NCBI GenBank assembly: GCA_037441705.1
Contig: JBBIRR010000009.1
Coordinates: 1 to 64,000 of the forward strand
Direction of reading: 5' to 3'
DNA from: Ignavibacteriales bacterium
Lineage (GTDB): Bacteria > Bacteroidota > Ignavibacteria > UBA10030 > UBA6906
Length of the DNA: 64,000 bases
Part shown: positions 1 through 64,000 of the stretch, piece by piece
Layout: every line of letters starts with the position of its first letter
Numbering within the stretch: the stretch's first letter is position 1
Translations under genes and position numbers: made by a program
The notes under the pieces: generated by a model
Seen by the model: only the letters and a program-made list of their open reading frames with translations
What the model was told of the DNA's origin: nothing
Database searches by the model: none

Positions 1-256
1 TTTTCAGCAGCAACTCCGCATCGTCGCCTCAAGACCAAAGAGGCACATCCTTCCTTCTCAACATCAACCGAAGGCAGCCCGGCGAGCGCGTGGCGCCTTC
101 GGCGCCAAGGTCGCGGGTTCTGCCGAAGGCATCTCGCTGCGCGGAAAATCCCGCCGCCCCGACAAATTCTTCAGCAGTACCTTCGCATCATCGCCTCAAA
201 GCCAAGAGGCACGCACTTCCTCCTGAACATCAACCGAAGGCAGCCCGGCGAGCGCG
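1..256 (+). repeat. Two degenerate direct-repeat units (period ~167 bp), each followed by a tRNA-3'-end-like segment
   Basis: 1-90 and 168-256 share TTCAGCAG..CGCATC.TCGCCTCAA..AGAGGCAC..CTTCC..AACATCAACCGAAGGCAGCCCGGCGAGCGCG. The downstream AGGTCGCG(G/C)GTTC occurs at 108-120 and again at 421-433. Confidence 0.8.
109..163 (+). pseudogene. tRNA 3'-half remnant (tRNA-Pro-like) with a 25-nt insertion in the T-loop
   Basis: GGTC-GCGGG-TTC[121-145 insert]AAAT-CCCGC-CGCCCCG-AC gives a T-stem GCGGG/CCCGC, T-loop TTCAAAT and acceptor 3' strand CGCCCCG-A, as in bacterial tRNA-Pro. Confidence 0.55.
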
Positions 257-420
257 GAGGCTTATTAAAAAGATACCATTGTCATTCTGAACCCTTCGGC
301 TTCGCTCAGGGTAAACTCAGCGAAGCGGAATGATGAATCTAATAAATGGTTCGGTTCTGGATTCTTCGCCTCTGAAAAACGAGGCTCAGAATGACGCAGT
401 ACTACTTTTTGGTCAGCCTC
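257..420. mobile_element. MITE-like non-autonomous element carrying a REP-like hairpin
   Basis: Imperfect 16-bp terminal inverted repeats GAGGCTTATTAAAAAG (257-272) and CTTTTTGGTCAGCCTC (405-420). Internal palindrome GTCATTCTGA...TCAGAATGAC (281-395). It sits where repeat unit 1 has only a 17-bp hairpin. Confidence 0.6.
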
Positions 421-537
421 AGGTCGCGCGTTCCACCGAAGGCAACCCGTTGGCCACGACAAGATTTGCAACGGACTTCCCGATAGAAGCCCCTCGTCTT
501 TTTCTTCGCTCACACCAAGGTTCAATCTCATTCGTAT

Positions 538-569
538 AAAAAAAAGGGACTCACTTTCGCGAGCCCCTT
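538..569 (-). terminator. Intrinsic terminator of katG
   Basis: Minus strand AAGGGGCTCGC-GAAA-GTGAGTCCCTT followed by a T tract, about 45 nt after the katG stop. Confidence 0.85.
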
Positions 570-613
570 CTTGCTCTGACTATCAACGAAGCCTGAACGA
601 CGTCGTCGGCCGC

Positions 614-2866
<2,253 letters not shown>

Positions 2867-2888
2867 TCAATGTCGCGTTCACGCCCCC

Positions 2889-2933
2889 ATAAATCCAATT
2901 GATAATCTTGATATAATGATAGAGGAAAGCTAT
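2889..2933. promoter_or_regulatory. Divergent katG/oxyR control region with an OxyR-type box
   Basis: ATAG-N7-CTAT at 2919-2933 (OxyR half-site consensus) and TATAAT at 2912-2917. Confidence 0.6.
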
Positions 2934-2945
2934 CTTGCAGACGCC

Positions 2946-3890
2946 ATGACACTCGTTCAACTTCAATACGTCATCGCCGTTGACACGTGGCGGCACTTCG
3001 CCACCGCGGCAGAGAAGTGCTTCGTCACCCAGCCGACGCTGAGCATGCAGATACACAAGTTGGAAGAGGAATTGGGCGTGCGGATTTTTGATCGCAGCAA
3101 AGTGCCCGTGATACCGACGGAGGAAGGCAAGGTCATCATCGAGCAGGCACGAGAGATTCTCCGACAGGCAGACCTCCTGCTCGCTCTGGCGCACGAAAAA
3201 AAAGATGAAATGGTGGGCGAACTCAAGGTGGGCATCATTCCCACGCTTGCGCCGTACCTGCTTCCCCTATTTCTGAAGACGTTCCTCAAGCGATTCCCGG
3301 CCATCCGGCTTTCGGTGACCGAGCTGACGACCGATTTGATTGTCGAGAAATTGAAGAGGAACGTCCTCGATGCCGGCCTGCTCGTCACGCCGTTAGAGGT
3401 GAACGGCATCAGCGAGCAGCCGTTGTTTTATGAAGAGTTCGTCGTGTACGTCTCGCCGGACGAGCCGGTGTACAAGAAGCGCTACGTGCTTGCCGATGAC
3501 ATCGACGTGCGCCACCTGTGGCTGCTGGAAGAAGGCCATTGCATGCGCTCGCAGATCATGCATTTGTGCGAATTGCGAACGCGAGCGCGAGAGGGAACCA
3601 ATTTTCAGTATGAGGCAGGAAGCGTTGAAACACTAAAGAAACTGGTGGAAACGCGAAGCGGCATTACGATTCTTCCCGAACTTGCTCTGCGCGATCTCAC
3701 CCAGCGACAGAGAAAGATGGTCAGGCACTTCAAACCGCCGGCTCCCGTTCGCGAAGTGAGCCTGGCAACCCACCGGAATTTTGCGAAGAAAAAGCTGCTC
3801 GACGCCCTGCGCGATGCGATTCTCCAATCCCTTCCGGATCACATGAAGCACAAGAAGCGACGCGAGATTGTTGCGATTGAGGAGGAGTGA
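2946..3890 (+). CDS. oxyR: Hydrogen peroxide sensor, LysR family
   Basis: LysR HTH (HFATAAEKCFVTQPTLSMQI), redox Cys pair LLEEGHC-X8-C, divergent from katG. Confidence 0.93.
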   Translation: MTLVQLQYVIAVDTWRHFATAAEKCFVTQPTLSMQIHKLEEELGVRIFDRSKVPVIPTEEGKVIIEQAREILRQADLLLALAHEKKDEMVGELKVGIIPTLAPYLLPLFLKTFLKRFPAIRLSVTELTTDLIVEKLKRNVLDAGLLVTPLEVNGISEQPLFYEEFVVYVSPDEPVYKKRYVLADDIDVRHLWLLEEGHCMRSQIMHLCELRTRAREGTNFQYEAGSVETLKKLVETRSGITILPELALRDLTQRQRKMVRHFKPPAPVREVSLATHRNFAKKKLLDALRDAILQSLPDHMKHKKRREIVAIEEE

Positions 3891-3992
3891 TAACGCCAGC
3901 CTCATTGCCAACCCGCCGCAGTTGACGATGCGAGACGATCGCTTTTCACCACCCAGCCTGCACGTGAAGCAGCGCGCGAGGCAATCGGCACC

Positions 3993-5747
3993 TCACCTGA
4001 GCACAATCATCCTCATCGTCTGAACAAACAGAGCAGACCTCCCGGCGTCCGCCTTCATGCGATAGAAATACACTCCGCTGGGGAGCGGAACACCATGCGC
4101 ATCCACCGCCGTGAATTCTACCGTGTGCCGGCCCGCAGCAACGGTCTCGTTCAGCAGCGTTACGACCTTCCTGCCCTGAATGTCGAACACCTCAAGCTCA
4201 ACGTCCGACTCTCGTGGAACATCGAACGCGATTCGTGTGGATGGATTGAACGGATTGGGAGAGTTTTGATGCAGGCGGAACTCGGTGGGCGTTGTTTGCG
4301 TCCCGTCAACGCCCGTCGAATTATTCACCCGAACGTTGATCATCATGCCGTCATCTTCATGCTCGAGGTTGTGGCAATGCAACAGGTAGATGCCTGCATA
4401 GTCTGTGAACTTGACGAGGGTTCTCACCGTTTCCGAAGGATTGACGAGCACCGTGTCTTTCCATCCCTTGTCGGAGGGCGGCAGATTCGTATTGCCGTTG
4501 CGCGCCAACACCTGAAAGAGAACGCCGTGAATGTGCATCGGATGAAAGAGCGTTGTCCCGTTCACGATGCGCCACTCTTCGAGATCGTTTCTCGGAACTT
4601 CTACATCAATCCGATTCAGGTCAAAGGTGAGGCCGTTGATGCGATGCATGTTTGCACCCATCGTCATGGTGAGCGTGAACGAGCGTGTGCGAACAACGTC
4701 GGCGGGATTGTAATATGGAATCGGAGGCATCGCGGCAGGAACAATCCCTCCCGAACCCTGCGTGCCTGTCACATCAAACCGGAGGATGTTCAATTCCGTG
4801 CCCTGACTTCCACCGCCGCCGGTGAAGGGCAGCGACTTCAGCAGAACACTTTGATTGAGTGCGTAGGACGAGAAATCCATCAGGATGTCCACGCGCTCGC
4901 CTGGAGCAAGAAAGAAGGAGGTGGCAGAAACCGCTTCGTCCTTCAGCCCCCCATCAGTTGCAATGATGTGGAACGGATGATTGTCGGAGAATCCTATCTT
5001 GTAGACTCGTGCATTCGAGCCGTTGAGGAGCCTGAAGCGGTACAGGGTTCGTGATACCTCGAAGTACGCCTCCGGCGTACCGTTGACGAGGACCGTGTCG
5101 CCAAGGTAGCCGTTCATCGTATCCAGCATTGTGGGCGAGTACGTGAACTGCGGCTGGTTTGCACTCCTCCGATCCTGAATCACCAACGGAATGTCATACG
5201 CATCACGCGGAAGGCCGAGCGGAATCTCGTTGTCATCATCCACAATGAAGAGTCCTGCAAAACCTTTGTACACATGCTCTGCGGTCATCATGTGTGCGTG
5301 GGAGTGGTAGAAGTATGTGCCCGCGCGCTGCAGGACGGGAAACGTGTAGGTAAACGATCCGCCCGGTGGTATCGGATCCTTCGGATGTCCGTCCATCGCT
5401 TCGGGCACAATCAATCCGTGCCAGTGTACGGTTGCAGGTTCGGCCAACTGATTCACAACCGTGGCGGAGAACGTTGTCCCGCGTTGAATCCGAACTGTCG
5501 GTCCGGGATACGACCCGTTGATCGCCTTGACGTTTGTTGTTGTGCCGGGCCAGACTTCGACCGTGGTATTGGCAAGCGTCATCGTTCCTCCGTTTGTGAA
5601 AGCCGGAGGGAAGCGAAGCGGATTGCCGACCTGCTCCACCAGCACGCCTGTGTCAAGCGCAAAGACCTTCGGCGGCTTGACGGTTAATCCGACTGCTGCA
5701 ATTGCACTCCACTTGAGCGATTCAAGAAGCATCTCGCGGCGGTTCAT
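3993..5747 (-). CDS. Multicopper oxidase (CueO/CotA-like) with twin-arginine-like signal and C-terminal T9SS/Por-type sorting domain
   Basis: All four Cu motifs present (HWHG, YHSH, HPMHIHG, HCHNLEHEDDGMM). N-terminus MNRREMLL. C-terminus QNSPNPFNPSTRI..VFDIQGRKV..LPSGVYFYRM. Likely start 5747 or 5756, not 5918. Confidence 0.9.
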   Translation of the reverse strand: MNRREMLLESLKWSAIAAVGLTVKPPKVFALDTGVLVEQVGNPLRFPPAFTNGGTMTLANTTVEVWPGTTTNVKAINGSYPGPTVRIQRGTTFSATVVNQLAEPATVHWHGLIVPEAMDGHPKDPIPPGGSFTYTFPVLQRAGTYFYHSHAHMMTAEHVYKGFAGLFIVDDDNEIPLGLPRDAYDIPLVIQDRRSANQPQFTYSPTMLDTMNGYLGDTVLVNGTPEAYFEVSRTLYRFRLLNGSNARVYKIGFSDNHPFHIIATDGGLKDEAVSATSFFLAPGERVDILMDFSSYALNQSVLLKSLPFTGGGGSQGTELNILRFDVTGTQGSGGIVPAAMPPIPYYNPADVVRTRSFTLTMTMGANMHRINGLTFDLNRIDVEVPRNDLEEWRIVNGTTLFHPMHIHGVLFQVLARNGNTNLPPSDKGWKDTVLVNPSETVRTLVKFTDYAGIYLLHCHNLEHEDDGMMINVRVNNSTGVDGTQTTPTEFRLHQNSPNPFNPSTRIAFDVPRESDVELEVFDIQGRKVVTLLNETVAAGRHTVEFTAVDAHGVPLPSGVYFYRMKADAGRSALFVQTMRMIVLR

Positions 5748-5905
5748 TGACCTCATTCTTGTCTTTGTGATGATGATAGGATCGGGGGAGTTGTGACGAA
5801 GGAACTCTGCGCGTGGCGTGTCGTTCACTTCGCCAGCGAGAATATAACCGTTTGTGGCACAAGCAGCAAGGAAAGCGGAGCCGCCTTGATTGCCCCAAGC
5901 AATTC

Positions 5906-6148
5906 TCAGCCGCAACAAAGGGAACGGAGGTATTCCCGATCCTCATCGCCGTACCGGAATCCTTCGAGCAGGTCCAGAACGTCGTCCAGTCCGGCAAACA
6001 CCACATACCCGCCGCCGACCGGTTGCGTCCGGAAGTAGTAATCGAATGTCGCCCGTGTGCTCGCCCGCCCGTGCAGAAAGTACCCCTGCGCCATTGATAC
6101 TTCGTAGCGGTCAGTGTAGAGACCGATGTGTCGGTCAAAGAAATCCAT
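5906..6148 (-). pseudogene. pncB: N-terminal fragment of nicotinate phosphoribosyltransferase
   Basis: LYTDRYEVSMAQGYF..ATFDYYFR..GGGYVVFAGL..EDREYLRSL matches the NAPRTase N-terminus, then stops after 80 aa (full length is usually over 400 aa). No continuation is visible in other frames. Confidence 0.8.
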
Positions 6149-6235
6149 GTGGATGCGAGATGATATTGTCCTCACCAGTGTACAGAGGCATCGGAAAAGA
6201 GTCAATCTCTTCCCCCAGGGAACCTTCTCATGGAG

Positions 6236-6269
6236 GCAATTGTTAGAGCATTTAAGCAATTGCTAAATA
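6236..6269. promoter_or_regulatory. Putative ArsR operator for the mer operon
   Basis: Palindrome AGCAATTGCT (6255-6264) and a second GCAATTGTTA copy at 6236-6245, just upstream of the SD AAGGAG. Confidence 0.5.
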
Positions 6270-6288
6270 ATCGTACAAGGAGAATGGT

Positions 6289-6693
6289 ATGAAACGCGTC
6301 TACGTCGACGGCAAGCTCTGCATCGGACCCAACTTCAGCAAAGCCGAGTTTGCCCTCATCAAACGCAACCTCGCCGAGCAGAAAGGGCTGGCAACACTTG
6401 CCGACCTGCTCAACGTTGCCGGCAACATCCAGCGATTGAAGATCATCTACCTCCTCCACGCCCACAGGGAAATGTGCGTATGCGACATCGCAGAAGTGCT
6501 GGGGCTGACCGACTCAGCCGTCTCACAGCATCTGCGCAAACTGAAAGACAAGAACATTGTGAAGAGCCGGCGGCAGGGGCAGACCATCTTCTACTCCCTC
6601 GTGCAGAACATCTTCACGACGAACTTGCAGGATATGTTTGCACTCGACGAAACTAAAGAACCACATTCATTTATGCATAAGGAGATTGCGTGA
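6289..6693 (+). CDS. ArsR/SmtB metalloregulator
   Basis: RLKIIYLL..EMCVCDIA (alpha3 metal site)..SAVSQHLRKLK; leads the mer genes. Confidence 0.92.
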   Translation: MKRVYVDGKLCIGPNFSKAEFALIKRNLAEQKGLATLADLLNVAGNIQRLKIIYLLHAHREMCVCDIAEVLGLTDSAVSQHLRKLKDKNIVKSRRQGQTIFYSLVQNIFTTNLQDMFALDETKEPHSFMHKEIA

Positions 6694-7298
6694 TGGAAAA
6701 GGAAAAACTCACAACTACAGGCGCCGTCGCTGCGGCAATCGTCGCTTCGCTGTGCTGCATCGGACCGGTTGTCGTTGCGCTCATCGGCGTCGGAAGCATC
6801 GGTGCGTTCGCAGCGTTCGAGCCGCTTCGGCCATACCTCATCGGACTCACGGTGGTGCTGCTCGCGTTCGCGTTCTACCTCACCTACCGCAAGCGTGAAG
6901 TGATCTGCGAAGACGGTTCCTGCAAGATCGAAAGCGCAGGCAAGTGGAACAAAATCGCGGTCTGGCTTGCCACACTCGTGGCTGCCGTTGCTATCGCATT
7001 CCCGACGTTCGATTTCACCAACGCCGCAGCAGCGCAGGCGATGCTCGATCAAAACCGACAGCAGCGCTCAACGTCCGCCATCGCTGTGCTCGACATCGAA
7101 GGGATGGACTGCAAAGGGTGTGCGAAAGGTTTGGAAGCGACGTTGAGTGGAGCTGCCGGCGTGAAGAAAGCGGCGGTGGAGTTCGAGAAGAGTCGCGCCG
7201 TGGTGGAGTACGATTCGACCAAAACGACGCTCGATCGTCTCATCGCAGTGGTGGATGAGACAGGCTTCACGGCGAAACGCAACCAGAAACCGGAATAA
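6690..7298 (+). CDS. merT: Mercuric transporter MerT fused to an HMA (MerP-like) domain
   Basis: ASLCCIGP in TM1, three TM segments, loop CEDGSC, C-terminal GMDCKGC HMA motif. Confidence 0.88.
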   Translation: MMEKEKLTTTGAVAAAIVASLCCIGPVVVALIGVGSIGAFAAFEPLRPYLIGLTVVLLAFAFYLTYRKREVICEDGSCKIESAGKWNKIAVWLATLVAAVAIAFPTFDFTNAAAAQAMLDQNRQQRSTSAIAVLDIEGMDCKGCAKGLEATLSGAAGVKKAAVEFEKSRAVVEYDSTKTTLDRLIAVVDETGFTAKRNQKPE

Positions 7299-7316
7299 TC
7301 ATACAGGGGCTTCCCC

Positions 7317-8723
7317 ATGAACAGCTACCCACTCATCATCATCGGCGGCGGGGCTGCTGCTTTCGCTGCGGCAACCAAAGCGAACGATCTCAGAACGAAA
7401 GCATTCATCGTCAACAGCGGACTTCCGATCGGCGGCACGTGCGTGAATGTCGGCTGTGTGCCGAGCAAGCATCTGCTCGAAGTCGGCGCACGCTACTACT
7501 ACGGGCAGCGGCCGGGCTTCCCTGCCATTCAGACCAACGGACAGTTTCGGTTCGACTTCCCGCAAGCGATCGCTCACAAGAATCAGCTCGTCGAATCTCT
7601 GCGCCGCAGCAACTACAGCGACGTTGTTGCCAATTTCAAAACGGTGGAGTATCGAGAAGGCAGAGCGCGATTCATTTCGCCGCACGAGATCGAGATAGAC
7701 GGTCAGCGTGTGCACGGCGAACGGTTCATCATCGCGACCGGTTCGAAGGCGAAGATTCTTCCCATCCCCGGCATCGAGCAGGTTCGCTATCTCACCAACA
7801 TCGAAGCACTGGAGTTGAACACGCTTCCCACGTCGATGATCGTCGTCGGTGGTGGGCCGCTCGGACTCGAATTCGCGCAGATGTATGCGCACTTCGGCAC
7901 GAAGGTCACGGTGCTCGAAAAGATGAAGCGCATTCTGCCGCTCGAAGAGCCGGAAGTCTCCGATGAGATGCAGAAGATTTTAGAAGAAGAAGGAGTGGTG
8001 GTTCACACAGGCGTGGACATCCAGCATGTGCGGGAAGATGGTGGGAAGAAGATTGTTGCGGCGCGCGTGAAGAATGAAGAGAGAGAATTCCGTGCCGATC
8101 AATTGCTGCTGGCGACGGGCGTCGAGCCGAACACGAAGGCGCTCGGTCTGGAGAATGCCGGCGTGGAGACCGACCAGCGCGGGTTCATCGCAGCAAACGA
8201 GGAGCTTCAAACGACACAGGCGCACATCTGGGCGGCGGGTGATTGCGTGGGCAGGATGGCGCTCGAGACCGTTGCGGCAAAGGAAGGCGCCGTAGCGGCG
8301 GAGAACGCGCTGACGAGTGCCGGCCGCACACTCAACTACGACGAAATCCCGCACGCCGTGTTCACGATGCCGCAAGTGGCAAGCGTCGGACTGACCGAGC
8401 GGGAGCTGATGAGGCGAATGAACGTCTGCGCATGCCGTACGGTACGCTTAGCGATGGTGCCCAAGGCGAAGGCTGTCGGTGAGACGCGTGGGCTGGTGAA
8501 GTTAGTGATCGACCCGCACACGAGCGTGATCGTCGGCTGCCACATCGTTGCCCCTGCGGCCGCCGAGATGATTCACGAAGCCGTGCTGGCGGTGAAGTGC
8601 AAACTCACGGTGGATGACATCATTGACACGGTGCACACGTTCCCGACCTTCAGCGAAGGGATCAAGTTAGCGGCGCAAGCCTTCACGCGCGACATCCGCG
8701 TGATGACCTGCTGCATTGGGTAA
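7317..8723 (+). CDS. merA: Mercuric reductase without the N-terminal NmerA domain
   Basis: GGGAAAF FAD motif, GGTCVNVGCVPSK redox disulfide, C-terminal vicinal Cys (MTCCIG), in an operon with merT. Confidence 0.92.
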   Translation: MNSYPLIIIGGGAAAFAAATKANDLRTKAFIVNSGLPIGGTCVNVGCVPSKHLLEVGARYYYGQRPGFPAIQTNGQFRFDFPQAIAHKNQLVESLRRSNYSDVVANFKTVEYREGRARFISPHEIEIDGQRVHGERFIIATGSKAKILPIPGIEQVRYLTNIEALELNTLPTSMIVVGGGPLGLEFAQMYAHFGTKVTVLEKMKRILPLEEPEVSDEMQKILEEEGVVVHTGVDIQHVREDGGKKIVAARVKNEEREFRADQLLLATGVEPNTKALGLENAGVETDQRGFIAANEELQTTQAHIWAAGDCVGRMALETVAAKEGAVAAENALTSAGRTLNYDEIPHAVFTMPQVASVGLTERELMRRMNVCACRTVRLAMVPKAKAVGETRGLVKLVIDPHTSVIVGCHIVAPAAAEMIHEAVLAVKCKLTVDDIIDTVHTFPTFSEGIKLAAQAFTRDIRVMTCCIG

Positions 8724-8760
8724 ATCCAGAAATGAATGTCCGTGGAGATGTGCCGGCTGC

Positions 8761-9069
8761 TTAGGATAACTGCTTTTGCGACGAGAGAAGTTGTAGGGAT
8801 TTTCGAATCGACTTTTCGTCTACAAGTTGGTGGGTGACAAATTTGTGCAACACACTCGAGATAAGAGTTTGATATGGAATTCCTTCTTGCTGTGAGAGTC
8901 TCTTCAACTCCTCAAGAACGGCTTCGGAGATCCGGATATTCACGTTCTTTGTCTTCCGTATTCGATTCAGGATTCCTTCGATCCTCCGGCGTTCTTTCTT
9001 TGAAACAGGACGATAAGCATCGGCCGATCGTTCAATCTCCCGCTCGTATCTGTCAAGTTTTGTTTTCAT
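8761..9069 (-). CDS. CopG/RHH-type antitoxin
   Basis: NVNIRIS..LEELKRLSQQEGIPYQTLISSVLHKF; overlaps the toxin stop. Confidence 0.8.
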   Translation of the reverse strand: MKTKLDRYEREIERSADAYRPVSKKERRRIEGILNRIRKTKNVNIRISEAVLEELKRLSQQEGIPYQTLISSVLHKFVTHQLVDEKSIRKSLQLLSSQKQLS

Positions 9070-9334
9070 CAGTGTGTTTCCCATACTTTCGATCGAATTT
9101 GCGGCTTGGAAATACCGTCTTGAGAACGATATTGCTTTCCGCATCAATCACAAAAGGAACGGCGTGAATATATCCGTGAATTGGAATGAGGAATAATCGC
9201 TGCTCGGGACGCTTCGGATGCTCGAGAATAGCTACGTATTTCTTTTCCAGGATCATCTGGGCAACTTCTTCGAATGTAATATTCCGTTCACGCCTAAGTT
9301 TTTCATTCTTCTCAGTGTCCCAGATGATTGCCAC
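9053..9334 (-). CDS. BrnT-like (DUF497-type) type II toxin
   Basis: WDTEKNEKLRRERNITFEEV..EHP..Q.LF..VPFV..LKTVFPSRK; toxin gene upstream of antitoxin. Confidence 0.8.
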   Translation of the reverse strand: MAIIWDTEKNEKLRRERNITFEEVAQMILEKKYVAILEHPKRPEQRLFLIPIHGYIHAVPFVIDAESNIVLKTVFPSRKFDRKYGKHTDENKT

Positions 9335-9339
9335 GGCTC

Positions 9340-9368
9340 AATATATTACATCTTATAGGCAATGTCAA
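9340..9368 (-). promoter_or_regulatory. Sigma70-type promoter of the TA pair, predicting a leaderless mRNA
   Basis: TTGACA (9368-9363), 17-nt spacer, TATATT (9345-9340); the GTG start follows after only 5 nt. Confidence 0.7.
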
Positions 9369-9453
9369 TTTTCGTATGTTGGCAGCTCATGCAGATACGT
9401 AAACGAAGCCAACGAAACCATTTCAATCGTAATAAAGATCATTGGAGACCCGC

Positions 9454-9984
9454 ATGAACTCCTGCTGCGCACTGCCTGTAGAAACCATTGCTTGCAACGA
9501 ACATCTCACGAATGGAGAGTGTTGTCTCATTACAGATGTCTCTCAAGCACCAGCCACGGCTCCCTGCCCTGTTTCGCAGGCAGTCGGTCGAAAAATTCAA
9601 CGCCGCACGTTGGAAAGTCTGCTGAAGCCGTACGCCCGCGCGCTGCTCGAACCTGTGCAGTACTACTACTGTCCCGACCCCAACTGCCCGATCGTCTATT
9701 TCTCGAACGCCGACGTCCGCACATTTTCGGTCGGGGAGCTGACGGTGCCCGTGTTCGATAAGGACACAAGCGAGAACACGCCGGTGTGTTACTGTTTCGA
9801 TTGGACAAGGAAGAAAATCAAGGATCAAATTGCCGAGACCGGTAAGAGCAACGCAGCAGTTGAGATCGCAAAGAAGGTCAAAGCGGGTGAGTGTGCATGC
9901 GATGTGAAGAATCCGAAAGGACGATGCTGCCTTGGTGATGTGAACGCAGTCGTGAAAGCATTGATGGCCAGTGGGCGAACGTGA
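9454..9984 (+). CDS. Putative Zn/[2Fe-2S] metallochaperone (archaeal CopZ N-terminal-like)
   Basis: CP..YYYCPDPNCPIVYF..VCYCF..CACDVKNPKGRCCLGDV, plus a Cys-rich N-terminal extension; SD GGAG. Confidence 0.8.
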   Translation: MNSCCALPVETIACNEHLTNGECCLITDVSQAPATAPCPVSQAVGRKIQRRTLESLLKPYARALLEPVQYYYCPDPNCPIVYFSNADVRTFSVGELTVPVFDKDTSENTPVCYCFDWTRKKIKDQIAETGKSNAAVEIAKKVKAGECACDVKNPKGRCCLGDVNAVVKALMASGRT

Positions 9985-10056
9985 GTTCTGCATCACAACA
10001 TCCGGATTGGTGACAGTTGGCCTCTATTCTCATCTCACGCCACTAAAGCACTCAGT

Positions 10057-11775
10057 CTACAGATGAATGGGATGAGAAGGGCCGGGCAGTTTTGTTGACG
10101 CACTCACCAGAGCGCCTGCACGTTCAAGCGCCTCGGCGAGATTCCCACAAAAATTCTCTTCGCCGATCTGATCCAGCAATCCCGACTGTTGAAGCGCGAA
10201 GAGCGGCTGTTTGTGCACACCTGAAATGAGCAGATGGGTGCCTTGCGCCTTCAGGTCTTTCCACAAATCCTCCATGGCGCGAAGGCCCGTCGCATCGATG
10301 GCAAGCAAACGGCGGGTTTCAAGAATAAACACCCGTGGCTTTTCTTGAAGAGCTCGTATCGCTTCAGTGAACTGCTCGACGGCACCAAAAAAGAGAGACC
10401 CGTACACCTCAAAGACTTCCACCCCGGCCGGCACCGCGAGCTTTTGTCCTTCCTCCTCTTCATCCGTTTCTTCCTGCAAGTCGCGGGTGATCGCGTTCAC
10501 CTGACTGACCTGCGCCATCCGGCGAATGAAGAACAGAGCCGAGAGAATGACACCAATCTGGATGGCCACGGTCAGGTCAATGACCACAGTGAGCAGAAAG
10601 GTGACAACCATGACCGTCACGTCGCTGCGAGGACTGCGCAGAATCTTGACGAACGAATGCCACTCACTCATGTTGTATGCGACAACGATCAGTATGGCAG
10701 CGAGTGTCGGCATCGGAATGAGGACAGCCCACTGTCCGAAAAACAACATGATGAGTAACAGAACGCATGCGTGCACAATCCCTGCAATGGGAGTGCGTCC
10801 CCCGTTCTTCACGTTGGTTGCGGTGCGAGCAATCGCCCCGGTGGCAGGAATTCCCCCGAACAGCGGCGAGAGGATGTTGGCCGCTCCTTGCGCGATCAAC
10901 TCCGCGTTCGGTCGATGGCGTGAGCGAATCATGCCATCGGCAACAACGGCAGAGAGCAACGACTCGATCGCGCCGAGGATCGCAATGGTCATCGCCGGCG
11001 AGACCATCCGCGTCATGGTGTTCCACGATACTTCCGGCAGCCGGGGTGGCGGCAGCGTGTTGGGCACGCTTCCAAAACGACTGCCGATGGTCTCCACGGG
11101 AATGTGCAGAAGATGAACCGCAGCCGTTGCAACAACAATGGCAATCAGCGATCCGGGAATGCGATGGGTAATCCGCGGCCAGAAGACCATGATCAGAAGT
11201 GACACGGCGCCAACTGCGAGGGCATTGATATCAATGGCAGCAGCGTTCTGAGCATAGACGGTCCATTTTTCCACAAAATCGGCAGGCAGATTCGGGATCG
11301 GCAGACCAAAGAAGTCTTTGAGCTGTGAAGAGAAGATGATGAGCGCAATCCCGCTTGTAAACCCGACGGTCAGGGGATAGGGAACAAACTTGAGGAGCGT
11401 TCCCAGCCTTGCAAGGCCCATCACGATCAAAATAACCCCTGCCATCAAGGTCGCCACGGCAAGGCCGTCGTAGCCGTACGTCTGCACAATGTGGTAGACG
11501 ATGACGATGAATGCACCCGTCGGGCCGGCAATCTGCACACGACTCCCGCCAAACGCTGAGACTACAAGTCCCGCTATCACGGCGGTGAACAAACCCTGCT
11601 CGGGTTTCACTCCCGACGCGATGGCGAACGCGATCGCCAACGGAAGCGCTACGATACCAACAATGAGTCCTGCGACGAGATCAGAGAGGAGCTGTTGCTT
11701 CGAGTATCCTTCCCTCAGGAGGCTGAGGAGCTTAGGCTCGAATATCTTGCGGGATTCCTTGGGGTGAGCTTTCAT
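10057..11775 (-). CDS. SulP/SLC26 anion permease with STAS domain
   Basis: DLVAGLIVGIVALPLAIAFAIASG, GPTGAF, ATGAIARTATNVKNGGRTP, STAS motif IDATG. Confidence 0.95.
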   Translation of the reverse strand: MKAHPKESRKIFEPKLLSLLREGYSKQQLLSDLVAGLIVGIVALPLAIAFAIASGVKPEQGLFTAVIAGLVVSAFGGSRVQIAGPTGAFIVIVYHIVQTYGYDGLAVATLMAGVILIVMGLARLGTLLKFVPYPLTVGFTSGIALIIFSSQLKDFFGLPIPNLPADFVEKWTVYAQNAAAIDINALAVGAVSLLIMVFWPRITHRIPGSLIAIVVATAAVHLLHIPVETIGSRFGSVPNTLPPPRLPEVSWNTMTRMVSPAMTIAILGAIESLLSAVVADGMIRSRHRPNAELIAQGAANILSPLFGGIPATGAIARTATNVKNGGRTPIAGIVHACVLLLIMLFFGQWAVLIPMPTLAAILIVVAYNMSEWHSFVKILRSPRSDVTVMVVTFLLTVVIDLTVAIQIGVILSALFFIRRMAQVSQVNAITRDLQEETDEEEEGQKLAVPAGVEVFEVYGSLFFGAVEQFTEAIRALQEKPRVFILETRRLLAIDATGLRAMEDLWKDLKAQGTHLLISGVHKQPLFALQQSGLLDQIGEENFCGNLAEALERAGALVSASTKLPGPSHPIHL

Positions 11776-11893
11776 ATCCAAGCGTATGTGTTGCAGTTCC
11801 GTTGATCACATCAGCATTGCGTCGCGTCTGCGACGCGCAATGATAGTAGATTTTCGAAGGAAAAGCAATCAGAAGCCCTTCCGGCGATCCTGC

Positions 11894-14485
11894 TCATTCG
11901 ATGACGTCAGCGAGATGATTCACTGCACGCCGAATGCGTGTGTCATCCCCTTCCAGTTGCATGATCCGCTGCCGCAATCCTGCCAGCAGATGATTGAACC
12001 GCGCCACTTCATTACGATAGGTCTTCGGATCGAGTGAGATCCTTTCACCGGTTTGTGCTGCCTCAATAAGCTCTGGCGGCGACCAATCCTTGGGCCACAG
12101 ACCGTTCAAGAGATCCATTGCCTTGCGCAGGCGCGCTAACTTTTCCGCCATTCCCTGAAGAGCGTGGATGCTGGAACTTTCACCGAAGCGTACAACAATC
12201 TCCACCGCTCTATCCGTCCTCGAACGCGGCACGCGAACGAGAATCGTACACGAGTTCCCATCATAACTCCACGTTACGGGCTTTGCTGTTCGCGAGAATA
12301 GGACGGCTTGTTGACCGATCGTAACCGCTTCGGGCGGCACGAAACCGACAAGGCGAATCTCGTATGTCCGTTCACCTTCACGCGGCAACGTTCCTTCCAC
12401 CGACTCGATGCGTACGCGGAGCGTTCGGCCCTCCTCTCGGAAGGACACAGGTGTCCATGCACAAACTCCTTTCTGGTAGCCGAGCGAGTTTCCCTCGTCT
12501 TCGTACACACGGACCGAACCCGAGTCGCCGGGGAAAATGGCAAGAACCAGCGAGTCGTCATATCCTTTCGTCGCATTGTTCGCCGGCTCGCGCATCGGAA
12601 CTATCGAACCTGCTCGAACATACACGGGGATTTCATCGAGGGCAAACGTCCGATTGACGACAGCAGGCCCAGCGAAGATTCTTCCGCTTGACCACTCGAT
12701 CCACTCTCCTGGAGGAATCCAGACACGTTTGCTGGCGAGAAGTGATTCGGGCCTGATGGGCGCGACCACAGGTGCTGCAACCATTGCATCGCCGAACTGA
12801 TACTGTTCTCGGAAGTCGTACGCCTCGTCGAACTCCGGAAAATCGTAGTACAGCGGGCGGCAAAGTGAAAGTCCGGTGTCATACGCTTTGCGTGCCTCGG
12901 TGTAGATGTACGGCAAGAGGCTCGAGCGAAGGAGGACGGCCTTCCGCATGGCATCGAAATACTCGTAGGGGTAGGCCCAGATGCGTCGCTCCGCGTCGGG
13001 GTTCTTGGTTGTATGCGTACGAAGAACAGGACTGAACGCCCCCCACTGAACCCAGCGCGTGTACAGCTCCGGATTCACCGGCCCCGGAATGTGCCCGCCG
13101 ATGTCGTGACTCCAGTACCCAAACGCGACATTTGCGGCCGTTGCCGTGAAGTACGGCTGAAACGCGAGCGAACTCCAATCAGAAATCACATCGCCCGAAA
13201 ACCCGACCTGATACCGATGGTTTCCCAATCCTCCCCACCGCGCAAGAATCACGGGCCGCCGGTTTTTCTGACGCTCCATGTCGGTGAAGAACGTATAATT
13301 GATCCACCATGTTGGATTGAGAGTTGGGATACGTGTCGTATCCCACTGCTGCCAGTCCATCCACCAAAAATCTACGCCCTGTCGCTCAAGCGGACGAAGA
13401 ACGATTTCGAAATAATTCTGCGCGAATTTCTTGTCGAGCAAATCGAACGGAACGTATCGCTGACGTGTCGGATCCATACCCATGGCTCTTGCCATCGCGG
13501 GATACACTTCTTCGTGCGGTTGAATTCCCGACGCGGGATGAAGATTGAGCGTCACCTTCAGGCCCTTCTCTTTACACCATTGCAGGAAACCTTCGGGGTC
13601 GGGAAAAAGAATCCTGTCCCAGGTGTAACCCGTCCACCCGAGACGCTGACCGGCCTGATCACGCCGATCCTTGTGCCATCGCAGATCGAACGTGAGATGC
13701 CAATCCATGTCAACGACAAGAACATCGAGCGGAATGTTGAACATCTCGAACTGCCGGACAAGCTCCCGCAACTCCTGATCGGTGTACGACCAGTAGCGCG
13801 ACCACCACAGGCCAAAGACGTATCGCGGAGGCAGCGGAATTCTTCCGGCCACATTGATAAACTCTCCCAGCGCCTTCTTGTACTCATGCCCATGGCCGAA
13901 GAAGTAGAGGTCCTGACGTTCGCCGGGATCTCGTCGCATCACCCACGGCCACTCGCTGTCATCGAACACGGGCGAGTCGCTGTCATCAACAATGGTCCAA
14001 CCATCACGCGAAAGCAAACCCGGAGCGAGAGGGATGGCTCCCTTGACGCCGTCCAGCGTTCGAATCGTTCCACCGAGATTTGCTTTATCCGTCATACCCG
14101 GGCGCCAGACGCGTTTGGCTCCTGCAACGAAAAACGCAATCTCCAAATTAGCGGCATCAAACCTGCCGGCTGTCCGCCGGTAGCGCAGCGCAAGTTTCTC
14201 CGTCTTCAGCACAAACCACTCCGTGTCAGTCCGGGTATGGAACGACGGAACAGGCAGCCGGCGGTTGATGAAGACGAGCGATGCCCGGTCTTCGAATCTT
14301 CCGTCGGCGGACCATTCCAGCCGAATCAGCTGAGGTGTCAACACCGTAAATCGGGCGTTGCCCACCGTGACGATCGCTCGCGGATCGGCCACCGGATTAC
14401 CTGGCTCGGCTGCAAGTAGTTGTTGGGTAGAAGGAACGAGACGAAGAACCAGCACCGCGCACATGATGAACGATCTCGTGCTCAT
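11894..14485 (-). CDS. Glycoside hydrolase family 31, secreted
   Basis: WWSRYW, VVDMDWH, FWWMDWQQ (nucleophile region), GFSGD, WSHDIGG; signal-peptide-like N-terminus. Confidence 0.9.
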   Translation of the reverse strand: MSTRSFIMCAVLVLRLVPSTQQLLAAEPGNPVADPRAIVTVGNARFTVLTPQLIRLEWSADGRFEDRASLVFINRRLPVPSFHTRTDTEWFVLKTEKLALRYRRTAGRFDAANLEIAFFVAGAKRVWRPGMTDKANLGGTIRTLDGVKGAIPLAPGLLSRDGWTIVDDSDSPVFDDSEWPWVMRRDPGERQDLYFFGHGHEYKKALGEFINVAGRIPLPPRYVFGLWWSRYWSYTDQELRELVRQFEMFNIPLDVLVVDMDWHLTFDLRWHKDRRDQAGQRLGWTGYTWDRILFPDPEGFLQWCKEKGLKVTLNLHPASGIQPHEEVYPAMARAMGMDPTRQRYVPFDLLDKKFAQNYFEIVLRPLERQGVDFWWMDWQQWDTTRIPTLNPTWWINYTFFTDMERQKNRRPVILARWGGLGNHRYQVGFSGDVISDWSSLAFQPYFTATAANVAFGYWSHDIGGHIPGPVNPELYTRWVQWGAFSPVLRTHTTKNPDAERRIWAYPYEYFDAMRKAVLLRSSLLPYIYTEARKAYDTGLSLCRPLYYDFPEFDEAYDFREQYQFGDAMVAAPVVAPIRPESLLASKRVWIPPGEWIEWSSGRIFAGPAVVNRTFALDEIPVYVRAGSIVPMREPANNATKGYDDSLVLAIFPGDSGSVRVYEDEGNSLGYQKGVCAWTPVSFREEGRTLRVRIESVEGTLPREGERTYEIRLVGFVPPEAVTIGQQAVLFSRTAKPVTWSYDGNSCTILVRVPRSRTDRAVEIVVRFGESSSIHALQGMAEKLARLRKAMDLLNGLWPKDWSPPELIEAAQTGERISLDPKTYRNEVARFNHLLAGLRQRIMQLEGDDTRIRRAVNHLADVIE

Positions 14486-14531
14486 GAAAACATTCCTTGA
14501 AGAATGTGGATGTGATCGGAAGAGGAAAGCA

Positions 14532-17096
14532 TCACCTGAGAATGATTTCGACGGCATGCCGCACGAACTCGCCGCGATTGCCGGACGGCATTTTCACTTT
14601 GAGAATGTCGCCGACGATGGCGCCTCCTGCAACACTGCTCGCCAGCTCGCCGTTCAGCAGGCGGAGGTCGTATTCCTCGTTTGCCCGACCTTCAACGGCA
14701 AGCGCAAGCCGGTTGCTCTGACGTTTGACCGACAGAATTTTCAGACCTCTATCCGGATCGCCTGTTTGTGAGTTTGGCTTGAGAGGCAGCAATTCAAGGG
14801 TCGGCACAAACTCTACTTCGATTGTGAGAGAGGAGGAGCGAAGCTCAGCTTGCACAACGGGCTGCGTTACTTGCTCGTACGTCCGGACTTCGAATGCCGC
14901 AGGCGCCCCGTTGATTTTTGCAGAGCGGATTGTACTGCCTGCGGCGAGCCCGGGAGCGAACCGCAGCGCGTATGATGCACTCCGCTGCGACTCGACCTCG
15001 AGGATAATTCTGTCACGGTGTCGTCGAACGTTGAGGGCGAACGCAGCATCTCCGATGCGATAATTCTTCACCGAGAGTTCAGGCCAATCAGCAGGAAGGT
15101 GCGGGGCAAAGGATACCTGCCTCGCGTGTGCGTCCCCTTCGAGTCCTAACAGGCCGCGCACCGTAGGCAGAACAACCCCGGCGCTGGAGAAGCCCTGATG
15201 CGAGACGGCTTCTTGCAGCCAGATGTTCGACGCACCGGAAAACACCTCGCTCGCTGCGCCTGCTTGATTATCGAACGAGTGCCGCACGGCTGTCATCAGC
15301 GTGTGGTAGCCTTGCAGGGCAGCGTGATGCTTATACTGCGCTGTGGCAACCCAGCTTCCGATGAAGGGCCACACCGCACCGTAGTTGTAATTCATCGGTT
15401 CGTAGTACGTGCTTCTGTTGGACATACTGCGCACGCCCCAATCCGTTGTCAGCTCCGATGAGTTGATGCGCTCGAGCGTTTGAAGGCTGTGCAGCGAATC
15501 GCCAAGCTCCCAACTCAATCCGACGGCGGGCCAGGGTACGAGTTCCGTTACCTGTTCTCCTTTTGCATTGAACGCGTACGTATAGTAGCCGCCCGCTTCG
15601 TACCAGAATTTTTTGTCAAATGCGGACTTTGCTTTTTCGTAATCGGCGTGGGCAGCGGCACTCATCGCCTTGTCGCCGACGACGTTCGCGAGCCTGTGCA
15701 TCGCATAGGCCGCCCTCGCCCACACCGCCGCCAGATACACATCGGTCTCGATGCCGGTCAACGCCCCGAACTCCAACGCTCCCAATCCTGCTTTCTTGTT
15801 GTCCATCAGGCCATCGCCGTTCGCATCCGTCGAACGACACCACGCGTACGCGCGCTTCAACGACGACCAGCTTTGCTTCACAAACGTTCGATCGCCGGAC
15901 ATTCTGTAGTAGTCGTACATGGCCGCAAGATAGAACGGCGTTGTATCGCCATGAATATACCCGAAATGATACTTGCCGAACCAGTCAACGTACGCTGCTG
16001 CCTGTGTCAGTTCGTGCGCCATCTTGCCGTCTTCGCGCTGCGTCTTCTGCGTGAACGTGAGCGCATCCTTTACGGCGGCGTAGTTGCAGAAGCTGTTCAA
16101 ACTGAAGGAATTGATGAATGCATCGCCGCCGAAGAACCACCCGAAACCGGGACGGCCGCTGGTACCCGAAGCGCCCAATCCCGCGATCAACCCCCGACCC
16201 AGATCAGGATTCTCAACCAGCAGATTGTCATACGCGACCTTCGCCCATTCGAACGCGAGATTCAATTGCTTATCCGGCGCGATGATCCGGAGGAGTTCAT
16301 CACGAATCTGTTTGTAGTGATCGAATGCTTCACGGTAAAGTGCATGCGGATCTCGTTGGAGATTTTCATACACCTCACGAACACTCTGAAACGTTCCCTT
16401 GCCCCCTGCCATGTAGATGGGGATAAACCTGTCGGCCACAGCCTTGACGTCCTTGATTTCGATCTTGAATTCCTGCGGCATATCGCCGAGCATGTGGGCG
16501 GGCGTGTACGAGATCCCTTCACCTGCCGGTGATCCTACCAGAGCGTGATTGTTCCGCGACGATTCAGAAATGATGTATGCCTTCAACTTGTCATCCCAAT
16601 ACGAATACTGCCCGCCAATGCCGGCGGGCCACATCGGCTGGAGAACCGGCAGGAACCCACACACGATCGTCAGCGGCTCAACACTCTGGACATGGAGGAG
16701 GATGACTGCACCGGGACTGTGCATTGCCGCTACGTATGTCGCCTGAACCGTGAATGACTGATGAGCGTAGGTGATGGTCGTTGCTTCGGGAGTAGCAGAG
16801 ATGAAACGAACGACATCCGCGGCTTTGAGAGGGCGCGTGGAGTTGCCAAGAAGAAAAGAAAACTCAAAATTTCGAAACAGCTTCAACGGATATGCCCACG
16901 CTTCAAAGCTGCCGCTCTCGTATCCGAGGATGGCAAACTTCCGCCCGACTTTGTCGAAGGGCGCGTGGGGACGGGCAATGCGACGAATCTCAAGCTCATT
17001 GCGCTGAAGGTCGAACGACGGAATCAATCCCTCCTGCGCCGATAGTGAATGCAGGACGGAAGATGCCGTCAGGAGTGTGAACAAGAAGCGTTTCAT
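14532..17096 (-). CDS. Secreted (alpha/alpha)6-barrel glycoside hydrolase (amylo-alpha-1,6-glucosidase/GDE-like)
   Basis: Signal peptide MKRFLFTLLTASSVLHSLSA; GFGWFFGGDA, GKMAHE, DTTPFYL, YNYGAVWPF. Confidence 0.75.
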   Translation of the reverse strand: MKRFLFTLLTASSVLHSLSAQEGLIPSFDLQRNELEIRRIARPHAPFDKVGRKFAILGYESGSFEAWAYPLKLFRNFEFSFLLGNSTRPLKAADVVRFISATPEATTITYAHQSFTVQATYVAAMHSPGAVILLHVQSVEPLTIVCGFLPVLQPMWPAGIGGQYSYWDDKLKAYIISESSRNNHALVGSPAGEGISYTPAHMLGDMPQEFKIEIKDVKAVADRFIPIYMAGGKGTFQSVREVYENLQRDPHALYREAFDHYKQIRDELLRIIAPDKQLNLAFEWAKVAYDNLLVENPDLGRGLIAGLGASGTSGRPGFGWFFGGDAFINSFSLNSFCNYAAVKDALTFTQKTQREDGKMAHELTQAAAYVDWFGKYHFGYIHGDTTPFYLAAMYDYYRMSGDRTFVKQSWSSLKRAYAWCRSTDANGDGLMDNKKAGLGALEFGALTGIETDVYLAAVWARAAYAMHRLANVVGDKAMSAAAHADYEKAKSAFDKKFWYEAGGYYTYAFNAKGEQVTELVPWPAVGLSWELGDSLHSLQTLERINSSELTTDWGVRSMSNRSTYYEPMNYNYGAVWPFIGSWVATAQYKHHAALQGYHTLMTAVRHSFDNQAGAASEVFSGASNIWLQEAVSHQGFSSAGVVLPTVRGLLGLEGDAHARQVSFAPHLPADWPELSVKNYRIGDAAFALNVRRHRDRIILEVESQRSASYALRFAPGLAAGSTIRSAKINGAPAAFEVRTYEQVTQPVVQAELRSSSLTIEVEFVPTLELLPLKPNSQTGDPDRGLKILSVKRQSNRLALAVEGRANEEYDLRLLNGELASSVAGGAIVGDILKVKMPSGNRGEFVRHAVEIILR

Positions 17097-17103
17097 AGAA
17101 TCA

Positions 17104-19254
17104 TTACCTCTGATATGAGAGATCATACATCATGCGCGCAACAAGTCCATCCCAGATATACTCTCGGTGCCATCCACCCCACGCCGCATCCGGACTGTAC
17201 AATTCCCAGAATGAATGATTTGTCTTCAACTGAGCAATCATCGCTGCGGCGACTTTCTCCGCCAGCAGCTCCGCCTCCCTTCTATAGCCGTAGTCCATGA
17301 GACCACGGAAGATCAGATACTGCCACTGCACCCACACAGGGCCATTCCAGTAGCCCTGCGGATCGTAGTACGCGTCATCGGCGGCAAGTGTAGGAATGCC
17401 GTACTTCCGCCAGAACATGCTTGTATCAGTCAGCGCTTTGACAAGCGCCGCCGCCTGTGACGGATGTGCAACCCCTGCCCAGAGCGGCAGAAATCCGATG
17501 ATCTCTCGTCGCTTCAGGTCGTTATGCTTCTGATGCGTGAACGAGTGATCCTTCACGTTCACATGATAGTAGAATTGCGACTGCGGATCCCACATGTATC
17601 TGTTGATCCGTTCCTCGCGCCGCCGGCTCTCGTTGCGCCATCTCGCAACATCTTCCGATCGACCGAGAGCCTGCGCCATCTGGGCAAGCGATTTCGCCTC
17701 TTTCACGAGCATGCAATTGAGATCGAGCGCCTCGAAATTGGAAGGCCAGCCAACCTCGTCCCAAACCGCAACCTTGCCGTCGCGGACGGATTCCAACACG
17801 GCGTGTCCGCCCCATTCACACAGACCGTCACGATCGACGTCACGGTTCTTCAGCCAATACTCATAGAAACGCACACCCGCGCGATAGGCCTCAGCAAGAA
17901 ATTGTTTGTCCTGCGTATGCCGGTACAACTCCCAATTCTCCCAGCAGAACCACGGCGCGGATGTCGTGAGTTGATTGTCGTAGGCGATGGTCTCGTCCAG
18001 ATACGGTCCGGTGCGATAGTTGATGTAGCCGTCAGGCTGTTGCCGCTCGATGAAGACGCGCTGCGAATTCATGGCTGAAGTCGGATCCATCAATACGTAG
18101 GCGAGCATGGCAAGACTTTCATGGAACACCTGACCGCCGTGGCCCCAGCCCCACTGTGGCTCTCTCGAAAACACGTAGTAGTTGAAGCTACACTTTCCTT
18201 CCGGAGGAAGCATGCACTGGCGCAGCAGCGTGAACGCATTCCAGTACAGAAGTTCGTGTTCATAATTGGTGAAAAGAACACGTGGGATTGCGTTGAACAG
18301 GCGCTCGTTCCGTCGCAGGTGATGCCCGATGTTCTCGTCCAACGCCTGCCGCGCCTCAAACGATAAGCGAGCAGCATTGGTGTCCACCGGCGCTACCGAC
18401 CGCACAAACCGTAAGCGCTCGCTCGCCCCCGGCATCAACGTAATCGTCTTCCGCACCGCTACAACCTTTGCCGAATCGAGGTCGGCGCTCAGGCCCCGGT
18501 CGGCAAAGATTCTCTTCAGATCGAGATCCGGAAACGCGAGCAAATCATCCGACTTATGAGAAGAAAGGAAGACATTTTGAACCTTCTCGACATGCGGGAT
18601 TGCGTGTTCGAGCGTCCAGCGATCGGGCGGCTCGGTGTGCTCGAAGGTGAGAGCGTTCTGAGCGCGATCCCGCTGCACGCTCTTGAAGCGTCGCGTCGGG
18701 TTGTAGAGAAAGCTTGCGCACGTGAGCGTAACCTCCGTAGGCCCATCGTTGCGCAGCACTACATCGTGCAATGCTGTCCGAGAGGTGAGGACCAGAAATG
18801 CGGCTTCGACGATTATTCCCTTGAAGGGCGAGAAGGAGTGGAGAACAAGATCCGGATACGAAGCGCTAATCATCACCTTCCGATCCATCTCGTGCAGCTT
18901 GTACCTGATCAATCCTTGAGCCTGAAATGCAATGTACCAGTCTCCGGCCGAGTCGGTCGTAAAGCAAAGCCCGCGCGCCGAATCGTAGTACACGAAATGA
19001 TATCCTTCATCGAGGATAAATTGCGAGCGCTCGATCGCTGCGGCGTAGGTTGTATACAACGGCGTCCGCTCATCTGCCGAAAGCGTGGAGAGAAATGATG
19101 GAGAGTCGTGTTCACCGGCGGGCGCGACGCGCGCGCTATCGTGAGATGCCGCGCTGACCTGAAGGAAGCAGAGAACGGTACACAAGGCGAAGGCGCGCCC
19201 TCGATTGCGCGGCGTTCGCCGTACCCTCACTCTTATGCACAGACTCGAAAACAA
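17104..19254 (-). CDS. GH63/MGH1-like (alpha/alpha)6 glycoside hydrolase; start uncertain
   Basis: ESVRD, LDLNCML, MWD..FYY, GFLPLWAG, YWNGPVW, FWELYSP; stop lies 7 nt before the next gene. Confidence 0.75.
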   Translation of the reverse strand: MFSSLCIRVRVRRTPRNRGRAFALCTVLCFLQVSAASHDSARVAPAGEHDSPSFLSTLSADERTPLYTTYAAAIERSQFILDEGYHFVYYDSARGLCFTTDSAGDWYIAFQAQGLIRYKLHEMDRKVMISASYPDLVLHSFSPFKGIIVEAAFLVLTSRTALHDVVLRNDGPTEVTLTCASFLYNPTRRFKSVQRDRAQNALTFEHTEPPDRWTLEHAIPHVEKVQNVFLSSHKSDDLLAFPDLDLKRIFADRGLSADLDSAKVVAVRKTITLMPGASERLRFVRSVAPVDTNAARLSFEARQALDENIGHHLRRNERLFNAIPRVLFTNYEHELLYWNAFTLLRQCMLPPEGKCSFNYYVFSREPQWGWGHGGQVFHESLAMLAYVLMDPTSAMNSQRVFIERQQPDGYINYRTGPYLDETIAYDNQLTTSAPWFCWENWELYRHTQDKQFLAEAYRAGVRFYEYWLKNRDVDRDGLCEWGGHAVLESVRDGKVAVWDEVGWPSNFEALDLNCMLVKEAKSLAQMAQALGRSEDVARWRNESRRREERINRYMWDPQSQFYYHVNVKDHSFTHQKHNDLKRREIIGFLPLWAGVAHPSQAAALVKALTDTSMFWRKYGIPTLAADDAYYDPQGYWNGPVWVQWQYLIFRGLMDYGYRREAELLAEKVAAAMIAQLKTNHSFWELYSPDAAWGGWHREYIWDGLVARMMYDLSYQR

Positions 19255-19335
19255 AATGTTGAGGCGTTGGAGTACGTTGAACAGTGTTGGCCGGCTCGTT
19301 CTTCCCCGTCAACGTAGATATTTCCAGTTGAAGTT

Positions 19336-20427
19336 TCAAGATGCAGAGCTATGCGCGAGCTGCGTCGGCGCCTGGCGGCGCTGTAGCATTCCGGCCGGTA
19401 CTCCCTTGCGCCGTATCGCGACCAGCTCTGCCACAATACTCAGCCCGATCTCTTCTGCCGTTAGGGCGCCGATATCAATGCCGATCGGAGCATGAACGGA
19501 AGCGAGACGTTCCTCCGCCAATCCCTTCTCACGAAGACGAGCAAACGTGGCAGCTACCTTCTTCGCACTCCCAATCATTCCTACATACTGCGCGTCGTAT
19601 TCGAGCACCTTCTCGAGGACCAGTTCATCGTGTCGGTGTCCTCGCGTAACGATCACGACGAACGTTGATGGCGTGATGGACAGTCGAGCAAATGTCTCAG
19701 CGAATCCTTCACACACTATCCGGTCAGCTTCCGGGAATCGTTCTCTGTTGGCAAACATCATACGATCATCCACAACAGTCACACGGAAGCCCGCCAGCGC
19801 TGCACACTGAGAGACAACTTTGCCGACGTGCCCGCCCCCGAAGATGACAAGAGGAGGCCGAGCCTCGATGAGTTCGGCCACATATTCAGCAGATCCCACC
19901 CGCACCCTCTCGATTGGATTCTCGCGCTTCAATCCCCCAATCGTCCTGCGAACATGTTCGCACGTCGTAGCGTCAAGCTCGTCCCCCGCGATCAATCGGC
20001 CATCCATCCCGCAGAGGCACTTCTTGATGCCTTGGCCTTCTTGCAGTACCGTAACAATCACAGAGTCGTTTCCCGCGGCTTCCTCCGCCACAACACGTTC
20101 AAAGACTGCGAGCATCGAATCATCAACCTGCTCAATCATCACCTCCACCTTTCCTCCGCAAATCAAACCCGTGTCCCCTACAGGATCATCAAGAGAGTAT
20201 GTGAAGAAATGCGGCTTCGTCAGTCGTTCGTGCTCTACTCTCCAGACGATTTCTGCATCGAGACACCCACCGCCGACCGTTCCTATGCTGGCGAGCGGAT
20301 CCGTGAAGCGCACGATCATGCGCGATTGCATTGGGGCAGGAGTGGAGCCTGAGGTCTTGATGATGGTTGCCAGCGCCGCAGTCTTCTCCTCACGCAGCAC
20401 TGTGCAAAGCTCTCTGAAGATTCTCAT
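19336..20427 (-). CDS. xdhC: XdhC/CoxI molybdoenzyme maturation factor
   Basis: GSTP..GTVGGGC, GLICGG, IFGGGHV, VTRGHRHD, YVGMIGS, APIGIDIG..EIGLSIVAE. Confidence 0.9.
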   Translation of the reverse strand: MRIFRELCTVLREEKTAALATIIKTSGSTPAPMQSRMIVRFTDPLASIGTVGGGCLDAEIVWRVEHERLTKPHFFTYSLDDPVGDTGLICGGKVEVMIEQVDDSMLAVFERVVAEEAAGNDSVIVTVLQEGQGIKKCLCGMDGRLIAGDELDATTCEHVRRTIGGLKRENPIERVRVGSAEYVAELIEARPPLVIFGGGHVGKVVSQCAALAGFRVTVVDDRMMFANRERFPEADRIVCEGFAETFARLSITPSTFVVIVTRGHRHDELVLEKVLEYDAQYVGMIGSAKKVAATFARLREKGLAEERLASVHAPIGIDIGALTAEEIGLSIVAELVAIRRKGVPAGMLQRRQAPTQLAHSSAS

Positions 20428-20989
20428 AATCTGCTACCGTATCAATATTCCGTATAACTCCGCTGTCCGGGCAGGGGACTTCCACCACGCTATCCCGATG
20501 TTGCCGGACAACAGCACGCGCGCCGATGGAAAGCGGCGCCTGTTTCAACTCTTGAAACAAAGTGGAAGGAAAGATTACAGGATGACCACGCTTCCCTTCA
20601 AACGTCGGCAGCACGAGAGCGGGTTGGTGAACGAGGAAACTTTCTACCAACGCATGGACGGTTCCGGCTGTAACCAACGGGTGATCAACGGGGTGGACGA
20701 TGACGGCGCTCGATTCTCCTCGCTCAGCTTCGGCAATGCCAACGATAAGCGACGAAAGTTGACCCCGCAGATAATCATGATTGACGACCACCGTGACATT
20801 CAAGTCCTTGATCTCCTCCCGCACATCATCAGCATGTGCGCCGAGTACGACGACAATGCGGGTGATGGCAGGATGGTTCAACGCCGCAATAATCCGTCGG
20901 ATGAATGTCTGCTTTCCAATCCTCAGCAGCGCCTTCGGGCGTCCCATTCGCTTCGACTCACCTGCGGCGAGGATGATGCCGGTAATCAT
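20390..20989 (-). CDS. mocA: Molybdenum cofactor cytidylyltransferase (MocA-like)
   Basis: ILAAGESKRMGRPKALL, PVDHP, GKRGHPV, NIDT; adjacent to XDH-family genes. Confidence 0.82.
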   Translation of the reverse strand: MITGIILAAGESKRMGRPKALLRIGKQTFIRRIIAALNHPAITRIVVVLGAHADDVREEIKDLNVTVVVNHDYLRGQLSSLIVGIAEAERGESSAVIVHPVDHPLVTAGTVHALVESFLVHQPALVLPTFEGKRGHPVIFPSTLFQELKQAPLSIGARAVVRQHRDSVVEVPCPDSGVIRNIDTVADYENLQRALHSAA

Positions 20990-20994
20990 GACGC

Positions 20995-22002
20995 TCAAGA
21001 ACTTATCAATTCAGCGAGGACTTTCCGCAAGAGTACCTTTGTCATCCTTCTTCGATAGCTCACAGTCTCCCCTATATTCGGAAGGGGCATGACATCTGCG
21101 GCCGCATGCTCAGCAGCATCTTCAATTCGATCGTCCGTCGGATGTTTTCCCTCCAGCACCAGCTCCGCCTCGTGCATTCTGAGCGGGGCGCTGGCCACAG
21201 CACCGATGAGAATGCGGAGATTCCGCAACGTGCCGTCTCCCTTCCTCTGGAAGGCAACGCCGACGTTCACAAGTGGATAGTCTATGGAACTGCGCTGCCG
21301 AAGCTTGCGATGCGCGGCGCGGAGTCCCGCCGGTGGCTCCGGCAGAAGTACCTCGGCGAGAATCTCTCCCGGCTTGAGTGCGAGATGGTGCACACCATCT
21401 TGTGTGTAGAACTCGGCAAGCGGCATCGTACGCTCGCCTGCTGCACTGACCAGGCGCACAGAAGCGTTTAGCGCGATGAGTAATGGCGCGGTGTCCGAAC
21501 TGAAAACTGCCGAGCAGACCGAGCGACCTGGTGCGGCATGACAGATGTCGTGACCGTCTCCTCCGTTGAGACGCAGCTTCAAACACCCGCCAAGGGCAAT
21601 CCGCCACGACTCGGATTCGTTATAGTAGTAGCAGCGCGTATCAAGACACAGATTGCCTCCGAGTGTCGCGCTGTTGCGAATGGCAGGTGACGCGACACTC
21701 TTTGCAGCGTTGGCGAGAGACGGATACGAGCCTCGTACTTCCGGCGAGCTTGCTATTTCCGCCAGCGTGCACATCGCTCCGATGGTGAGTCCGCCCTCTG
21801 CGCTCACCGAGATGCGACGTAGCTCCTTCATTCTTCCCAACCACACGAGCCGCTTTGGCGCATGCAATCCTTGTTTGAGGTTGGGAATGAGATCTGTCCC
21901 GCCTGCGAGGGTTTTGGTCTCGCCGTTCGAGTTAACCAGCGTCTCAATAAGCTCAGGAATAGACGCGGGCGCGAGCACATCAAGTTCCGGAAGTCGTATC
22001 AT
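20995..22002 (-). CDS. hcrB: 4-hydroxybenzoyl-CoA reductase beta-like subunit (FAD plus [4Fe-4S] insert)
   Basis: LAGGTDLIP, IRNSATLGGNLCLDTRCYYYN..W..CLK..CH..C; the Cys-rich insert is typical of HcrB. Confidence 0.75.
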   Translation of the reverse strand: MIRLPELDVLAPASIPELIETLVNSNGETKTLAGGTDLIPNLKQGLHAPKRLVWLGRMKELRRISVSAEGGLTIGAMCTLAEIASSPEVRGSYPSLANAAKSVASPAIRNSATLGGNLCLDTRCYYYNESESWRIALGGCLKLRLNGGDGHDICHAAPGRSVCSAVFSSDTAPLLIALNASVRLVSAAGERTMPLAEFYTQDGVHHLALKPGEILAEVLLPEPPAGLRAAHRKLRQRSSIDYPLVNVGVAFQRKGDGTLRNLRILIGAVASAPLRMHEAELVLEGKHPTDDRIEDAAEHAAADVMPLPNIGETVSYRRRMTKVLLRKVLAELISS

Positions 22003-24803
22003 TTCGCCCCCACCTCCAGTTCGGGTTTCTTCACTCGAAGAGCCTTCAGGATGTCGTCCGGAGTGAACGGAACAGAGCTCATCCGCACGCCGATGGCGTC
22101 ATAGATTGCATTGGCAATAGCCGGCGGAACGGCGAGCAGCGGACCTTCACCGGCTTCCTTCGCACCGAGCGGCCCTTCGGGATCGTTACTCTCGACGATA
22201 AAAACCTCGATCGGCGGCGTATCTAACGCGGTGGGAGTCTTGTACTCAAGAAGCGACGCGGCTCGGAGCAGACCGCCGGGTGTGGTTTTCGTCGCGCGTG
22301 TGTACTCCATGTTCTCAAACAGCGCCTCGCCAATCCCCATATACACGCATCCTTGAATCTGTCCTTCGACCAACGGTTTGTTGATAGCCTTACCGCAATC
22401 GTGCGCCGACCAAACGTTGTGAATGGTGATGTGCCCGGTTTCCTCATCGACGCTCAGTTCCACCGCGTGTGCTGTAAAAGAGTATGATGGAGAAGGGCCT
22501 GCGCCTGCCCCCTTGTACGTGCCGCCTAACTTCGGGGGCGTGTAGTAACCAACCGCCGAGAGCGTGCCGAACTTCGCTTCGGCAAGTCGTGTTGCCTCGA
22601 TGAAGCTGAGCTGCATCTCCGGATCGCGGGTGTAGATGACTCGACCGTTCAGGATTGCCAGGTCCTCGGTCCGCGTTTGGAGTTGTTCAGCGACCGCTTC
22701 AAGCAGCTTCTGCTTCAGTTCCCTCGCAGCCATGAGCACGGCGTTACCCGCCATGAACGTCACACGACTCGAATAGCTTCCGAGATCAACCGGCGTGAGG
22801 TGCGTATCAGCCTCGACAACTCTCACGCTCTGAAGCTCGATGCCCAGCGTTCGTGCAACGATTGTGGCAAGAACGGTGTTCGATCCCTGGCCGATATCCG
22901 ACGACCCGCAGAAGACCATCACGCCGCCGCCGCGATCAATCTTGACGATGGCGCCCGAGTGAGGCAGTCCGAGCCAGTTGATTTCCTTCCCCGCGCCGCT
23001 GATGTAGGCGCTTGCCGCGAGTCCGATCCCCCGCCCACGCGGAAGCTTGCCGCGCTTTGCGCGCCAACCCGATGCTTCCATCACCTTCTCGATACACTCC
23101 TTCACACCGCAACTCGTAATGCGCAGGGAGTTGATGGTGAGCGAATTCTGCTCGACGAGATTCTTCAAACGAAGTTCTGCAGGATCCATGCCGATCGCCT
23201 CTGCAATGCGGTCGAGATGCACCTCGAACGCGAAGCGGGGCTGTGGCGCGCCGTGTCCTCGCTTCGGGCCAGCAGGCGGTTTGTTGGTATACAGGCGCCG
23301 GCTCTCGAACTTGTAGTGTGGGACTTTGTACGGCATCGTGAGAAACTGCCCGCTGTAATACGATGTGACCACCCCGTAGCTGCCGTACGCTCCACCATCC
23401 AGCCAGCCTTTGTACTGAATGGCCGTGATCGTTCCGTCGTTCTTCACGCCGGTCTTCACCCACATCTTTGTTGCATGACGGCCGCGATGGGAGTAGAAGA
23501 CTTCTTCACGCGTGTAGGTGATTTTCACGGGGCGTCCCGTCTTGATCGAAAGCCACGCGGCGCAGAACTCCAGCGCAAACGGCTCCGACTTCCCGCCAAA
23601 CCCTCCACCAAGCTGCGGCTTGATGACGCGGATGTGACTCGCCGGCATGTCCAGCACCTTTGCCAAGGTCCGATGGACGTAATGTGGAGTCTGAGTAGCA
23701 GACCAGAGCGTGAGGTGGCCGTTCCTGAAATCTCCGTTCTCTCTCGCCGGCTCGAACGACGCAAGCGCGGCGTGCGGTTCGAGCATTGCGTGCGTGCTTG
23801 CATCGTAGAAGAACTCGTCCTCTCGAACGTAGTCTGCTTCGGCAAAGCCTTCTTCCACATTTCCAAACTCAAGCTCCACGTGCTTGGCGGTATTGTCCGG
23901 ATACCTGGTCTCTTCGTGAATCTTCGGAAGATCGGATCGGAGCGCATCTTTGATTGAAAGAATAACAGGAAGAAGTTCGTACTTCACCTCGATCAACCTG
24001 ATCGCTTCCTGCGCGATGCGTTCACTTGTGGCCGCAACGGCAGCCACGCCATCCCCCACATAGCGCACTTTGTCAATACACAACGCCGTCTCATCCTGAC
24101 TTGACGGAAGGATGCCGTATTTCGTCGGCAGGTCTTTTCCCGTCATGACGGCAACGACGCCCGGGAGCTTTTCTGCTCTTGACGTGTCGATGGAAAGGAT
24201 ACGTGCATGCGCGTGAGGACTGCGGAGAATTTTGGCGAAGAGCATGCGCGGGAGCGAGAGATCATCCGTGTACTTCGCTGCGCCGGTTACCTGTCCCACG
24301 GCATCCACCTTAATGCCCTGCTTCTCACACGCCCCTGCGCTTCGGTGGCCCTCGCATTGCACTGCTTCGATGATCTTTGTGTAGCCTGTGCAACGGCAGA
24401 GATTGCCGGAAAGTCTTTCGCGGATTTCTTCCTCCGTCAGCTTGCCGCCTTCGTCCATAAGCGACTTTGAAGTCAGGATCATCCCCGGGGTGCAGAAACC
24501 ACATTGCAAGGCCGCATGATCAATGAATGATCGTTGGATGGGGGAGAGCGTGCCATCTTTTGCTAGACCTTCGATTGTCTCGATCGCGCAGCCCTCAACA
24601 GTCACTGCCAGCGTAATGCACGAGAGAATCGGTTTCCCGTCGGCAAGCACGGTGCACGCGCCGCAATCGCCAAGGTCGCAGCCGATCTTCACGCCCGTGA
24701 GGCCGAGCTGTTCGCGCAGGACTTCGGCAAGCGTCCACTGCGGCTCGACGGCTACCTCGTGCCGCTCGCCGTTGACGGTGAGTGTAATGAGATGCTTTCC
24801 CAT
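21999..24803 (-). CDS. hcrA: Fused [2Fe-2S] (HcrC-like) and molybdopterin (HcrA-like) subunit, XDH family
   Basis: GCDLGDCGAC, QCGFCTPG, NLCRCTGY, then GGGFGGK, RGHGAPQ, DIGQGS, GSYSSR, GAKEAGEG; next to hcrB-like and bcr genes. Confidence 0.72.
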   Translation of the reverse strand: MGKHLITLTVNGERHEVAVEPQWTLAEVLREQLGLTGVKIGCDLGDCGACTVLADGKPILSCITLAVTVEGCAIETIEGLAKDGTLSPIQRSFIDHAALQCGFCTPGMILTSKSLMDEGGKLTEEEIRERLSGNLCRCTGYTKIIEAVQCEGHRSAGACEKQGIKVDAVGQVTGAAKYTDDLSLPRMLFAKILRSPHAHARILSIDTSRAEKLPGVVAVMTGKDLPTKYGILPSSQDETALCIDKVRYVGDGVAAVAATSERIAQEAIRLIEVKYELLPVILSIKDALRSDLPKIHEETRYPDNTAKHVELEFGNVEEGFAEADYVREDEFFYDASTHAMLEPHAALASFEPARENGDFRNGHLTLWSATQTPHYVHRTLAKVLDMPASHIRVIKPQLGGGFGGKSEPFALEFCAAWLSIKTGRPVKITYTREEVFYSHRGRHATKMWVKTGVKNDGTITAIQYKGWLDGGAYGSYGVVTSYYSGQFLTMPYKVPHYKFESRRLYTNKPPAGPKRGHGAPQPRFAFEVHLDRIAEAIGMDPAELRLKNLVEQNSLTINSLRITSCGVKECIEKVMEASGWRAKRGKLPRGRGIGLAASAYISGAGKEINWLGLPHSGAIVKIDRGGGVMVFCGSSDIGQGSNTVLATIVARTLGIELQSVRVVEADTHLTPVDLGSYSSRVTFMAGNAVLMAARELKQKLLEAVAEQLQTRTEDLAILNGRVIYTRDPEMQLSFIEATRLAEAKFGTLSAVGYYTPPKLGGTYKGAGAGPSPSYSFTAHAVELSVDEETGHITIHNVWSAHDCGKAINKPLVEGQIQGCVYMGIGEALFENMEYTRATKTTPGGLLRAASLLEYKTPTALDTPPIEVFIVESNDPEGPLGAKEAGEGPLLAVPPAIANAIYDAIGVRMSSVPFTPDDILKALRVKKPELEVGAK

Positions 24804-24927
24804 GAGAGGCTTTTATGAAATCTCAAATCTCAATACCCAAATCGCAAACAAGTTCCAAAACACAGGACTCAAACGCCCTCGATTTCTCATGATGTTTCTC
24901 TCTACCATGACGATACACGTTGAGATT

Positions 24928-25569
24928 TCAGATTTGACGATTGGAACTTGTTTGTAATTTGCCGTTTGTACATTGGGATTCCAGACTCAGCTTTTTCCCT
25001 TTTTCAAACGCTCGCAAATTCAAATCCAGAATTTTTGCATTCAGCGATTCCTTCATCACCGCCATCCAATGCTCATCGCCGATGCCGGTCTCATCAGCCA
25101 TTGCGCCAAGCAAGACGGTGTTCGCTGCGCGGAAGTTGCCGAGTTGCGTTGCGACGGCGTTGGCATCAAAACACACAACACGGAAGCCCTTGCCGTTCAA
25201 GAACTCCTCGATGTTCTGAGGATACTCCACCGGCTTGTCGGTGAGCCGGGCCGGGACGCGGATCTCATCGTTGATGACTATCAGTCCGCCCTCGCGGACG
25301 TAGTGTGCCCAACGAAGTGCTTCGAGTTTCTCCAGCGCAAGCAGGATGTCCACTTCACCTGCGGGTGTGAGCGGTGAATAGACTTTTCGTGCGAACCGGA
25401 CATGACTCACCACGCTGCCGCCGCGCTGGGCCGCACCGTGCACCTCAGTCTTCTTCGCATCGAATCCCGCAGCGATTGCCGCACGCGCCGCAAGCTCGGA
25501 GACAAGCAGGATTCCCTGTCCGCCCACGCCGGCAAAGAGGAGGTTCTTTCCTGAACTCTTCTGGTTCAT
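24928..25569 (-). CDS. iorB: Indolepyruvate:ferredoxin oxidoreductase beta subunit
   Basis: AGVGGQGILL, KTEVHGAAQRGGSVVSHVRF, ALEKLEALR, NTVLLGA. Confidence 0.9.
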   Translation of the reverse strand: MNQKSSGKNLLFAGVGGQGILLVSELAARAAIAAGFDAKKTEVHGAAQRGGSVVSHVRFARKVYSPLTPAGEVDILLALEKLEALRWAHYVREGGLIVINDEIRVPARLTDKPVEYPQNIEEFLNGKGFRVVCFDANAVATQLGNFRAANTVLLGAMADETGIGDEHWMAVMKESLNAKILDLNLRAFEKGKKLSLESQCTNGKLQTSSNRQI

Positions 25570-25714
25570 TTTTCTATCTTGAAAAATCCCAAATTGCAAG
25601 AAACAAATGGCAAACAAACCCCAATTATCAAATCACAAGTGGCCAGTCAAATCCCAAATAAGCACCAAGAGTCAAGCTCGAAAAGCCAAACACGATGTAA
25701 GCAACAATCCCTTG

Positions 25715-26071
25715 TCACTGAACCACCCGATAGATCACCATCGCAACGCCGCAGACAAAGATGGTGGTGAATATTGCCTTGTTATTCTTCGCCAGCCATT
25801 TCGGCAAGAAGATATCAAAGTTGTCGTCCCTTGAAGTGGTGAAGCGGGCAGCCACCGGAGTCAGAGGACAGCTTCCGTTGAAGGCGAGAAGGACGATTCC
25901 TTCCAGCACCACCAGTCCGATTGCATACCATACAAGGGCATCGATTCTGTTTCTGAGACCCGCATACACGACATAGCCGATCGCCATGACGAAGAACATC
26001 CATATCAAAGTGTGCAGTGACTTGACCAAGAGGAGTTTCTGGTCATTATTGAATGATCTATTACGCTTCAT
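25715..26071 (-). CDS. Small membrane protein (about 3 TM), unknown function
   Basis: VKSLHTLIW..CPLT..NFDIFLP.WLA; hydrophobic segments; overlaps the iorA stop. Confidence 0.7.
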   Translation of the reverse strand: MKRNRSFNNDQKLLLVKSLHTLIWMFFVMAIGYVVYAGLRNRIDALVWYAIGLVVLEGIVLLAFNGSCPLTPVAARFTTSRDDNFDIFLPKWLAKNNKAIFTTIFVCGVAMVIYRVVQ

Positions 26072-27842
26072 ACTCGATCCTTTGTACAGGTCGAATGGCC
26101 TCAAACGCGCACAGCTTCGCGCACAGATCGCAACCGACGCACCGTTCCTTCGAGATGTGTGGAATCGAGTCGAGACCTCCGATAGCCGGGCAGCCGATCT
26201 TCAGGCACAGGTCGCACTCTTCACACAGCTCGTCAATCACTTCGTACGGCACATGCGTCTTCGCTTTTTCTTCCGGAAGCAACACACACGGTCGCCGCGA
26301 GATGACAACGGACGGCTCTCCGCAGTTCATTGCCTCCTTGATCGCTTTCTCGGTTGCCGTCAGGTCATACGGATCAATCACGCTGACGTGCTTCACACCG
26401 ATGGCGCGAATGAGTTCCTCGTAATTGATCGCGTACGTGTCCTCGTTCTTCACCGTCTTCCCCATGCCCGGATGCTGCTGGTGTCCCGTCATGCCGGTCG
26501 TGGAGTTGTCCATGAGGATGACAGTGGAGATGCCTTTATTAAAGACGATATCAATGAGCGGCGCGATGCCGCTGTGGAGGAATGTCGAATCGCCGATGAC
26601 GGCAACGAGCTTCTTGCCGATCGTGGCTCGATGCACTTTCTCCATGCCGAACGCGTTGGCAACGCCGGCGCCCATGCAGAACGTCGTGTCGAGGGCGTTG
26701 AACGGATAGAGAGCGCCGAGAGTGTAGCAGCCGATGTCGCCCGTAACCACGGCCTTGAGTTTGTGCAGCACAAAGTAGACTCCGCTGTGCGGACAGCCGG
26801 GGCACATGACCGGTGGGCGGGGCGGGATGGAGATTTCCGACTCAAACGACGCACGGCCATTGGTTCCAAGCAACGCGTGTCGGAGAATATCGGGCGAAAG
26901 CTCGAACGTGTTGGGGATGAGTTCCTTCCCGACGAGATTCATCACTCCGAAGGGGTTCTTCACCCCCATGATCCTGAGCTGCTCCTCGAGGAACGGCTCC
27001 AATTCTTCGATGACATAAATCGTTTCGACGCCGTCGCAGAACGAATCAATGAGTTTCTTCGGGAGAGGATAGACCATGCCGAGCTTGAGAATCGAAGCCT
27101 GCGGGAAAACTTCCTTCGCGTACTGATACGAGATGCCGCTTGTGATGATGCCGATCTTGCGTTGATTCCACTCGATCATATTGTGCGGGAAAGTCTCGGC
27201 GAACTCCTCTAACTTCTTCAGTCGTTCTTGGATGTTCTTCCTCCAACGCTTCCCGTGTATCGGCACGACGTGTTTTGCGGGATCGGATTTGTACTTCCGC
27301 GGCGGCTGGCGGTGTGGCTCATCGAACGTCACCACCGACTTCGAGTGCGACGTGCGAGTCGTGGTCCGCAGGAACACCGGCACATCGAACTGCTCGCTGA
27401 TCTCAAACGCCAGCTTCACGAACTCCTTCGCTTCCTGGCTGTCGGAGGGTTCGAGCATCGGAATCTTGGCAAACTTCGCCAAGTAGCGGTTGTCCTGCTC
27501 GTTTTGGGAGGAGTGCATCCCCGGATCGTCTGCCGTGATGATGACAAAACCGCCATGCACGCCGGAGAACGGCGTGACCATGAGTGAGTCCAGCGCGACA
27601 TTGACGCCCACGTGCTTCATCGCAACCAGAGCGCGAGCACCGGCAAGACACGCACCATAGGCAACATCGAACGCCACCTTCTCGTTGGTGGACCATTCGA
27701 CGTCAATGTCTTCGTAGCGGGCGAGGTTTTCGATGATCTCGGTGCTCGGCGTGCCCGGATAGCCCGCTGCGACGTGCACACCCGCTTCCCACGCACCTCG
27801 TGCGATGGCTTCGTTGCCGGAAACGAAATGGCTATTGCTCAT
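26061..27842 (-). CDS. iorA: Indolepyruvate:ferredoxin oxidoreductase alpha subunit
   Basis: SGNEAIARGA, GYPGTPSTE, MKHVGVNVA, SSQNEQD, MCPGCPH, GDIGCY, TPP motif GDSTFLHSG..DN, C-terminal 2x[4Fe-4S]. Confidence 0.93.
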   Translation of the reverse strand: MSNSHFVSGNEAIARGAWEAGVHVAAGYPGTPSTEIIENLARYEDIDVEWSTNEKVAFDVAYGACLAGARALVAMKHVGVNVALDSLMVTPFSGVHGGFVIITADDPGMHSSQNEQDNRYLAKFAKIPMLEPSDSQEAKEFVKLAFEISEQFDVPVFLRTTTRTSHSKSVVTFDEPHRQPPRKYKSDPAKHVVPIHGKRWRKNIQERLKKLEEFAETFPHNMIEWNQRKIGIITSGISYQYAKEVFPQASILKLGMVYPLPKKLIDSFCDGVETIYVIEELEPFLEEQLRIMGVKNPFGVMNLVGKELIPNTFELSPDILRHALLGTNGRASFESEISIPPRPPVMCPGCPHSGVYFVLHKLKAVVTGDIGCYTLGALYPFNALDTTFCMGAGVANAFGMEKVHRATIGKKLVAVIGDSTFLHSGIAPLIDIVFNKGISTVILMDNSTTGMTGHQQHPGMGKTVKNEDTYAINYEELIRAIGVKHVSVIDPYDLTATEKAIKEAMNCGEPSVVISRRPCVLLPEEKAKTHVPYEVIDELCEECDLCLKIGCPAIGGLDSIPHISKERCVGCDLCAKLCAFEAIRPVQRIEYEA

Positions 27843-27997
27843 ATGGTTCATTGTGAAATTCCAAATATCAAATGCCAGGTTCCAAAGAAGCTCCAAGAAT
27901 CAAGTTCCAAATTCAAAGAGGGTTCTTCGATGTCGACTTTTTCTTTTTGATATTTGGAACTTGTTTGTGATTTGGAGCTTGATGTTTGGAACTTAGT

Positions 27998-29026
27998 TCA
28001 GGGCACTACAATTGACCTCAGCGCATTTTCATCATGGCGCCTGAGCAAATCAAACGCATCGTTGATCTTCTCCAGCGGGAATTTCTGCGTCACCAAGTCC
28101 TTCACCTTGATCTTCCCGATACGGCAAAGCTCGATGAGCTTCGGGTAGTCAACGGGGCGGCAGCCGAGTGAGCCGCGCACTTCCATCTCGAAGTACATGA
28201 TCTTTGCCGCGCTCAGCTTGATGTCTTCCGCCGAGTAGCCGACCACCACCAACCGACCGCCTTTGCGAAGCGTCCCGAACGCCGCCTCGATGGTCTGCGG
28301 CTTGCCGATAGCTTCGATGGCGATATCGGCGCCGCCGCCCGTTATCTTCTTGATCTCCTTGCCGAGGTTCTCCACTTTCGTCGGGTTGACGGTATAGGAG
28401 GCGCCTAATTTCTTCGCCCACTCCAGCTTCTTGTCGGAGATGTCAACAGCAATCACCACACCGCCGAATGCGGCAGCAACCTGCACAACATTCACTCCCA
28501 CTCCCCCGCAGCCGAACACGACCACCGTATCACCTGCCCTCACTTCGGCGCGGTTCTTCACAGCATGGTACGGTGTGGAGATGGCGTCGGCGATAATCGA
28601 ACCTTCTTCGAGCGGGATTTCATTTGGGAGATGGAAAATATCCTTGGCCGGAGCGACGACATATTCAGCATACGCGCCATCCACGTTGTTGCCGAACATA
28701 GTCATCGTCGAGCAGATATTCTCTCGACCTGTCCGGCAATACTCGCACGTCCCGCATGTGAGCACAGCGGGAAGCAGCACGCGATCGCCTTCCTTGAAAT
28801 TCTTCACATCCTTGCCGACCTGAGCGACGATGCCTGACGGCTCATGACCGAGAATGAGAGGCGGTTTCTTGAATGTCGGCACACCGTGGTCAATGTAGTG
28901 CAGGTCGGTGTGGCAGACGCCACACGCGGCAACTTTGACCAACACCTCGTGTGAGTTGATGGTCGGTGTTGGCCACTGGTCAATGACGAGCGGCTGATTG
29001 GGTCCGTGGAAGATGGCGGCGTTCAT
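27998..29026 (-). CDS. had: Zn-dependent dehydrogenase, probably 6-hydroxycyclohex-1-ene-1-carbonyl-CoA dehydrogenase
   Basis: [26 protein letters not shown]; context with oah, dch and bcr. Confidence 0.75.
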
Positions 29027-29874
29027 GTGACGGGTACGTTTGTGGTCTGATGCTTCTGCTGCTCAAGTTTTCGTAGCCGACGCTGGACAAGCAAGCACGC
29101 ACCGAGTGCACCTGCATACTCGGAATCGGGCGAGACGTTCACAGGCTTGCCGATCTTCTGTTCGAGCGCTTTCACCATGCCGACATTTTTCGTGATGCCT
29201 CCCGTCAACGTGGTTTCGCCGTCCGATCCCACCTGCCGCAACATTGCCACGATACGGTCAGAGATGGAAAGCTGCGCGCCCATCAGAATGTCTTCCACCG
29301 GATATCCGGTCGTCACAAGGTTTATGACTTCAGATTCGGCAAGTACGGCACAGATGGAACTGATCGGCTGCGGATCTTTGGAGCGAAGGGACAGAGCTCC
29401 GATCTCCTCCAATTCCAGCTCCAGACCCTTCGCAACTCTCTCCAGGAAGCGTCCGGCGCCCGAAGCACATTTGTCATTCATCTTGAACTTCGTCACGCGT
29501 CCTTCGTGATCAATCCTGATGGCTTTGGCATTCTGTGCGCCGACATCGAGGATGGTGGTTGTGTTCGGAAAGAGATACTTGGCGCCCATAGCGTGACAGG
29601 AGATGTCGGTGATCTGGATGTGACGCATCGGCACTTGATAGCGACCGTAGCCGGTGGAAGCAACATAGAAGACGTCGCGTATCGGAATCCCTGCCGTCGA
29701 GCACGCGGCGGCAAGCACTTTCTCGGAAGCTGCCGCAAGGTTGTGTCCTGTAAGCATAGTGGCACGGGCAATCACGGTTGATGACGCAGTGTCTAACACG
29801 ACACACTTCGTCATCCGTGTGCCGATGTCGATCCCGGCGATGTAGCGTCCGTTGGAGGATTGCGCAAGCTTCAT
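29023..29874 (-). CDS. Class I benzoyl-CoA reductase ATPase (activase) subunit
   Basis: [45 protein letters not shown]. Confidence 0.85.
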
Positions 29875-30695
29875 GCTTTACTCTCCTCGTGTGTTGGTGC
29901 CGGCTGACCGTCGTGCTTGGCCCTGGCGCGATCGAGTGCGAACAGAGCAGCGCCCAGCGCACCGATAAACGGCGAGTCATCGCTCACGTTGATCGGACAG
30001 CCGAGTTTTTCTTGCAGCGCGGCGATCATGCCTTTGTTTCTGGAGACACCACCGGTGAATGTGATCTCCGGCTCCAATCCCACGCGTCGCATCAGACTCA
30101 CGGAGCGGCCGGCAATGGACTGATGAACGCCGGCCAGAATGTCTTCTCCTTTCTTTCCTTTCGAGAGATGATTCATAATCTCCGTCTCGACAAACACCGT
30201 ACAGACGTTGGTGATGCGCAACGGATTGTTCGAACGCAAGGCAACATCGCCAAGCTCATCCAGCGAAATGCCCATCACTTCGGCGGCCGCAGCAAGGAAC
30301 CGTCCCGTGCCTGCGGCGCACTTGTCGTTCATGCAGAAATCCACCACCTCGCCTTTTTCGTTGATGCGAATACCTTTTGTATCCTGCCCGCCGATATCGA
30401 GAATCGTTCTGGTTTTCGGAAAGAGAAAGTTTGCGCCCCGTGCATGACACGAGATCTCGGTAATCTGCGTGTCGCCGAAGGGTACTTTGTAGCGTCCATA
30501 GCCGGTGCCTACCGTGTAGGCAATCTCCCATTCCTCCAACCTCGCGGATTGCCGCGCCGCGTTGAATGCTTTCTCCGCGGCTTTCACAACATTCGCTCCC
30601 GTGTTTGTGATGCCGCGTGCAACAATCTCGGCATTCTCGTTCAGAATGATCGCCTTGGTTTGTGTTGATCCAACATCAACGCCGGCTACTAACAT
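29871..30695 (-). CDS. Class I benzoyl-CoA reductase ATPase (activase) subunit
   Basis: [46 protein letters not shown]. Confidence 0.85.
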
Positions 30696-30854
30696 GGCTT
30701 CCTCTGGTTATGGCTGTGTTGAAATGCCAATCTTCAAAAACAAATACCAAACAAATCACAATGGCCAAGTTGCAAATTCCAGAGCAGTTGAGATTTCGTA
30801 TTTGACACCTGGAGCTTGTTTGTAGTTGGGATTTTGTGATTTGGAATGTGTTTT

Positions 30855-32114
30855 TCAAGCTTGTACAACTCTCTTGTGTTCCAGCGACTCGAAGAACGCA
30901 TCAATCCTGTTTCTCAGCTGCGCCGTTTGAAAATACCGCGGGTCGGCAAGGTCGCTTTCGATTAGCAGCGTCGGGATGTTCCACTTGCGTATGAATTGCT
31001 CGCGCATATCTGCCTGACCGACGGAGAACGAGCGGCATGACTTGACTGAATGGATGACGATCGCGTCTGCGTCGTACTCCTCAGCGTAAGAACGCAGTAA
31101 GTCGGTGCGCATCGGAAGATTGAGGTTCGTGTAGCACGTCAAACAATAGTCGGCAATGCTCTCCAGCGGTCGCGACGGATCGTGCCGGAAGCCGTGATCC
31201 CAGAACCCGCCCACTTTGGAGTAGCTTGACGCCACAGCGCACACGCCCCATTTCTTGAGCAGCTCCCAGAAAGAACGGAAGTGCGGCCACGGCGGCGGAC
31301 CTTCGATGACCACTCTGAACTTCTCCTCGGGAATCGGACCGATGCCATGCTCGATACGTTCTTCGATTTCGTTCAGGGCTTGCCGGTAGTAGTCCGTGCA
31401 CTCCGGAAGGCCGCGCAGCACATAAATCGGCGCCATGAAGAAGACCGCCTCGAAGTAGGAATCGAACGGCGACGGCTTGTGCTTAGCAGAATGGAGAATC
31501 TTCACCCACATATCCTCGGCCTCAGCCGCATGCCTTGTAATCTCGACGAGCCTGTCGTGATCGTATTTCTTACCCGTGATCCTCTCGCAGATGACCGCAA
31601 GTTCTTTGAGTTGTTCGACAATGTACTGCCGATCTTCCTCTTCAATCTCGCCGGAGCGAAGGTATGGCACATCAAGCATCACGAGCGGCACATCGTAGTA
31701 GTGTGCGAGCGCCTCGAACCATTTGATGAACGTCGTGCATCCGCAATAGGTACAGAGCAGGAGGTCGGGCTTGGGAATCGTTGTGCCCGAGGGACCGACA
31801 TTCCCGGCTAACATCATGCCTATATCGTTCTTGACATAGCCGCACACGTCGGGCGAATAGCCGACATCCTCCGCCTTGAGAATGAGATTGCCGGACATCT
31901 TGCGCACGCCACATTGCAGCGCGTTCACCTCCGGAAACACTAACTCGAAGTCGAACACGCGCAGAAACTCCGCGATGTTTCCCGGAACGAAGAGGTAAGC
32001 AACCTTCCGTCCGTCATCTTTCGCCGATTGCAGTCGGTTGTACCATGCCGTGAGAAGCTGCTTCTGGTATTCCCGGCCGATGCCCTGGTATTGGAACTTG
32101 TCTTCCGTTGCCAT
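30855..32114 (-). CDS. bcrB: Benzoyl-CoA reductase subunit B-like
   Basis: FVPGN..LVFPEVNALQ, DVCGYVKND, YCGCTTFIKWFE, SSYSKVGG, HSVKSC; 2-hydroxyacyl-CoA dehydratase fold. Confidence 0.82.
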   Translation of the reverse strand: MATEDKFQYQGIGREYQKQLLTAWYNRLQSAKDDGRKVAYLFVPGNIAEFLRVFDFELVFPEVNALQCGVRKMSGNLILKAEDVGYSPDVCGYVKNDIGMMLAGNVGPSGTTIPKPDLLLCTYCGCTTFIKWFEALAHYYDVPLVMLDVPYLRSGEIEEEDRQYIVEQLKELAVICERITGKKYDHDRLVEITRHAAEAEDMWVKILHSAKHKPSPFDSYFEAVFFMAPIYVLRGLPECTDYYRQALNEIEERIEHGIGPIPEEKFRVVIEGPPPWPHFRSFWELLKKWGVCAVASSYSKVGGFWDHGFRHDPSRPLESIADYCLTCYTNLNLPMRTDLLRSYAEEYDADAIVIHSVKSCRSFSVGQADMREQFIRKWNIPTLLIESDLADPRYFQTAQLRNRIDAFFESLEHKRVVQA

Positions 32115-32128
32115 AGATGGATGCCTTA

Positions 32129-32707
32129 TTAGCTTCGGGCTTGAAATGTGATGACGTAGTCGATGTCCCGAACCGTGATCTTACCATCACCGTCCAAGTC
32201 AGCCGCGTCAAGGGTTCCGGCACACCTGTGACAGTGCCAGATAGTCTTGAGATACTTCTTCTCGAGCAACTTCGGAATCATATCATAGTACTTTTTTTCA
32301 GCCTTGAGCCGGCGACGGTAGAACTCATAGAGACCGAGATCGCCCTTGGCGCTATTACACGATCTGCACGCCCACACTTGATTATGAATCTGTTGAACGT
32401 GTTCACAAGCAGAACATTTCTCATTGATGGCAATCGATTTTGGAACAATGTGTTCCTGTGAAAGCTGTTCAGTTGAACCGCAATAGATGCAGGTTCTATC
32501 GTTTTGAACGAATTGCCAGTCCTCACGAGTAATGTCGGACCATTTCGTCGCTCCTTCTTTCAACTCTCTGAATTTCTTCTTGATGAACCCGTAGTGAGCT
32601 TGCTTTGCCGCCTTGCCGTCAGGTACATTCATAGCGCTTTTCGCTATGATCTTTGCATACTGATAGAAGATGAGTTGCTCAATAGTCTGCACTTCACGAT
32701 CGGGCAT
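32129..32707 (-). CDS. HNH endonuclease-like protein with a C-terminal EF-hand-like loop
   Basis: CIYCG..EHIVPKS..NQVWACRSCNSAKG; DLDGDGKITVRD near the C-terminus. Confidence 0.75.
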   Translation of the reverse strand: MPDREVQTIEQLIFYQYAKIIAKSAMNVPDGKAAKQAHYGFIKKKFRELKEGATKWSDITREDWQFVQNDRTCIYCGSTEQLSQEHIVPKSIAINEKCSACEHVQQIHNQVWACRSCNSAKGDLGLYEFYRRRLKAEKKYYDMIPKLLEKKYLKTIWHCHRCAGTLDAADLDGDGKITVRDIDYVITFQARS

Positions 32708-32720
32708 TTCGGCGCACCTG

Positions 32721-33878
32721 CTACGAAAAGAACATCACCGACTCCACGAACGTCTCGACCTGCGTCCTGATTGACTCGAACACGCCCATTTTCTCTTCGT
32801 ACTCGAACGAGAGGTAGGCGATCCCCTGCTTTTCGCACTCGTCCTTGAGCACAACATAGTCCAGCAGCGCAGGCTCGCAGAACTTCGGCGCTGCAAAGAT
32901 AACCCCGTCGATTTTTCCCGAGCGAACCTTTTGGACAAACTGTTCCTTGCGCGATGTGTTGCCGTAGTGCCGTACGGACGAGTACCGACTGTTGCGGATG
33001 TAGTGTTCCGATAACGCAAGCAGCGGATCGCCGTTGACGTGCACGTTTCCTTGAAACCAGCGTGTATGCAGCAACAGGTCGTCATCCACGATGTAGCAAC
33101 CTGCCTCCTCAAGCACCTGCAACAACTCCAGCGGCGGTTGCTCGCAGAAGCTGCCTTCAATCATCACTCTCATATAGTCGCGGGGCTGGCGGTTGCGCTG
33201 CTTGATGAGCGGAATGACTTCCTCAAGTATCCTGTTGTGTTCTTCGACCGGAATCAACGTGCCGATGCGCGTGAGGATGTACGCTTCGTACGTCGCGAGC
33301 AGCCAGGGCGTCGCTCGCTTGATCGCGTACAACTCGGCGCAGAGCGCCCTGTTTCGGTTGTACACCGTGATGCTGTTGAGAAGGTCGGCGTCTGAAACGT
33401 TCCTGTTTGCCAGTTGTTCAAGGCCGGTCAGCAACTTCCGCAGCTCCGTTCGATAGTGCGTCACTGCCGAGGGCGAGTTCATGTTCTGCGGAAAATGGAT
33501 GTACGAAACGTGCTGCTGCGGGAAGTTCGTTCTCCACACACCCGAAAGGTTCCGGGCAACGTCGCAGATGGACGTGAACCAGAGCGCATCGAAGTCCTTC
33601 GCCATGTCCCGGAGTCCGAGTTCAAGCGTCGAGCGAGCGATGGAACAGACAAACGACTGGATGCGCGAGTCGGCGTGATCAATTTCGATCTTCCCGCCGG
33701 CGCCAAACAACCCGACAGGCAACATTCCGGCCGCATGGGGAAGCTCGTACGGTGTGTACACCGGGAACATCCCCACAACCTTTCCGCCTGGATGGTTTGA
33801 CTTCCACTCCTTTACTGTGGGAAAGGATACATCATCGATGATCTGGCGATATTGTTCGATTCGATCGTCAAATGTCAT
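32721..33878 (-). CDS. bcrC: Benzoyl-CoA reductase subunit C-like
   Basis: PVYTPYELPHAAGMLP, QSFVCSI, SICDVARNLSG, GSFCEQPP, IVDDD, FCEPALLD. Confidence 0.82.
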   Translation of the reverse strand: MTFDDRIEQYRQIIDDVSFPTVKEWKSNHPGGKVVGMFPVYTPYELPHAAGMLPVGLFGAGGKIEIDHADSRIQSFVCSIARSTLELGLRDMAKDFDALWFTSICDVARNLSGVWRTNFPQQHVSYIHFPQNMNSPSAVTHYRTELRKLLTGLEQLANRNVSDADLLNSITVYNRNRALCAELYAIKRATPWLLATYEAYILTRIGTLIPVEEHNRILEEVIPLIKQRNRQPRDYMRVMIEGSFCEQPPLELLQVLEEAGCYIVDDDLLLHTRWFQGNVHVNGDPLLALSEHYIRNSRYSSVRHYGNTSRKEQFVQKVRSGKIDGVIFAAPKFCEPALLDYVVLKDECEKQGIAYLSFEYEEKMGVFESIRTQVETFVESVMFFS

Positions 33879-33973
33879 AGTTAAACCTTGTTTCAAATCC
33901 CAAATGGTTGGAGCTTGTGTTTTGAACTTTCAGATTTGTTTGTGATTTGGGATTTGAGCATTGGAGTTTGTTC

Positions 33974-34744
33974 CTATTTGTTTTTCCACACGGGCGTTCG
34001 CTTCTCCAGAAACGCGTTCAGTCCTTCGTGTGCATCTTCCGTCTTCATCATCTCACCCATGTACAACTCCTCCGCTTTGCTGATGGCTTCCATGCACGGA
34101 GAGTACAACCCACGGTCAATCGCTCGTTTTGTCATTTGCAGGATAACTTTGCTCTGGGCCGTCAACTTCGCAACGAACTGATTCACGTGTTCTTCAAAGC
34201 CTTCGGCTGGGAACACTTTGTTGATCAGCCCGATACGCTCGGCTTCCGTTGCCGAGATGGTATCGCCCGTCATCAACAGTTCCATCGTTCTATTGCGGCG
34301 GATGAGCCGAGGAAAGATCGCCGCGGCAATCGGAGGAAACACGCCGACTTTAATTTCAGGCTGACCGAATTTCGCCCGCTCGGAGGCAACGACCATGTCG
34401 CAGTAGATTGCCAGCTCGCATCCACCGCCGAGGGCAGCGCCATCAACAGCGGCGATCACGGGAATCTTGAAGCCGTGCAGCAACTCAAACGTTCGATGAA
34501 ACTCGCTCATCATCTCATCCACCTTGTCTGGAGTGTGGTCGGCAACGTCAACACCTGCTGAGAACGCCTTCCCCTCGGCTTTGATGAGAAGGACTTTCGC
34601 TGCCCCGTTCTTCTGCAACTCTGCGAGACCTGTGTTGATCTCCTTTATCATGGCGATGTTCATGACATTGAGAGGCGGACGGCTGAGCACGAGAGCGGCG
34701 ACCTCGTCCTGACAGCTCACCTTGATGAACTGGTAAGCTTTCAT
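33974..34744 (-). CDS. dch: Crotonase, probably cyclohexa-1,5-diene-1-carbonyl-CoA hydratase
   Basis: FSAGVDV, ALGGGCEL, FGQPEIKVGVFPP; immediately upstream of bcrC. Confidence 0.72.
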   Translation of the reverse strand: MKAYQFIKVSCQDEVAALVLSRPPLNVMNIAMIKEINTGLAELQKNGAAKVLLIKAEGKAFSAGVDVADHTPDKVDEMMSEFHRTFELLHGFKIPVIAAVDGAALGGGCELAIYCDMVVASERAKFGQPEIKVGVFPPIAAAIFPRLIRRNRTMELLMTGDTISATEAERIGLINKVFPAEGFEEHVNQFVAKLTAQSKVILQMTKRAIDRGLYSPCMEAISKAEELYMGEMMKTEDAHEGLNAFLEKRTPVWKNK

Positions 34745-35202
34745 GTGCGGTCCTCTTTGAACGGCAGACATGAGTTCTTCAGTATCGGTTTCACGCGGGC
34801 AATCTGCTCCTCGTCCGTACCGACCGGATGAAACCACTCGTCTCCAACCTTCGTGAGCCCCACCATCACGTTTGCGCTCAGGCGCACAGCTTCCATCGAG
34901 AGATCGACCATGTGCGTGCAGCCCTCGGCGTGTCCGAGTGCGTCGGCGATTTTCCTGTTGATTCCGCGTTCAATCTTCAAACCGACGAGCTTGTTGATGT
35001 TGGGAAGCGTGAGCTGGCAAAGTCCGTACGGGACCTTCACCATCCGCGCCTCTGCGCCGATAATCATTTCTGATCTGAGGTCGATCGTCAGCTCAACACG
35101 GATGTGGTGATTGAGATCAAGCATGGAGGCACGCGTTACAATCTCGTGCTCGTTCTGCCGGGAGACGGCGATGTTGATATTTCGTTCGTAGATTTCAGAC
35201 AT
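34741..35202 (-). CDS. DUF2889-like protein
   Basis: H.I.V.L.ID..I..AEA.M..VPY..C..GCTH..DL..NSC pattern; ATGA-coupled to dch. Confidence 0.65.
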   Translation of the reverse strand: MSEIYERNINIAVSRQNEHEIVTRASMLDLNHHIRVELTIDLRSEMIIGAEARMVKVPYGLCQLTLPNINKLVGLKIERGINRKIADALGHAEGCTHMVDLSMEAVRLSANVMVGLTKVGDEWFHPVGTDEEQIARVKPILKNSCLPFKEDRT

Positions 35203-35336
35203 CAGCGGTCAAACTTCCAAACTTCAATTCCCACATTCCGAACAACTCTCAATAACCAATATCCAACCGGCTCTTGGAGTTGGGATTTGAGAATTCGAGT
35301 TTGTTTGTATTTTGTCATTTGTGATTTGGAATCTTG

Positions 35337-36089
35337 TCATATGTACTGTCCCCCATCCACCTTCAACACTTCGCCCGTGATGTGCTTCGCCCTGTCGGAC
35401 ACGAGGAAGACGACCGCGTTTGCAACATCCTCGGGCTGGCCGAACCGGCCCAGAACGATCTCGGCGACGGATTGCTGCTTCACCTCGTCGGACAATACCG
35501 CAGTCATGTCTGTCTCGATCATGCCGGGCGCGATGGCATTCACATTGACATTCGACCTGCCAAGCTCTTTCGCCACCGTCTTCGTCAAAGCGATGACCCC
35601 GGCCTTCGATGCTGCGTAGTTCGCCTGGCCGAACTTCCCGCGCATGCCGTTGATCGAAGCGATGTTGACAATCTTACCGGACTTCTGTTCTCGAAACACG
35701 GGACTTGCCGCACGAATATAGTTGAAGCATCCTTTCAGATTCACATCAATCACCGCATCCCACTGTTCCTCCGTCATCTTCCAGACAACTCCGTCACGGG
35801 TGATGCCGGCGTTGTTCACCAAGATGTCGAGTCGTCCGAACTCGGCGAGTACACGCCCTACAACAGCTTCGGCTTCAGCATAGACTGAGACATCGGACTC
35901 GATTGCGATACATTTCCTCCCGATTCTCTTGACCTCATTAACAACATCTTCTTCTTCGCCGGCTCGATTGCGATAGCCTTTGAACGTGAACGCTACATCA
36001 GCTCCTTCGCGAGCAAGAGCCAACACGATCGCCCTGCCAATCCCAAGCGAGCCACCCGTGACCAGTGCGACTTTCTCTCTCAGTTCCAT
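35337..36089 (-). CDS. FabG-like short-chain dehydrogenase (3-oxoacyl-CoA/ACP reductase)
   Basis: TGGSLGIG, NNAGITRD, YAASK, ITGEVLKVDGG. Confidence 0.9.
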   Translation of the reverse strand: MELREKVALVTGGSLGIGRAIVLALAREGADVAFTFKGYRNRAGEEEDVVNEVKRIGRKCIAIESDVSVYAEAEAVVGRVLAEFGRLDILVNNAGITRDGVVWKMTEEQWDAVIDVNLKGCFNYIRAASPVFREQKSGKIVNIASINGMRGKFGQANYAASKAGVIALTKTVAKELGRSNVNVNAIAPGMIETDMTAVLSDEVKQQSVAEIVLGRFGQPEDVANAVVFLVSDRAKHITGEVLKVDGGQYI

Positions 36090-36191
36090 CCAACCATTTT
36101 ACAGATAGTGAAAAACAGGTGTTTGTTTTTGGATTGTGGAGATTGGAACTTGTTTGTGATTTGAAACTTGACATTTCGCATTTCAGGACAT

Positions 36192-37319
36192 TCATTTTGG
36201 TTTCGGTAGCACTTCTTCCATCAGCGCATCATCCAGCGCATGGCCTTCTGCTAACAACTGTCTGTACTTTACGAAGTCAATCACATCCTTACCTGTTTGC
36301 TTGCGCGCGTTGAACGCGGAAAAGCCGAGGAACGCCTCGCCCATCATGTTCGCCGCGAGCCAGTGGCGGTTCGGCAGCTTCGTCTGATCCCAGAAGAATT
36401 TCTTCTTTGCTCGAATGCCGTCAATTGACTTGATGAGACATCCGGGGAACAGATTGGTAAATCGCCAGATGATGGCGTTGACTTCCTTATCCAGCAGCGT
36501 GAAGTCGATCTGCGCCGCTTCGACTTCCTCGCGGGCGCGCGTCGCCTCATCGCCCTGAACGAATTCGCCGTACACGATTTCACCGTCTCTCACGTATGTA
36601 TCGGTGATGACCAGAGGATTTCGTTTGAAGCCTGTTGCCGTCTTGATCACCGGCACGACTTTGCTGATGAGTCCGAGACGCTTCATTTTGTACGCGCTCC
36701 AGACTTCGCACGAGACGCAGTTCCACATTGCATCTTCGATGTTGAGGAAGAGAGGCAAGAAATCCGTCGAGCCGCCATCGGGGGCGGAACCATGACGAGG
36801 CCCCGCCTGGCCGAAGACCGCAAGGTCGGACGAGATCGTGATGTCGGTCGCCATGCCGATCTCCTGTCCGCCGGCAACCCGCATGCCGTTGACGCGGCAG
36901 ATCGTCGGCTTCTTGCAATTCAGAATAGCGTCAACCATGGCGTTGAAGAGATCCATGTACGCACCGTATTCTGTTGGGCGGCGCGAATAGTATTCGGCGT
37001 ACTCTTTGGTATTACCGCCGGTACAGAACGCTTTATCGCCCACAGCGGTAAAGACGACAGCGACAACGCGACGATCCATGGACGCTTTGTGGAAGCCCGC
37101 AATCACTCCCTTCACCATCTGTGTCGTGTACGAGTTGTACTGCTTCGGATTGTTGAGCGTGATCCAGGCGGAGAAGAGTCCATCAACCGGCTGTCCCGTG
37201 TCGTCCACGATCGGCTTCAACTCATACATCGTGGAGGGCGCCTCGGTGCCGAAGTACTGGCAATCAAACAACTCGTGGTCTTTCAACTCGCTGTCGCGCG
37301 GAAGCCAATCGAGACTCAT
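36192..37319 (-). CDS. oah: 6-oxocyclohex-1-ene-1-carbonyl-CoA hydrolase (BamA/Oah)
   Basis: LNNPKQYNSYTT, AFCTGGNTKEYAEYY, RVNGMRVAGGQEIG, GQAGPRHGSAPDGG, WLAANMMGEA. Confidence 0.93.
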   Translation of the reverse strand: MSLDWLPRDSELKDHELFDCQYFGTEAPSTMYELKPIVDDTGQPVDGLFSAWITLNNPKQYNSYTTQMVKGVIAGFHKASMDRRVVAVVFTAVGDKAFCTGGNTKEYAEYYSRRPTEYGAYMDLFNAMVDAILNCKKPTICRVNGMRVAGGQEIGMATDITISSDLAVFGQAGPRHGSAPDGGSTDFLPLFLNIEDAMWNCVSCEVWSAYKMKRLGLISKVVPVIKTATGFKRNPLVITDTYVRDGEIVYGEFVQGDEATRAREEVEAAQIDFTLLDKEVNAIIWRFTNLFPGCLIKSIDGIRAKKKFFWDQTKLPNRHWLAANMMGEAFLGFSAFNARKQTGKDVIDFVKYRQLLAEGHALDDALMEEVLPKPK

Positions 37320-38569
37320 GTGGGTGTCCTTTGTAACTGGCCGTTGATCAATTCCGTTTCGATGAAGGTCTTCAGTTCTTCGTCGGTGAGAAGTCTGTTC
37401 GAGTGCTTGGCATAGTCGAAGATGTGCTGGGCAAGCCCGTTGTACTGCTCGTAGCCGTGCTGCTTCAGCCAGAAGAGGACGTTGGACACGCCCGACAGCG
37501 GGCCGATCTCGATCTTCTGCGTGCGTCCAACCATGCTCGCAGGAACGCCCGAGTAGACCATGTCTGCCAGACAGTTGTCACCGGTGTTGATGGCCTTGAT
37601 GACGGCCGCAGCGTGGACGCCGGTGGCCGTACGGAACGCGTCGGGTCCGATTACGGGATAGTTGAACGGAATCGGCACATGCGTCGCTTCGGAAACGAGC
37701 TGGCAGTACTCGTTCAGCTTGCTCAGATCATTATCAATGATCCCCCACATCTTCAGATTGACCAGGAGAAGATCCATCGAAGTATTGCCGCAACGCTCGC
37801 CGATGCCGAGCGCGCAGCCGTGCACACGATCCACGCCCGCGCGGATGGCAGCAAGCGCCGCCGCCAGCGCAAACCCCCGATCGTTGTGCCCGTGCCAGTC
37901 AATCTTTACGTCCTCACCCGTGTTTTCGATGACATCCTTGACGAAGCGTACAAGGTTGATCGCTCCTGTTCTGGTGCAGTGTCCGACGGTGTCAGCGATG
38001 ACAACACGCGATGCACCGCAGTTGACTGCCGCGGTGTAGAGCTTCTCGATGTCATCAGGATGCGCACGTGTCGTGTCTTCCGTTACGTACATGCTGGGCA
38101 GATTGTGCGCAACGACGTACTCGACTGCGGTCTCCGTGAGTTTAAGGACGGTGTCGATCGTCCATCCTTCCACATACTGTCGGATGGGACTCGAGCCGAC
38201 GAAGGTAGCCACTTCGATCGGGATACCCGCCTTTTGCGAAATGTCAATCACCGGGTCAATGTCGGCAATGACCGTGCGCGCCGCGCAGTTCGGCATGATC
38301 TTCATCTTGCATCGGGCAATCTCCTTTGCAAGCTCCAGCGTATCGTTGTAGGCTCTCGGCCCGGCACCGGGCAAACCAATGTTCGCAGCATGAATACCAA
38401 GGTCCTCCATCAGATGAAGAATTTTGATCTTCTGATCGATGGTGGGATCGGTCACGGACGGCGATTGGAGGCCATCGCGCAATGTCTCGTCGTCGAACTG
38501 AATGTGCACGACGCCTTTGAGGTCCGCTATTCCGCCCCGGTTCCAGTCGTAAATCAGATCATGAGGCAT
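37316..38569 (-). CDS. LeuA/homocitrate-synthase-family DRE-TIM enzyme without an IPMS regulatory domain
   Basis: DETLRDGLQ, EDTTRA, ADTVG, HGHNDRG, GIGERCGN, GVHAAA; 417 aa; ATGA-coupled to oah. Confidence 0.85.
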   Translation of the reverse strand: MPHDLIYDWNRGGIADLKGVVHIQFDDETLRDGLQSPSVTDPTIDQKIKILHLMEDLGIHAANIGLPGAGPRAYNDTLELAKEIARCKMKIMPNCAARTVIADIDPVIDISQKAGIPIEVATFVGSSPIRQYVEGWTIDTVLKLTETAVEYVVAHNLPSMYVTEDTTRAHPDDIEKLYTAAVNCGASRVVIADTVGHCTRTGAINLVRFVKDVIENTGEDVKIDWHGHNDRGFALAAALAAIRAGVDRVHGCALGIGERCGNTSMDLLLVNLKMWGIIDNDLSKLNEYCQLVSEATHVPIPFNYPVIGPDAFRTATGVHAAAVIKAINTGDNCLADMVYSGVPASMVGRTQKIEIGPLSGVSNVLFWLKQHGYEQYNGLAQHIFDYAKHSNRLLTDEELKTFIETELINGQLQRTPT

Positions 38570-38682
38570 AGCTGTATCCTTTCACATTCGTTGTAGGTCA
38601 TTGCTTGCCGAGGTCATTGTTCAATGCGAGAGAAATCGAACTCCAAGCTGTGTTCTGACGTGTCGCGAACCTGCTTCATTTT

Positions 38683-39231
38683 CTACCATCGTACTTTGGG
38701 CGGCGGACTAACAAGATCCTCGTCGTGATGTCGTTCCCTTCTTTCCGCAATCCGCTTCCTGGCAAACTCCACCATCCCCCCGGCGTTGATGATTTGTTGA
38801 ATGATTTCCGGGAAGGGCGGAGTCTTGTACGATTTTTTCTTTGTCACATTCGTAATGGTTCCAGTAGAGAGATCAACGCTGATTTCATCGCCGGTTGCGG
38901 CATCATCCACTGCTTCAGGGGATTCGAGAATCGGAAGTCCGATGTTGATGGAGTTGCGGTAGAAGATGCGTGCGAACGATTTTGCGATGACACACGAAAC
39001 ACCGGCGCCTTTGATGGCTATCGGAGCGTTCTCGCGAGAACTCCCGCAGCCGAAGTTTCGTCCGGCAACGATGATGTCGCCTTTCTTCACCTTCTTCACA
39101 AACTCCGGATCGAGATCTTCAAGCGCGTGCGGGGCAAGCAGTTCTTCCGTGAATGCCGTACAGTATCGTGCCGGAATAATGACGTCGGTGTCGATGTTGT
39201 CGCCGTATTTATGAACTCGCCCCTGCAGCAT
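38683..39231 (-). CDS. Isopropylmalate/homoaconitate dehydratase small subunit (LeuD/HacB-like)
   Basis: [41 protein letters not shown]. Confidence 0.9.
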
Positions 39232-39319
39232 AGACTCGCCTTGTGTGTTTGGTCAACAGGATTTGCAATTTGTTTATTGGAACTTCTTTGAGATTTGCCA
39301 TTTGGTTGTTGGGGATTTT

Positions 39320-41629
39320 CTAGAGGGGATATCGCCTCCTGAAGTTTGGAAACGTCCCCTTCACCGCCGCCTCGAGTCCGATCAGCGCATCAGGATGCTC
39401 AAAGACCGGCCGTAGATGGTGCTCAAGCTCAAAGGCGGCGAGCGTCTTGTTGTCAACGCCGCTGATGAACCCTTCAAAGCCGCGCGCAATCAGATAGTCT
39501 GCCACGCACACCGCGTGCGGAGAGGCAGCCACCACGCGCCGCAGCGCTCTCGACGCGATTGCTTCAAGCTCGCCGGTGAATCCCACCTTCACGTGACCGC
39601 GAGCCTGAGCATAGAGTGTCGGCAGAAGATCAGCCTGATTGAACAGGTCACGGGCGACATGCAGCTCTTGCCGATCAGCCAGGGACAATCCTGTTTCCAA
39701 CCGCTCGAAGGTGAGCGCGTCGATCTGTTTCCCTTCAATCATTCTGCCGCCGTTTTCGATGATGGCGTGAGCAATCACATCGGCTGCATCGTCGCGCCGA
39801 TGCTGAGGAACGACGACGTCGGCAAAACCCAGGTGATACAGAAGCTGCGGAGAAGACGTCGGGATGCCTCCTGCAAGCATGTAGTAGCGTGCAAGCGCAA
39901 CGGCTAGCTCCGCATCGTTCGTCTTTTTGTAGATGACTTGCGGAAACGTGAGCGTACCGCGCAAACCGGGATAGATGCCGAGACGCGTTTCAGGAAGCGA
40001 GAAGGTCGTGCGATTGGTGATGAGAACGATCGCGTTCGGGTCGAGAGCAAACGCACATGCCACTTCAACCCCGCCGCCGAATGCCTGTCCATCCACGATC
40101 GCGATCTTCGGCTTGGACGTTCCTGTCATGACCTCGAAGATGACCTGCTGCCATTCTTCCGTGTCACGCTTGATGGCATCAAAATCCTGTGCCTTGATTC
40201 TCTCGATAAACGTTGGAATGTGTGCCCCGGCAATAAAGGTTTTGATCGGCGCAGTATCGAAGATGATGACCTTGCAGTCGTCATCCCCGTTTGCCTCCTT
40301 GAATTGCTGCTTCAACTCGGCGAAGACCTCGTTGCTCATAGCGTTGGCAGCACGAGGATTTGAGAGTGTGATCCGGCGGACGGCGCCGTTGCGCTCATGC
40401 TCCGTGTACACCGTTGAGAGGCGGAACCGCCACGGCGTTGCCACACCCATCTCTTCTTTGAGGAGATTGCAGATGGGGAAATCCTGCTTGAACGTTTTTG
40501 CAAGCTCGGCGCGTTGCAGGATAATCTCATGCACCTTCTTCTTGCCGATCTTATTCATCAGCGTGAACGGTCCCTCTCGCCAGAGAAACGCATTTTGCGT
40601 CAGCAACTCGAGGTCTTCAATCGTAATCAATCCGGCATCAACCGTCTCCGTTGCCGTGAGAAAGCCGATGGCGAGAAAGCGGTTAGAAAGAGCCTCAATG
40701 GTTTGGGGTTCGGGGGTCGACGTTTGGGAGCTGCTGTCGTGAACCCAGCGGACTGTTGACTTGTCGGCTGCTGCGTTGTAGCACTCGATCAGCTGAACGT
40801 AATTCTGCCGGGGCGTGAAGAAGTTTCCATAGACGCTGAAGAGGGGATCATTCGGATTGGACGAATCCGAGAACGAACGCATGGAGTGGAGACCAACGGG
40901 GAGTCCGGTGACATCCATCAGCTCCAGAAAACCGACGGGGATGCCGTAGGCCTGCTTGCCCGCAGCTTCTACGGTCGCCACATCGAACCCTTCCTCTAAC
41001 ATTCGTGTGGCTTCAAGCAGCAGCGCAACGAAGATAATGTCAGCAACACCTCCTTTGCGGCTCCCGCGAATGTGTGTGGGGATTTTCCCGCCGAGCTTGA
41101 GGTACCTTCGCGCAAGCGCCTTGCTCTCTTCGGAGGCAGTCTCCGTACCCGCATACTCTCCGGCTCTGTTCTTGTGCGGAAGATAGAAGTAGTGCATCCA
41201 CACGACTTTGTGGGGACGTTTGGTGACAGCAGCGAGAGTGTTCGTATCGAGCGAGGAGGAGTTTGATGCAAGAACAACGTGCGGAGCGGCAAGCGAGTCG
41301 AGGCAGCGGAAGATTTCCTGTTTGATGTCGAGCCGCTCGGTGGCTGCTTCGATCACGAGCTTGAGGTTCGATCCCTTGCAGGCTTCGCTGTAGCTGGTCG
41401 TGCCGATGATTCGCTCGCGGATTGCTCGCACCTCGGCCGGCGAGAAGATCTTTCCTTTGGCGCGTTCAAGCTCATGCGCGATCGTCTGGAACCCGCGCTG
41501 GAGGATTTCGCCCGAGACATCCAACAAGCCCACGTGGAAGCCGCTCTGCGCGTACGTCTGCGCGAGACTTGCACCCATCGTGCCCGCGCCGACGATGAGA
41601 AGCTCTATGTTATTCCAGGACGTCTTCAT
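39320..41629 (-). CDS. Bifunctional 3-hydroxyacyl-CoA dehydrogenase (N-terminal) / enoyl-CoA hydratase (C-terminal)
   Basis: VGAGTMG, IEAATE, ASNSSSL, WMHYF; then AFGGGVE and LPETRLGIYPG. Confidence 0.85.
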   Translation of the reverse strand: MKTSWNNIELLIVGAGTMGASLAQTYAQSGFHVGLLDVSGEILQRGFQTIAHELERAKGKIFSPAEVRAIRERIIGTTSYSEACKGSNLKLVIEAATERLDIKQEIFRCLDSLAAPHVVLASNSSSLDTNTLAAVTKRPHKVVWMHYFYLPHKNRAGEYAGTETASEESKALARRYLKLGGKIPTHIRGSRKGGVADIIFVALLLEATRMLEEGFDVATVEAAGKQAYGIPVGFLELMDVTGLPVGLHSMRSFSDSSNPNDPLFSVYGNFFTPRQNYVQLIECYNAAADKSTVRWVHDSSSQTSTPEPQTIEALSNRFLAIGFLTATETVDAGLITIEDLELLTQNAFLWREGPFTLMNKIGKKKVHEIILQRAELAKTFKQDFPICNLLKEEMGVATPWRFRLSTVYTEHERNGAVRRITLSNPRAANAMSNEVFAELKQQFKEANGDDDCKVIIFDTAPIKTFIAGAHIPTFIERIKAQDFDAIKRDTEEWQQVIFEVMTGTSKPKIAIVDGQAFGGGVEVACAFALDPNAIVLITNRTTFSLPETRLGIYPGLRGTLTFPQVIYKKTNDAELAVALARYYMLAGGIPTSSPQLLYHLGFADVVVPQHRRDDAADVIAHAIIENGGRMIEGKQIDALTFERLETGLSLADRQELHVARDLFNQADLLPTLYAQARGHVKVGFTGELEAIASRALRRVVAASPHAVCVADYLIARGFEGFISGVDNKTLAAFELEHHLRPVFEHPDALIGLEAAVKGTFPNFRRRYPL

Positions 41630-41799
41630 GATGCTCAAGCTTCTGTGCCCAAGCTCCAATAATCAAGTTCCAAGTCCCAAAGAAATTCCAAATCCCAACT
41701 CTCCAGTCTCAACACCGAACCTGCTGGCGAGCACGGCTATTGGAAATTTGAACACTGGAGCTTCTTTGTGATTTGTCATTTGTGTTGCTGGAATTTCTA

Positions 41800-43053
41800 T
41801 TACACGTATCCTTCGACAATCAGCGCGCCGCCCTGACCGCCGCCAATGCATGCGCTGGCAAGGCCGAAACCGCCGAGCTTGAGCAGCGCAATCGTCATCC
41901 GTGCGCCGGTTGCACCGAGCGGATGCCCTAACGCAATCGCTCCGCCGTTCAGGTTCACTTTTGTTCGATCAAGGTCAAGCTCGCGCTCAACGGCGAGGTA
42001 CTGTCCGCCGAACGCCTCGTTGATCTCAATGTGCTTCAGGTGTTTCCACGTAAGCCCGGCGCGCTTCAATGCAATTATTGATGCAGGGACGGGACCGATT
42101 CCCATGTAATGCGGGTCGACGCCGGCAACGCCCCAGGAAATAAGCTCACCGATCGGCTCGACGCCCAACTCTTTTGCCTTGCGCGCAGTCGTCATGACAA
42201 GCGCCGCGGCACCATCCACAATGCCGGATGAGTTGCCGCCCGTGTGCACGCCGTCGGGTTTCACAGACGGAAGTTTCGCAAGAGCAGCGAGCGTTGTATC
42301 GGGACGGGGGTTTTCGTCGGTAGAAAGAATGCGCTCCTGTCTTCCTTCACGAATCACCACCGGCGTGATCTCTTTGCTGAGCCGGCAGCGTTCCTGTGCT
42401 TCCTTCGCCTTCATCTGTGACGACAGTGCGAACGCATCCACCTCCTCGCGCGTGATGCCGTACAGGCGAACGAGATTCTCGGCCGTCCCCATCATGTCGT
42501 TGTTGATAAAAGTATCGGTGAGTCCATCCTTGAAGAGGAACATCATTCGCGGCCCAAGCATGTACGGAAAGCCAAATGCCGCCCCGTACACAAGCATCGG
42601 GGATTGCGAGGTGCTTTCGTAGCCGCCAACGATCACAACCTCGGCCTCGCCGCCCAGCAGCTCCTTCGCTCCCTGCACAATCGCCTCGCCTCCCGACCAG
42701 CAGATGCGGTTCACGGTGAGAGCGGTAGAGAAGTGTGAGAGACCCGCCTTCAGCGCGACATGCCGTGCCCCATAGTGCGAGTCAATGCTCGTGTGCATGC
42801 CGTTGCCGAAGATGGCAGCGTCAATCACCTCGGTACGATCCGCGAGGCTTGCTTGTTCGATGGCCGCCCGCGCTGCCAGCACGCCGAGATCAATCGACGA
42901 AAAGTCTTTCAGGCTTCCGCCGACGCGACCGAATGGTGTGCGCGTCGCTGAAAGAAAAACGATGCGTTCGCCAGAGTTCCGCTTGAACCACGGTAGGCCG
43001 GCGGGTTTCTCCTCTTTCACATGATAGAGGATCGTGTCAATCTTCTTTCCCAT
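41800..43053 (-). CDS. Thiolase (acetyl-CoA acyltransferase)
   Basis: RTPFG, NRICWSG, INEAF, GHPLGATG, CIGGGQG. Confidence 0.93.
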   Translation of the reverse strand: MGKKIDTILYHVKEEKPAGLPWFKRNSGERIVFLSATRTPFGRVGGSLKDFSSIDLGVLAARAAIEQASLADRTEVIDAAIFGNGMHTSIDSHYGARHVALKAGLSHFSTALTVNRICWSGGEAIVQGAKELLGGEAEVVIVGGYESTSQSPMLVYGAAFGFPYMLGPRMMFLFKDGLTDTFINNDMMGTAENLVRLYGITREEVDAFALSSQMKAKEAQERCRLSKEITPVVIREGRQERILSTDENPRPDTTLAALAKLPSVKPDGVHTGGNSSGIVDGAAALVMTTARKAKELGVEPIGELISWGVAGVDPHYMGIGPVPASIIALKRAGLTWKHLKHIEINEAFGGQYLAVERELDLDRTKVNLNGGAIALGHPLGATGARMTIALLKLGGFGLASACIGGGQGGALIVEGYV

Positions 43054-43471
43054 TCATCGTCCGCCAGATGGTGTTGAGCGTATTGATGAATTCTGATTCT
43101 TGTTGTGGGGAAAATGATCTCATCGCGTCGCGGTTGATCACCTCAGCAATGGCACTTGCACTCTGCGCGAGAGCTTTCCCTTTGGGGGTAAGAAAAACAT
43201 TGATGACGCGTCGGTCGCCGGCGACGCGGCGCCGTTCGACAAGCCCGTCGCGCTCCATCCGATCCACAATGCCGGTGATCGTCGGATTATCGAAGTAGAG
43301 TTTTTGTCCGAGCAGCGAGAGCGACGCTCCATCATGTTCACGCAGAGCTTCGAGCACGATGTACTGAGTCGCGGTGATGTTATGTTCGGAGAGTCGGGCT
43401 TCGAGCGCGCGCTTCATGCTGCGGGCCGCCCGCGCAAGAAGGAAGCCCACGCTCCCGTCGAGAGCGTTCAT
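43037..43471 (-). CDS. MarR-family regulator (BadR-like position)
   Basis: ITATQYIVL..TITGIVDRMERDGLVER..DRR..LTPKG; first gene of the aromatic operon. Confidence 0.92.
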   Translation of the reverse strand: MNALDGSVGFLLARAARSMKRALEARLSEHNITATQYIVLEALREHDGASLSLLGQKLYFDNPTITGIVDRMERDGLVERRRVAGDRRVINVFLTPKGKALAQSASAIAEVINRDAMRSFSPQQESEFINTLNTIWRTMNGKED

Positions 43472-43547
43472 GGTGCCTTTACGAACTTGGGATTATGCGC
43501 CCTGAGGAGGGTAGATTGCGGAGGATATCAGTTCAGGGCGAAGAACA

Positions 43548-43604
43548 GTTTGTACGCTGAATATTCGTACACTAATAATATAAGGCAAAAAACTCGGAAA
43601 TCAA
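43548..43604 (-). promoter_or_regulatory. Promoter and putative MarR operator of the aromatic operon
   Basis: TTGATT (43604-43599), 16-nt spacer, TATATT (43582-43577), then inverted repeat TGTACG-N9-CGTACA (43551-43571). Confidence 0.6.
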
Positions 43605-43627
43605 GGGGGTCCCGAAGATTTAATCTT

Positions 43628-44890
43628 TCAGACCATCCTTCTCGGGTCGGTAATCACCCCGGCCACCGCCGACGCTGCCGCCACGGCCGGACTTGCGAGG
43701 AAGACTTTGCTTGTCGGGTGACCGTTGCGGCCCTTGAAGTTCCGGTTGGTGGTGTAGAGGCCCACTTCGTTCTCGGCGAGGATGCCCATGTGGCCGCCGA
43801 TGCACGGGCCGCAGGTCGGCGGACTGATAGTTGCGCCCGCTTCAACGAATACCTTCAGCAACCCCTCGTCAATCATCTGCAAATACACTTGCTGCGTTGC
43901 AGGAATCACAATCATGCGCACGTCGGGCGCGACTTCACGTCCGCGCAGGAGTTCAGCGGCGATGCGAAAATCCTCAATGCGTCCGTTGGTGCAGGAGCCG
44001 AGAACCACCTGATCGATCTTTATAGAATCAATTTGTGAGATCGGTTTAACGTTGCTCGGAAGATACGGAAGCGCTACTTGTGGCTCCAGATCGGTGACAT
44101 CAATCTCCATCACCTGTGCATACTCAGCGTCTGGGTCGGAGTGGTGGATGACATACGCGCGGTCACTACGGCCGCGGATGAACTCCAGCACCTTCTCATC
44201 CGCCTCGGTGATGCCGCCTTTCGCTCCGGCTTCAATCGCCATGTTGCAGAGCGTGAACCGATCCGCAAGCGGAAGCTGCTCCACAACCTCTCCGGTAAAC
44301 TCGATCGAGGCATAGATTGCGCCCTCGACTCCGAGGATGCCGATCGTGTGGAGAATCAAATCCTTCCCTCCAACAAATTCTCCCAGTTTGCCTTTGTAAA
44401 CGATCTTGATTGACGGCGGCACTTTGAACCAATTCTCCCCTAACGCCCACGATGCGGCCATGTCGGTACTGCCAACGCCTGTGGCAAATGCACCGAGCGC
44501 CCCGTAGGTGCACGTGTGGGAGTCCGCACCGATGACGAGGTCGCCCGGCATCACAAGCCCGCTCTCCGGCACGATGCAGTGACAGAGACCCGAGCGACCG
44601 ACTTCGAAATAACTCTCGATACCGTACGTCTGGGCGAACTCGCGCATCGTTTTGGAGAGACCGGCCGCCTGAATGTCCTTCGCCGGCACAAAGTGGTCGT
44701 TGACGAGGGCAATCTTCGTCCGATCGAACACATCATCGGCGCCGATCCTGTTGAACACTTCGACCGCAAGTGGGACGGTAACATCCGTCCCCATGACAAG
44801 ATCAATGCGGGCGTAGACAAGTTCGCCGGGCCGCACAACATCACGATCCGCGTGCGCGGCGAAGATTTTTTCGGTGATGGTCATTGGCAT
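43628..44890 (-). CDS. Isopropylmalate/homoaconitate dehydratase large subunit (LeuC/HacA-like)
   Basis: MTITEKI, DHFVP, GADSHTCTYGA, GSCTNGR, CGPCIG, TNRNFKGR, LASPAVAAASA. Confidence 0.92.
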   Translation of the reverse strand: MPMTITEKIFAAHADRDVVRPGELVYARIDLVMGTDVTVPLAVEVFNRIGADDVFDRTKIALVNDHFVPAKDIQAAGLSKTMREFAQTYGIESYFEVGRSGLCHCIVPESGLVMPGDLVIGADSHTCTYGALGAFATGVGSTDMAASWALGENWFKVPPSIKIVYKGKLGEFVGGKDLILHTIGILGVEGAIYASIEFTGEVVEQLPLADRFTLCNMAIEAGAKGGITEADEKVLEFIRGRSDRAYVIHHSDPDAEYAQVMEIDVTDLEPQVALPYLPSNVKPISQIDSIKIDQVVLGSCTNGRIEDFRIAAELLRGREVAPDVRMIVIPATQQVYLQMIDEGLLKVFVEAGATISPPTCGPCIGGHMGILAENEVGLYTTNRNFKGRNGHPTSKVFLASPAVAAASAVAGVITDPRRMV

Positions 44891-44935
44891 GGTTGAGCCT
44901 CCATATTATAGACTGTTACGCTCGGCGAGGTTGAG

Positions 44936-46021
44936 TTAATCGCTGGCGGCACCTGACTTCAACACCTCCAGTACAGCCTCGCCGGCTTCACGCGTTCCCA
45001 GTGTTCCGCCGAGATCGCTTGTTGTCTTGTTCTCGCGAACGGCCTGCCGCACCGCCTGTTCCACAAGTTCGCCTTCCGCTGTGAAGCCAAGGTGCTCCAG
45101 CATCAGCGCGGCAGTGAGGATAGCACCGAAAGGATTTGCAACATTCTTGCCGGCGTATTTGGGTGCCGAGCCATGCACCGGCTCGAACATGCACACGCCG
45201 TTCGGGTTGATGTTGCCCGATGCTGCCATGCCCAGCCCGCCTTGCAGTTGCGCGCCGATATCCGTGATGATGTCGCCGAACATGTTGTTGGTGACAATCA
45301 CCTGAAATTGCTCCGGTCGTTTGATCATCTGCATCGCCAGTGCATCTATGAACCAGTGCTCTTTCTCGATATCGGGGTACTGCTCGCCGACCTCCTGAAA
45401 GACGCGATACCACAGGTCGCCCTCGAAGCGCAGCGCATTGTTCTTATCGCTCATCGTCACCTTCGAGTGACCGTGTGTTCTGGCATACTCGAATGCGTAG
45501 CGGATGATCCGCTCGACGCCTTTGTACGTGTTCACGCTTTCCTGCACCGCAACTTCGTCTTTGGTTCCCTTCTTGAAGATGCCTCCCATGCCGACGTACA
45601 GCCCTTCGGTGTTTTCACGGAAGACAACGAAGTTCACATCTTCCACACTCTTTCCTTTCAACGGACAGAGTTTTTCATCGAACAGCTTCACCGGACGGAA
45701 GTTGACATACAGGTCGAGGCCGAACCGCATACCGAAGAGAATATCCCGCGCATGAGCCATGTCGGGAATACGCGGGTCGCCGAGCGCGCCGAGAAAGATC
45801 GCGGCGTAGTTCTCGCGGAAATCCTCAAGCTGTTCTTTGGGCAGCGAGATGCCGCTGCGCAAATACTTCTCTGCGCCGAAATCAAATTGCACAAGCTCAA
45901 GATCGAGCGCGCGGCTTGACGCGATGAACTCAAGGACCTTCACCGCTTCGCGAGTGACTTCAAGACCGATGCCGTCGCCGGGAATCACGGCAATCTTATG
46001 CCGAGAAGAAGGTATCATCAT
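44936..46021 (-). CDS. Beta-decarboxylating dehydrogenase (LeuB/homoisocitrate/tartrate DH family)
   Basis: IPGDGIGLEV, RENTEGLY, DKNNA, NMFGDIITD, FEPVHGSAP. Confidence 0.9.
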   Translation of the reverse strand: MMIPSSRHKIAVIPGDGIGLEVTREAVKVLEFIASSRALDLELVQFDFGAEKYLRSGISLPKEQLEDFRENYAAIFLGALGDPRIPDMAHARDILFGMRFGLDLYVNFRPVKLFDEKLCPLKGKSVEDVNFVVFRENTEGLYVGMGGIFKKGTKDEVAVQESVNTYKGVERIIRYAFEYARTHGHSKVTMSDKNNALRFEGDLWYRVFQEVGEQYPDIEKEHWFIDALAMQMIKRPEQFQVIVTNNMFGDIITDIGAQLQGGLGMAASGNINPNGVCMFEPVHGSAPKYAGKNVANPFGAILTAALMLEHLGFTAEGELVEQAVRQAVRENKTTSDLGGTLGTREAGEAVLEVLKSGAASD

Positions 46022-46184
46022 TCGATCCTGTTCTTCAAGCGATGCTATTCACATCAATCCCCAACTGCGTTGGGAGAGCATCCGATGAGAAGAAACGGCG
46101 TTCGAAAGGGGGAAGGCCCAGCGCGGTGGATGTACGAGGAGTGATGTGAAGGAACGGGCAGTAATTTCAGAGATTGCTGTCCGA

Positions 46185-46213
46185 AGTATACAACATGGGC
46201 GCGTCAATGTCAA
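46185..46213 (-). promoter_or_regulatory. Near-consensus sigma70 promoter upstream of the leuB/leuC-like pair
   Basis: TTGACA (46213-46208), 17-nt spacer, TATACT (46190-46185). Confidence 0.75.
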
Positions 46214-46252
46214 GCGTTGCCGCAACATCAGCGCTGCGTCCGATGATGGAAA

Positions 46253-46621
46253 TTATTTTTTGAAGAACATGTAGATGGAGATAAGGAAGAGAAAACCGGC
46301 AAACAGCCTGCGCAGCGTATCGCCTGAAAGCTCTTGTGCAAGCTGCGCTCCGAAAAATGTTCCGGCAAACAGCCCGGCAGCAACAATCAACCCATCTCTG
46401 AGGTGAACCGAAGTAATGCTGCCGCTGTGATAGTAACTCCACACGCCAAGGATACCCACCGGCAGCAACAATGCGACAAGGGAGGTTCCCGTGGCCGCAT
46501 GCTGCGGCATGCCCAGCAGCAATACCAGCGCGGGGACGATCAGCACTCCTCCACCGATGCCGAACATCCCTGCGAGGATTCCGGCAGTCATTCCTATCAA
46601 GCCAAGATAGACATAGAACAT
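46253..46621 (-). CDS. Half-size TauE/SafE-family membrane protein
   Basis: AGILAGMFGIGGGVLIVPAL..HAATGTSL; 122 aa. Confidence 0.8.
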   Translation of the reverse strand: MFYVYLGLIGMTAGILAGMFGIGGGVLIVPALVLLLGMPQHAATGTSLVALLLPVGILGVWSYYHSGSITSVHLRDGLIVAAGLFAGTFFGAQLAQELSGDTLRRLFAGFLFLISIYMFFKK

Positions 46622-46664
46622 TCTACCCTCTTTGTTTTGTGGGTTGATGATTTTGGAAGAATCC

Positions 46665-47600
46665 TCATCCGTCTGCTACAAACAACCGATGGATGGCAGC
46701 GGCTACCTGTGCCGCGTTTTCGTACTCCTCCATCTTTATCCATCGGATTCTCTTGTCGCGCCTGAACCAGGTGAGCTGCCGTTTTGCATACCGGCGTGAA
46801 TTCTGTTTAAAGAGGCGCACCATCTCGTCATAGGAAATCTCTCCGCGCCGGTAGGCAAACACTTCGGCGTAGCCCACCGTATTGAGTGCATTCAGCCTCG
46901 GTGTGTAGCCTCGCTGTTCGAGCGCTTCAACTTCTTCTATAAGCCCCGCGCGCAGCATCTCCTCGCACCGCTTATCAATGCGGTCATAGAGCGTTTGCCG
47001 TTCCCACGCCAAGCCGAAGAGCACGGGGGTAAAGGTGATCGCCTTTTGGGCTTCGCGATGCAGTTGCGAGATCGGCTTGCCGGTGAGGTGATAGACCTCC
47101 AGCGCTCGAATGATGCGTCGCGGTTTTGTCGGGTCGATTCGCGCAGCCGAGACGGGGTCGACGGCGCGCAGTTCTTCGATCAGGTGCGGAAGCTCACCCG
47201 CCGCAATCCGACGCTCGAGCGCCGCGCGAAATTCTCTGTCGGCCGACGGCCCTTCGAAGATGCCGTCAATCAGCGCCTGAACGTACAGGCCGGAGCCTCC
47301 GACAACAATCGGCGTGCGGGCGCGGGCGAAGATCTCTTCAACAACCTGCGCTGCGCGCTCGCCGAACTCGCCCGCGCTGAAGTCTCTCTCGGGTGGAAAC
47401 TCGTCTACAAAGTGATGGGGGACTTCCTGGCGCTGCGTGCGCGCAGGTTTCGCCGTGCCGATATCGAGCAACTGGTAAATCTGTCGCGAGTCGGCCGAGA
47501 TGATTTCCGACGGCAACAGTTTTGCAAGCTCCATCGCCACTGTTGTTTTCCCGGAGGCGGTCGGTCCGACCAGCACGAGAACCTTCCTTCCCTGTTGCAT
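46665..47600 (-). CDS. miaA: tRNA dimethylallyltransferase
   Basis: GPTASGKT, ISADSRQIY, DIGTAKP, VGGSGLY, RIIRALEV, YAKRQLTWF. Confidence 0.97.
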   Translation of the reverse strand: MQQGRKVLVLVGPTASGKTTVAMELAKLLPSEIISADSRQIYQLLDIGTAKPARTQRQEVPHHFVDEFPPERDFSAGEFGERAAQVVEEIFARARTPIVVGGSGLYVQALIDGIFEGPSADREFRAALERRIAAGELPHLIEELRAVDPVSAARIDPTKPRRIIRALEVYHLTGKPISQLHREAQKAITFTPVLFGLAWERQTLYDRIDKRCEEMLRAGLIEEVEALEQRGYTPRLNALNTVGYAEVFAYRRGEISYDEMVRLFKQNSRRYAKRQLTWFRRDKRIRWIKMEEYENAAQVAAAIHRLFVADG

Positions 47601-47640
47601 CGGCACAGCTACCGGTGGTGGAGAGGGAATCCGCCGTCAC

Positions 47641-48279
47641 TCACTTCGCCCATCCCAACTTTCCGACCAGCGGGACGAACTTGAACCCGAAGGCCTCCTT
47701 GCGCTCGTACTCCTCGCCGCGGCGTGTCACGACAAGAAGATTCTGGACATCGAGATCGCCCACCGGAATGACCAGCCTGCCGCCATCGGCAAGTTGCTTG
47801 AGAAGCGGTTCGGGCACGTCGGGTGCCGCGGCAGTAACAATGATGCCGTCATACGGCGCGAATTCGCTCCATCCAACTGTTCCATCGCCTACTTTTGATG
47901 CTACGCGATAGCCGAGCCGATCCAGCACCTTTTGTGCACGGCTGAGCAATTCCATATGCCGCTCGATGGTGAAGACGCGCGCGCCCATTTCCGCCAGAAT
48001 CGCCGCCTGATACCCCGACCCCGTTCCCACCTCCAGCACTTTGTCGCCGGGCTTGACCTCGAGTGCTTGCGTCATGAATGCGACCGTGTAGGGCTGCGAG
48101 ATGGTTTGCATCATCCCGATGGGGAGTGCGGAATCCTCGTACGCTCGATTGGTGAACGGAGGCGGAACGAACAGATGCCGCGGCACTTTTGCCATGCTGG
48201 CCAGAAGTCGCTCGTCGCTGATGCCGCGCTCTTTCAGCAGCGCGATCATTTCCTGTATTTCTTCGTCGAATCTTCCCAC
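47641..48279 (-). CDS. pcm: Protein-L-isoaspartate O-methyltransferase
   Basis: VPRHLFV, QTISQPY, VLEVGTGSGYQAA, APYDGIIVTAA, FVPLVG. Confidence 0.96.
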   Translation of the reverse strand: MGRFDEEIQEMIALLKERGISDERLLASMAKVPRHLFVPPPFTNRAYEDSALPIGMMQTISQPYTVAFMTQALEVKPGDKVLEVGTGSGYQAAILAEMGARVFTIERHMELLSRAQKVLDRLGYRVASKVGDGTVGWSEFAPYDGIIVTAAAPDVPEPLLKQLADGGRLVIPVGDLDVQNLLVVTRRGEEYERKEAFGFKFVPLVGKLGWAK

Positions 48280-48305
48280 GATGAATTCTCGTTGTTACAT
48301 AACGT

Positions 48306-49124
48306 TTACTCCGAGTTACGGATGAGCCGCATAATCGACCGGATGGATTTGTCGGAGTCTGTGGTGAGGCGTTCCTTCAGTTCGCGGCGCAGAACGGCGG
48401 GCGTGAAGCCGCGCTTGAGCACACCGTTCTCGGCCACCGAGATCGTTCCCGTTTCCTCCGAGACAACAACAACGACGACGTCCGCTTGTTCCGAGATGCC
48501 GAGCGCGGCGCGGTGGCGTGTCCCCAACTGCTGCCCCTCCCACTCCGCCGTGCTGGAAAGCGGCAGAATCACACGCGCGGCTTCGATGAGACGATCCTTG
48601 ATAACGATCGCCCCGTCGTGCAGCGGCGATCTTGGATTGAAGATCGAGAGAATGAGGGAACGGCTCACGAGGGCTTCCATCTTGGTTCCCGTCTCTACAT
48701 ACGTCTTGATGCCCGTCGCGCGAACGAAGATAATGAGCGCCCCCTGTTTCTTTCGCGAAAGCTCGGTCACCGCGCCAACCACTTCGTTGATCGATTCGTC
48801 AACGTCCATCTTGATGAAATAGCGCACGGCAGGATTTCTGCCGACGAGGACCAGCAGGCGCCGCAATTCGGGCTGGAACAGGACGATGAATGCGATCACC
48901 CAGATGTCTGTCAGCGTGCGCAGAATCCAGCTCATGGCGCGCAGATTCACCGCCTGCGCAACGAAGGAGAACGCCAGAATCACCACCAGGCCGGCAAAGA
49001 TCTGCGCTGCGATCGTTCCCTTCATCACCAGATACAAACGGTAGAAGATAAACGACACCAGCGCCACATCCAGCAGATCGACGAGCGTGAACGAGAGGAA
49101 CCCTATTTTGAACAACTCTATCAC
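48306..49124 (-). CDS. dacA: Diadenylate cyclase (CdaA/DacA)
   Basis: Three N-terminal TMs, FQPELRR, SPLHDGA, LGTRHRAA, VSEETG. Confidence 0.93.
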   Translation of the reverse strand: MIELFKIGFLSFTLVDLLDVALVSFIFYRLYLVMKGTIAAQIFAGLVVILAFSFVAQAVNLRAMSWILRTLTDIWVIAFIVLFQPELRRLLVLVGRNPAVRYFIKMDVDESINEVVGAVTELSRKKQGALIIFVRATGIKTYVETGTKMEALVSRSLILSIFNPRSPLHDGAIVIKDRLIEAARVILPLSSTAEWEGQQLGTRHRAALGISEQADVVVVVVSEETGTISVAENGVLKRGFTPAVLRRELKERLTTDSDKSIRSIMRLIRNSE

Positions 49125-50014
49125 GCCACACCCGATTGTACGTGATGGTCGGCTGCTGCGCGCACGATGGCATCGGCAATCGTGATCGCGCGTTTTGTCG
49201 GAAGAACATCATGCACGCGCAGGATACTGGCACCGTGCTGCACAGCGGCAACGGCTGCCGCCAGCGAACCCTCAAGCCGCTCATCCGGCGGCAGGTCCAG
49301 CAGGGCCCCGATGAAACTCTTGCGCGATGCGCCAACAAGAATCGGATAGCCGAGTGAACAAAATTCGTCCAGCCTGCCGATGAGCTGGAGGTTGTGTTCG
49401 AGCCGCTTGCCGAATCCGATGCCGGGATCGATCATGATTTGGTTGATGCCCGCCCGCCGCGCAATCGCAATTCCTTCGGCAAGATATGCTTTAACCTCGC
49501 CAATCAGATCTTCATACGCGGGATTGAGCTGCATCGTCTTGGGTGTTCCTTTGATGTGCATAATAACGGCGGAGGCGCCGGCCCGGCCGATCACGTCAGC
49601 CATCCCGGGATCGAAGCGCAACCCGCTGATATCGTTGACAATAGTCGCTCCGGCTTCGAGTGCTCGACGGGCAACATCGGCCTTGTAGGTATCAATGCTG
49701 ATGGGGATGTCTGTCTCTTTTGCGAGACGTTCAATTACAGGAAGAACGCGACGCAACTCCTCCTCTACACTCACCGGCTCGGCCCCTTCCCCGTAGGCCG
49801 CACTCTTCGGACGCGTAGACTCCCCTCCCACATCAATGAAGTCGGCCCCCTCCTCAATCATCTCCAGCGCCCGTGCCACCGCTGCCTCCGGGTCCAGATA
49901 TTTCCCCCCATCCGAAAAAGAATCCGGAGTGACATTCAGAACGCCCATCAGGTGCGTACGCGAGGAGAGATCGTACTCGCGGCTGCCAAATCGGTATCGA
50001 AGAACCTCAGGCAT
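49121..50014 (-). CDS. folP: Dihydropteroate synthase
   Basis: MGVLNVTPDSFSDGG, DVGGESTRP, SIDT, DPGIGFGK, SRKSF, RVHDV. Confidence 0.97.
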   Translation of the reverse strand: MPEVLRYRFGSREYDLSSRTHLMGVLNVTPDSFSDGGKYLDPEAAVARALEMIEEGADFIDVGGESTRPKSAAYGEGAEPVSVEEELRRVLPVIERLAKETDIPISIDTYKADVARRALEAGATIVNDISGLRFDPGMADVIGRAGASAVIMHIKGTPKTMQLNPAYEDLIGEVKAYLAEGIAIARRAGINQIMIDPGIGFGKRLEHNLQLIGRLDEFCSLGYPILVGASRKSFIGALLDLPPDERLEGSLAAAVAAVQHGASILRVHDVLPTKRAITIADAIVRAAADHHVQSGVA

Positions 50015-50028
50015 GCTTCCGTCAAAGC

Positions 50029-50054
50029 AAAAAAGGTGACTTCCTCAGTCACCC
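50029..50054 (-). terminator. Intrinsic terminator after the 33-aa ORF
   Basis: Minus strand GGTGACT-GAGGA-AGTCACC-TTTTTT. Confidence 0.75.
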
Positions 50055-50063
50055 TCTTGCGCC

Positions 50064-50165
50064 TCACGATGATGTTTTCTTTTCTCGTTCCGCCTTGCGC
50101 TTTGCCTTCATGCGCTCGACGGCTTTCTTGTGCTTCTTCCGGACGGCTTTCAGTTTCTTGTTCAT
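50064..50165 (-). CDS. Unannotated 33-aa Lys/Arg-rich small protein
   Basis: MNKKLKAVRKKHKKAVERMKAKRKAEREKKTSS*; SD-like AAGGA upstream and a terminator just after the stop. Too short for the ORF track. Confidence 0.65.
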   Translation of the reverse strand: MNKKLKAVRKKHKKAVERMKAKRKAEREKKTSS

Positions 50166-50180
50166 GCATTCGTTCCTTTT

Positions 50181-50807
50181 TTAGTTGATGACAAAACCAT
50201 CGCTCTTGATGATCCGCTCGACTTCACCGAGTCGTTCCAGCTTCGGGATGACATCTACAAAGTAGTCGTGAAGAAGTTTGAGCCGCTCGTTTTCCGAATC
50301 CAGCTCGAGTAGCACCTGACGCCGGGCAAGCTCCATCCCCGCTTTCTGCGCAACCCTGAAGGAAAACAGCGGATTGGTATCGTCATATTCCAGGCGATAC
50401 GCTTCATCACGATAGACAAGGTCCACAAGCTGATTGTGTAAACGCACGGTTTCGAGTGCGAGCGCGCTGTCCACCACCTCGTTCTTCAGAGACAGCATGG
50501 ACACTTTGCCGAGGCTGTAGAGCGTGGAAGATGGCACCATGTCCATCAGCATGTATCGTCTTCTCCCCTCCACAAGGATGTCCATGCGTCCATCGGCATA
50601 GCGGGTGGTAAGTTTCACGACAACCGCTGTGCATCCCACCTTCGCCAGCCCGGCCTCCGTCACCAGGTTGATTCCAAACTCCTGGTCGCTGTCAAGACAT
50701 CCGTTGATGAGCAATTTGTAGCGCTCCTCGAAGATGTGCAACGGCAGGACCGCCTGAGGGAATAACACCGCCTGCAACGGAAACAACGGCAGGAGTTGTT
50801 CGGACAT
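50181..50807 (-). CDS. LON peptidase substrate-binding (N-terminal) domain protein
   Basis: LPLFPLQAVLFP..LPLHIFEERY..FGI..VGC..DGR; no ATPase or protease domain. Confidence 0.88.
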   Translation of the reverse strand: MSEQLLPLFPLQAVLFPQAVLPLHIFEERYKLLINGCLDSDQEFGINLVTEAGLAKVGCTAVVVKLTTRYADGRMDILVEGRRRYMLMDMVPSSTLYSLGKVSMLSLKNEVVDSALALETVRLHNQLVDLVYRDEAYRLEYDDTNPLFSFRVAQKAGMELARRQVLLELDSENERLKLLHDYFVDVIPKLERLGEVERIIKSDGFVIN

Positions 50808-50931
50808 GACACTCACGCTCGATGTTCTGTTTCATGATAGAAAATTCTCCGCTGAACATCAAGGTAAGCACCTCAGGCAGATGGACTCCACCTTACCAGT
50901 AGGCAGAGTCCATCTTGCGGGACGGGGAGAT

Positions 50932-51678
50932 CTACCGCGCGTACTTCTTATACCGCTCGTTGATTCTTCCCCAATGGAGATTCGCGAGGAAGTTATCAAT
51001 ATAGGCGGCGCGCTTGGGACCATCCTTGTGGTAGTACGCATGCTCGAACACATCGCAGGGAATGAGCGGAATGCCTCCCCAGATGGCGCCGTAATGATGT
51101 TCGTCCACGAGGACGTTGAGCAGGCGTTTCGAGTAGAGCATGTCGTACGCAAGCACGCCCCAGCCACTGAGTTTCGCCGAGAGTGCCGTGGCCTTGAAGT
51201 CCGCCTTCCACGCATCAATCGAACCGAATTCCTTCTCGATAGCCGCCTTGATATCAGGGCCTTTGTTCACATCGCCGTCGCCGCCCATCACCTCCCAATA
51301 GACGTCGTGCAGCAGCGTGCCCGCGTGATTCCACGTTGTGCGGCGTTTCAGCTCGCCAATCTGGCTATAGTTGCCGTTCGCTTTCGCGCGGTCGGCGGTT
51401 TCCAACTCCTTCTCGATCGTGTTGAGTGCGGTGACGTACCCCTTGTGGTGCGTGTTGTAGTGCCAGTCGGACGTCTCCGCGTCGATCACGGGTGCGAGGA
51501 GTTTTTTGGCCTCTTCGTCAGAGTACGGGCGGGGATTGAACTTCCATTCGTATGCCATGCGTTTATCCTCCTTTGAATGAGAAAATAAATGAAACGATGA
51601 ATGTGGAACAATCAACGGACTTCCGGCGGCAAGCGTTCCTGCCGCGGCAGCTTTCTTGAGAAACTCGCGTCGCTTCAC
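50932..51678 (-). CDS. Fe/Mn superoxide dismutase; long form (GTG 51678) has a Tat signal, short form starts at ATG 51558
   Basis: HYNTHHKGYV, LHDVYW, SGWGVL, DVFEHAYY; KRREFLK signal; strong SD upstream of both starts. Confidence 0.88.
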   Translation of the reverse strand: MKRREFLKKAAAAGTLAAGSPLIVPHSSFHLFSHSKEDKRMAYEWKFNPRPYSDEEAKKLLAPVIDAETSDWHYNTHHKGYVTALNTIEKELETADRAKANGNYSQIGELKRRTTWNHAGTLLHDVYWEVMGGDGDVNKGPDIKAAIEKEFGSIDAWKADFKATALSAKLSGWGVLAYDMLYSKRLLNVLVDEHHYGAIWGGIPLIPCDVFEHAYYHKDGPKRAAYIDNFLANLHWGRINERYKKYAR

Positions 51679-51693
51679 AACCCCTCCTTCCGA

Positions 51694-52458
51694 TCAGAAC
51701 CCTTTGATTTTTGCTGACTTCTTGTACGTCAATTGGACGGCGATCCAGCCGAGTGCCACAGCGCCGAGCAGATAGAGCGGACTATTCCCGCCGGGCGGAC
51801 TTGTGTGCATGTTGATCATCGTGTAGAACAGCGGGACGGAAAGAAACGTGTTGTGCTTCGATCGGGCAGCGACAAGAGCAACGATTGCCGGGTCGGGGGT
51901 TCCACCGTCCTTGACTGCGGCGATGACTTTCTTCTGCGAAGGCCAGATGCGCATCCACACATTCGCCGCCATGATCGTCCCAAACATCGCGCCCATGTGA
52001 ATGTTGTACGCCCGGTAGCTGTAGCCCGCCCCATCAATCATCAAATACATAACGGCCGCTATCAACACAAAGCCGATGGCGCCGAGCGAACGCAGTTCTT
52101 TACCGAGAGGAGACTTCGCCAGCGCGTCGTACACCGCAAATCCCCCAAAGGTTACCACCAGCATGATGATGGCGGCCGCATCCCAGCCGCGATCTCCCTC
52201 AAACATCAATCCCCCATGATAAAACACCAACGCCAACAGCAGAATGCCGGTGACCCATGTGTACGCGGCTCCCCAACGGAACCAGTACAGCGCACGCGGC
52301 ATCAATTCTGGCACCACCTTCTTCTTCGTCTCGGCGTCCATTGTTGGGGCAAATGGCGTATTGACAAAATTGAACCAGTAGAGCAAGCCAATCCACAGAA
52401 TGCCGGCAGCAATGTGCAGCCAGCGAAAGAGAACTTCAAGCACTGGGGTGATTTCCAT
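51694..52458 (-). CDS. PuuD/DUF989-like membrane protein (urate hydroxylase family), no cytochrome c domain
   Basis: RWLHIAAGILWIGLLYWFNF, WFRWGAAYTWVTG, GTIMAANVWMRIWPSQKK, RSKHNT; no CxxCH. Confidence 0.72.
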   Translation of the reverse strand: MEITPVLEVLFRWLHIAAGILWIGLLYWFNFVNTPFAPTMDAETKKKVVPELMPRALYWFRWGAAYTWVTGILLLALVFYHGGLMFEGDRGWDAAAIIMLVVTFGGFAVYDALAKSPLGKELRSLGAIGFVLIAAVMYLMIDGAGYSYRAYNIHMGAMFGTIMAANVWMRIWPSQKKVIAAVKDGGTPDPAIVALVAARSKHNTFLSVPLFYTMINMHTSPPGGNSPLYLLGAVALGWIAVQLTYKKSAKIKGF

Positions 52459-52747
52459 GGTGTTCTCCGAGAGTTGTGAGTAGTTGCTTTGGTACGATGG
52501 ATAATCCGCTCAGGGAAGCGGCACTGAAAGTGGATCCGAAAGTCTGCACAAGAACTTTTCTCTTACCGCAGGAAGTTCAACAGAGACAAAGCGCGCCTTC
52601 TGTGTTGAAGGCCCTTCTATTTCAGCAAACCATCAACCGGAACGAGTTGCTTGCCGATGGGGTCAACGGCGTGCGTAGCGCTTGTGTCCAGGTGAGCGCT
52701 CGATATTTGCGATTTCAATGTCGACCGAAAAGGTTCCCATTGATTAT

Positions 52748-53122
52748 TCACACTCCAAACGATTGTCCGCAGCCGCAAGTGCGCGTGGCCTGCGGGTTGT
52801 TGAAGACGAAGCCCTTCCCGTTCAGTCCATCGCTGAAATCCAGCACCGTGCCGGAGAGAAAGAACAGGCTCTTCGGGTCAACGAACATTCTGATGCCGTA
52901 CTGTTCCATGATCTTGTCGTTCTCTCGCGGTTTCTCATCGAAGGCGAGAACGTACGTCATGCCCGAGCAGCCGCCGCCCTTGACACCGAGGCGAAGCCCA
53001 TGATGTTCGGGAATGTTGTTCTCCGCTTTCAACTTCTTGACCTGATTCGCTGCCTTTTCCGTCAAGATAATCTCTTCGTTCAGCTCAGGCTTCGCCGGAA
53101 TGTTTGCTACCGTTGTTTCCAT
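52748..53122 (-). CDS. iscA: A-type Fe-S carrier (IscA/SufA/HesB)
   Basis: GVKGGGCSG, NPQATRTCGCGQSF. Confidence 0.92.
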   Translation of the reverse strand: METTVANIPAKPELNEEIILTEKAANQVKKLKAENNIPEHHGLRLGVKGGGCSGMTYVLAFDEKPRENDKIMEQYGIRMFVDPKSLFFLSGTVLDFSDGLNGKGFVFNNPQATRTCGCGQSFGV

Positions 53123-53139
53123 CGAACCTCCAAAAATGA

Positions 53140-53181
53140 GAACTCTATAATCTCTATGAACTCTACCAACTCTCAGCTCTC
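53140..53181. repeat. Short degenerate 9-nt tandem repeat
   Basis: AACTCTATA ATCTCTATG AACTCTACC AACTCTCAG CTCTC between sufT and iscA. Confidence 0.55.
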
Positions 53182-53183
53182 GT

Positions 53184-53564
53184 TCAAAACCCCAACTCCA
53201 ACTTGGCCGCTTCCGTCATCATGCTCGGATTCCACGGCGGGTCCCACACGACCTTGACAACAGCCTGCGTGACGTTGGGAATCGCCTTCACTTTCTCCTC
53301 TACCTGACGCGGAAGGAACTGCGCCGCCGGGCAGTGGGGCGTCGTCAGCGTCATCACCACCAACACACCGCCATCCGCGGCAACCTTCACGTCGTAAATC
53401 AATCCTAACTCATAGATGTTGACGGGGATTTCCGGGTCGTAGCACGTCTTGATCGCCTCGACAACATTGTTGTAGATGATGCTTTGCTCGATGGCACTTA
53501 GCTGCCGCTGTTCCGCCTGCCCTTCGTTCTTCTGTTCCGGTGTTGGCTGATTGGTTTCTTCCAT
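53184..53564 (-). CDS. sufT: DUF59/SufT Fe-S maturation protein
   Basis: YDPEIPVNIYELGLIY, MTLTTPHCP, WDPPWNPSMM. Confidence 0.88.
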   Translation of the reverse strand: MEETNQPTPEQKNEGQAEQRQLSAIEQSIIYNNVVEAIKTCYDPEIPVNIYELGLIYDVKVAADGGVLVVMTLTTPHCPAAQFLPRQVEEKVKAIPNVTQAVVKVVWDPPWNPSMMTEAAKLELGF

Positions 53565-53585
53565 TATTTCTCTTCCTCACCAAGG

Positions 53586-54038
53586 CTATTCCGTGCTAAC
53601 AACTTTTGTCTGCTCTTGCATGGCGGCATGCAGCGTGTGCCACGGCAGGCTTGCACACTTCACCCGCGCCGGAAACTCGCTCACGCCGGCAAACGCAGCA
53701 AGCTTACCGAGCGCATCCAGATTCGCCTCGCCGTTCATCTCGCCCGTCACCAACTTGTGAAACGTTTCGAACATGCGCTCGGCTTCGGCTTTCGTCTTTC
53801 CTTTCACGATCGAGCTCATCACCGATGCCGATGCCTTGGAGATGGCACACCCGGCTCCCTGAAAACTAACGTCCGTGATGACGTCGCCATCCATTTTTAC
53901 AAAGACGGTATAGTGATCGCCGCACAGCGGGTTGTATCCCTCCACCGTTCGCGTGGGATCATCCATCGCTCGGTAGTTGCGGGGATTCTTGTTATGATCA
54001 AGAATGACTTCTTGATACAGTTCTCGTAATGCAGCCAT
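53586..54038 (-). CDS. sufU: SufU (NifU-like) sulfur acceptor
   Basis: LYQEVILDH, NPLCGD, GCAISKAS, RVKCASLPW. Confidence 0.92.
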   Translation of the reverse strand: MAALRELYQEVILDHNKNPRNYRAMDDPTRTVEGYNPLCGDHYTVFVKMDGDVITDVSFQGAGCAISKASASVMSSIVKGKTKAEAERMFETFHKLVTGEMNGEANLDALGKLAAFAGVSEFPARVKCASLPWHTLHAAMQEQTKVVSTE

Positions 54039-55297
54039 CAGCCGAGCACCTCTTTCACTTTCCGGACGGCTCTCACGAGCACATCGACTTCATCTTTTGT
54101 GTTGTAGAAAGCAAACGATGCACGCGCCGTTGCAGGGACGCCGAAGCGCTGCATCACCGGCTGCGCACAATGATGGCCCGTACGAATCGCGACGCCCTCG
54201 TAATCGAGAATTGTCCCGATGTCGTGCGGGTGAACGCCTTCCATCACAAACGAGATGACGGCGGCTTTCTGTTTCGCCGTACCGATGATGCGGAGACCGG
54301 GGATCTCCAGCAGTCTTGCCGTTGCATACTGCAGTAATTCATGCTCGTAGGCCATCACCGCATTCATATCCATGGCGTTCATGTAATCAATCGCAGCGCC
54401 CAACCCGATGCCGCCGGCGATGTTCGGCGTTCCCGCTTCGAACTTGAACGGCAGGTCATTGAACAGCGTTTTCTCAAACGTCACGGACTTGATCATGTCA
54501 CCCCCGCCTTGATAGGGCGGCATCGCCTCGAGAAGTTCCTCTTTGCCGTACAGAATACCGACCCCCGTCGGCCCGAACATCTTGTGTGACGAGAACGCGT
54601 AGAAATCGCAGTCGAGCTGCTGCACATCCACCTTCATATGCGGAACAGCCTGTGCGCCATCGACCAGCACCGGGATACTCCGCGCGTGCGCCGTCGCAAT
54701 GATCTCTTTGATGGGATTGATGGTTCCGAGGGCGTTGGAGATATGCGTGATGGCGACGATGCGTGTTCGTTCCGTGAGAAGTTTTTCGTACTCATCCAGA
54801 AGCAACTCGCCCGCGTCGTTGATGGGAGTGACACGGAGGCGGGCACCTTTCTCTTCACACATCAACTGCCAGGGAACGATGTTGGAATGGTGTTCCATTG
54901 CTGAGATCACCACCTCATCGCCCTGCTTGATCTTGAGGCGGCCAAAACTGCTTGCAACGAGATTGATTCCTTCCGTCGTGCTGCGGACGAAAATGATCTC
55001 CTTCGTGGAGCGGGCATTGATGAAGCGCTGAACTTTCGCGCGGGCTGCTTCGTACGATTCGGTTGCCCGCTCACTCAAATAGTGCACACCCCGATGGATG
55101 TTGGAGTTCTCCTCGTAGTAGTAGCGCATGATGGCATCAATGACCACCTGCGGCTTTTGGCTTGTTGCCGCGTTGTCCAAATACACCAACGGCTTGCCGT
55201 TCACCTGACGACGCAGTAGCGGGAAGTGAAAGCGACAGCTTTCCACCGGCATCGGAGCTTTCACCTTCTCCTCGGTATATGTCGCTGTGATTTCCAT
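54038..55297 (-). CDS. sufS: Cysteine desulfurase, group II
   Basis: YLDNAATSQKP, SSHKMFGP, EAGTPN, RTGHHCAQP. Confidence 0.96.
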   Translation of the reverse strand: MEITATYTEEKVKAPMPVESCRFHFPLLRRQVNGKPLVYLDNAATSQKPQVVIDAIMRYYYEENSNIHRGVHYLSERATESYEAARAKVQRFINARSTKEIIFVRSTTEGINLVASSFGRLKIKQGDEVVISAMEHHSNIVPWQLMCEEKGARLRVTPINDAGELLLDEYEKLLTERTRIVAITHISNALGTINPIKEIIATAHARSIPVLVDGAQAVPHMKVDVQQLDCDFYAFSSHKMFGPTGVGILYGKEELLEAMPPYQGGGDMIKSVTFEKTLFNDLPFKFEAGTPNIAGGIGLGAAIDYMNAMDMNAVMAYEHELLQYATARLLEIPGLRIIGTAKQKAAVISFVMEGVHPHDIGTILDYEGVAIRTGHHCAQPVMQRFGVPATARASFAFYNTKDEVDVLVRAVRKVKEVLG

Positions 55298-55299
55298 TG

Positions 55300-56643
55300 C
55301 TACACCTCGATTGTGCGTCCGTGTCGGAGCCGTTCCTGAATCATCACGTCGAGCTGTTCGCGCAGCGGCTCGACATGGATGCGGTTGATAATATCGCTTG
55401 CGAATGCAAACGTGAGAATGTCCTTTGCCGTCTCTTCGCCGATGCCGCGGGAACGAAGGTAGAAGAGCTGTTCCTCATCCAGATGCCCGACGGTTGCCCC
55501 GTGCGTGCACTTCACGTCGTCGGCAAAGATCTCCAATTGCGGTTTCGTGTCCATCGTGGCGTTGTCCGAAAGAAGCAAGGTCTTGTTCGTCTGCTTGGCG
55601 TCGGTTTTCTGTGCATCTTTGCGGACGAAGATTTTGCCGTTGAACACGCCGCGCGAAATGCCGTCGAGAATGGATTTGTACATCTCGTGACTCGCGCAGT
55701 TCGGCTTCGCGTGGTCGATCGTCGTGTGGTTGTCAACATGCTGCGTGCCCGTTGCAAGCGAGAGGCCGTTCAGTGTTGTTTCAATGCCTTCGCCGGCAAG
55801 AACGGCCGTGATGTTGTTGCGCACCAACGCCCCTCCAAGATTGACGGCATTGGAGACAACATTGCTCCGCGCCTGCTGTTGAAAGTGAATCGTGCCAACA
55901 TGATACGCGTTCAGGCTTTCATCCTGCAGCTTGTCATGCTCTATGACCGCTTCCTCGCTGACGATGAACTCGGTAACAGCGTTCGTAAGGTACGGACGGG
56001 CCGACTGCCCCGTGTAGCTTTCCGCAATGGCCACTTTTCCTCGCGTCCCAACTACAATAAGATTTCTCGGATGGACGGAGAGCGGCTCCTCTCCTGCCGT
56101 CGTGTAGAAGACCAAATGGATCGGCACGTCCAGCGTTGTATCGTCGGGAATATGGATGAAGGCGCCGTCGAGCATGAAGGCAGTGCTTAACGCCGTGAAA
56201 GCATTGTCGTCGTACTGGACGTAGCGAGCAAGATAACGATGAGCGAGGGCGTCGCCGGACTTCAGCGCGAACGCAAGGTTCGTCACCACGACACCATCAG
56301 GGAGATTGGCAACGCTGGAGAGATGCGGTGCGTAATGGCCGTTGACAAAAACCATCCGCACACACGCCGTTCCGCCGAACGAGCGCTTTGCAATGTCCTC
56401 TGCCGTGACCCGCGACGCATCCATCCGAGCCGCGGGGATGAATCGCGTTGCTGCAATCGGTGCAACGTTCGTGAAGCGCCACTCCTCCTCCCGCGTGGTG
56501 GGGAAACCGATCGCTTCAAATGTCTCGATCGCCCGACGGCGGAGCGTATGCAGGTCTGACTTTGTTTCACCGTTCAGGCTTTTCTCAAACAGCTCGAAGC
56601 GCGATCGGTACCATGCTGTGATGTTGACGACTTCTTGTCTCAT
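55300..56643 (-). CDS. sufD: Fe-S assembly protein SufD
   Basis: EEWRFT, FNGKIFV, AQKTDAKQ, KPQLEIFADDVKCTHGAT, FYLRSRG. Confidence 0.95.
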   Translation of the reverse strand: MRQEVVNITAWYRSRFELFEKSLNGETKSDLHTLRRRAIETFEAIGFPTTREEEWRFTNVAPIAATRFIPAARMDASRVTAEDIAKRSFGGTACVRMVFVNGHYAPHLSSVANLPDGVVVTNLAFALKSGDALAHRYLARYVQYDDNAFTALSTAFMLDGAFIHIPDDTTLDVPIHLVFYTTAGEEPLSVHPRNLIVVGTRGKVAIAESYTGQSARPYLTNAVTEFIVSEEAVIEHDKLQDESLNAYHVGTIHFQQQARSNVVSNAVNLGGALVRNNITAVLAGEGIETTLNGLSLATGTQHVDNHTTIDHAKPNCASHEMYKSILDGISRGVFNGKIFVRKDAQKTDAKQTNKTLLLSDNATMDTKPQLEIFADDVKCTHGATVGHLDEEQLFYLRSRGIGEETAKDILTFAFASDIINRIHVEPLREQLDVMIQERLRHGRTIEV

Positions 56644-56652
56644 GCCTTCACC

Positions 56653-57411
56653 TCACGCTGCCGCTTCTGCTTCTTCACGAAGCCAATCATAGCCGCGTTC
56701 CTCCAACTGAAGCGCCAACTCCTTGCCGCCGCTCTTCACAATGCGCCCATCCACCAACACATGGACAAAGTCGGGCACGATGTAGTTCAACAACCGTTGA
56801 TAGTGGGTGACGACGATGGTGGCATTCTCCGGACGACGAAGCTTGTTGACGCCGTCGGCGACAATGCGCAGCGCGTCAATGTCCAGTCCCGAGTCAGTTT
56901 CATCCAGCACGGCAAGCGTCGGCTCCAGGACTGCCATCTGGAAAATTTCATTGCGCTTCTTCTCTCCACCCGAAAACCCCTCGTTCACGGGCCGATTGAG
57001 AAAACTCGGATCCATATCCACCAATTTCAGTCGCTCTTTCACAAGCGTGAGAAACTCGACTGCGTCCAACGGCTCAAGTCCACGATGTTTGCGGATGGCA
57101 TTAAGTGCCGATTTCAAGAAATAGCTGTTGGTGACGCCGGGAATTTCCACCGGGTATTGGAAGGCAAGGAACAATCCTTCACGCGCCCGCTCTTCGGGAT
57201 CCATCTCGAGAAGATTCCTGCCTTTGTACAACACTTCGCCTTCGGTCACGGTATAGGCGTCGCGCCCGGCGAGCACCCCGGCAAGCGTGCTCTTGCCCGA
57301 ACCGTTCGGGCCCATGATGGCGTGGACTTCGCCCGCGTTCACGTTCAGATTTACGCCGTGAAGAATTTCGTTGCCGTTAACAGAAGCGTGGAGATTTCGG
57401 ATTTCAAGCAT
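56653..57411 (-). CDS. sufC: Fe-S assembly ATPase SufC
   Basis: [38 protein letters not shown]. Confidence 0.97.
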
Positions 57412-57440
57412 TGAGTTGTTCCAAGTTGATTGATTACTGA

Positions 57441-57824
57441 TTACCAAATTCGTTTGACGCCGTATTTATCGAACACCGCTTCGCCACTCACAATTACGTA
57501 CGCTTCCACTAACCCTTGCGCGATTATAAGTCTATCGAACGGGTCCCTGTGATAGAAGGGTAGCCTTCTAACCTGGATCAAATGAGAGAACCGCGCTTCG
57601 AGAAGAGTGAATTCATTCTCCTCAATCCAAGCAAGCAATTCGGAATATGGACGTCCCAGCTCGAGCTTCCGGAGACTCACCTTGATTGCGATTTCCCAGA
57701 GACTCGCTATGCTCACGTACGTGAGGTTCGATCGGCGTTCGAGCGCCCTTCTCGCACTTGACGGTAGACTTCTATCTCCCTTCAAGTACCAAAGAAGGGC
57801 ATGAGTATCAACCAGCAGGTTCAT
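57441..57824 (-). CDS. vapC: PIN-domain toxin
   Basis: [33 protein letters not shown]. Confidence 0.9.
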
Positions 57825-58054
57825 TCCATGTACTCTTTGAAGTCGTCCAACGGCTCATCAAAATCCGGTGAAATCCACTTGATGAGATGCTTGCCGCTCC
57901 CGAACTTCGGTACCTTCTTACGAGTCGTCTTCTTCCCCTTCTTCTTCAGAAGAAATTCGGCAAAATCCTTGACTTCGTTCCGTGATTCTTCTGGAAGGGA
58001 CGCGATCGTTTCACTCAGTGATGACTTTTGCATGATGTTTCGCTTTGTGTTCAT
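57821..58054 (-). CDS. Antitoxin (DUF2281-like)
   Basis: LP..EVKDFAEFLL..PKFGSGK..DFDEPLDDFKEY; ATGA-coupled to vapC; starts right after the sufB stop. Confidence 0.78.
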   Translation of the reverse strand: MNTKRNIMQKSSLSETIASLPEESRNEVKDFAEFLLKKKGKKTTRKKVPKFGSGKHLIKWISPDFDEPLDDFKEYME

Positions 58055-58055
58055 T

Positions 58056-59498
<1,443 letters not shown>

Positions 59499-59529
59499 AG
59501 TACTCTGTTAGTAGTTGTTCATACAATAT

Positions 59530-60285
59530 CTACTTCTTTCCTGCCGGTTTATAGTTACCTTTCAACGGCGGAAGGGTTCGCTTCTCGCCCGTTGGCGCAG
59601 GATCGGGCGGCTGAACCTGCGTCGCCGCGGTTTGCTGAACAGACGACTCTTCCACCTTCGGTTCGGCGCTTGCAGGCGGTTGATCACCCGTGCGCGTCGG
59701 CGCGGCAGCAGATGCCTGCGGCGCCGTTGGCGCAGGCCGTCCGTCAGTCGGCTTCGCACTCGTGATGGGCGGAAGTCCCGGTTTTGCGGCTCCTGCCGGT
59801 CTCGCACTCGTCAATGGCGGAAGTCCGCCGGCCGGTTTAGCACCTGTCGGCGGCGGCAGTGTGGATGGCGCGCCGGCTGCCGACGCTGTCCCTGCCGGCT
59901 TTGCGCTGCCCAAGGGCGGCAGAGGCGGCCTCGCACCGGACGGTTTCGCCGCAGCAGGGGATTTCGCAGGCGCTGCGCCCGGCGCCGGTTTGGCCGGCGT
60001 CGCCTGAACCACGGCCGGCTTCTTGAAGGCCGGGTAGTTCAACACCCAACTCTGTCGGTCAATCGGCGTGAGAATCTTTTCCTTCTCCAACTTCTCTACA
60101 AACGTGCGCGCTATGTTTTCCGCTTCCATATAGCCTACCCTGTGACCTCTCCGCTCGAGCATCGTGCGAATGCCGTACTGAATGTCGCGGAAGAAGACGT
60201 TCGACAAATGGTACATGGGATAGTGACTCTTCAAGAATTCCAACACGTCTTTCTCGTTATTCAGAATGTAGTCGATCGGTTTCAT
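59530..60285 (-). CDS. Hypothetical protein: about 90-aa globular N-domain and a Pro/Ala tail with repeated LPP motifs
   Basis: ATGA-coupled to iscS, co-oriented inside the operon; low-complexity tail. Confidence 0.7.
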   Translation of the reverse strand: MKPIDYILNNEKDVLEFLKSHYPMYHLSNVFFRDIQYGIRTMLERRGHRVGYMEAENIARTFVEKLEKEKILTPIDRQSWVLNYPAFKKPAVVQATPAKPAPGAAPAKSPAAAKPSGARPPLPPLGSAKPAGTASAAGAPSTLPPPTGAKPAGGLPPLTSARPAGAAKPGLPPITSAKPTDGRPAPTAPQASAAAPTRTGDQPPASAEPKVEESSVQQTAATQVQPPDPAPTGEKRTLPPLKGNYKPAGKK

Positions 60286-61565
60286 GTCTGTGTCTCTGAT
60301 GGTTTCTGGATTTTGGGTGATGATGAAAAACTCTCCCGTCCATCCTCTTCGTGATGCAGAATGACTTCGTCGCGGATCTCGTCCGTTCTTTTCGCACTAC
60401 CCCGCCCTCGGCGCCTCTCACGAACTTTCGTTACCGTCTCAACAACTCGTGCGAGAGCAAACTCGATTTCTTCTTCCGTCGTGAATCTTCCCAGGCCGAA
60501 TCGCAGCGAACATTTCGCCTCTTCGGTACTCAAGCCGATGGCTTTCAGAACGTGCGAGGGTTCAGGCTGAGCAGACGAGCACGCCGATCCTGATGAGACG
60601 GCAACATCTTTCATTTCCATCATGATTGTGTCCGCATCCGCATCTTTGAATGTGATGTTCGCGTTGTTCGGCAGTCGGTTCGTCGGGTGGCCGTTCAGCC
60701 ACGTTGCTTCCAGCGTCGAGAGAATCTGCTGCACCAACCGATCGCGCAAGCGGGCCGTCCTCCGGCGATCTTCCTCCAGTTCCTGCGCCGCAATGCGTGC
60801 CGCTTCGCCGAAGCCCACGATGGCGGGAACGTTGAGGGTTCCCGAGCGCAAGCCCCGCTCATGTCCGCCGCCATCAATCTGAGGCAGCAATTTCACCCTT
60901 GGGCTTGCTGCGCGAACGAACAGCGCACCAACGCCCTTCGGCCCGTACATCTTATGCGAGCTGAACGACATCAAATCAACATTCATCGCACGAACATCTA
61001 CAGGAACCTTCCCCACGGCCTGCGTCGCGTCGGTGTGAAAAAGAACGCCGCGTTCCCGACACACTGTGCCAATCGCTTCGATGGGAGCAAGCGTTCCGAT
61101 TTCGTTATTCGCCGCCATGATGCTTACAAGGACCGTCTCATGGGTGATGGCATCCCGCAATGCGTCCAGCGCTATCAGGCCCGTTCGATCAACCGGCAGA
61201 ATCGTGGCGCGGAACCCGTACTTCTCCAGCCGCTTGCAGCAATCGAGCACGGCCTTGTGCTCGGTTGCCGCCGTGATGATGTGCTTGCCCCGTGATGCGT
61301 ATGCTTCAGCTACGCCCTTGAGGGCAAGATTGATAGACTCCGTCGCTCCGCTGGTGAAGACAATCTCTTCGGCGCTGGCTCCGATGAGGGTTGCAAGATG
61401 CTTGCGCGCCTGTTCGACGGCGGCCTCGGCTCGCCAGCCGAACTCGTGCTGCTTGCTTGCAGCATTGCCGTAGTGTTCGGTAAAGTACGGCAGCATTGCT
61501 TCCACAACGCGGGGATCGACTCGCGTCGTTGAATGATTGTCAAGATATATCGGCAGCCGGCTCAT
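60282..61565 (-). CDS. iscS: Cysteine desulfurase, group I
   Basis: YLDNHSTT, TSGATES, HKMYGPKG, RSGTLN, SSGSACSS; ATG at 61565 is coupled to the rrf2 stop. Confidence 0.93.
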   Translation of the reverse strand: MSRLPIYLDNHSTTRVDPRVVEAMLPYFTEHYGNAASKQHEFGWRAEAAVEQARKHLATLIGASAEEIVFTSGATESINLALKGVAEAYASRGKHIITAATEHKAVLDCCKRLEKYGFRATILPVDRTGLIALDALRDAITHETVLVSIMAANNEIGTLAPIEAIGTVCRERGVLFHTDATQAVGKVPVDVRAMNVDLMSFSSHKMYGPKGVGALFVRAASPRVKLLPQIDGGGHERGLRSGTLNVPAIVGFGEAARIAAQELEEDRRRTARLRDRLVQQILSTLEATWLNGHPTNRLPNNANITFKDADADTIMMEMKDVAVSSGSACSSAQPEPSHVLKAIGLSTEEAKCSLRFGLGRFTTEEEIEFALARVVETVTKVRERRRGRGSAKRTDEIRDEVILHHEEDGRESFSSSPKIQKPSETQT

Positions 61566-61966
61566 ACGATCTGCGCCAGTGTCATGGATTTGAATGCCTG
61601 GTCGATGTTTGCCTGCACTTTGGTCAGCGGCGACTTGATGGTGCAATTGCTGAACACTTCGCAGCTCTCCGGCCCCTGGGTCATGCACTGAGCGATGGCC
61701 GGGGGGGTGCCTTCAATGGCGTTGATGATCGAAGAGATGGTTACGTCGTTGGGATTCCTGGCGAGAGTATAGCCGCCGTGAACTCCCTGCTGCGAAGCGA
61801 TCAAGCCCGCGCGCGCAAGCCGCTGCAGTACTTTGGCAAGCAGCTCATACGGAATCTGATGCTTGTCGGCAATTTCCTTCGCCGTCACGACATCGCCGTT
61901 CGTGCGCAAGGCAATGTAACGGATCGCAATCAATCCGTATTCGACTCGTTTGGAAAGCCTGACCAC
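61562..61966 (-). CDS. Rrf2-family regulator (IscR-like, three Cys)
   Basis: LSKRVEYGL..L.KVLQRL..G..GGY.LAR; C-X7-C-X5-C. Confidence 0.88.
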   Translation of the reverse strand: MVRLSKRVEYGLIAIRYIALRTNGDVVTAKEIADKHQIPYELLAKVLQRLARAGLIASQQGVHGGYTLARNPNDVTISSIINAIEGTPPAIAQCMTQGPESCEVFSNCTIKSPLTKVQANIDQAFKSMTLAQIV

Positions 61967-61969
61967 GCT

Positions 61970-61997
61970 AAACTCCGACCAGTGAAGTCCTAATTAT
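61970..61997 (-). promoter_or_regulatory. IscR type-1-like operator at the rrf2 translation start
   Basis: Minus strand ATAATTAG-GAC-TTCACTG-GTC-GGAGTTT; GAC-N7-GTC core with AT-rich flanks. Confidence 0.5.
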
Positions 61998-62429
61998 CCC
62001 CAAAAAAATGCGCTCATTCGCGTCTTCCAACCATACGTCTTAACAAACTCTTCTCTCTTGTCGTTCCTTCAGGTCTCTTTACGCGCGAGCTGTTTAGGAG
62101 ACCATCAACAAAATAGGAAAAAGAAGACTTACTTACAACGAACAACACAAAGCGAACAGTGAATTCTATTTAATAAAACCTGAGAGTAACGATTCTGTCA
62201 GACGCAAAGTGCAGCCAGGTTTCGGTGCCAGCACCGGTGATCGCCACAGGTGTATCACGAATCCGTCGACGTGTTGAGAAAATCGCCGCTCACCAATCCA
62301 TCGCTCAACACAATCGAGCGCGAGTGCAAGAGGAACGTGAAGCCGAGGTCTCGTTGCATTCCCCTCTGATTTTGGATATTTTTCCCGAGGGGTTCACCGC
62401 GCGTAGCTATTGATCCTCGAGATACGTTT

Positions 62430-63377
62430 ATGACGAGAGAGAACACCTTGCTTGCAGCCGTCATCGTGCTTTCGTTCTGGCTGCACGCTGGCTGCCGTGA
62501 GAAAACGGCTCCAACCTCGACTACCACTCCCCCGCCGACGCAAGTGTGGGATTCGCTTGGCCTCGCCGGTGCGACAGTTCATGCGATCGCTTCAGACCGG
62601 CGCCGCATTTTCGTCGGGACCGCAAACGGATTCTATCGTTCGCTCGACAGCGGAAGAACCTGGCTGTTCACCGCATCAATCAACGGCAGAAGTTTGTTTA
62701 CCAGCGTTGCAATCAGCGGAACAAATGTCTTGGTGGGATCGGACACCAACCTTTCCGTCTCTTCCAACGACGGGACAACCTGGACATCCGTAATAGCCCC
62801 CGTGAGCGTGTTCGCTATGGCGCACGGTAGTGAGTATCTGTTCGCCGCGACCTCAATGGGTATTATTCGATCGCGGGATCGGGGATTCACCTGGACGCCT
62901 GCAAATACGGGACTTCCTTCACCTCTGCCCGAGGTGCGAGGGCTCTCGGCCGAAGGAATAACGCTGTGCCTCGGATCGCCCAATGCTGTCTTCGTTTCTT
63001 TGAACAGCGGCGATTCATGGACACAGGCCCCGACTCCGTGGTCCCCCCACACCATCGACCGAGTGTTGGTCAACAAAGAAATCTTGTACGTTGCGACGAC
63101 CGGGGGGTTGTACACTTCACGCACCCAGGGAAGTTCCTGGATTCTCGCCGCTGTGGGAATTCCGGAGACATCTCGCGTTGTCGGCTTTGCGGCCATCAAA
63201 TCCGGCGTTTACGCTGCCACCGACAACGCCGGCGTACTCACCAGTGCCAACGGAGGCGTGACATGGATCTTCAACAACTTCAATCTTCCCGATCTGCAAC
63301 TCACCACCGTTGCTGCCGACAGCAGTTTCGTGTACGCCGCCACGCGTCGGCGAGGCATCTGGCGATACTTGCGATAG
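62430..63377 (+). CDS. Lipoprotein with BNR/Asp-box beta-propeller repeats
   Basis: Lipobox LHAGC; repeated S.D.G..W motifs (SLDSGRTW, SSNDGTTW, SRDRGFTW, SLNSGDSW, SANGGVTW). Confidence 0.82.
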   Translation: MTRENTLLAAVIVLSFWLHAGCREKTAPTSTTTPPPTQVWDSLGLAGATVHAIASDRRRIFVGTANGFYRSLDSGRTWLFTASINGRSLFTSVAISGTNVLVGSDTNLSVSSNDGTTWTSVIAPVSVFAMAHGSEYLFAATSMGIIRSRDRGFTWTPANTGLPSPLPEVRGLSAEGITLCLGSPNAVFVSLNSGDSWTQAPTPWSPHTIDRVLVNKEILYVATTGGLYTSRTQGSSWILAAVGIPETSRVVGFAAIKSGVYAATDNAGVLTSANGGVTWIFNNFNLPDLQLTTVAADSSFVYAATRRRGIWRYLR

Positions 63378-63413
63378 CCGCCCGAGGACATCGTCGAATT
63401 CCCTGACATCACC

Positions 63414-64000
63414 GTGCACGCCATTACAGCCGAATCCCTAACAAAAGTTTACCGAGACTTCGTCAACCGAAAGCTATCGGTCGTTGCGCTCAGGGACATC
63501 TCGCTGGAGGTGGAGCAAGGTCAGATTTTCGGATTGCTCGGCCCCAACGGTGCAGGAAAGACCACGTTTATCAAAATCCTCCTCGGCCTGGTTCGACCGA
63601 CAGCCGGCCGTGCAATGATGTTGGGCGTTCCGTTGCCGAGTGTGGGCATACGCGAACGTATCGGCTATTTACCGGAGAACCATCGCTATCCGGGCTATCT
63701 CACCGCCGTTCAGGTGATGCGGTTCTTCGGCGGCTTGAGCAAGATGAAGCGCGCCGAGATTCTCTCACGATCTGCCTCCCTCCTTTCGCTCGTCGGACTT
63801 GATCAGTGGAAAGAGATGAAGGTGAAGCGCTACTCGAAGGGCATGATGCAGCGCCTCGGTCTCGCGCAGGCTCTCATCAACGATCCCGATCTGTTGTTCC
63901 TTGATGAACCCACCGACGGCGTTGATCCGCTGGGCAGAAAAGAAATCCGCGACATCCTCATGCGGCTCCGCAACGAAGGCAAGACCATCTTTCTCAACTC
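63414..64000 (+). CDS. ABC transporter ATP-binding protein, truncated by the window end
   Basis: Translated from the DNA: GLLGPNGAGKTT, GYLPE, YSKGMMQRLGLAQAL, LFLDEPTDGVDP; absent from the ORF track because there is no stop. Confidence 0.92.
   Translation, partial: MHAITAESLTKVYRDFVNRKLSVVALRDISLEVEQGQIFGLLGPNGAGKTTFIKILLGLVRPTAGRAMMLGVPLPSVGIRERIGYLPENHRYPGYLTAVQVMRFFGGLSKMKRAEILSRSASLLSLVGLDQWKEMKVKRYSKGMMQRLGLAQALINDPDLLFLDEPTDGVDPLGRKEIRDILMRLRNEGKTIFLN

Follow-up and report, generated by a model that had tools for sequence, protein, structure and literature searches.

A LeuA/B/C/D-type 2-oxoacid homologation module in a benzoyl-CoA-pathway gene cluster of an Ignavibacteriales bacterium, with a possible role in arylpyruvate catabolism

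The window, a 64,000-nucleotide stretch of an Ignavibacteriales genome, carries a cluster in which LeuA/B/C/D-type genes are interleaved with genes of an aromatic-CoA ring pathway. Every gene named in an earlier note on this DNA lies where it had been placed, all on the minus strand, as judged from the ORF list and an NCBIfam profile search. In minus-strand order the genes are leuB, leuC, marR, a thiolase gene, HAD/ECH, leuD, LeuA*, oah, SDR, DUF2889 and an enoyl-CoA hydratase gene, then bcrC, an HNH ORF, bcrB, bcrA, bcrD, a Had-like dehydrogenase gene, iorA, iorB, hcr and maturation genes. A LeuB-type 3-alkylmalate dehydrogenase (44936–46021; NF002898, 423 bits against a cut-off of 393) and the large subunit of a LeuC-type dehydratase (43628–44890; TIGR02083, 649 against 611) precede a MarR-family regulator (43037–43471) with only generic MarR/OhrR matches in NCBIfam and the PDB; its gene runs 17 nt into the start of the thiolase gene and keeps its position in loci L005, L008–L011 and L040. 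The thiolase (41800–43053; TIGR01930, 369 against 241) is followed by a 779-residue fusion with FadB/FadJ-type matches (39320–41659), in which NCBIfam places 3-hydroxyacyl-CoA dehydrogenase (HAD) at residues 19–265 and enoyl-CoA hydratase (ECH) at residues 421–660, and by the small subunit of a LeuD-type dehydratase (38683–39231; TIGR02084, 245.5 against 245.85). LeuA* (37316–38569) is a short LeuA-family acyl-CoA:2-oxoacid condensing enzyme of 417 residues. Its stop and the start of oah share the ATGA overlap that had been reported, as can be read from the sequence; oah (36192–37319) encodes 6-oxocyclohex-1-ene-1-carbonyl-CoA hydrolase (Oah; TIGR03200, 574 against 464).

Beyond oah lie a FabG-like SDR dehydrogenase identified by NCBIfam (35337–36089), whose orthologues adjoin LeuA* or Oah in L040, L049, L053, L071 and G001, a DUF2889 protein (34741–35202; PF11136, E 3e-19) and the enoyl-CoA hydratase (33974–34837). 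The genes previously labelled "dch" and "had" fall below their curated cut-offs. The hydratase is Dch-like and is not a certified Dch, because it scores 173 on TIGR03189 against a cut-off of 292; its orthologues (56–59% identity) adjoin LeuA* or Oah in Gemmatimonadota. The Had-like Zn-dependent dehydrogenase (27998–29026; TIGR03201, 277 against 339) is equally close to ordinary alcohol dehydrogenases and to the solved Had in the PDB, unlike the gene of L049, which is a true Had (468 bits); L015 and L071 have orthologues of the Had-like enzyme (61–70% identity) next to their LeuA* module. All four bcr genes are present (29023–33896) and encode a class I (ATP-dependent) benzoyl-CoA-reductase-like enzyme, but an HNH-like ORF of 192 residues (orf192, 32129–32707) splits bcrC from bcrB and every subunit falls under its cut-off (C, TIGR02263, 371 against 421; B, TIGR02260, 465 against 487; A, TIGR02259, 235 against 578; D, TIGR02261, 174 against 313). 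BcrB and BcrC score more than twice as high on benzoyl-CoA-reductase models as on hydroxyacyl-CoA dehydratase models. IorA, an indolepyruvate/arylpyruvate:ferredoxin oxidoreductase (26061–27896), passes its curated cut-off (TIGR03336, 707 against 651) and is thus a certified IOR; a small ORF assigned to no family (25715–26104) separates it from iorB (24928–25617; NF005322, 221 against 237). The Hcr block (19336–24803) encodes a 4-hydroxybenzoyl-CoA-reductase-like molybdoenzyme with fused gamma and alpha subunits (HcrC/A, 21999–24803), then the beta subunit HcrB, MocA and XdhC down to 19336; it scores 923 against 995 on TIGR03194, 290 against 405 on TIGR03195 and 178 against 258 on TIGR03193, and residues 119–163 of the beta subunit form a Cys-rich insertion.

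The arrangement is more than chance: Ignavibacteria-like relatives and a KSB1 genome share this gene order, and LeuA* and oah are also close together where the order differs. Among 80 LeuA* loci oah lies within 10 kb in 14, in several phyla and varied gene orders, and these 14 are spread over at least four places in a quick LeuA* tree. The earlier note was right that the LeuA/B/C/D-type set is real and complete, and the link between this set and the ring pathway is conserved. Five genomes have LeuA* beside LeuCDB or beta-oxidation genes with oah not nearby; four of them have oah elsewhere, three over the cut-off and one as a fragment at a contig end. A further 29 LeuA* genomes contain Oah over the cut-off in six cases and split at contig ends in one, and it was not identified in the other 22. 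Class-wide, LeuA* occurs in 3 of 301 genomes, the identical three in which a LEU2-type LeuC exceeds its cut-off, and Oah occurs in 27, these three included. The ATGA overlap, and a cluster-specific repeat in the HAD/ECH–leuD gap described below, also tie the module to the ring genes. We conclude that the module travels with the ring pathway and, because 24 of the 27 oah-bearing genomes are without LeuA*, that ring degradation can do without it. In many genomes LeuA* stands without LeuCD or oah; as LEU2-type LeuC is wholly absent from the LeuA* genomes G002 and G004, the general role of the LeuA* family cannot equal the full pathway proposed below. The genome G001 has the module, oah and AOR-family genes, and class I BcrB was not found in it.

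The four-gene module is not the cell's leucine biosynthesis pathway. The source genome, rated 100% complete, lacks ilvB, ilvC and ilvD (control searches were positive in 14 of 14 genomes), and its only two HMGL-like genes are LeuA*, with no second LeuA-type gene beside it, and an HMG-CoA-lyase-like gene. Five other LeuA* genomes divide by ilvD: the two with ilvD also hold a canonical long LeuA, and in the three without ilvD LeuA* is the sole HMGL-like gene.

Pfam finds an HMGL-like domain and nothing else in LeuA*, which falls far under the cut-off on every NCBIfam LeuA, CimA and HCS model (208 against 517 on the best, an IPMS model) and belongs to a distinct clade of the LeuA family. At the five substrate-selecting positions our alignment gives A96/M160/V162/V190/H250; all 79 LeuA* sequences compared have A96, M160, V162 and H250, and the clade pattern is A/M/V/(C or V)/H. 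As controls, a canonical LeuA and an HCS-like paralogue that these genomes also encode gave the expected patterns in this alignment. PMC12961565 lists A/D/A/M/S for HphA, H/R/T/S/H for HCS and L/E/S/N/E for IPMS, and describes the position-1 Ala as the residue mattering most for HphA specificity. Set against these, LeuA* agrees with HphA, a benzylmalate synthase, only at this Ala; it shares the position-5 His with HCS but has Ala, Met and Val in place of the His, Arg and Thr that hold the distal carboxylate, and RDGLQ in place of the REGEQ motif; and it has none of the five IPMS residues and no regulatory domain. Judged by these residues, the pocket is non-polar and neither IPMS-type nor HCS-type.

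In a PDB comparison the best solved relative of LeuB is M. tuberculosis IPMDH, followed by tartrate dehydrogenase, and LeuB orthologues (57–68% identity) adjoin LeuA* in KSB1 and Gemmatimonadota. The specificity loop of LeuD, which in homoaconitases recognises the extra carboxylate, reads RYCTA(F) here and in relatives, with no Arg, and RYCTS in L040 and L071. LeuB, LeuC and LeuD all have higher scores with isopropylmalate models than with methanogen Aks/Hac models; because the curated NCBIfam cut-offs for isopropylmalate enzymes are exceeded by LeuB and LeuC and narrowly missed by LeuD, the module may still act on an aliphatic, isopropylmalate-like substrate.

The neighbours of the module elsewhere suggest that an aryl keto acid derived from an amino acid is catabolised. 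In Gemmatimonadota it is flanked by HisC-family and other class I/II aminotransferases, ACAD, ETF, HAD, ECH, thiolase and 2-oxoacid:ferredoxin oxidoreductases, and in G001 two different 2-oxoacid oxidoreductases directly precede LeuA*. IorAB again adjoins LeuA* in L049 and L070, in the latter after a Liv-type ABC transporter and a CoA ligase. The cluster described here is without an aminotransferase or an acyl-CoA dehydrogenase; the genome's only two ACADs, both butyryl-type, and its one ETF lie outside it. Entry through a 2-oxoacid oxidoreductase is plausible, as the genome has no benzoate-CoA ligase at cut-off (the best match is an acetate-CoA ligase) and no PadG-type phenylglyoxylate oxidoreductase. 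No recognisable onward route from phenylacetyl-CoA was found in the genome either.

We tentatively suggest, at somewhat less than even chances, that the module is an accessory set for "+1" homologation of 2-oxoacids, shared horizontally and belonging to an aromatic-CoA catabolic cluster, and that it lengthens arylpyruvates. An aminotransferase encoded outside the cluster would convert Phe or Tyr to (4-hydroxy)phenylpyruvate, or IorAB might carboxylate an arylacetyl-CoA. LeuA* would condense the arylpyruvate with acetyl-CoA to a benzylmalate, LeuCD would isomerise this, and LeuB would decarboxylate it oxidatively to 2-oxo-4-arylbutyrate, from which IorAB would form 3-arylpropionyl-CoA and reduced ferredoxin that could feed BCR. 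Acyl-CoA dehydrogenase, hydratase, dehydrogenase and thiolase would then trim the side chain, yielding (4-hydroxy)benzoyl-CoA and regaining acetyl-CoA; the HAD/ECH fusion, the Dch-like hydratase, the Had-like enzyme and the SDR are candidates for the hydratase and dehydrogenase steps. Thiolase and HAD/ECH are required anyway for 3-hydroxypimeloyl-CoA and are not specific evidence for such side-chain chemistry. Hcr, which fits a tyrosine branch, would remove the hydroxyl group, and BCR and Oah would reduce and open the ring. If true, the added carbon would let the side chain undergo beta-oxidation, sparing the alpha-oxidation that phenylacetyl-CoA otherwise needs. Catabolic homologation of arylpyruvate before IorAB and beta-oxidation was absent from the earlier note, whose interpretation is partly supported overall, and fits more of the parts than the three routes offered there.

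Two of those routes, one of them a shikimate-independent ring synthesis, need 2-oxoglutarate to be lengthened to 2-oxoadipate. A variant of this dicarboxylate chemistry would lie downstream and replace glutaryl-CoA dehydrogenase: glutaryl-CoA would be carboxylated to 2-oxoadipate, lengthened to 2-oxopimelate, decarboxylated to adipyl-CoA and beta-oxidised to succinyl-CoA. The tightest link of LeuA* is indeed to oah, a gene of a pathway ending in glutaryl-CoA, and persists where class I BCR was not found; the genome has no clear glutaryl-CoA dehydrogenase, both ACADs scoring higher as butyryl/acryloyl-type, and the paired oxidoreductases of G001 and the HCS-like His of LeuA* would fit. We nonetheless consider dicarboxylate homologation unlikely, as the carboxylate-holding residues of HCS are missing from LeuA*, the LeuD loop is without Arg, LeuB, LeuC and LeuD disfavour the Aks/Hac models, IOR belongs to an arylpyruvate enzyme family, and the variant would presumably waste a thioester relative to the glutaryl-CoA dehydrogenase route. 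A shikimate-independent ring synthesis is moreover not needed, since chorismate synthase is present.

It is rather unlikely that these are simply the only leucine genes of the cell, making leucine from 2-oxoisovalerate and brought to the cluster by operon shuffling. The isopropylmalate-type scores and the lack of another LeuA-type gene speak for such a salvage route, and 2-oxoisovalerate could come from imported valine, or from isobutyryl-CoA via a ferredoxin oxidoreductase such as the VorB-like enzyme on contig C2. But LeuA* has neither the IPMS residues nor the regulatory domain, canonical LeuA is retained beside it where ilvD exists, the genes are confined class-wide to the three genomes with this cluster, and the module is repeatedly linked, in different phyla, to oah, IorAB, ACAD/ETF and class I/II aminotransferases.

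Another reading, which seems quite improbable, is that the module lengthens a branched keto acid such as 2-oxoisocaproate and thereby opens leucine to a beta-oxidation that bypasses biotin carboxylase and HMG-CoA lyase. The non-polar pocket and the isopropylmalate-like LeuB, LeuC and LeuD would suit it, as would the G001 oah, whose neighbours are a class IV (branched-chain) aminotransferase, ACADs and thiolases, the HAD–ECH(–ACAD)–LeuA* arrangements, the hydratase and biotin-carboxylase genes downstream in Thermoanaerobaculia, and the absence of any other HMGL-like gene from G001, G002 and G004. The link to ring genes would then reflect a common amino-acid-fermenting lifestyle, which fails to explain why oah, Hcr, BCR and IorAB are repeatedly the module's neighbours, and the present genome has its own HMG-CoA-lyase-like gene. 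The remaining earlier route, in which IorAB would carboxylate (hydroxy)benzoyl-CoA reductively to an arylglyoxylate and the module would make an arylpyruvate for Phe/Tyr, agrees with the real IorAB linkage, with aminotransferases beside the module in other phyla and with a non-polar pocket that would also accept phenylglyoxylate, but seems just as improbable: chorismate synthase provides a de novo Phe/Tyr route, IOR enzymes are known for arylpyruvates and phenylglyoxylate is the substrate of a separate Pad enzyme type, and the ACAD, ETF, hydratase, dehydrogenase and thiolase genes near the module in L071, L015 and L060 would have no role.

The cluster also carries a repeat of about 61 nt, family D1, with eight minus-strand copies in intergenic gaps (24919–41793) from the thiolase–HAD/ECH gap, through the HAD/ECH–leuD gap among others, to the iorB–hcr gap; all four genome-wide matches to a strict 20-nt version fall inside the cluster.

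All genes from 19336 to 46021 lie on the minus strand, separated by short gaps, in a 3.83-Mb genome of 92 contigs (100% complete, 0.6% contamination; the window is contig C9). The order begins with leuB (44936-46021), leuC (43628-44890), a marR gene that overlaps the start of a thiolase gene, and a gene for a 779-aa HAD/ECH fusion; continues with leuD (38683-39231), a gene for a 417-aa LeuA-family synthase (37316-38569; hereafter the short LeuA), oah, an SDR, a DUF2889 protein and an enoyl-CoA hydratase; then with bcrC, a 192-aa HNH-like ORF, bcrB, bcrA, bcrD and a Had-like zinc dehydrogenase; and ends with iorA, a small ORF, iorB, a fused hcrC/A, hcrB, mocA and xdhC. The stop of the short leuA and the start of oah share an ATGA; gene order and overlap bear out the earlier note's claim of a Leu-like module interleaved with oah, bcr and ior genes. 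The closest public loci carry Ignavibacteria or Bacteroidota metagenome-bin labels.

LeuC (649 bits against a cut-off of 611, TIGR02083) and LeuB (423 against 393, NF002898, 3-isopropylmalate dehydrogenase; nearest solved structure Mtb IPMDH) score over their cut-offs, and LeuD lies 0.3 bit under (245.5 against 245.85, TIGR02084). The ring hydrolase Oah (574 against 464, TIGR03200) and IorA (707 against 651) are also over, with IorB slightly under (221 against 237); by profile membership IorA is a certified indolepyruvate-type oxidoreductase. A putative benzoyl-CoA reductase (Bcr) of class I, Thauera type, has its four subunit genes arranged C-B-A-D, and the two ATPase subunits, A and D, are distinct paralogues (45% identical); all its subunits fall under curated cut-offs (B 465/487, C 371/421, A 235/578, D 174/313), BcrB and BcrC near them and far over the dehydratase models. 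Also under cut-off are the Had-like protein (277 against 339, TIGR03201), which is equally near ordinary alcohol dehydrogenases and the solved Had, the Dch-like protein (173 against 292, TIGR03189), and the putative 4-hydroxybenzoyl-CoA reductase (Hcr) subunits on the alpha, beta and gamma models (923/995, 290/405, 178/258). Hcr beta has five Cys in residues 119-163, a stretch skipped by xanthine-dehydrogenase models; beta subunits of 4-hydroxybenzoyl-CoA reductases have a Cys-rich [4Fe-4S] insertion. Against solved regulators the MarR protein gave generic OhrR/MarR matches only, with no specific CouR-type likeness.

We conclude that the Leu-like genes are not the cell's leucine genes. A check for separate leu genes, raised in the earlier note and done by profile and tblastn search, gave no second LeuA in this genome: its HMGL-like genes are two, the short LeuA here and, on contig C2, one that resembles HMG-CoA lyase (six-frame HMM; tblastn). 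Nor were ilvC, ilvD or acetolactate synthase (ilvB) found in this 100% complete genome with HMMs that were each positive in 14 of 14 controls, so the usual supply of leucine precursor is missing. Among five other genomes with the short LeuA, the two that have ilvD both also have a canonical long LeuA, and in the three without ilvD the short LeuA is the only HMGL-like gene; the short LeuA is thus not bound to the presence or absence of the branched-chain pathway. Across 301 sampled genomes of the class, the short LeuA occurs in three, the window's included, and LeuC over the TIGR02083 cut-off in the same three; oah occurs in 27, these three among them, leaving 24 oah genomes without the short LeuA. 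Twelve other oah loci of the class encode an Oah about 52% identical in a different cluster type, none with the short LeuA. These counts mark the Leu-like genes as an accessory set travelling with this cluster.

Contig C2 also holds a second, different Leu-like set without LeuA (L001, 8000-27000, genes at about 383-13737). Its order is a butyryl-CoA:acetate-type CoA transferase, a VorB-like 2-oxoacid:ferredoxin oxidoreductase (alpha, beta, gamma), a LeuB-like dehydrogenase, the HMG-CoA-lyase-like gene, an unknown, a CaiB-type CoA transferase, a LeuC-like gene, an unknown and a LeuD-like gene. Genomes of the class often carry LeuC of this type, which scores under the LEU2 cut-off: about 86 of the 301 have it. 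One possibility is that the set runs the isopropylmalate pathway in a lyase-plus-CoA-transferase form, one that would work in both directions. For a related lineage, PMC6338057 describes leuBCD as present and leuA and Val/Ile synthesis as absent.

The short LeuA has a DRE-TIM (HMGL-like) catalytic domain (PF00682, E 2e-44), the condensing-enzyme and catalytic His motifs RDGLQ, HGHND, GERCGN and TGVHAAA, and the post-barrel C-terminal subdomain; in Pfam its 417 residues match the HMGL-like domain only, with no LeuA_dimer regulatory domain. It scores far under the LeuA cut-offs (at best 208 against 517, NF002085; 157 against 599, TIGR00973), among solved structures the homocitrate synthase (HCS) SaHCS (6KTQ) comes nearest to it, and an ESM Atlas search returned unnamed LeuA-family clusters only. 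Aligned by HMMER with 6KTQ and 3RMJ, and by MAFFT, its substrate-selecting positions read Ala96, Met160, Val162, Val190 and His250; all 79 sequences of the family agree at 96, 160, 162 and 250, and 59 of the 79 have Cys at position 190. As tabulated in PMC12961565 (Table 1), these five positions are Leu, Glu, Ser, Asn and Glu in isopropylmalate synthase (IPMS), and the same paper gives His, Arg, Thr, Ser and His for HCS and Ala, Asp, Ala, Met and Ser for HphA, whose first Ala it names as the residue mattering most for specificity. Against these tabulated patterns the short LeuA has none of the five IPMS residues, and of the HCS residues (with REGEQ) only the fifth His. With HphA, compared at the five published residues, it shares the first Ala and differs at positions 2-5 (Asp/Ala/Met/Ser against Met/Val/Cys or Val/His). 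The same alignment contains internal controls: the canonical LeuA of genomes G003 and G005 shows Glu, Ser, Asn and Glu at positions 2-5 (position 1 is gapped there, Leu being our reading two residues before a conserved Arg), and the HCS-like paralogue of G003 shows His/Arg/Thr/Ser and REGEQ. E. coli LeuA His97, Asn167 and Pro169 are the positions enlarged in engineered variants that take bigger keto acids; their equivalents in the short LeuA are Ala (or Cys, Ser, Gly), Val/Cys and Ala/Cys. The LeuD loop reads RYCTA, at a place where homoaconitases have Arg.

On these residues the short LeuA is predicted to be a third specificity type with a non-polar pocket. Pocket and LeuD loop together argue against 2-oxoglutarate, oxaloacetate and 2-oxoadipate and would fit a bulky non-polar substrate. 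Two readings in the earlier note, both of which need elongation of 2-oxoglutarate to 2-oxoadipate, accordingly look unlikely: the pocket appears non-polar, HCS residues 1-4 and REGEQ are absent, and the LeuD loop is RYCTA. The family's database label, 2-isopropylmalate synthase, is probably wrong. Two other functions were considered. A Re-citrate synthase was dropped, the genome having two ordinary citrate synthases and the pocket being non-polar; an HMG-CoA-lyase-like role, an idea that arose from the RDGLQ motif and from adjoining hydratase and biotin-carboxylase genes in Thermoanaerobaculia, is unlikely, the synthase motifs and C-terminal subdomain being kept.

Linkage of the short LeuA with oah, which the earlier note had singled out for a synteny check, recurs well beyond the window. 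We compared 80 loci with relatives of the short LeuA, 8 of them close (83-93% identity) and 72 at 56-64%, the latter from Acidobacteriota, Gemmatimonadota, KSB1, Chloroflexota, Eisenbacteria, Planctomycetota and others. By tblastn with the window proteins, oah lies in the flank in 14 of the 80 (L004-L011, L040, L044, L047, L049, L054, L077), Bcr subunits in 10, LeuC in 7, LeuD in 13 and LeuB in 11. A KSB1 locus (L040) keeps the entire order leuB-leuC-marR-thiolase-HAD/ECH-leuD-short leuA-oah-SDR with reductase genes only 26-41% identical to the window's, so the conserved unit is the Leu-like and lower-pathway genes, not one reductase type. In six acidobacteriotal loci (L044, L047, L049, L053, L054, L077) the short LeuA adjoins dch-oah-had, hcr, bcr or iorAB in other orientations. 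On a quick maximum-likelihood tree of 81 rows (one sequence under 350 aa omitted; no ORF of this family called at L053 and L078), the short LeuA is cleanly apart from canonical LeuA and the HCS-like paralogue, and the ring-linked rows require at least four label changes, at least two from well-supported branches alone.

Five genomes have the short LeuA with LeuCDB or beta-oxidation genes and no oah nearby; oah lies elsewhere in four of these, three times over cut-off and once as a fragment at a contig end. Other counts speak against a simple rule. Among a further 29 genomes with the short LeuA, oah is over cut-off in six and split by contig ends in one, and was not identified in the rest, including Blastocatellia, Marinacidobacterales, Thermoanaerobaculia, Gemmatimonadales and Eisenbacteria. 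Class I BcrB was not found in 6 of the 11 oah-bearing genomes with the short LeuA, among them a complete Gemmatimonadota chromosome (G001); several AOR-family genes are present in 6 of the 7 genomes searched, namely these six and G306, whose BcrB match is weak only. In many Acidobacteriota the gene stands among unrelated genes, and L012-L039 and others are lone relatives, about 60% identical with all pocket residues kept, beside an M20 peptidase or LpxA. Two such genomes (G002, G004) are large and lack ilvD, any other HMGL-like gene and LEU2-type LeuC.

Other oah settings were also seen. A commoner cluster in 12 genomes of the class (L084-L095) combines BcrA/D-like ATPases, a distant BcrB-like protein, thiolase, had, oah, dch and HAD, with proteins 28-53% identical to the window's; L092 and L093 hold both this cluster and an acidobacterial-type bcrCBAD. 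On the G001 chromosome (L108, C1:2214000-2233900) the gene order is oah-SDR-thiolase-ECH, with an Oah that has 77% identity to that of the window; around these genes are two ACADs, two further thiolases and a class IV aminotransferase. In three other Gemmatimonadota-like genomes (L107, L110; L111 by tblastn only) oah is among unrelated genes. Oah of the G001 type is either fed by a class II reductase or alicyclic substrates, or does something else.

The gene context of the module suggests catabolism of an aryl keto acid. IorAB adjoins the short LeuA also in the acidobacterial L049, which has a true Had (468 bits) together with oah. The same adjacency is seen in L070, from Anaerolineae, with the order Liv-type ABC transporter, CoA ligase, iorA, iorB, short leuA. 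The Gemmatimonadota modules sit inside plainly catabolic sets: L071 reads ECH, ACAD, HisC-family aminotransferase, leuB, leuC, leuD, HAD, amidohydrolase, ECH, short leuA, SDR, thiolase, Dch-like ECH, one ORF, Had-like, ETF beta and ETF alpha; L015 reads Had-like, HAD, HAD, ECH, two 2-oxoacid:ferredoxin oxidoreductases, short leuA, aminotransferase, leuC, leuD and leuB. These two sets hold the best relatives of the window's Had-like and Dch-like proteins (56-70% identity). No benzoate-CoA ligase over cut-off was found in the window's genome, the best match being an acetate-CoA ligase, and no PadG-type phenylglyoxylate oxidoreductase was found there.

We consider it probable that a non-leucine homologation module is functionally tied to the catabolic cluster. 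A full mechanism can be proposed tentatively, with somewhat less than an even chance of being right. The short LeuA would condense an arylpyruvate with acetyl-CoA to a benzylmalate; LeuCD would isomerise it; LeuB would decarboxylate it oxidatively to 2-oxo-4-arylbutyrate; and IorAB would convert this to 3-arylpropionyl-CoA and reduced ferredoxin. Dehydrogenation, hydration, oxidation and thiolysis would then yield (4-hydroxy)benzoyl-CoA and return acetyl-CoA, and Hcr, BCR and Oah would act on the product, the net conversion being arylpyruvate to aroyl-CoA and two CO2. The added carbon would have a purpose, because arylpropionyl-CoA can be beta-oxidised and arylacetyl-CoA, the ordinary IOR product, cannot. 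That phenylpyruvate and 4-hydroxyphenylpyruvate, from Phe, Tyr or arylacetates, are elongated via benzylmalate, IorAB and beta-oxidation as a new anaerobic route into the benzoyl-CoA pathway is possible, though somewhat less likely than not; such a route would need neither alpha-oxidation of phenylacetyl-CoA nor an ammonia-lyase, and appears common to Ignavibacteria, KSB1, Acidobacteriota and Gemmatimonadota. The mechanism is weakened by the lack of an aminotransferase or ACAD in the cluster (the genome's two ACADs and one ETF are elsewhere), by the need for the thiolase and HAD/ECH also at 3-hydroxypimeloyl-CoA, by the resemblance of LeuB, LeuC and LeuD to isopropylmalate enzymes, and by the occurrence of the short LeuA family in genomes without LeuCD and oah.

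Among the alternatives, homologation of a dicarboxylate, including a variant from glutaryl-CoA to adipyl-CoA, would suit the tightest link of the short LeuA being to oah and the lack of a clear glutaryl-CoA dehydrogenase in the window's genome; the pocket and LeuD loop speak for a non-polar substrate, and we regard it as unlikely. Leucine salvage from valine or isobutyrate, to which the isopropylmalate-like LeuB, LeuC and LeuD would lend themselves, has against it an accessory distribution and a synthase free of tabulated IPMS residues, and is rather unlikely. The earlier note's remaining reading, in which an arylglyoxylate is elongated to an arylpyruvate for Phe and Tyr, would also suit a non-polar pocket; the genome has a chorismate synthase, and we hold this reading improbable. 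Equally improbable is an aliphatic homologation in leucine catabolism, which would use a non-polar pocket too, in a cluster that encodes Hcr and BCR.

The arylpyruvate mechanism can be set beside known systems. With LeuABCD of leucine biosynthesis the module shares all four enzyme families and the chemistry, in which acetyl-CoA condensation, isomerisation and oxidative decarboxylation add one CH2; unlike LeuABCD, its synthase has no regulatory domain and none of the five tabulated IPMS specificity residues, its genome lacks the ilv genes for the substrate, and its genes are accessory, interleaved with catabolic genes and confined in the class to genomes with this cluster. Methanogen AksA, AksD-E and AksF are LeuABCD homologues that elongate 2-oxoacids repeatedly by one carbon outside leucine synthesis, with dicarboxylic keto acids as substrates and coenzyme B as the end product; the window proteins score under the Aks/Hac models and higher on isopropylmalate models. 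Thauera-type clusters comprise bcrCBAD, dch, had and oah, with a 2-oxoacid:ferredoxin oxidoreductase (KOR) that regenerates the reductase's ferredoxin. The window cluster is like them in bcrCBAD order, oah and a ferredoxin-reducing 2-oxoacid oxidoreductase, and unlike them in having IOR instead of KOR, Had and Dch under cut-off, and the interleaved Leu-like module. Phenylpropanoid-CoA esters are beta-oxidised to (4-hydroxy)benzoyl-CoA under MarR-type control, for example by CouR; the window operon is likewise MarR-led, with thiolase and hydratase/dehydrogenase beside Hcr and BCR, whereas it has no CoA ligase and the proposed feed is a homologated keto acid via IorAB. A parallel in the proposed substrate is cyanobacterial HphABCD, also a LeuABCD-derived module, described in PMC12961565 as homologating the arylpyruvates phenylpyruvate and 4-hydroxyphenylpyruvate to precursors of homo-Phe and homo-Tyr; HphA also has SaHCS (6KTQ) as nearest solved structure. 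On that account Hph is biosynthetic, serving peptide natural products, whereas the context of the window module is catabolic.

The enzyme families and chemistry are known already. New are a widespread LeuA-family clade with, as predicted, its own specificity signature, and the transfer of this clade together with LeuBCD within clusters for anaerobic use of aromatic or alicyclic CoA esters in several phyla; likely new is the use of chain elongation in catabolism. We know of one-carbon elongation of 2-oxoacids only in biosynthesis, of leucine, lysine, coenzyme B, glucosinolates and homo-amino acids. Outside subscription journals and supplements, we found no description in the literature of a Leu-like module in a benzoyl-CoA cluster or of a catabolic homologation route. 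A complete elongation set with a putative new synthase specificity type forms part of clusters for anaerobic degradation of aromatics in several little-studied phyla, and the genomes concerned are unable to make branched-chain amino acids. If the module feeds the benzoyl-CoA pathway, it would give aromatic amino acids a new way into that pathway in anoxic sediments and the subsurface, and ‘leucine biosynthesis’ calls in such genomes would need another reading; even with another substrate, the short LeuA represents a widespread family, about 60% identical across phyla, that is probably mis-named isopropylmalate synthase.

The overlaps of the short leuA with oah and of marR with the thiolase gene are indirect signs of co-regulation. 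Another such sign is a repeat of about 61 nt, eight copies of which follow directly on stop codons; the first of the gaps concerned is thiolase|HAD-ECH and the last iorB|hcr, with HAD-ECH|leuD among them (24919-24979, 27932-27992, 30787-30847, 33907-33967, 35272-35332, 36121-36181, 39255-39315 and 41733-41793). The repeat is absent from the leuB-leuC, marR-upstream and leuD-short leuA gaps. Its strict form has four matches genome-wide, all inside the cluster. It is C/A-rich on the mRNA strand, with short CAAA/CCAA-like units, and several copies have a nearby inverted partner, with which long hairpins could form. The sequence is not conserved in the relatives searched; L006, a close relative, carries a short periodic repeat that is similar in kind and differs in sequence. 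The repeat may serve in the processing or stability of RNA, as a site for a regulator, or in translation. Promoter and terminator scans, which say little for this phylum, gave counts not above shuffles and one strong sigma-70-like site upstream of leuB (46185-46213).

Two small ORFs lie within the cluster on the minus strand. The 192-aa ORF with a weak HNH-endonuclease match (32129-32707), wedged between bcrC and bcrB and common, among examined loci, only to L006, is possibly a mobile endonuclease gene inserted into the reductase operon; a 129-aa ORF (25715-26104) in the 443-nt gap between iorA and iorB has no family match. The flanks (614-8723 and 50932-61688) carry oxygen- and metal-stress genes: those for a catalase-peroxidase, a superoxide dismutase and a multicopper oxidase that ends in a T9SS sorting tail, and an ArsR / MerT-HMA / pyridine-nucleotide-disulfide-reductase trio with the look of a mer operon. 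A SUF cluster for iron-sulfur assembly, broken by a PIN-domain gene (57441-57824), lies there as well. These genes suggest a lifestyle that is facultative or microaerotolerant, which would agree with a reductase of the ATP-dependent type.
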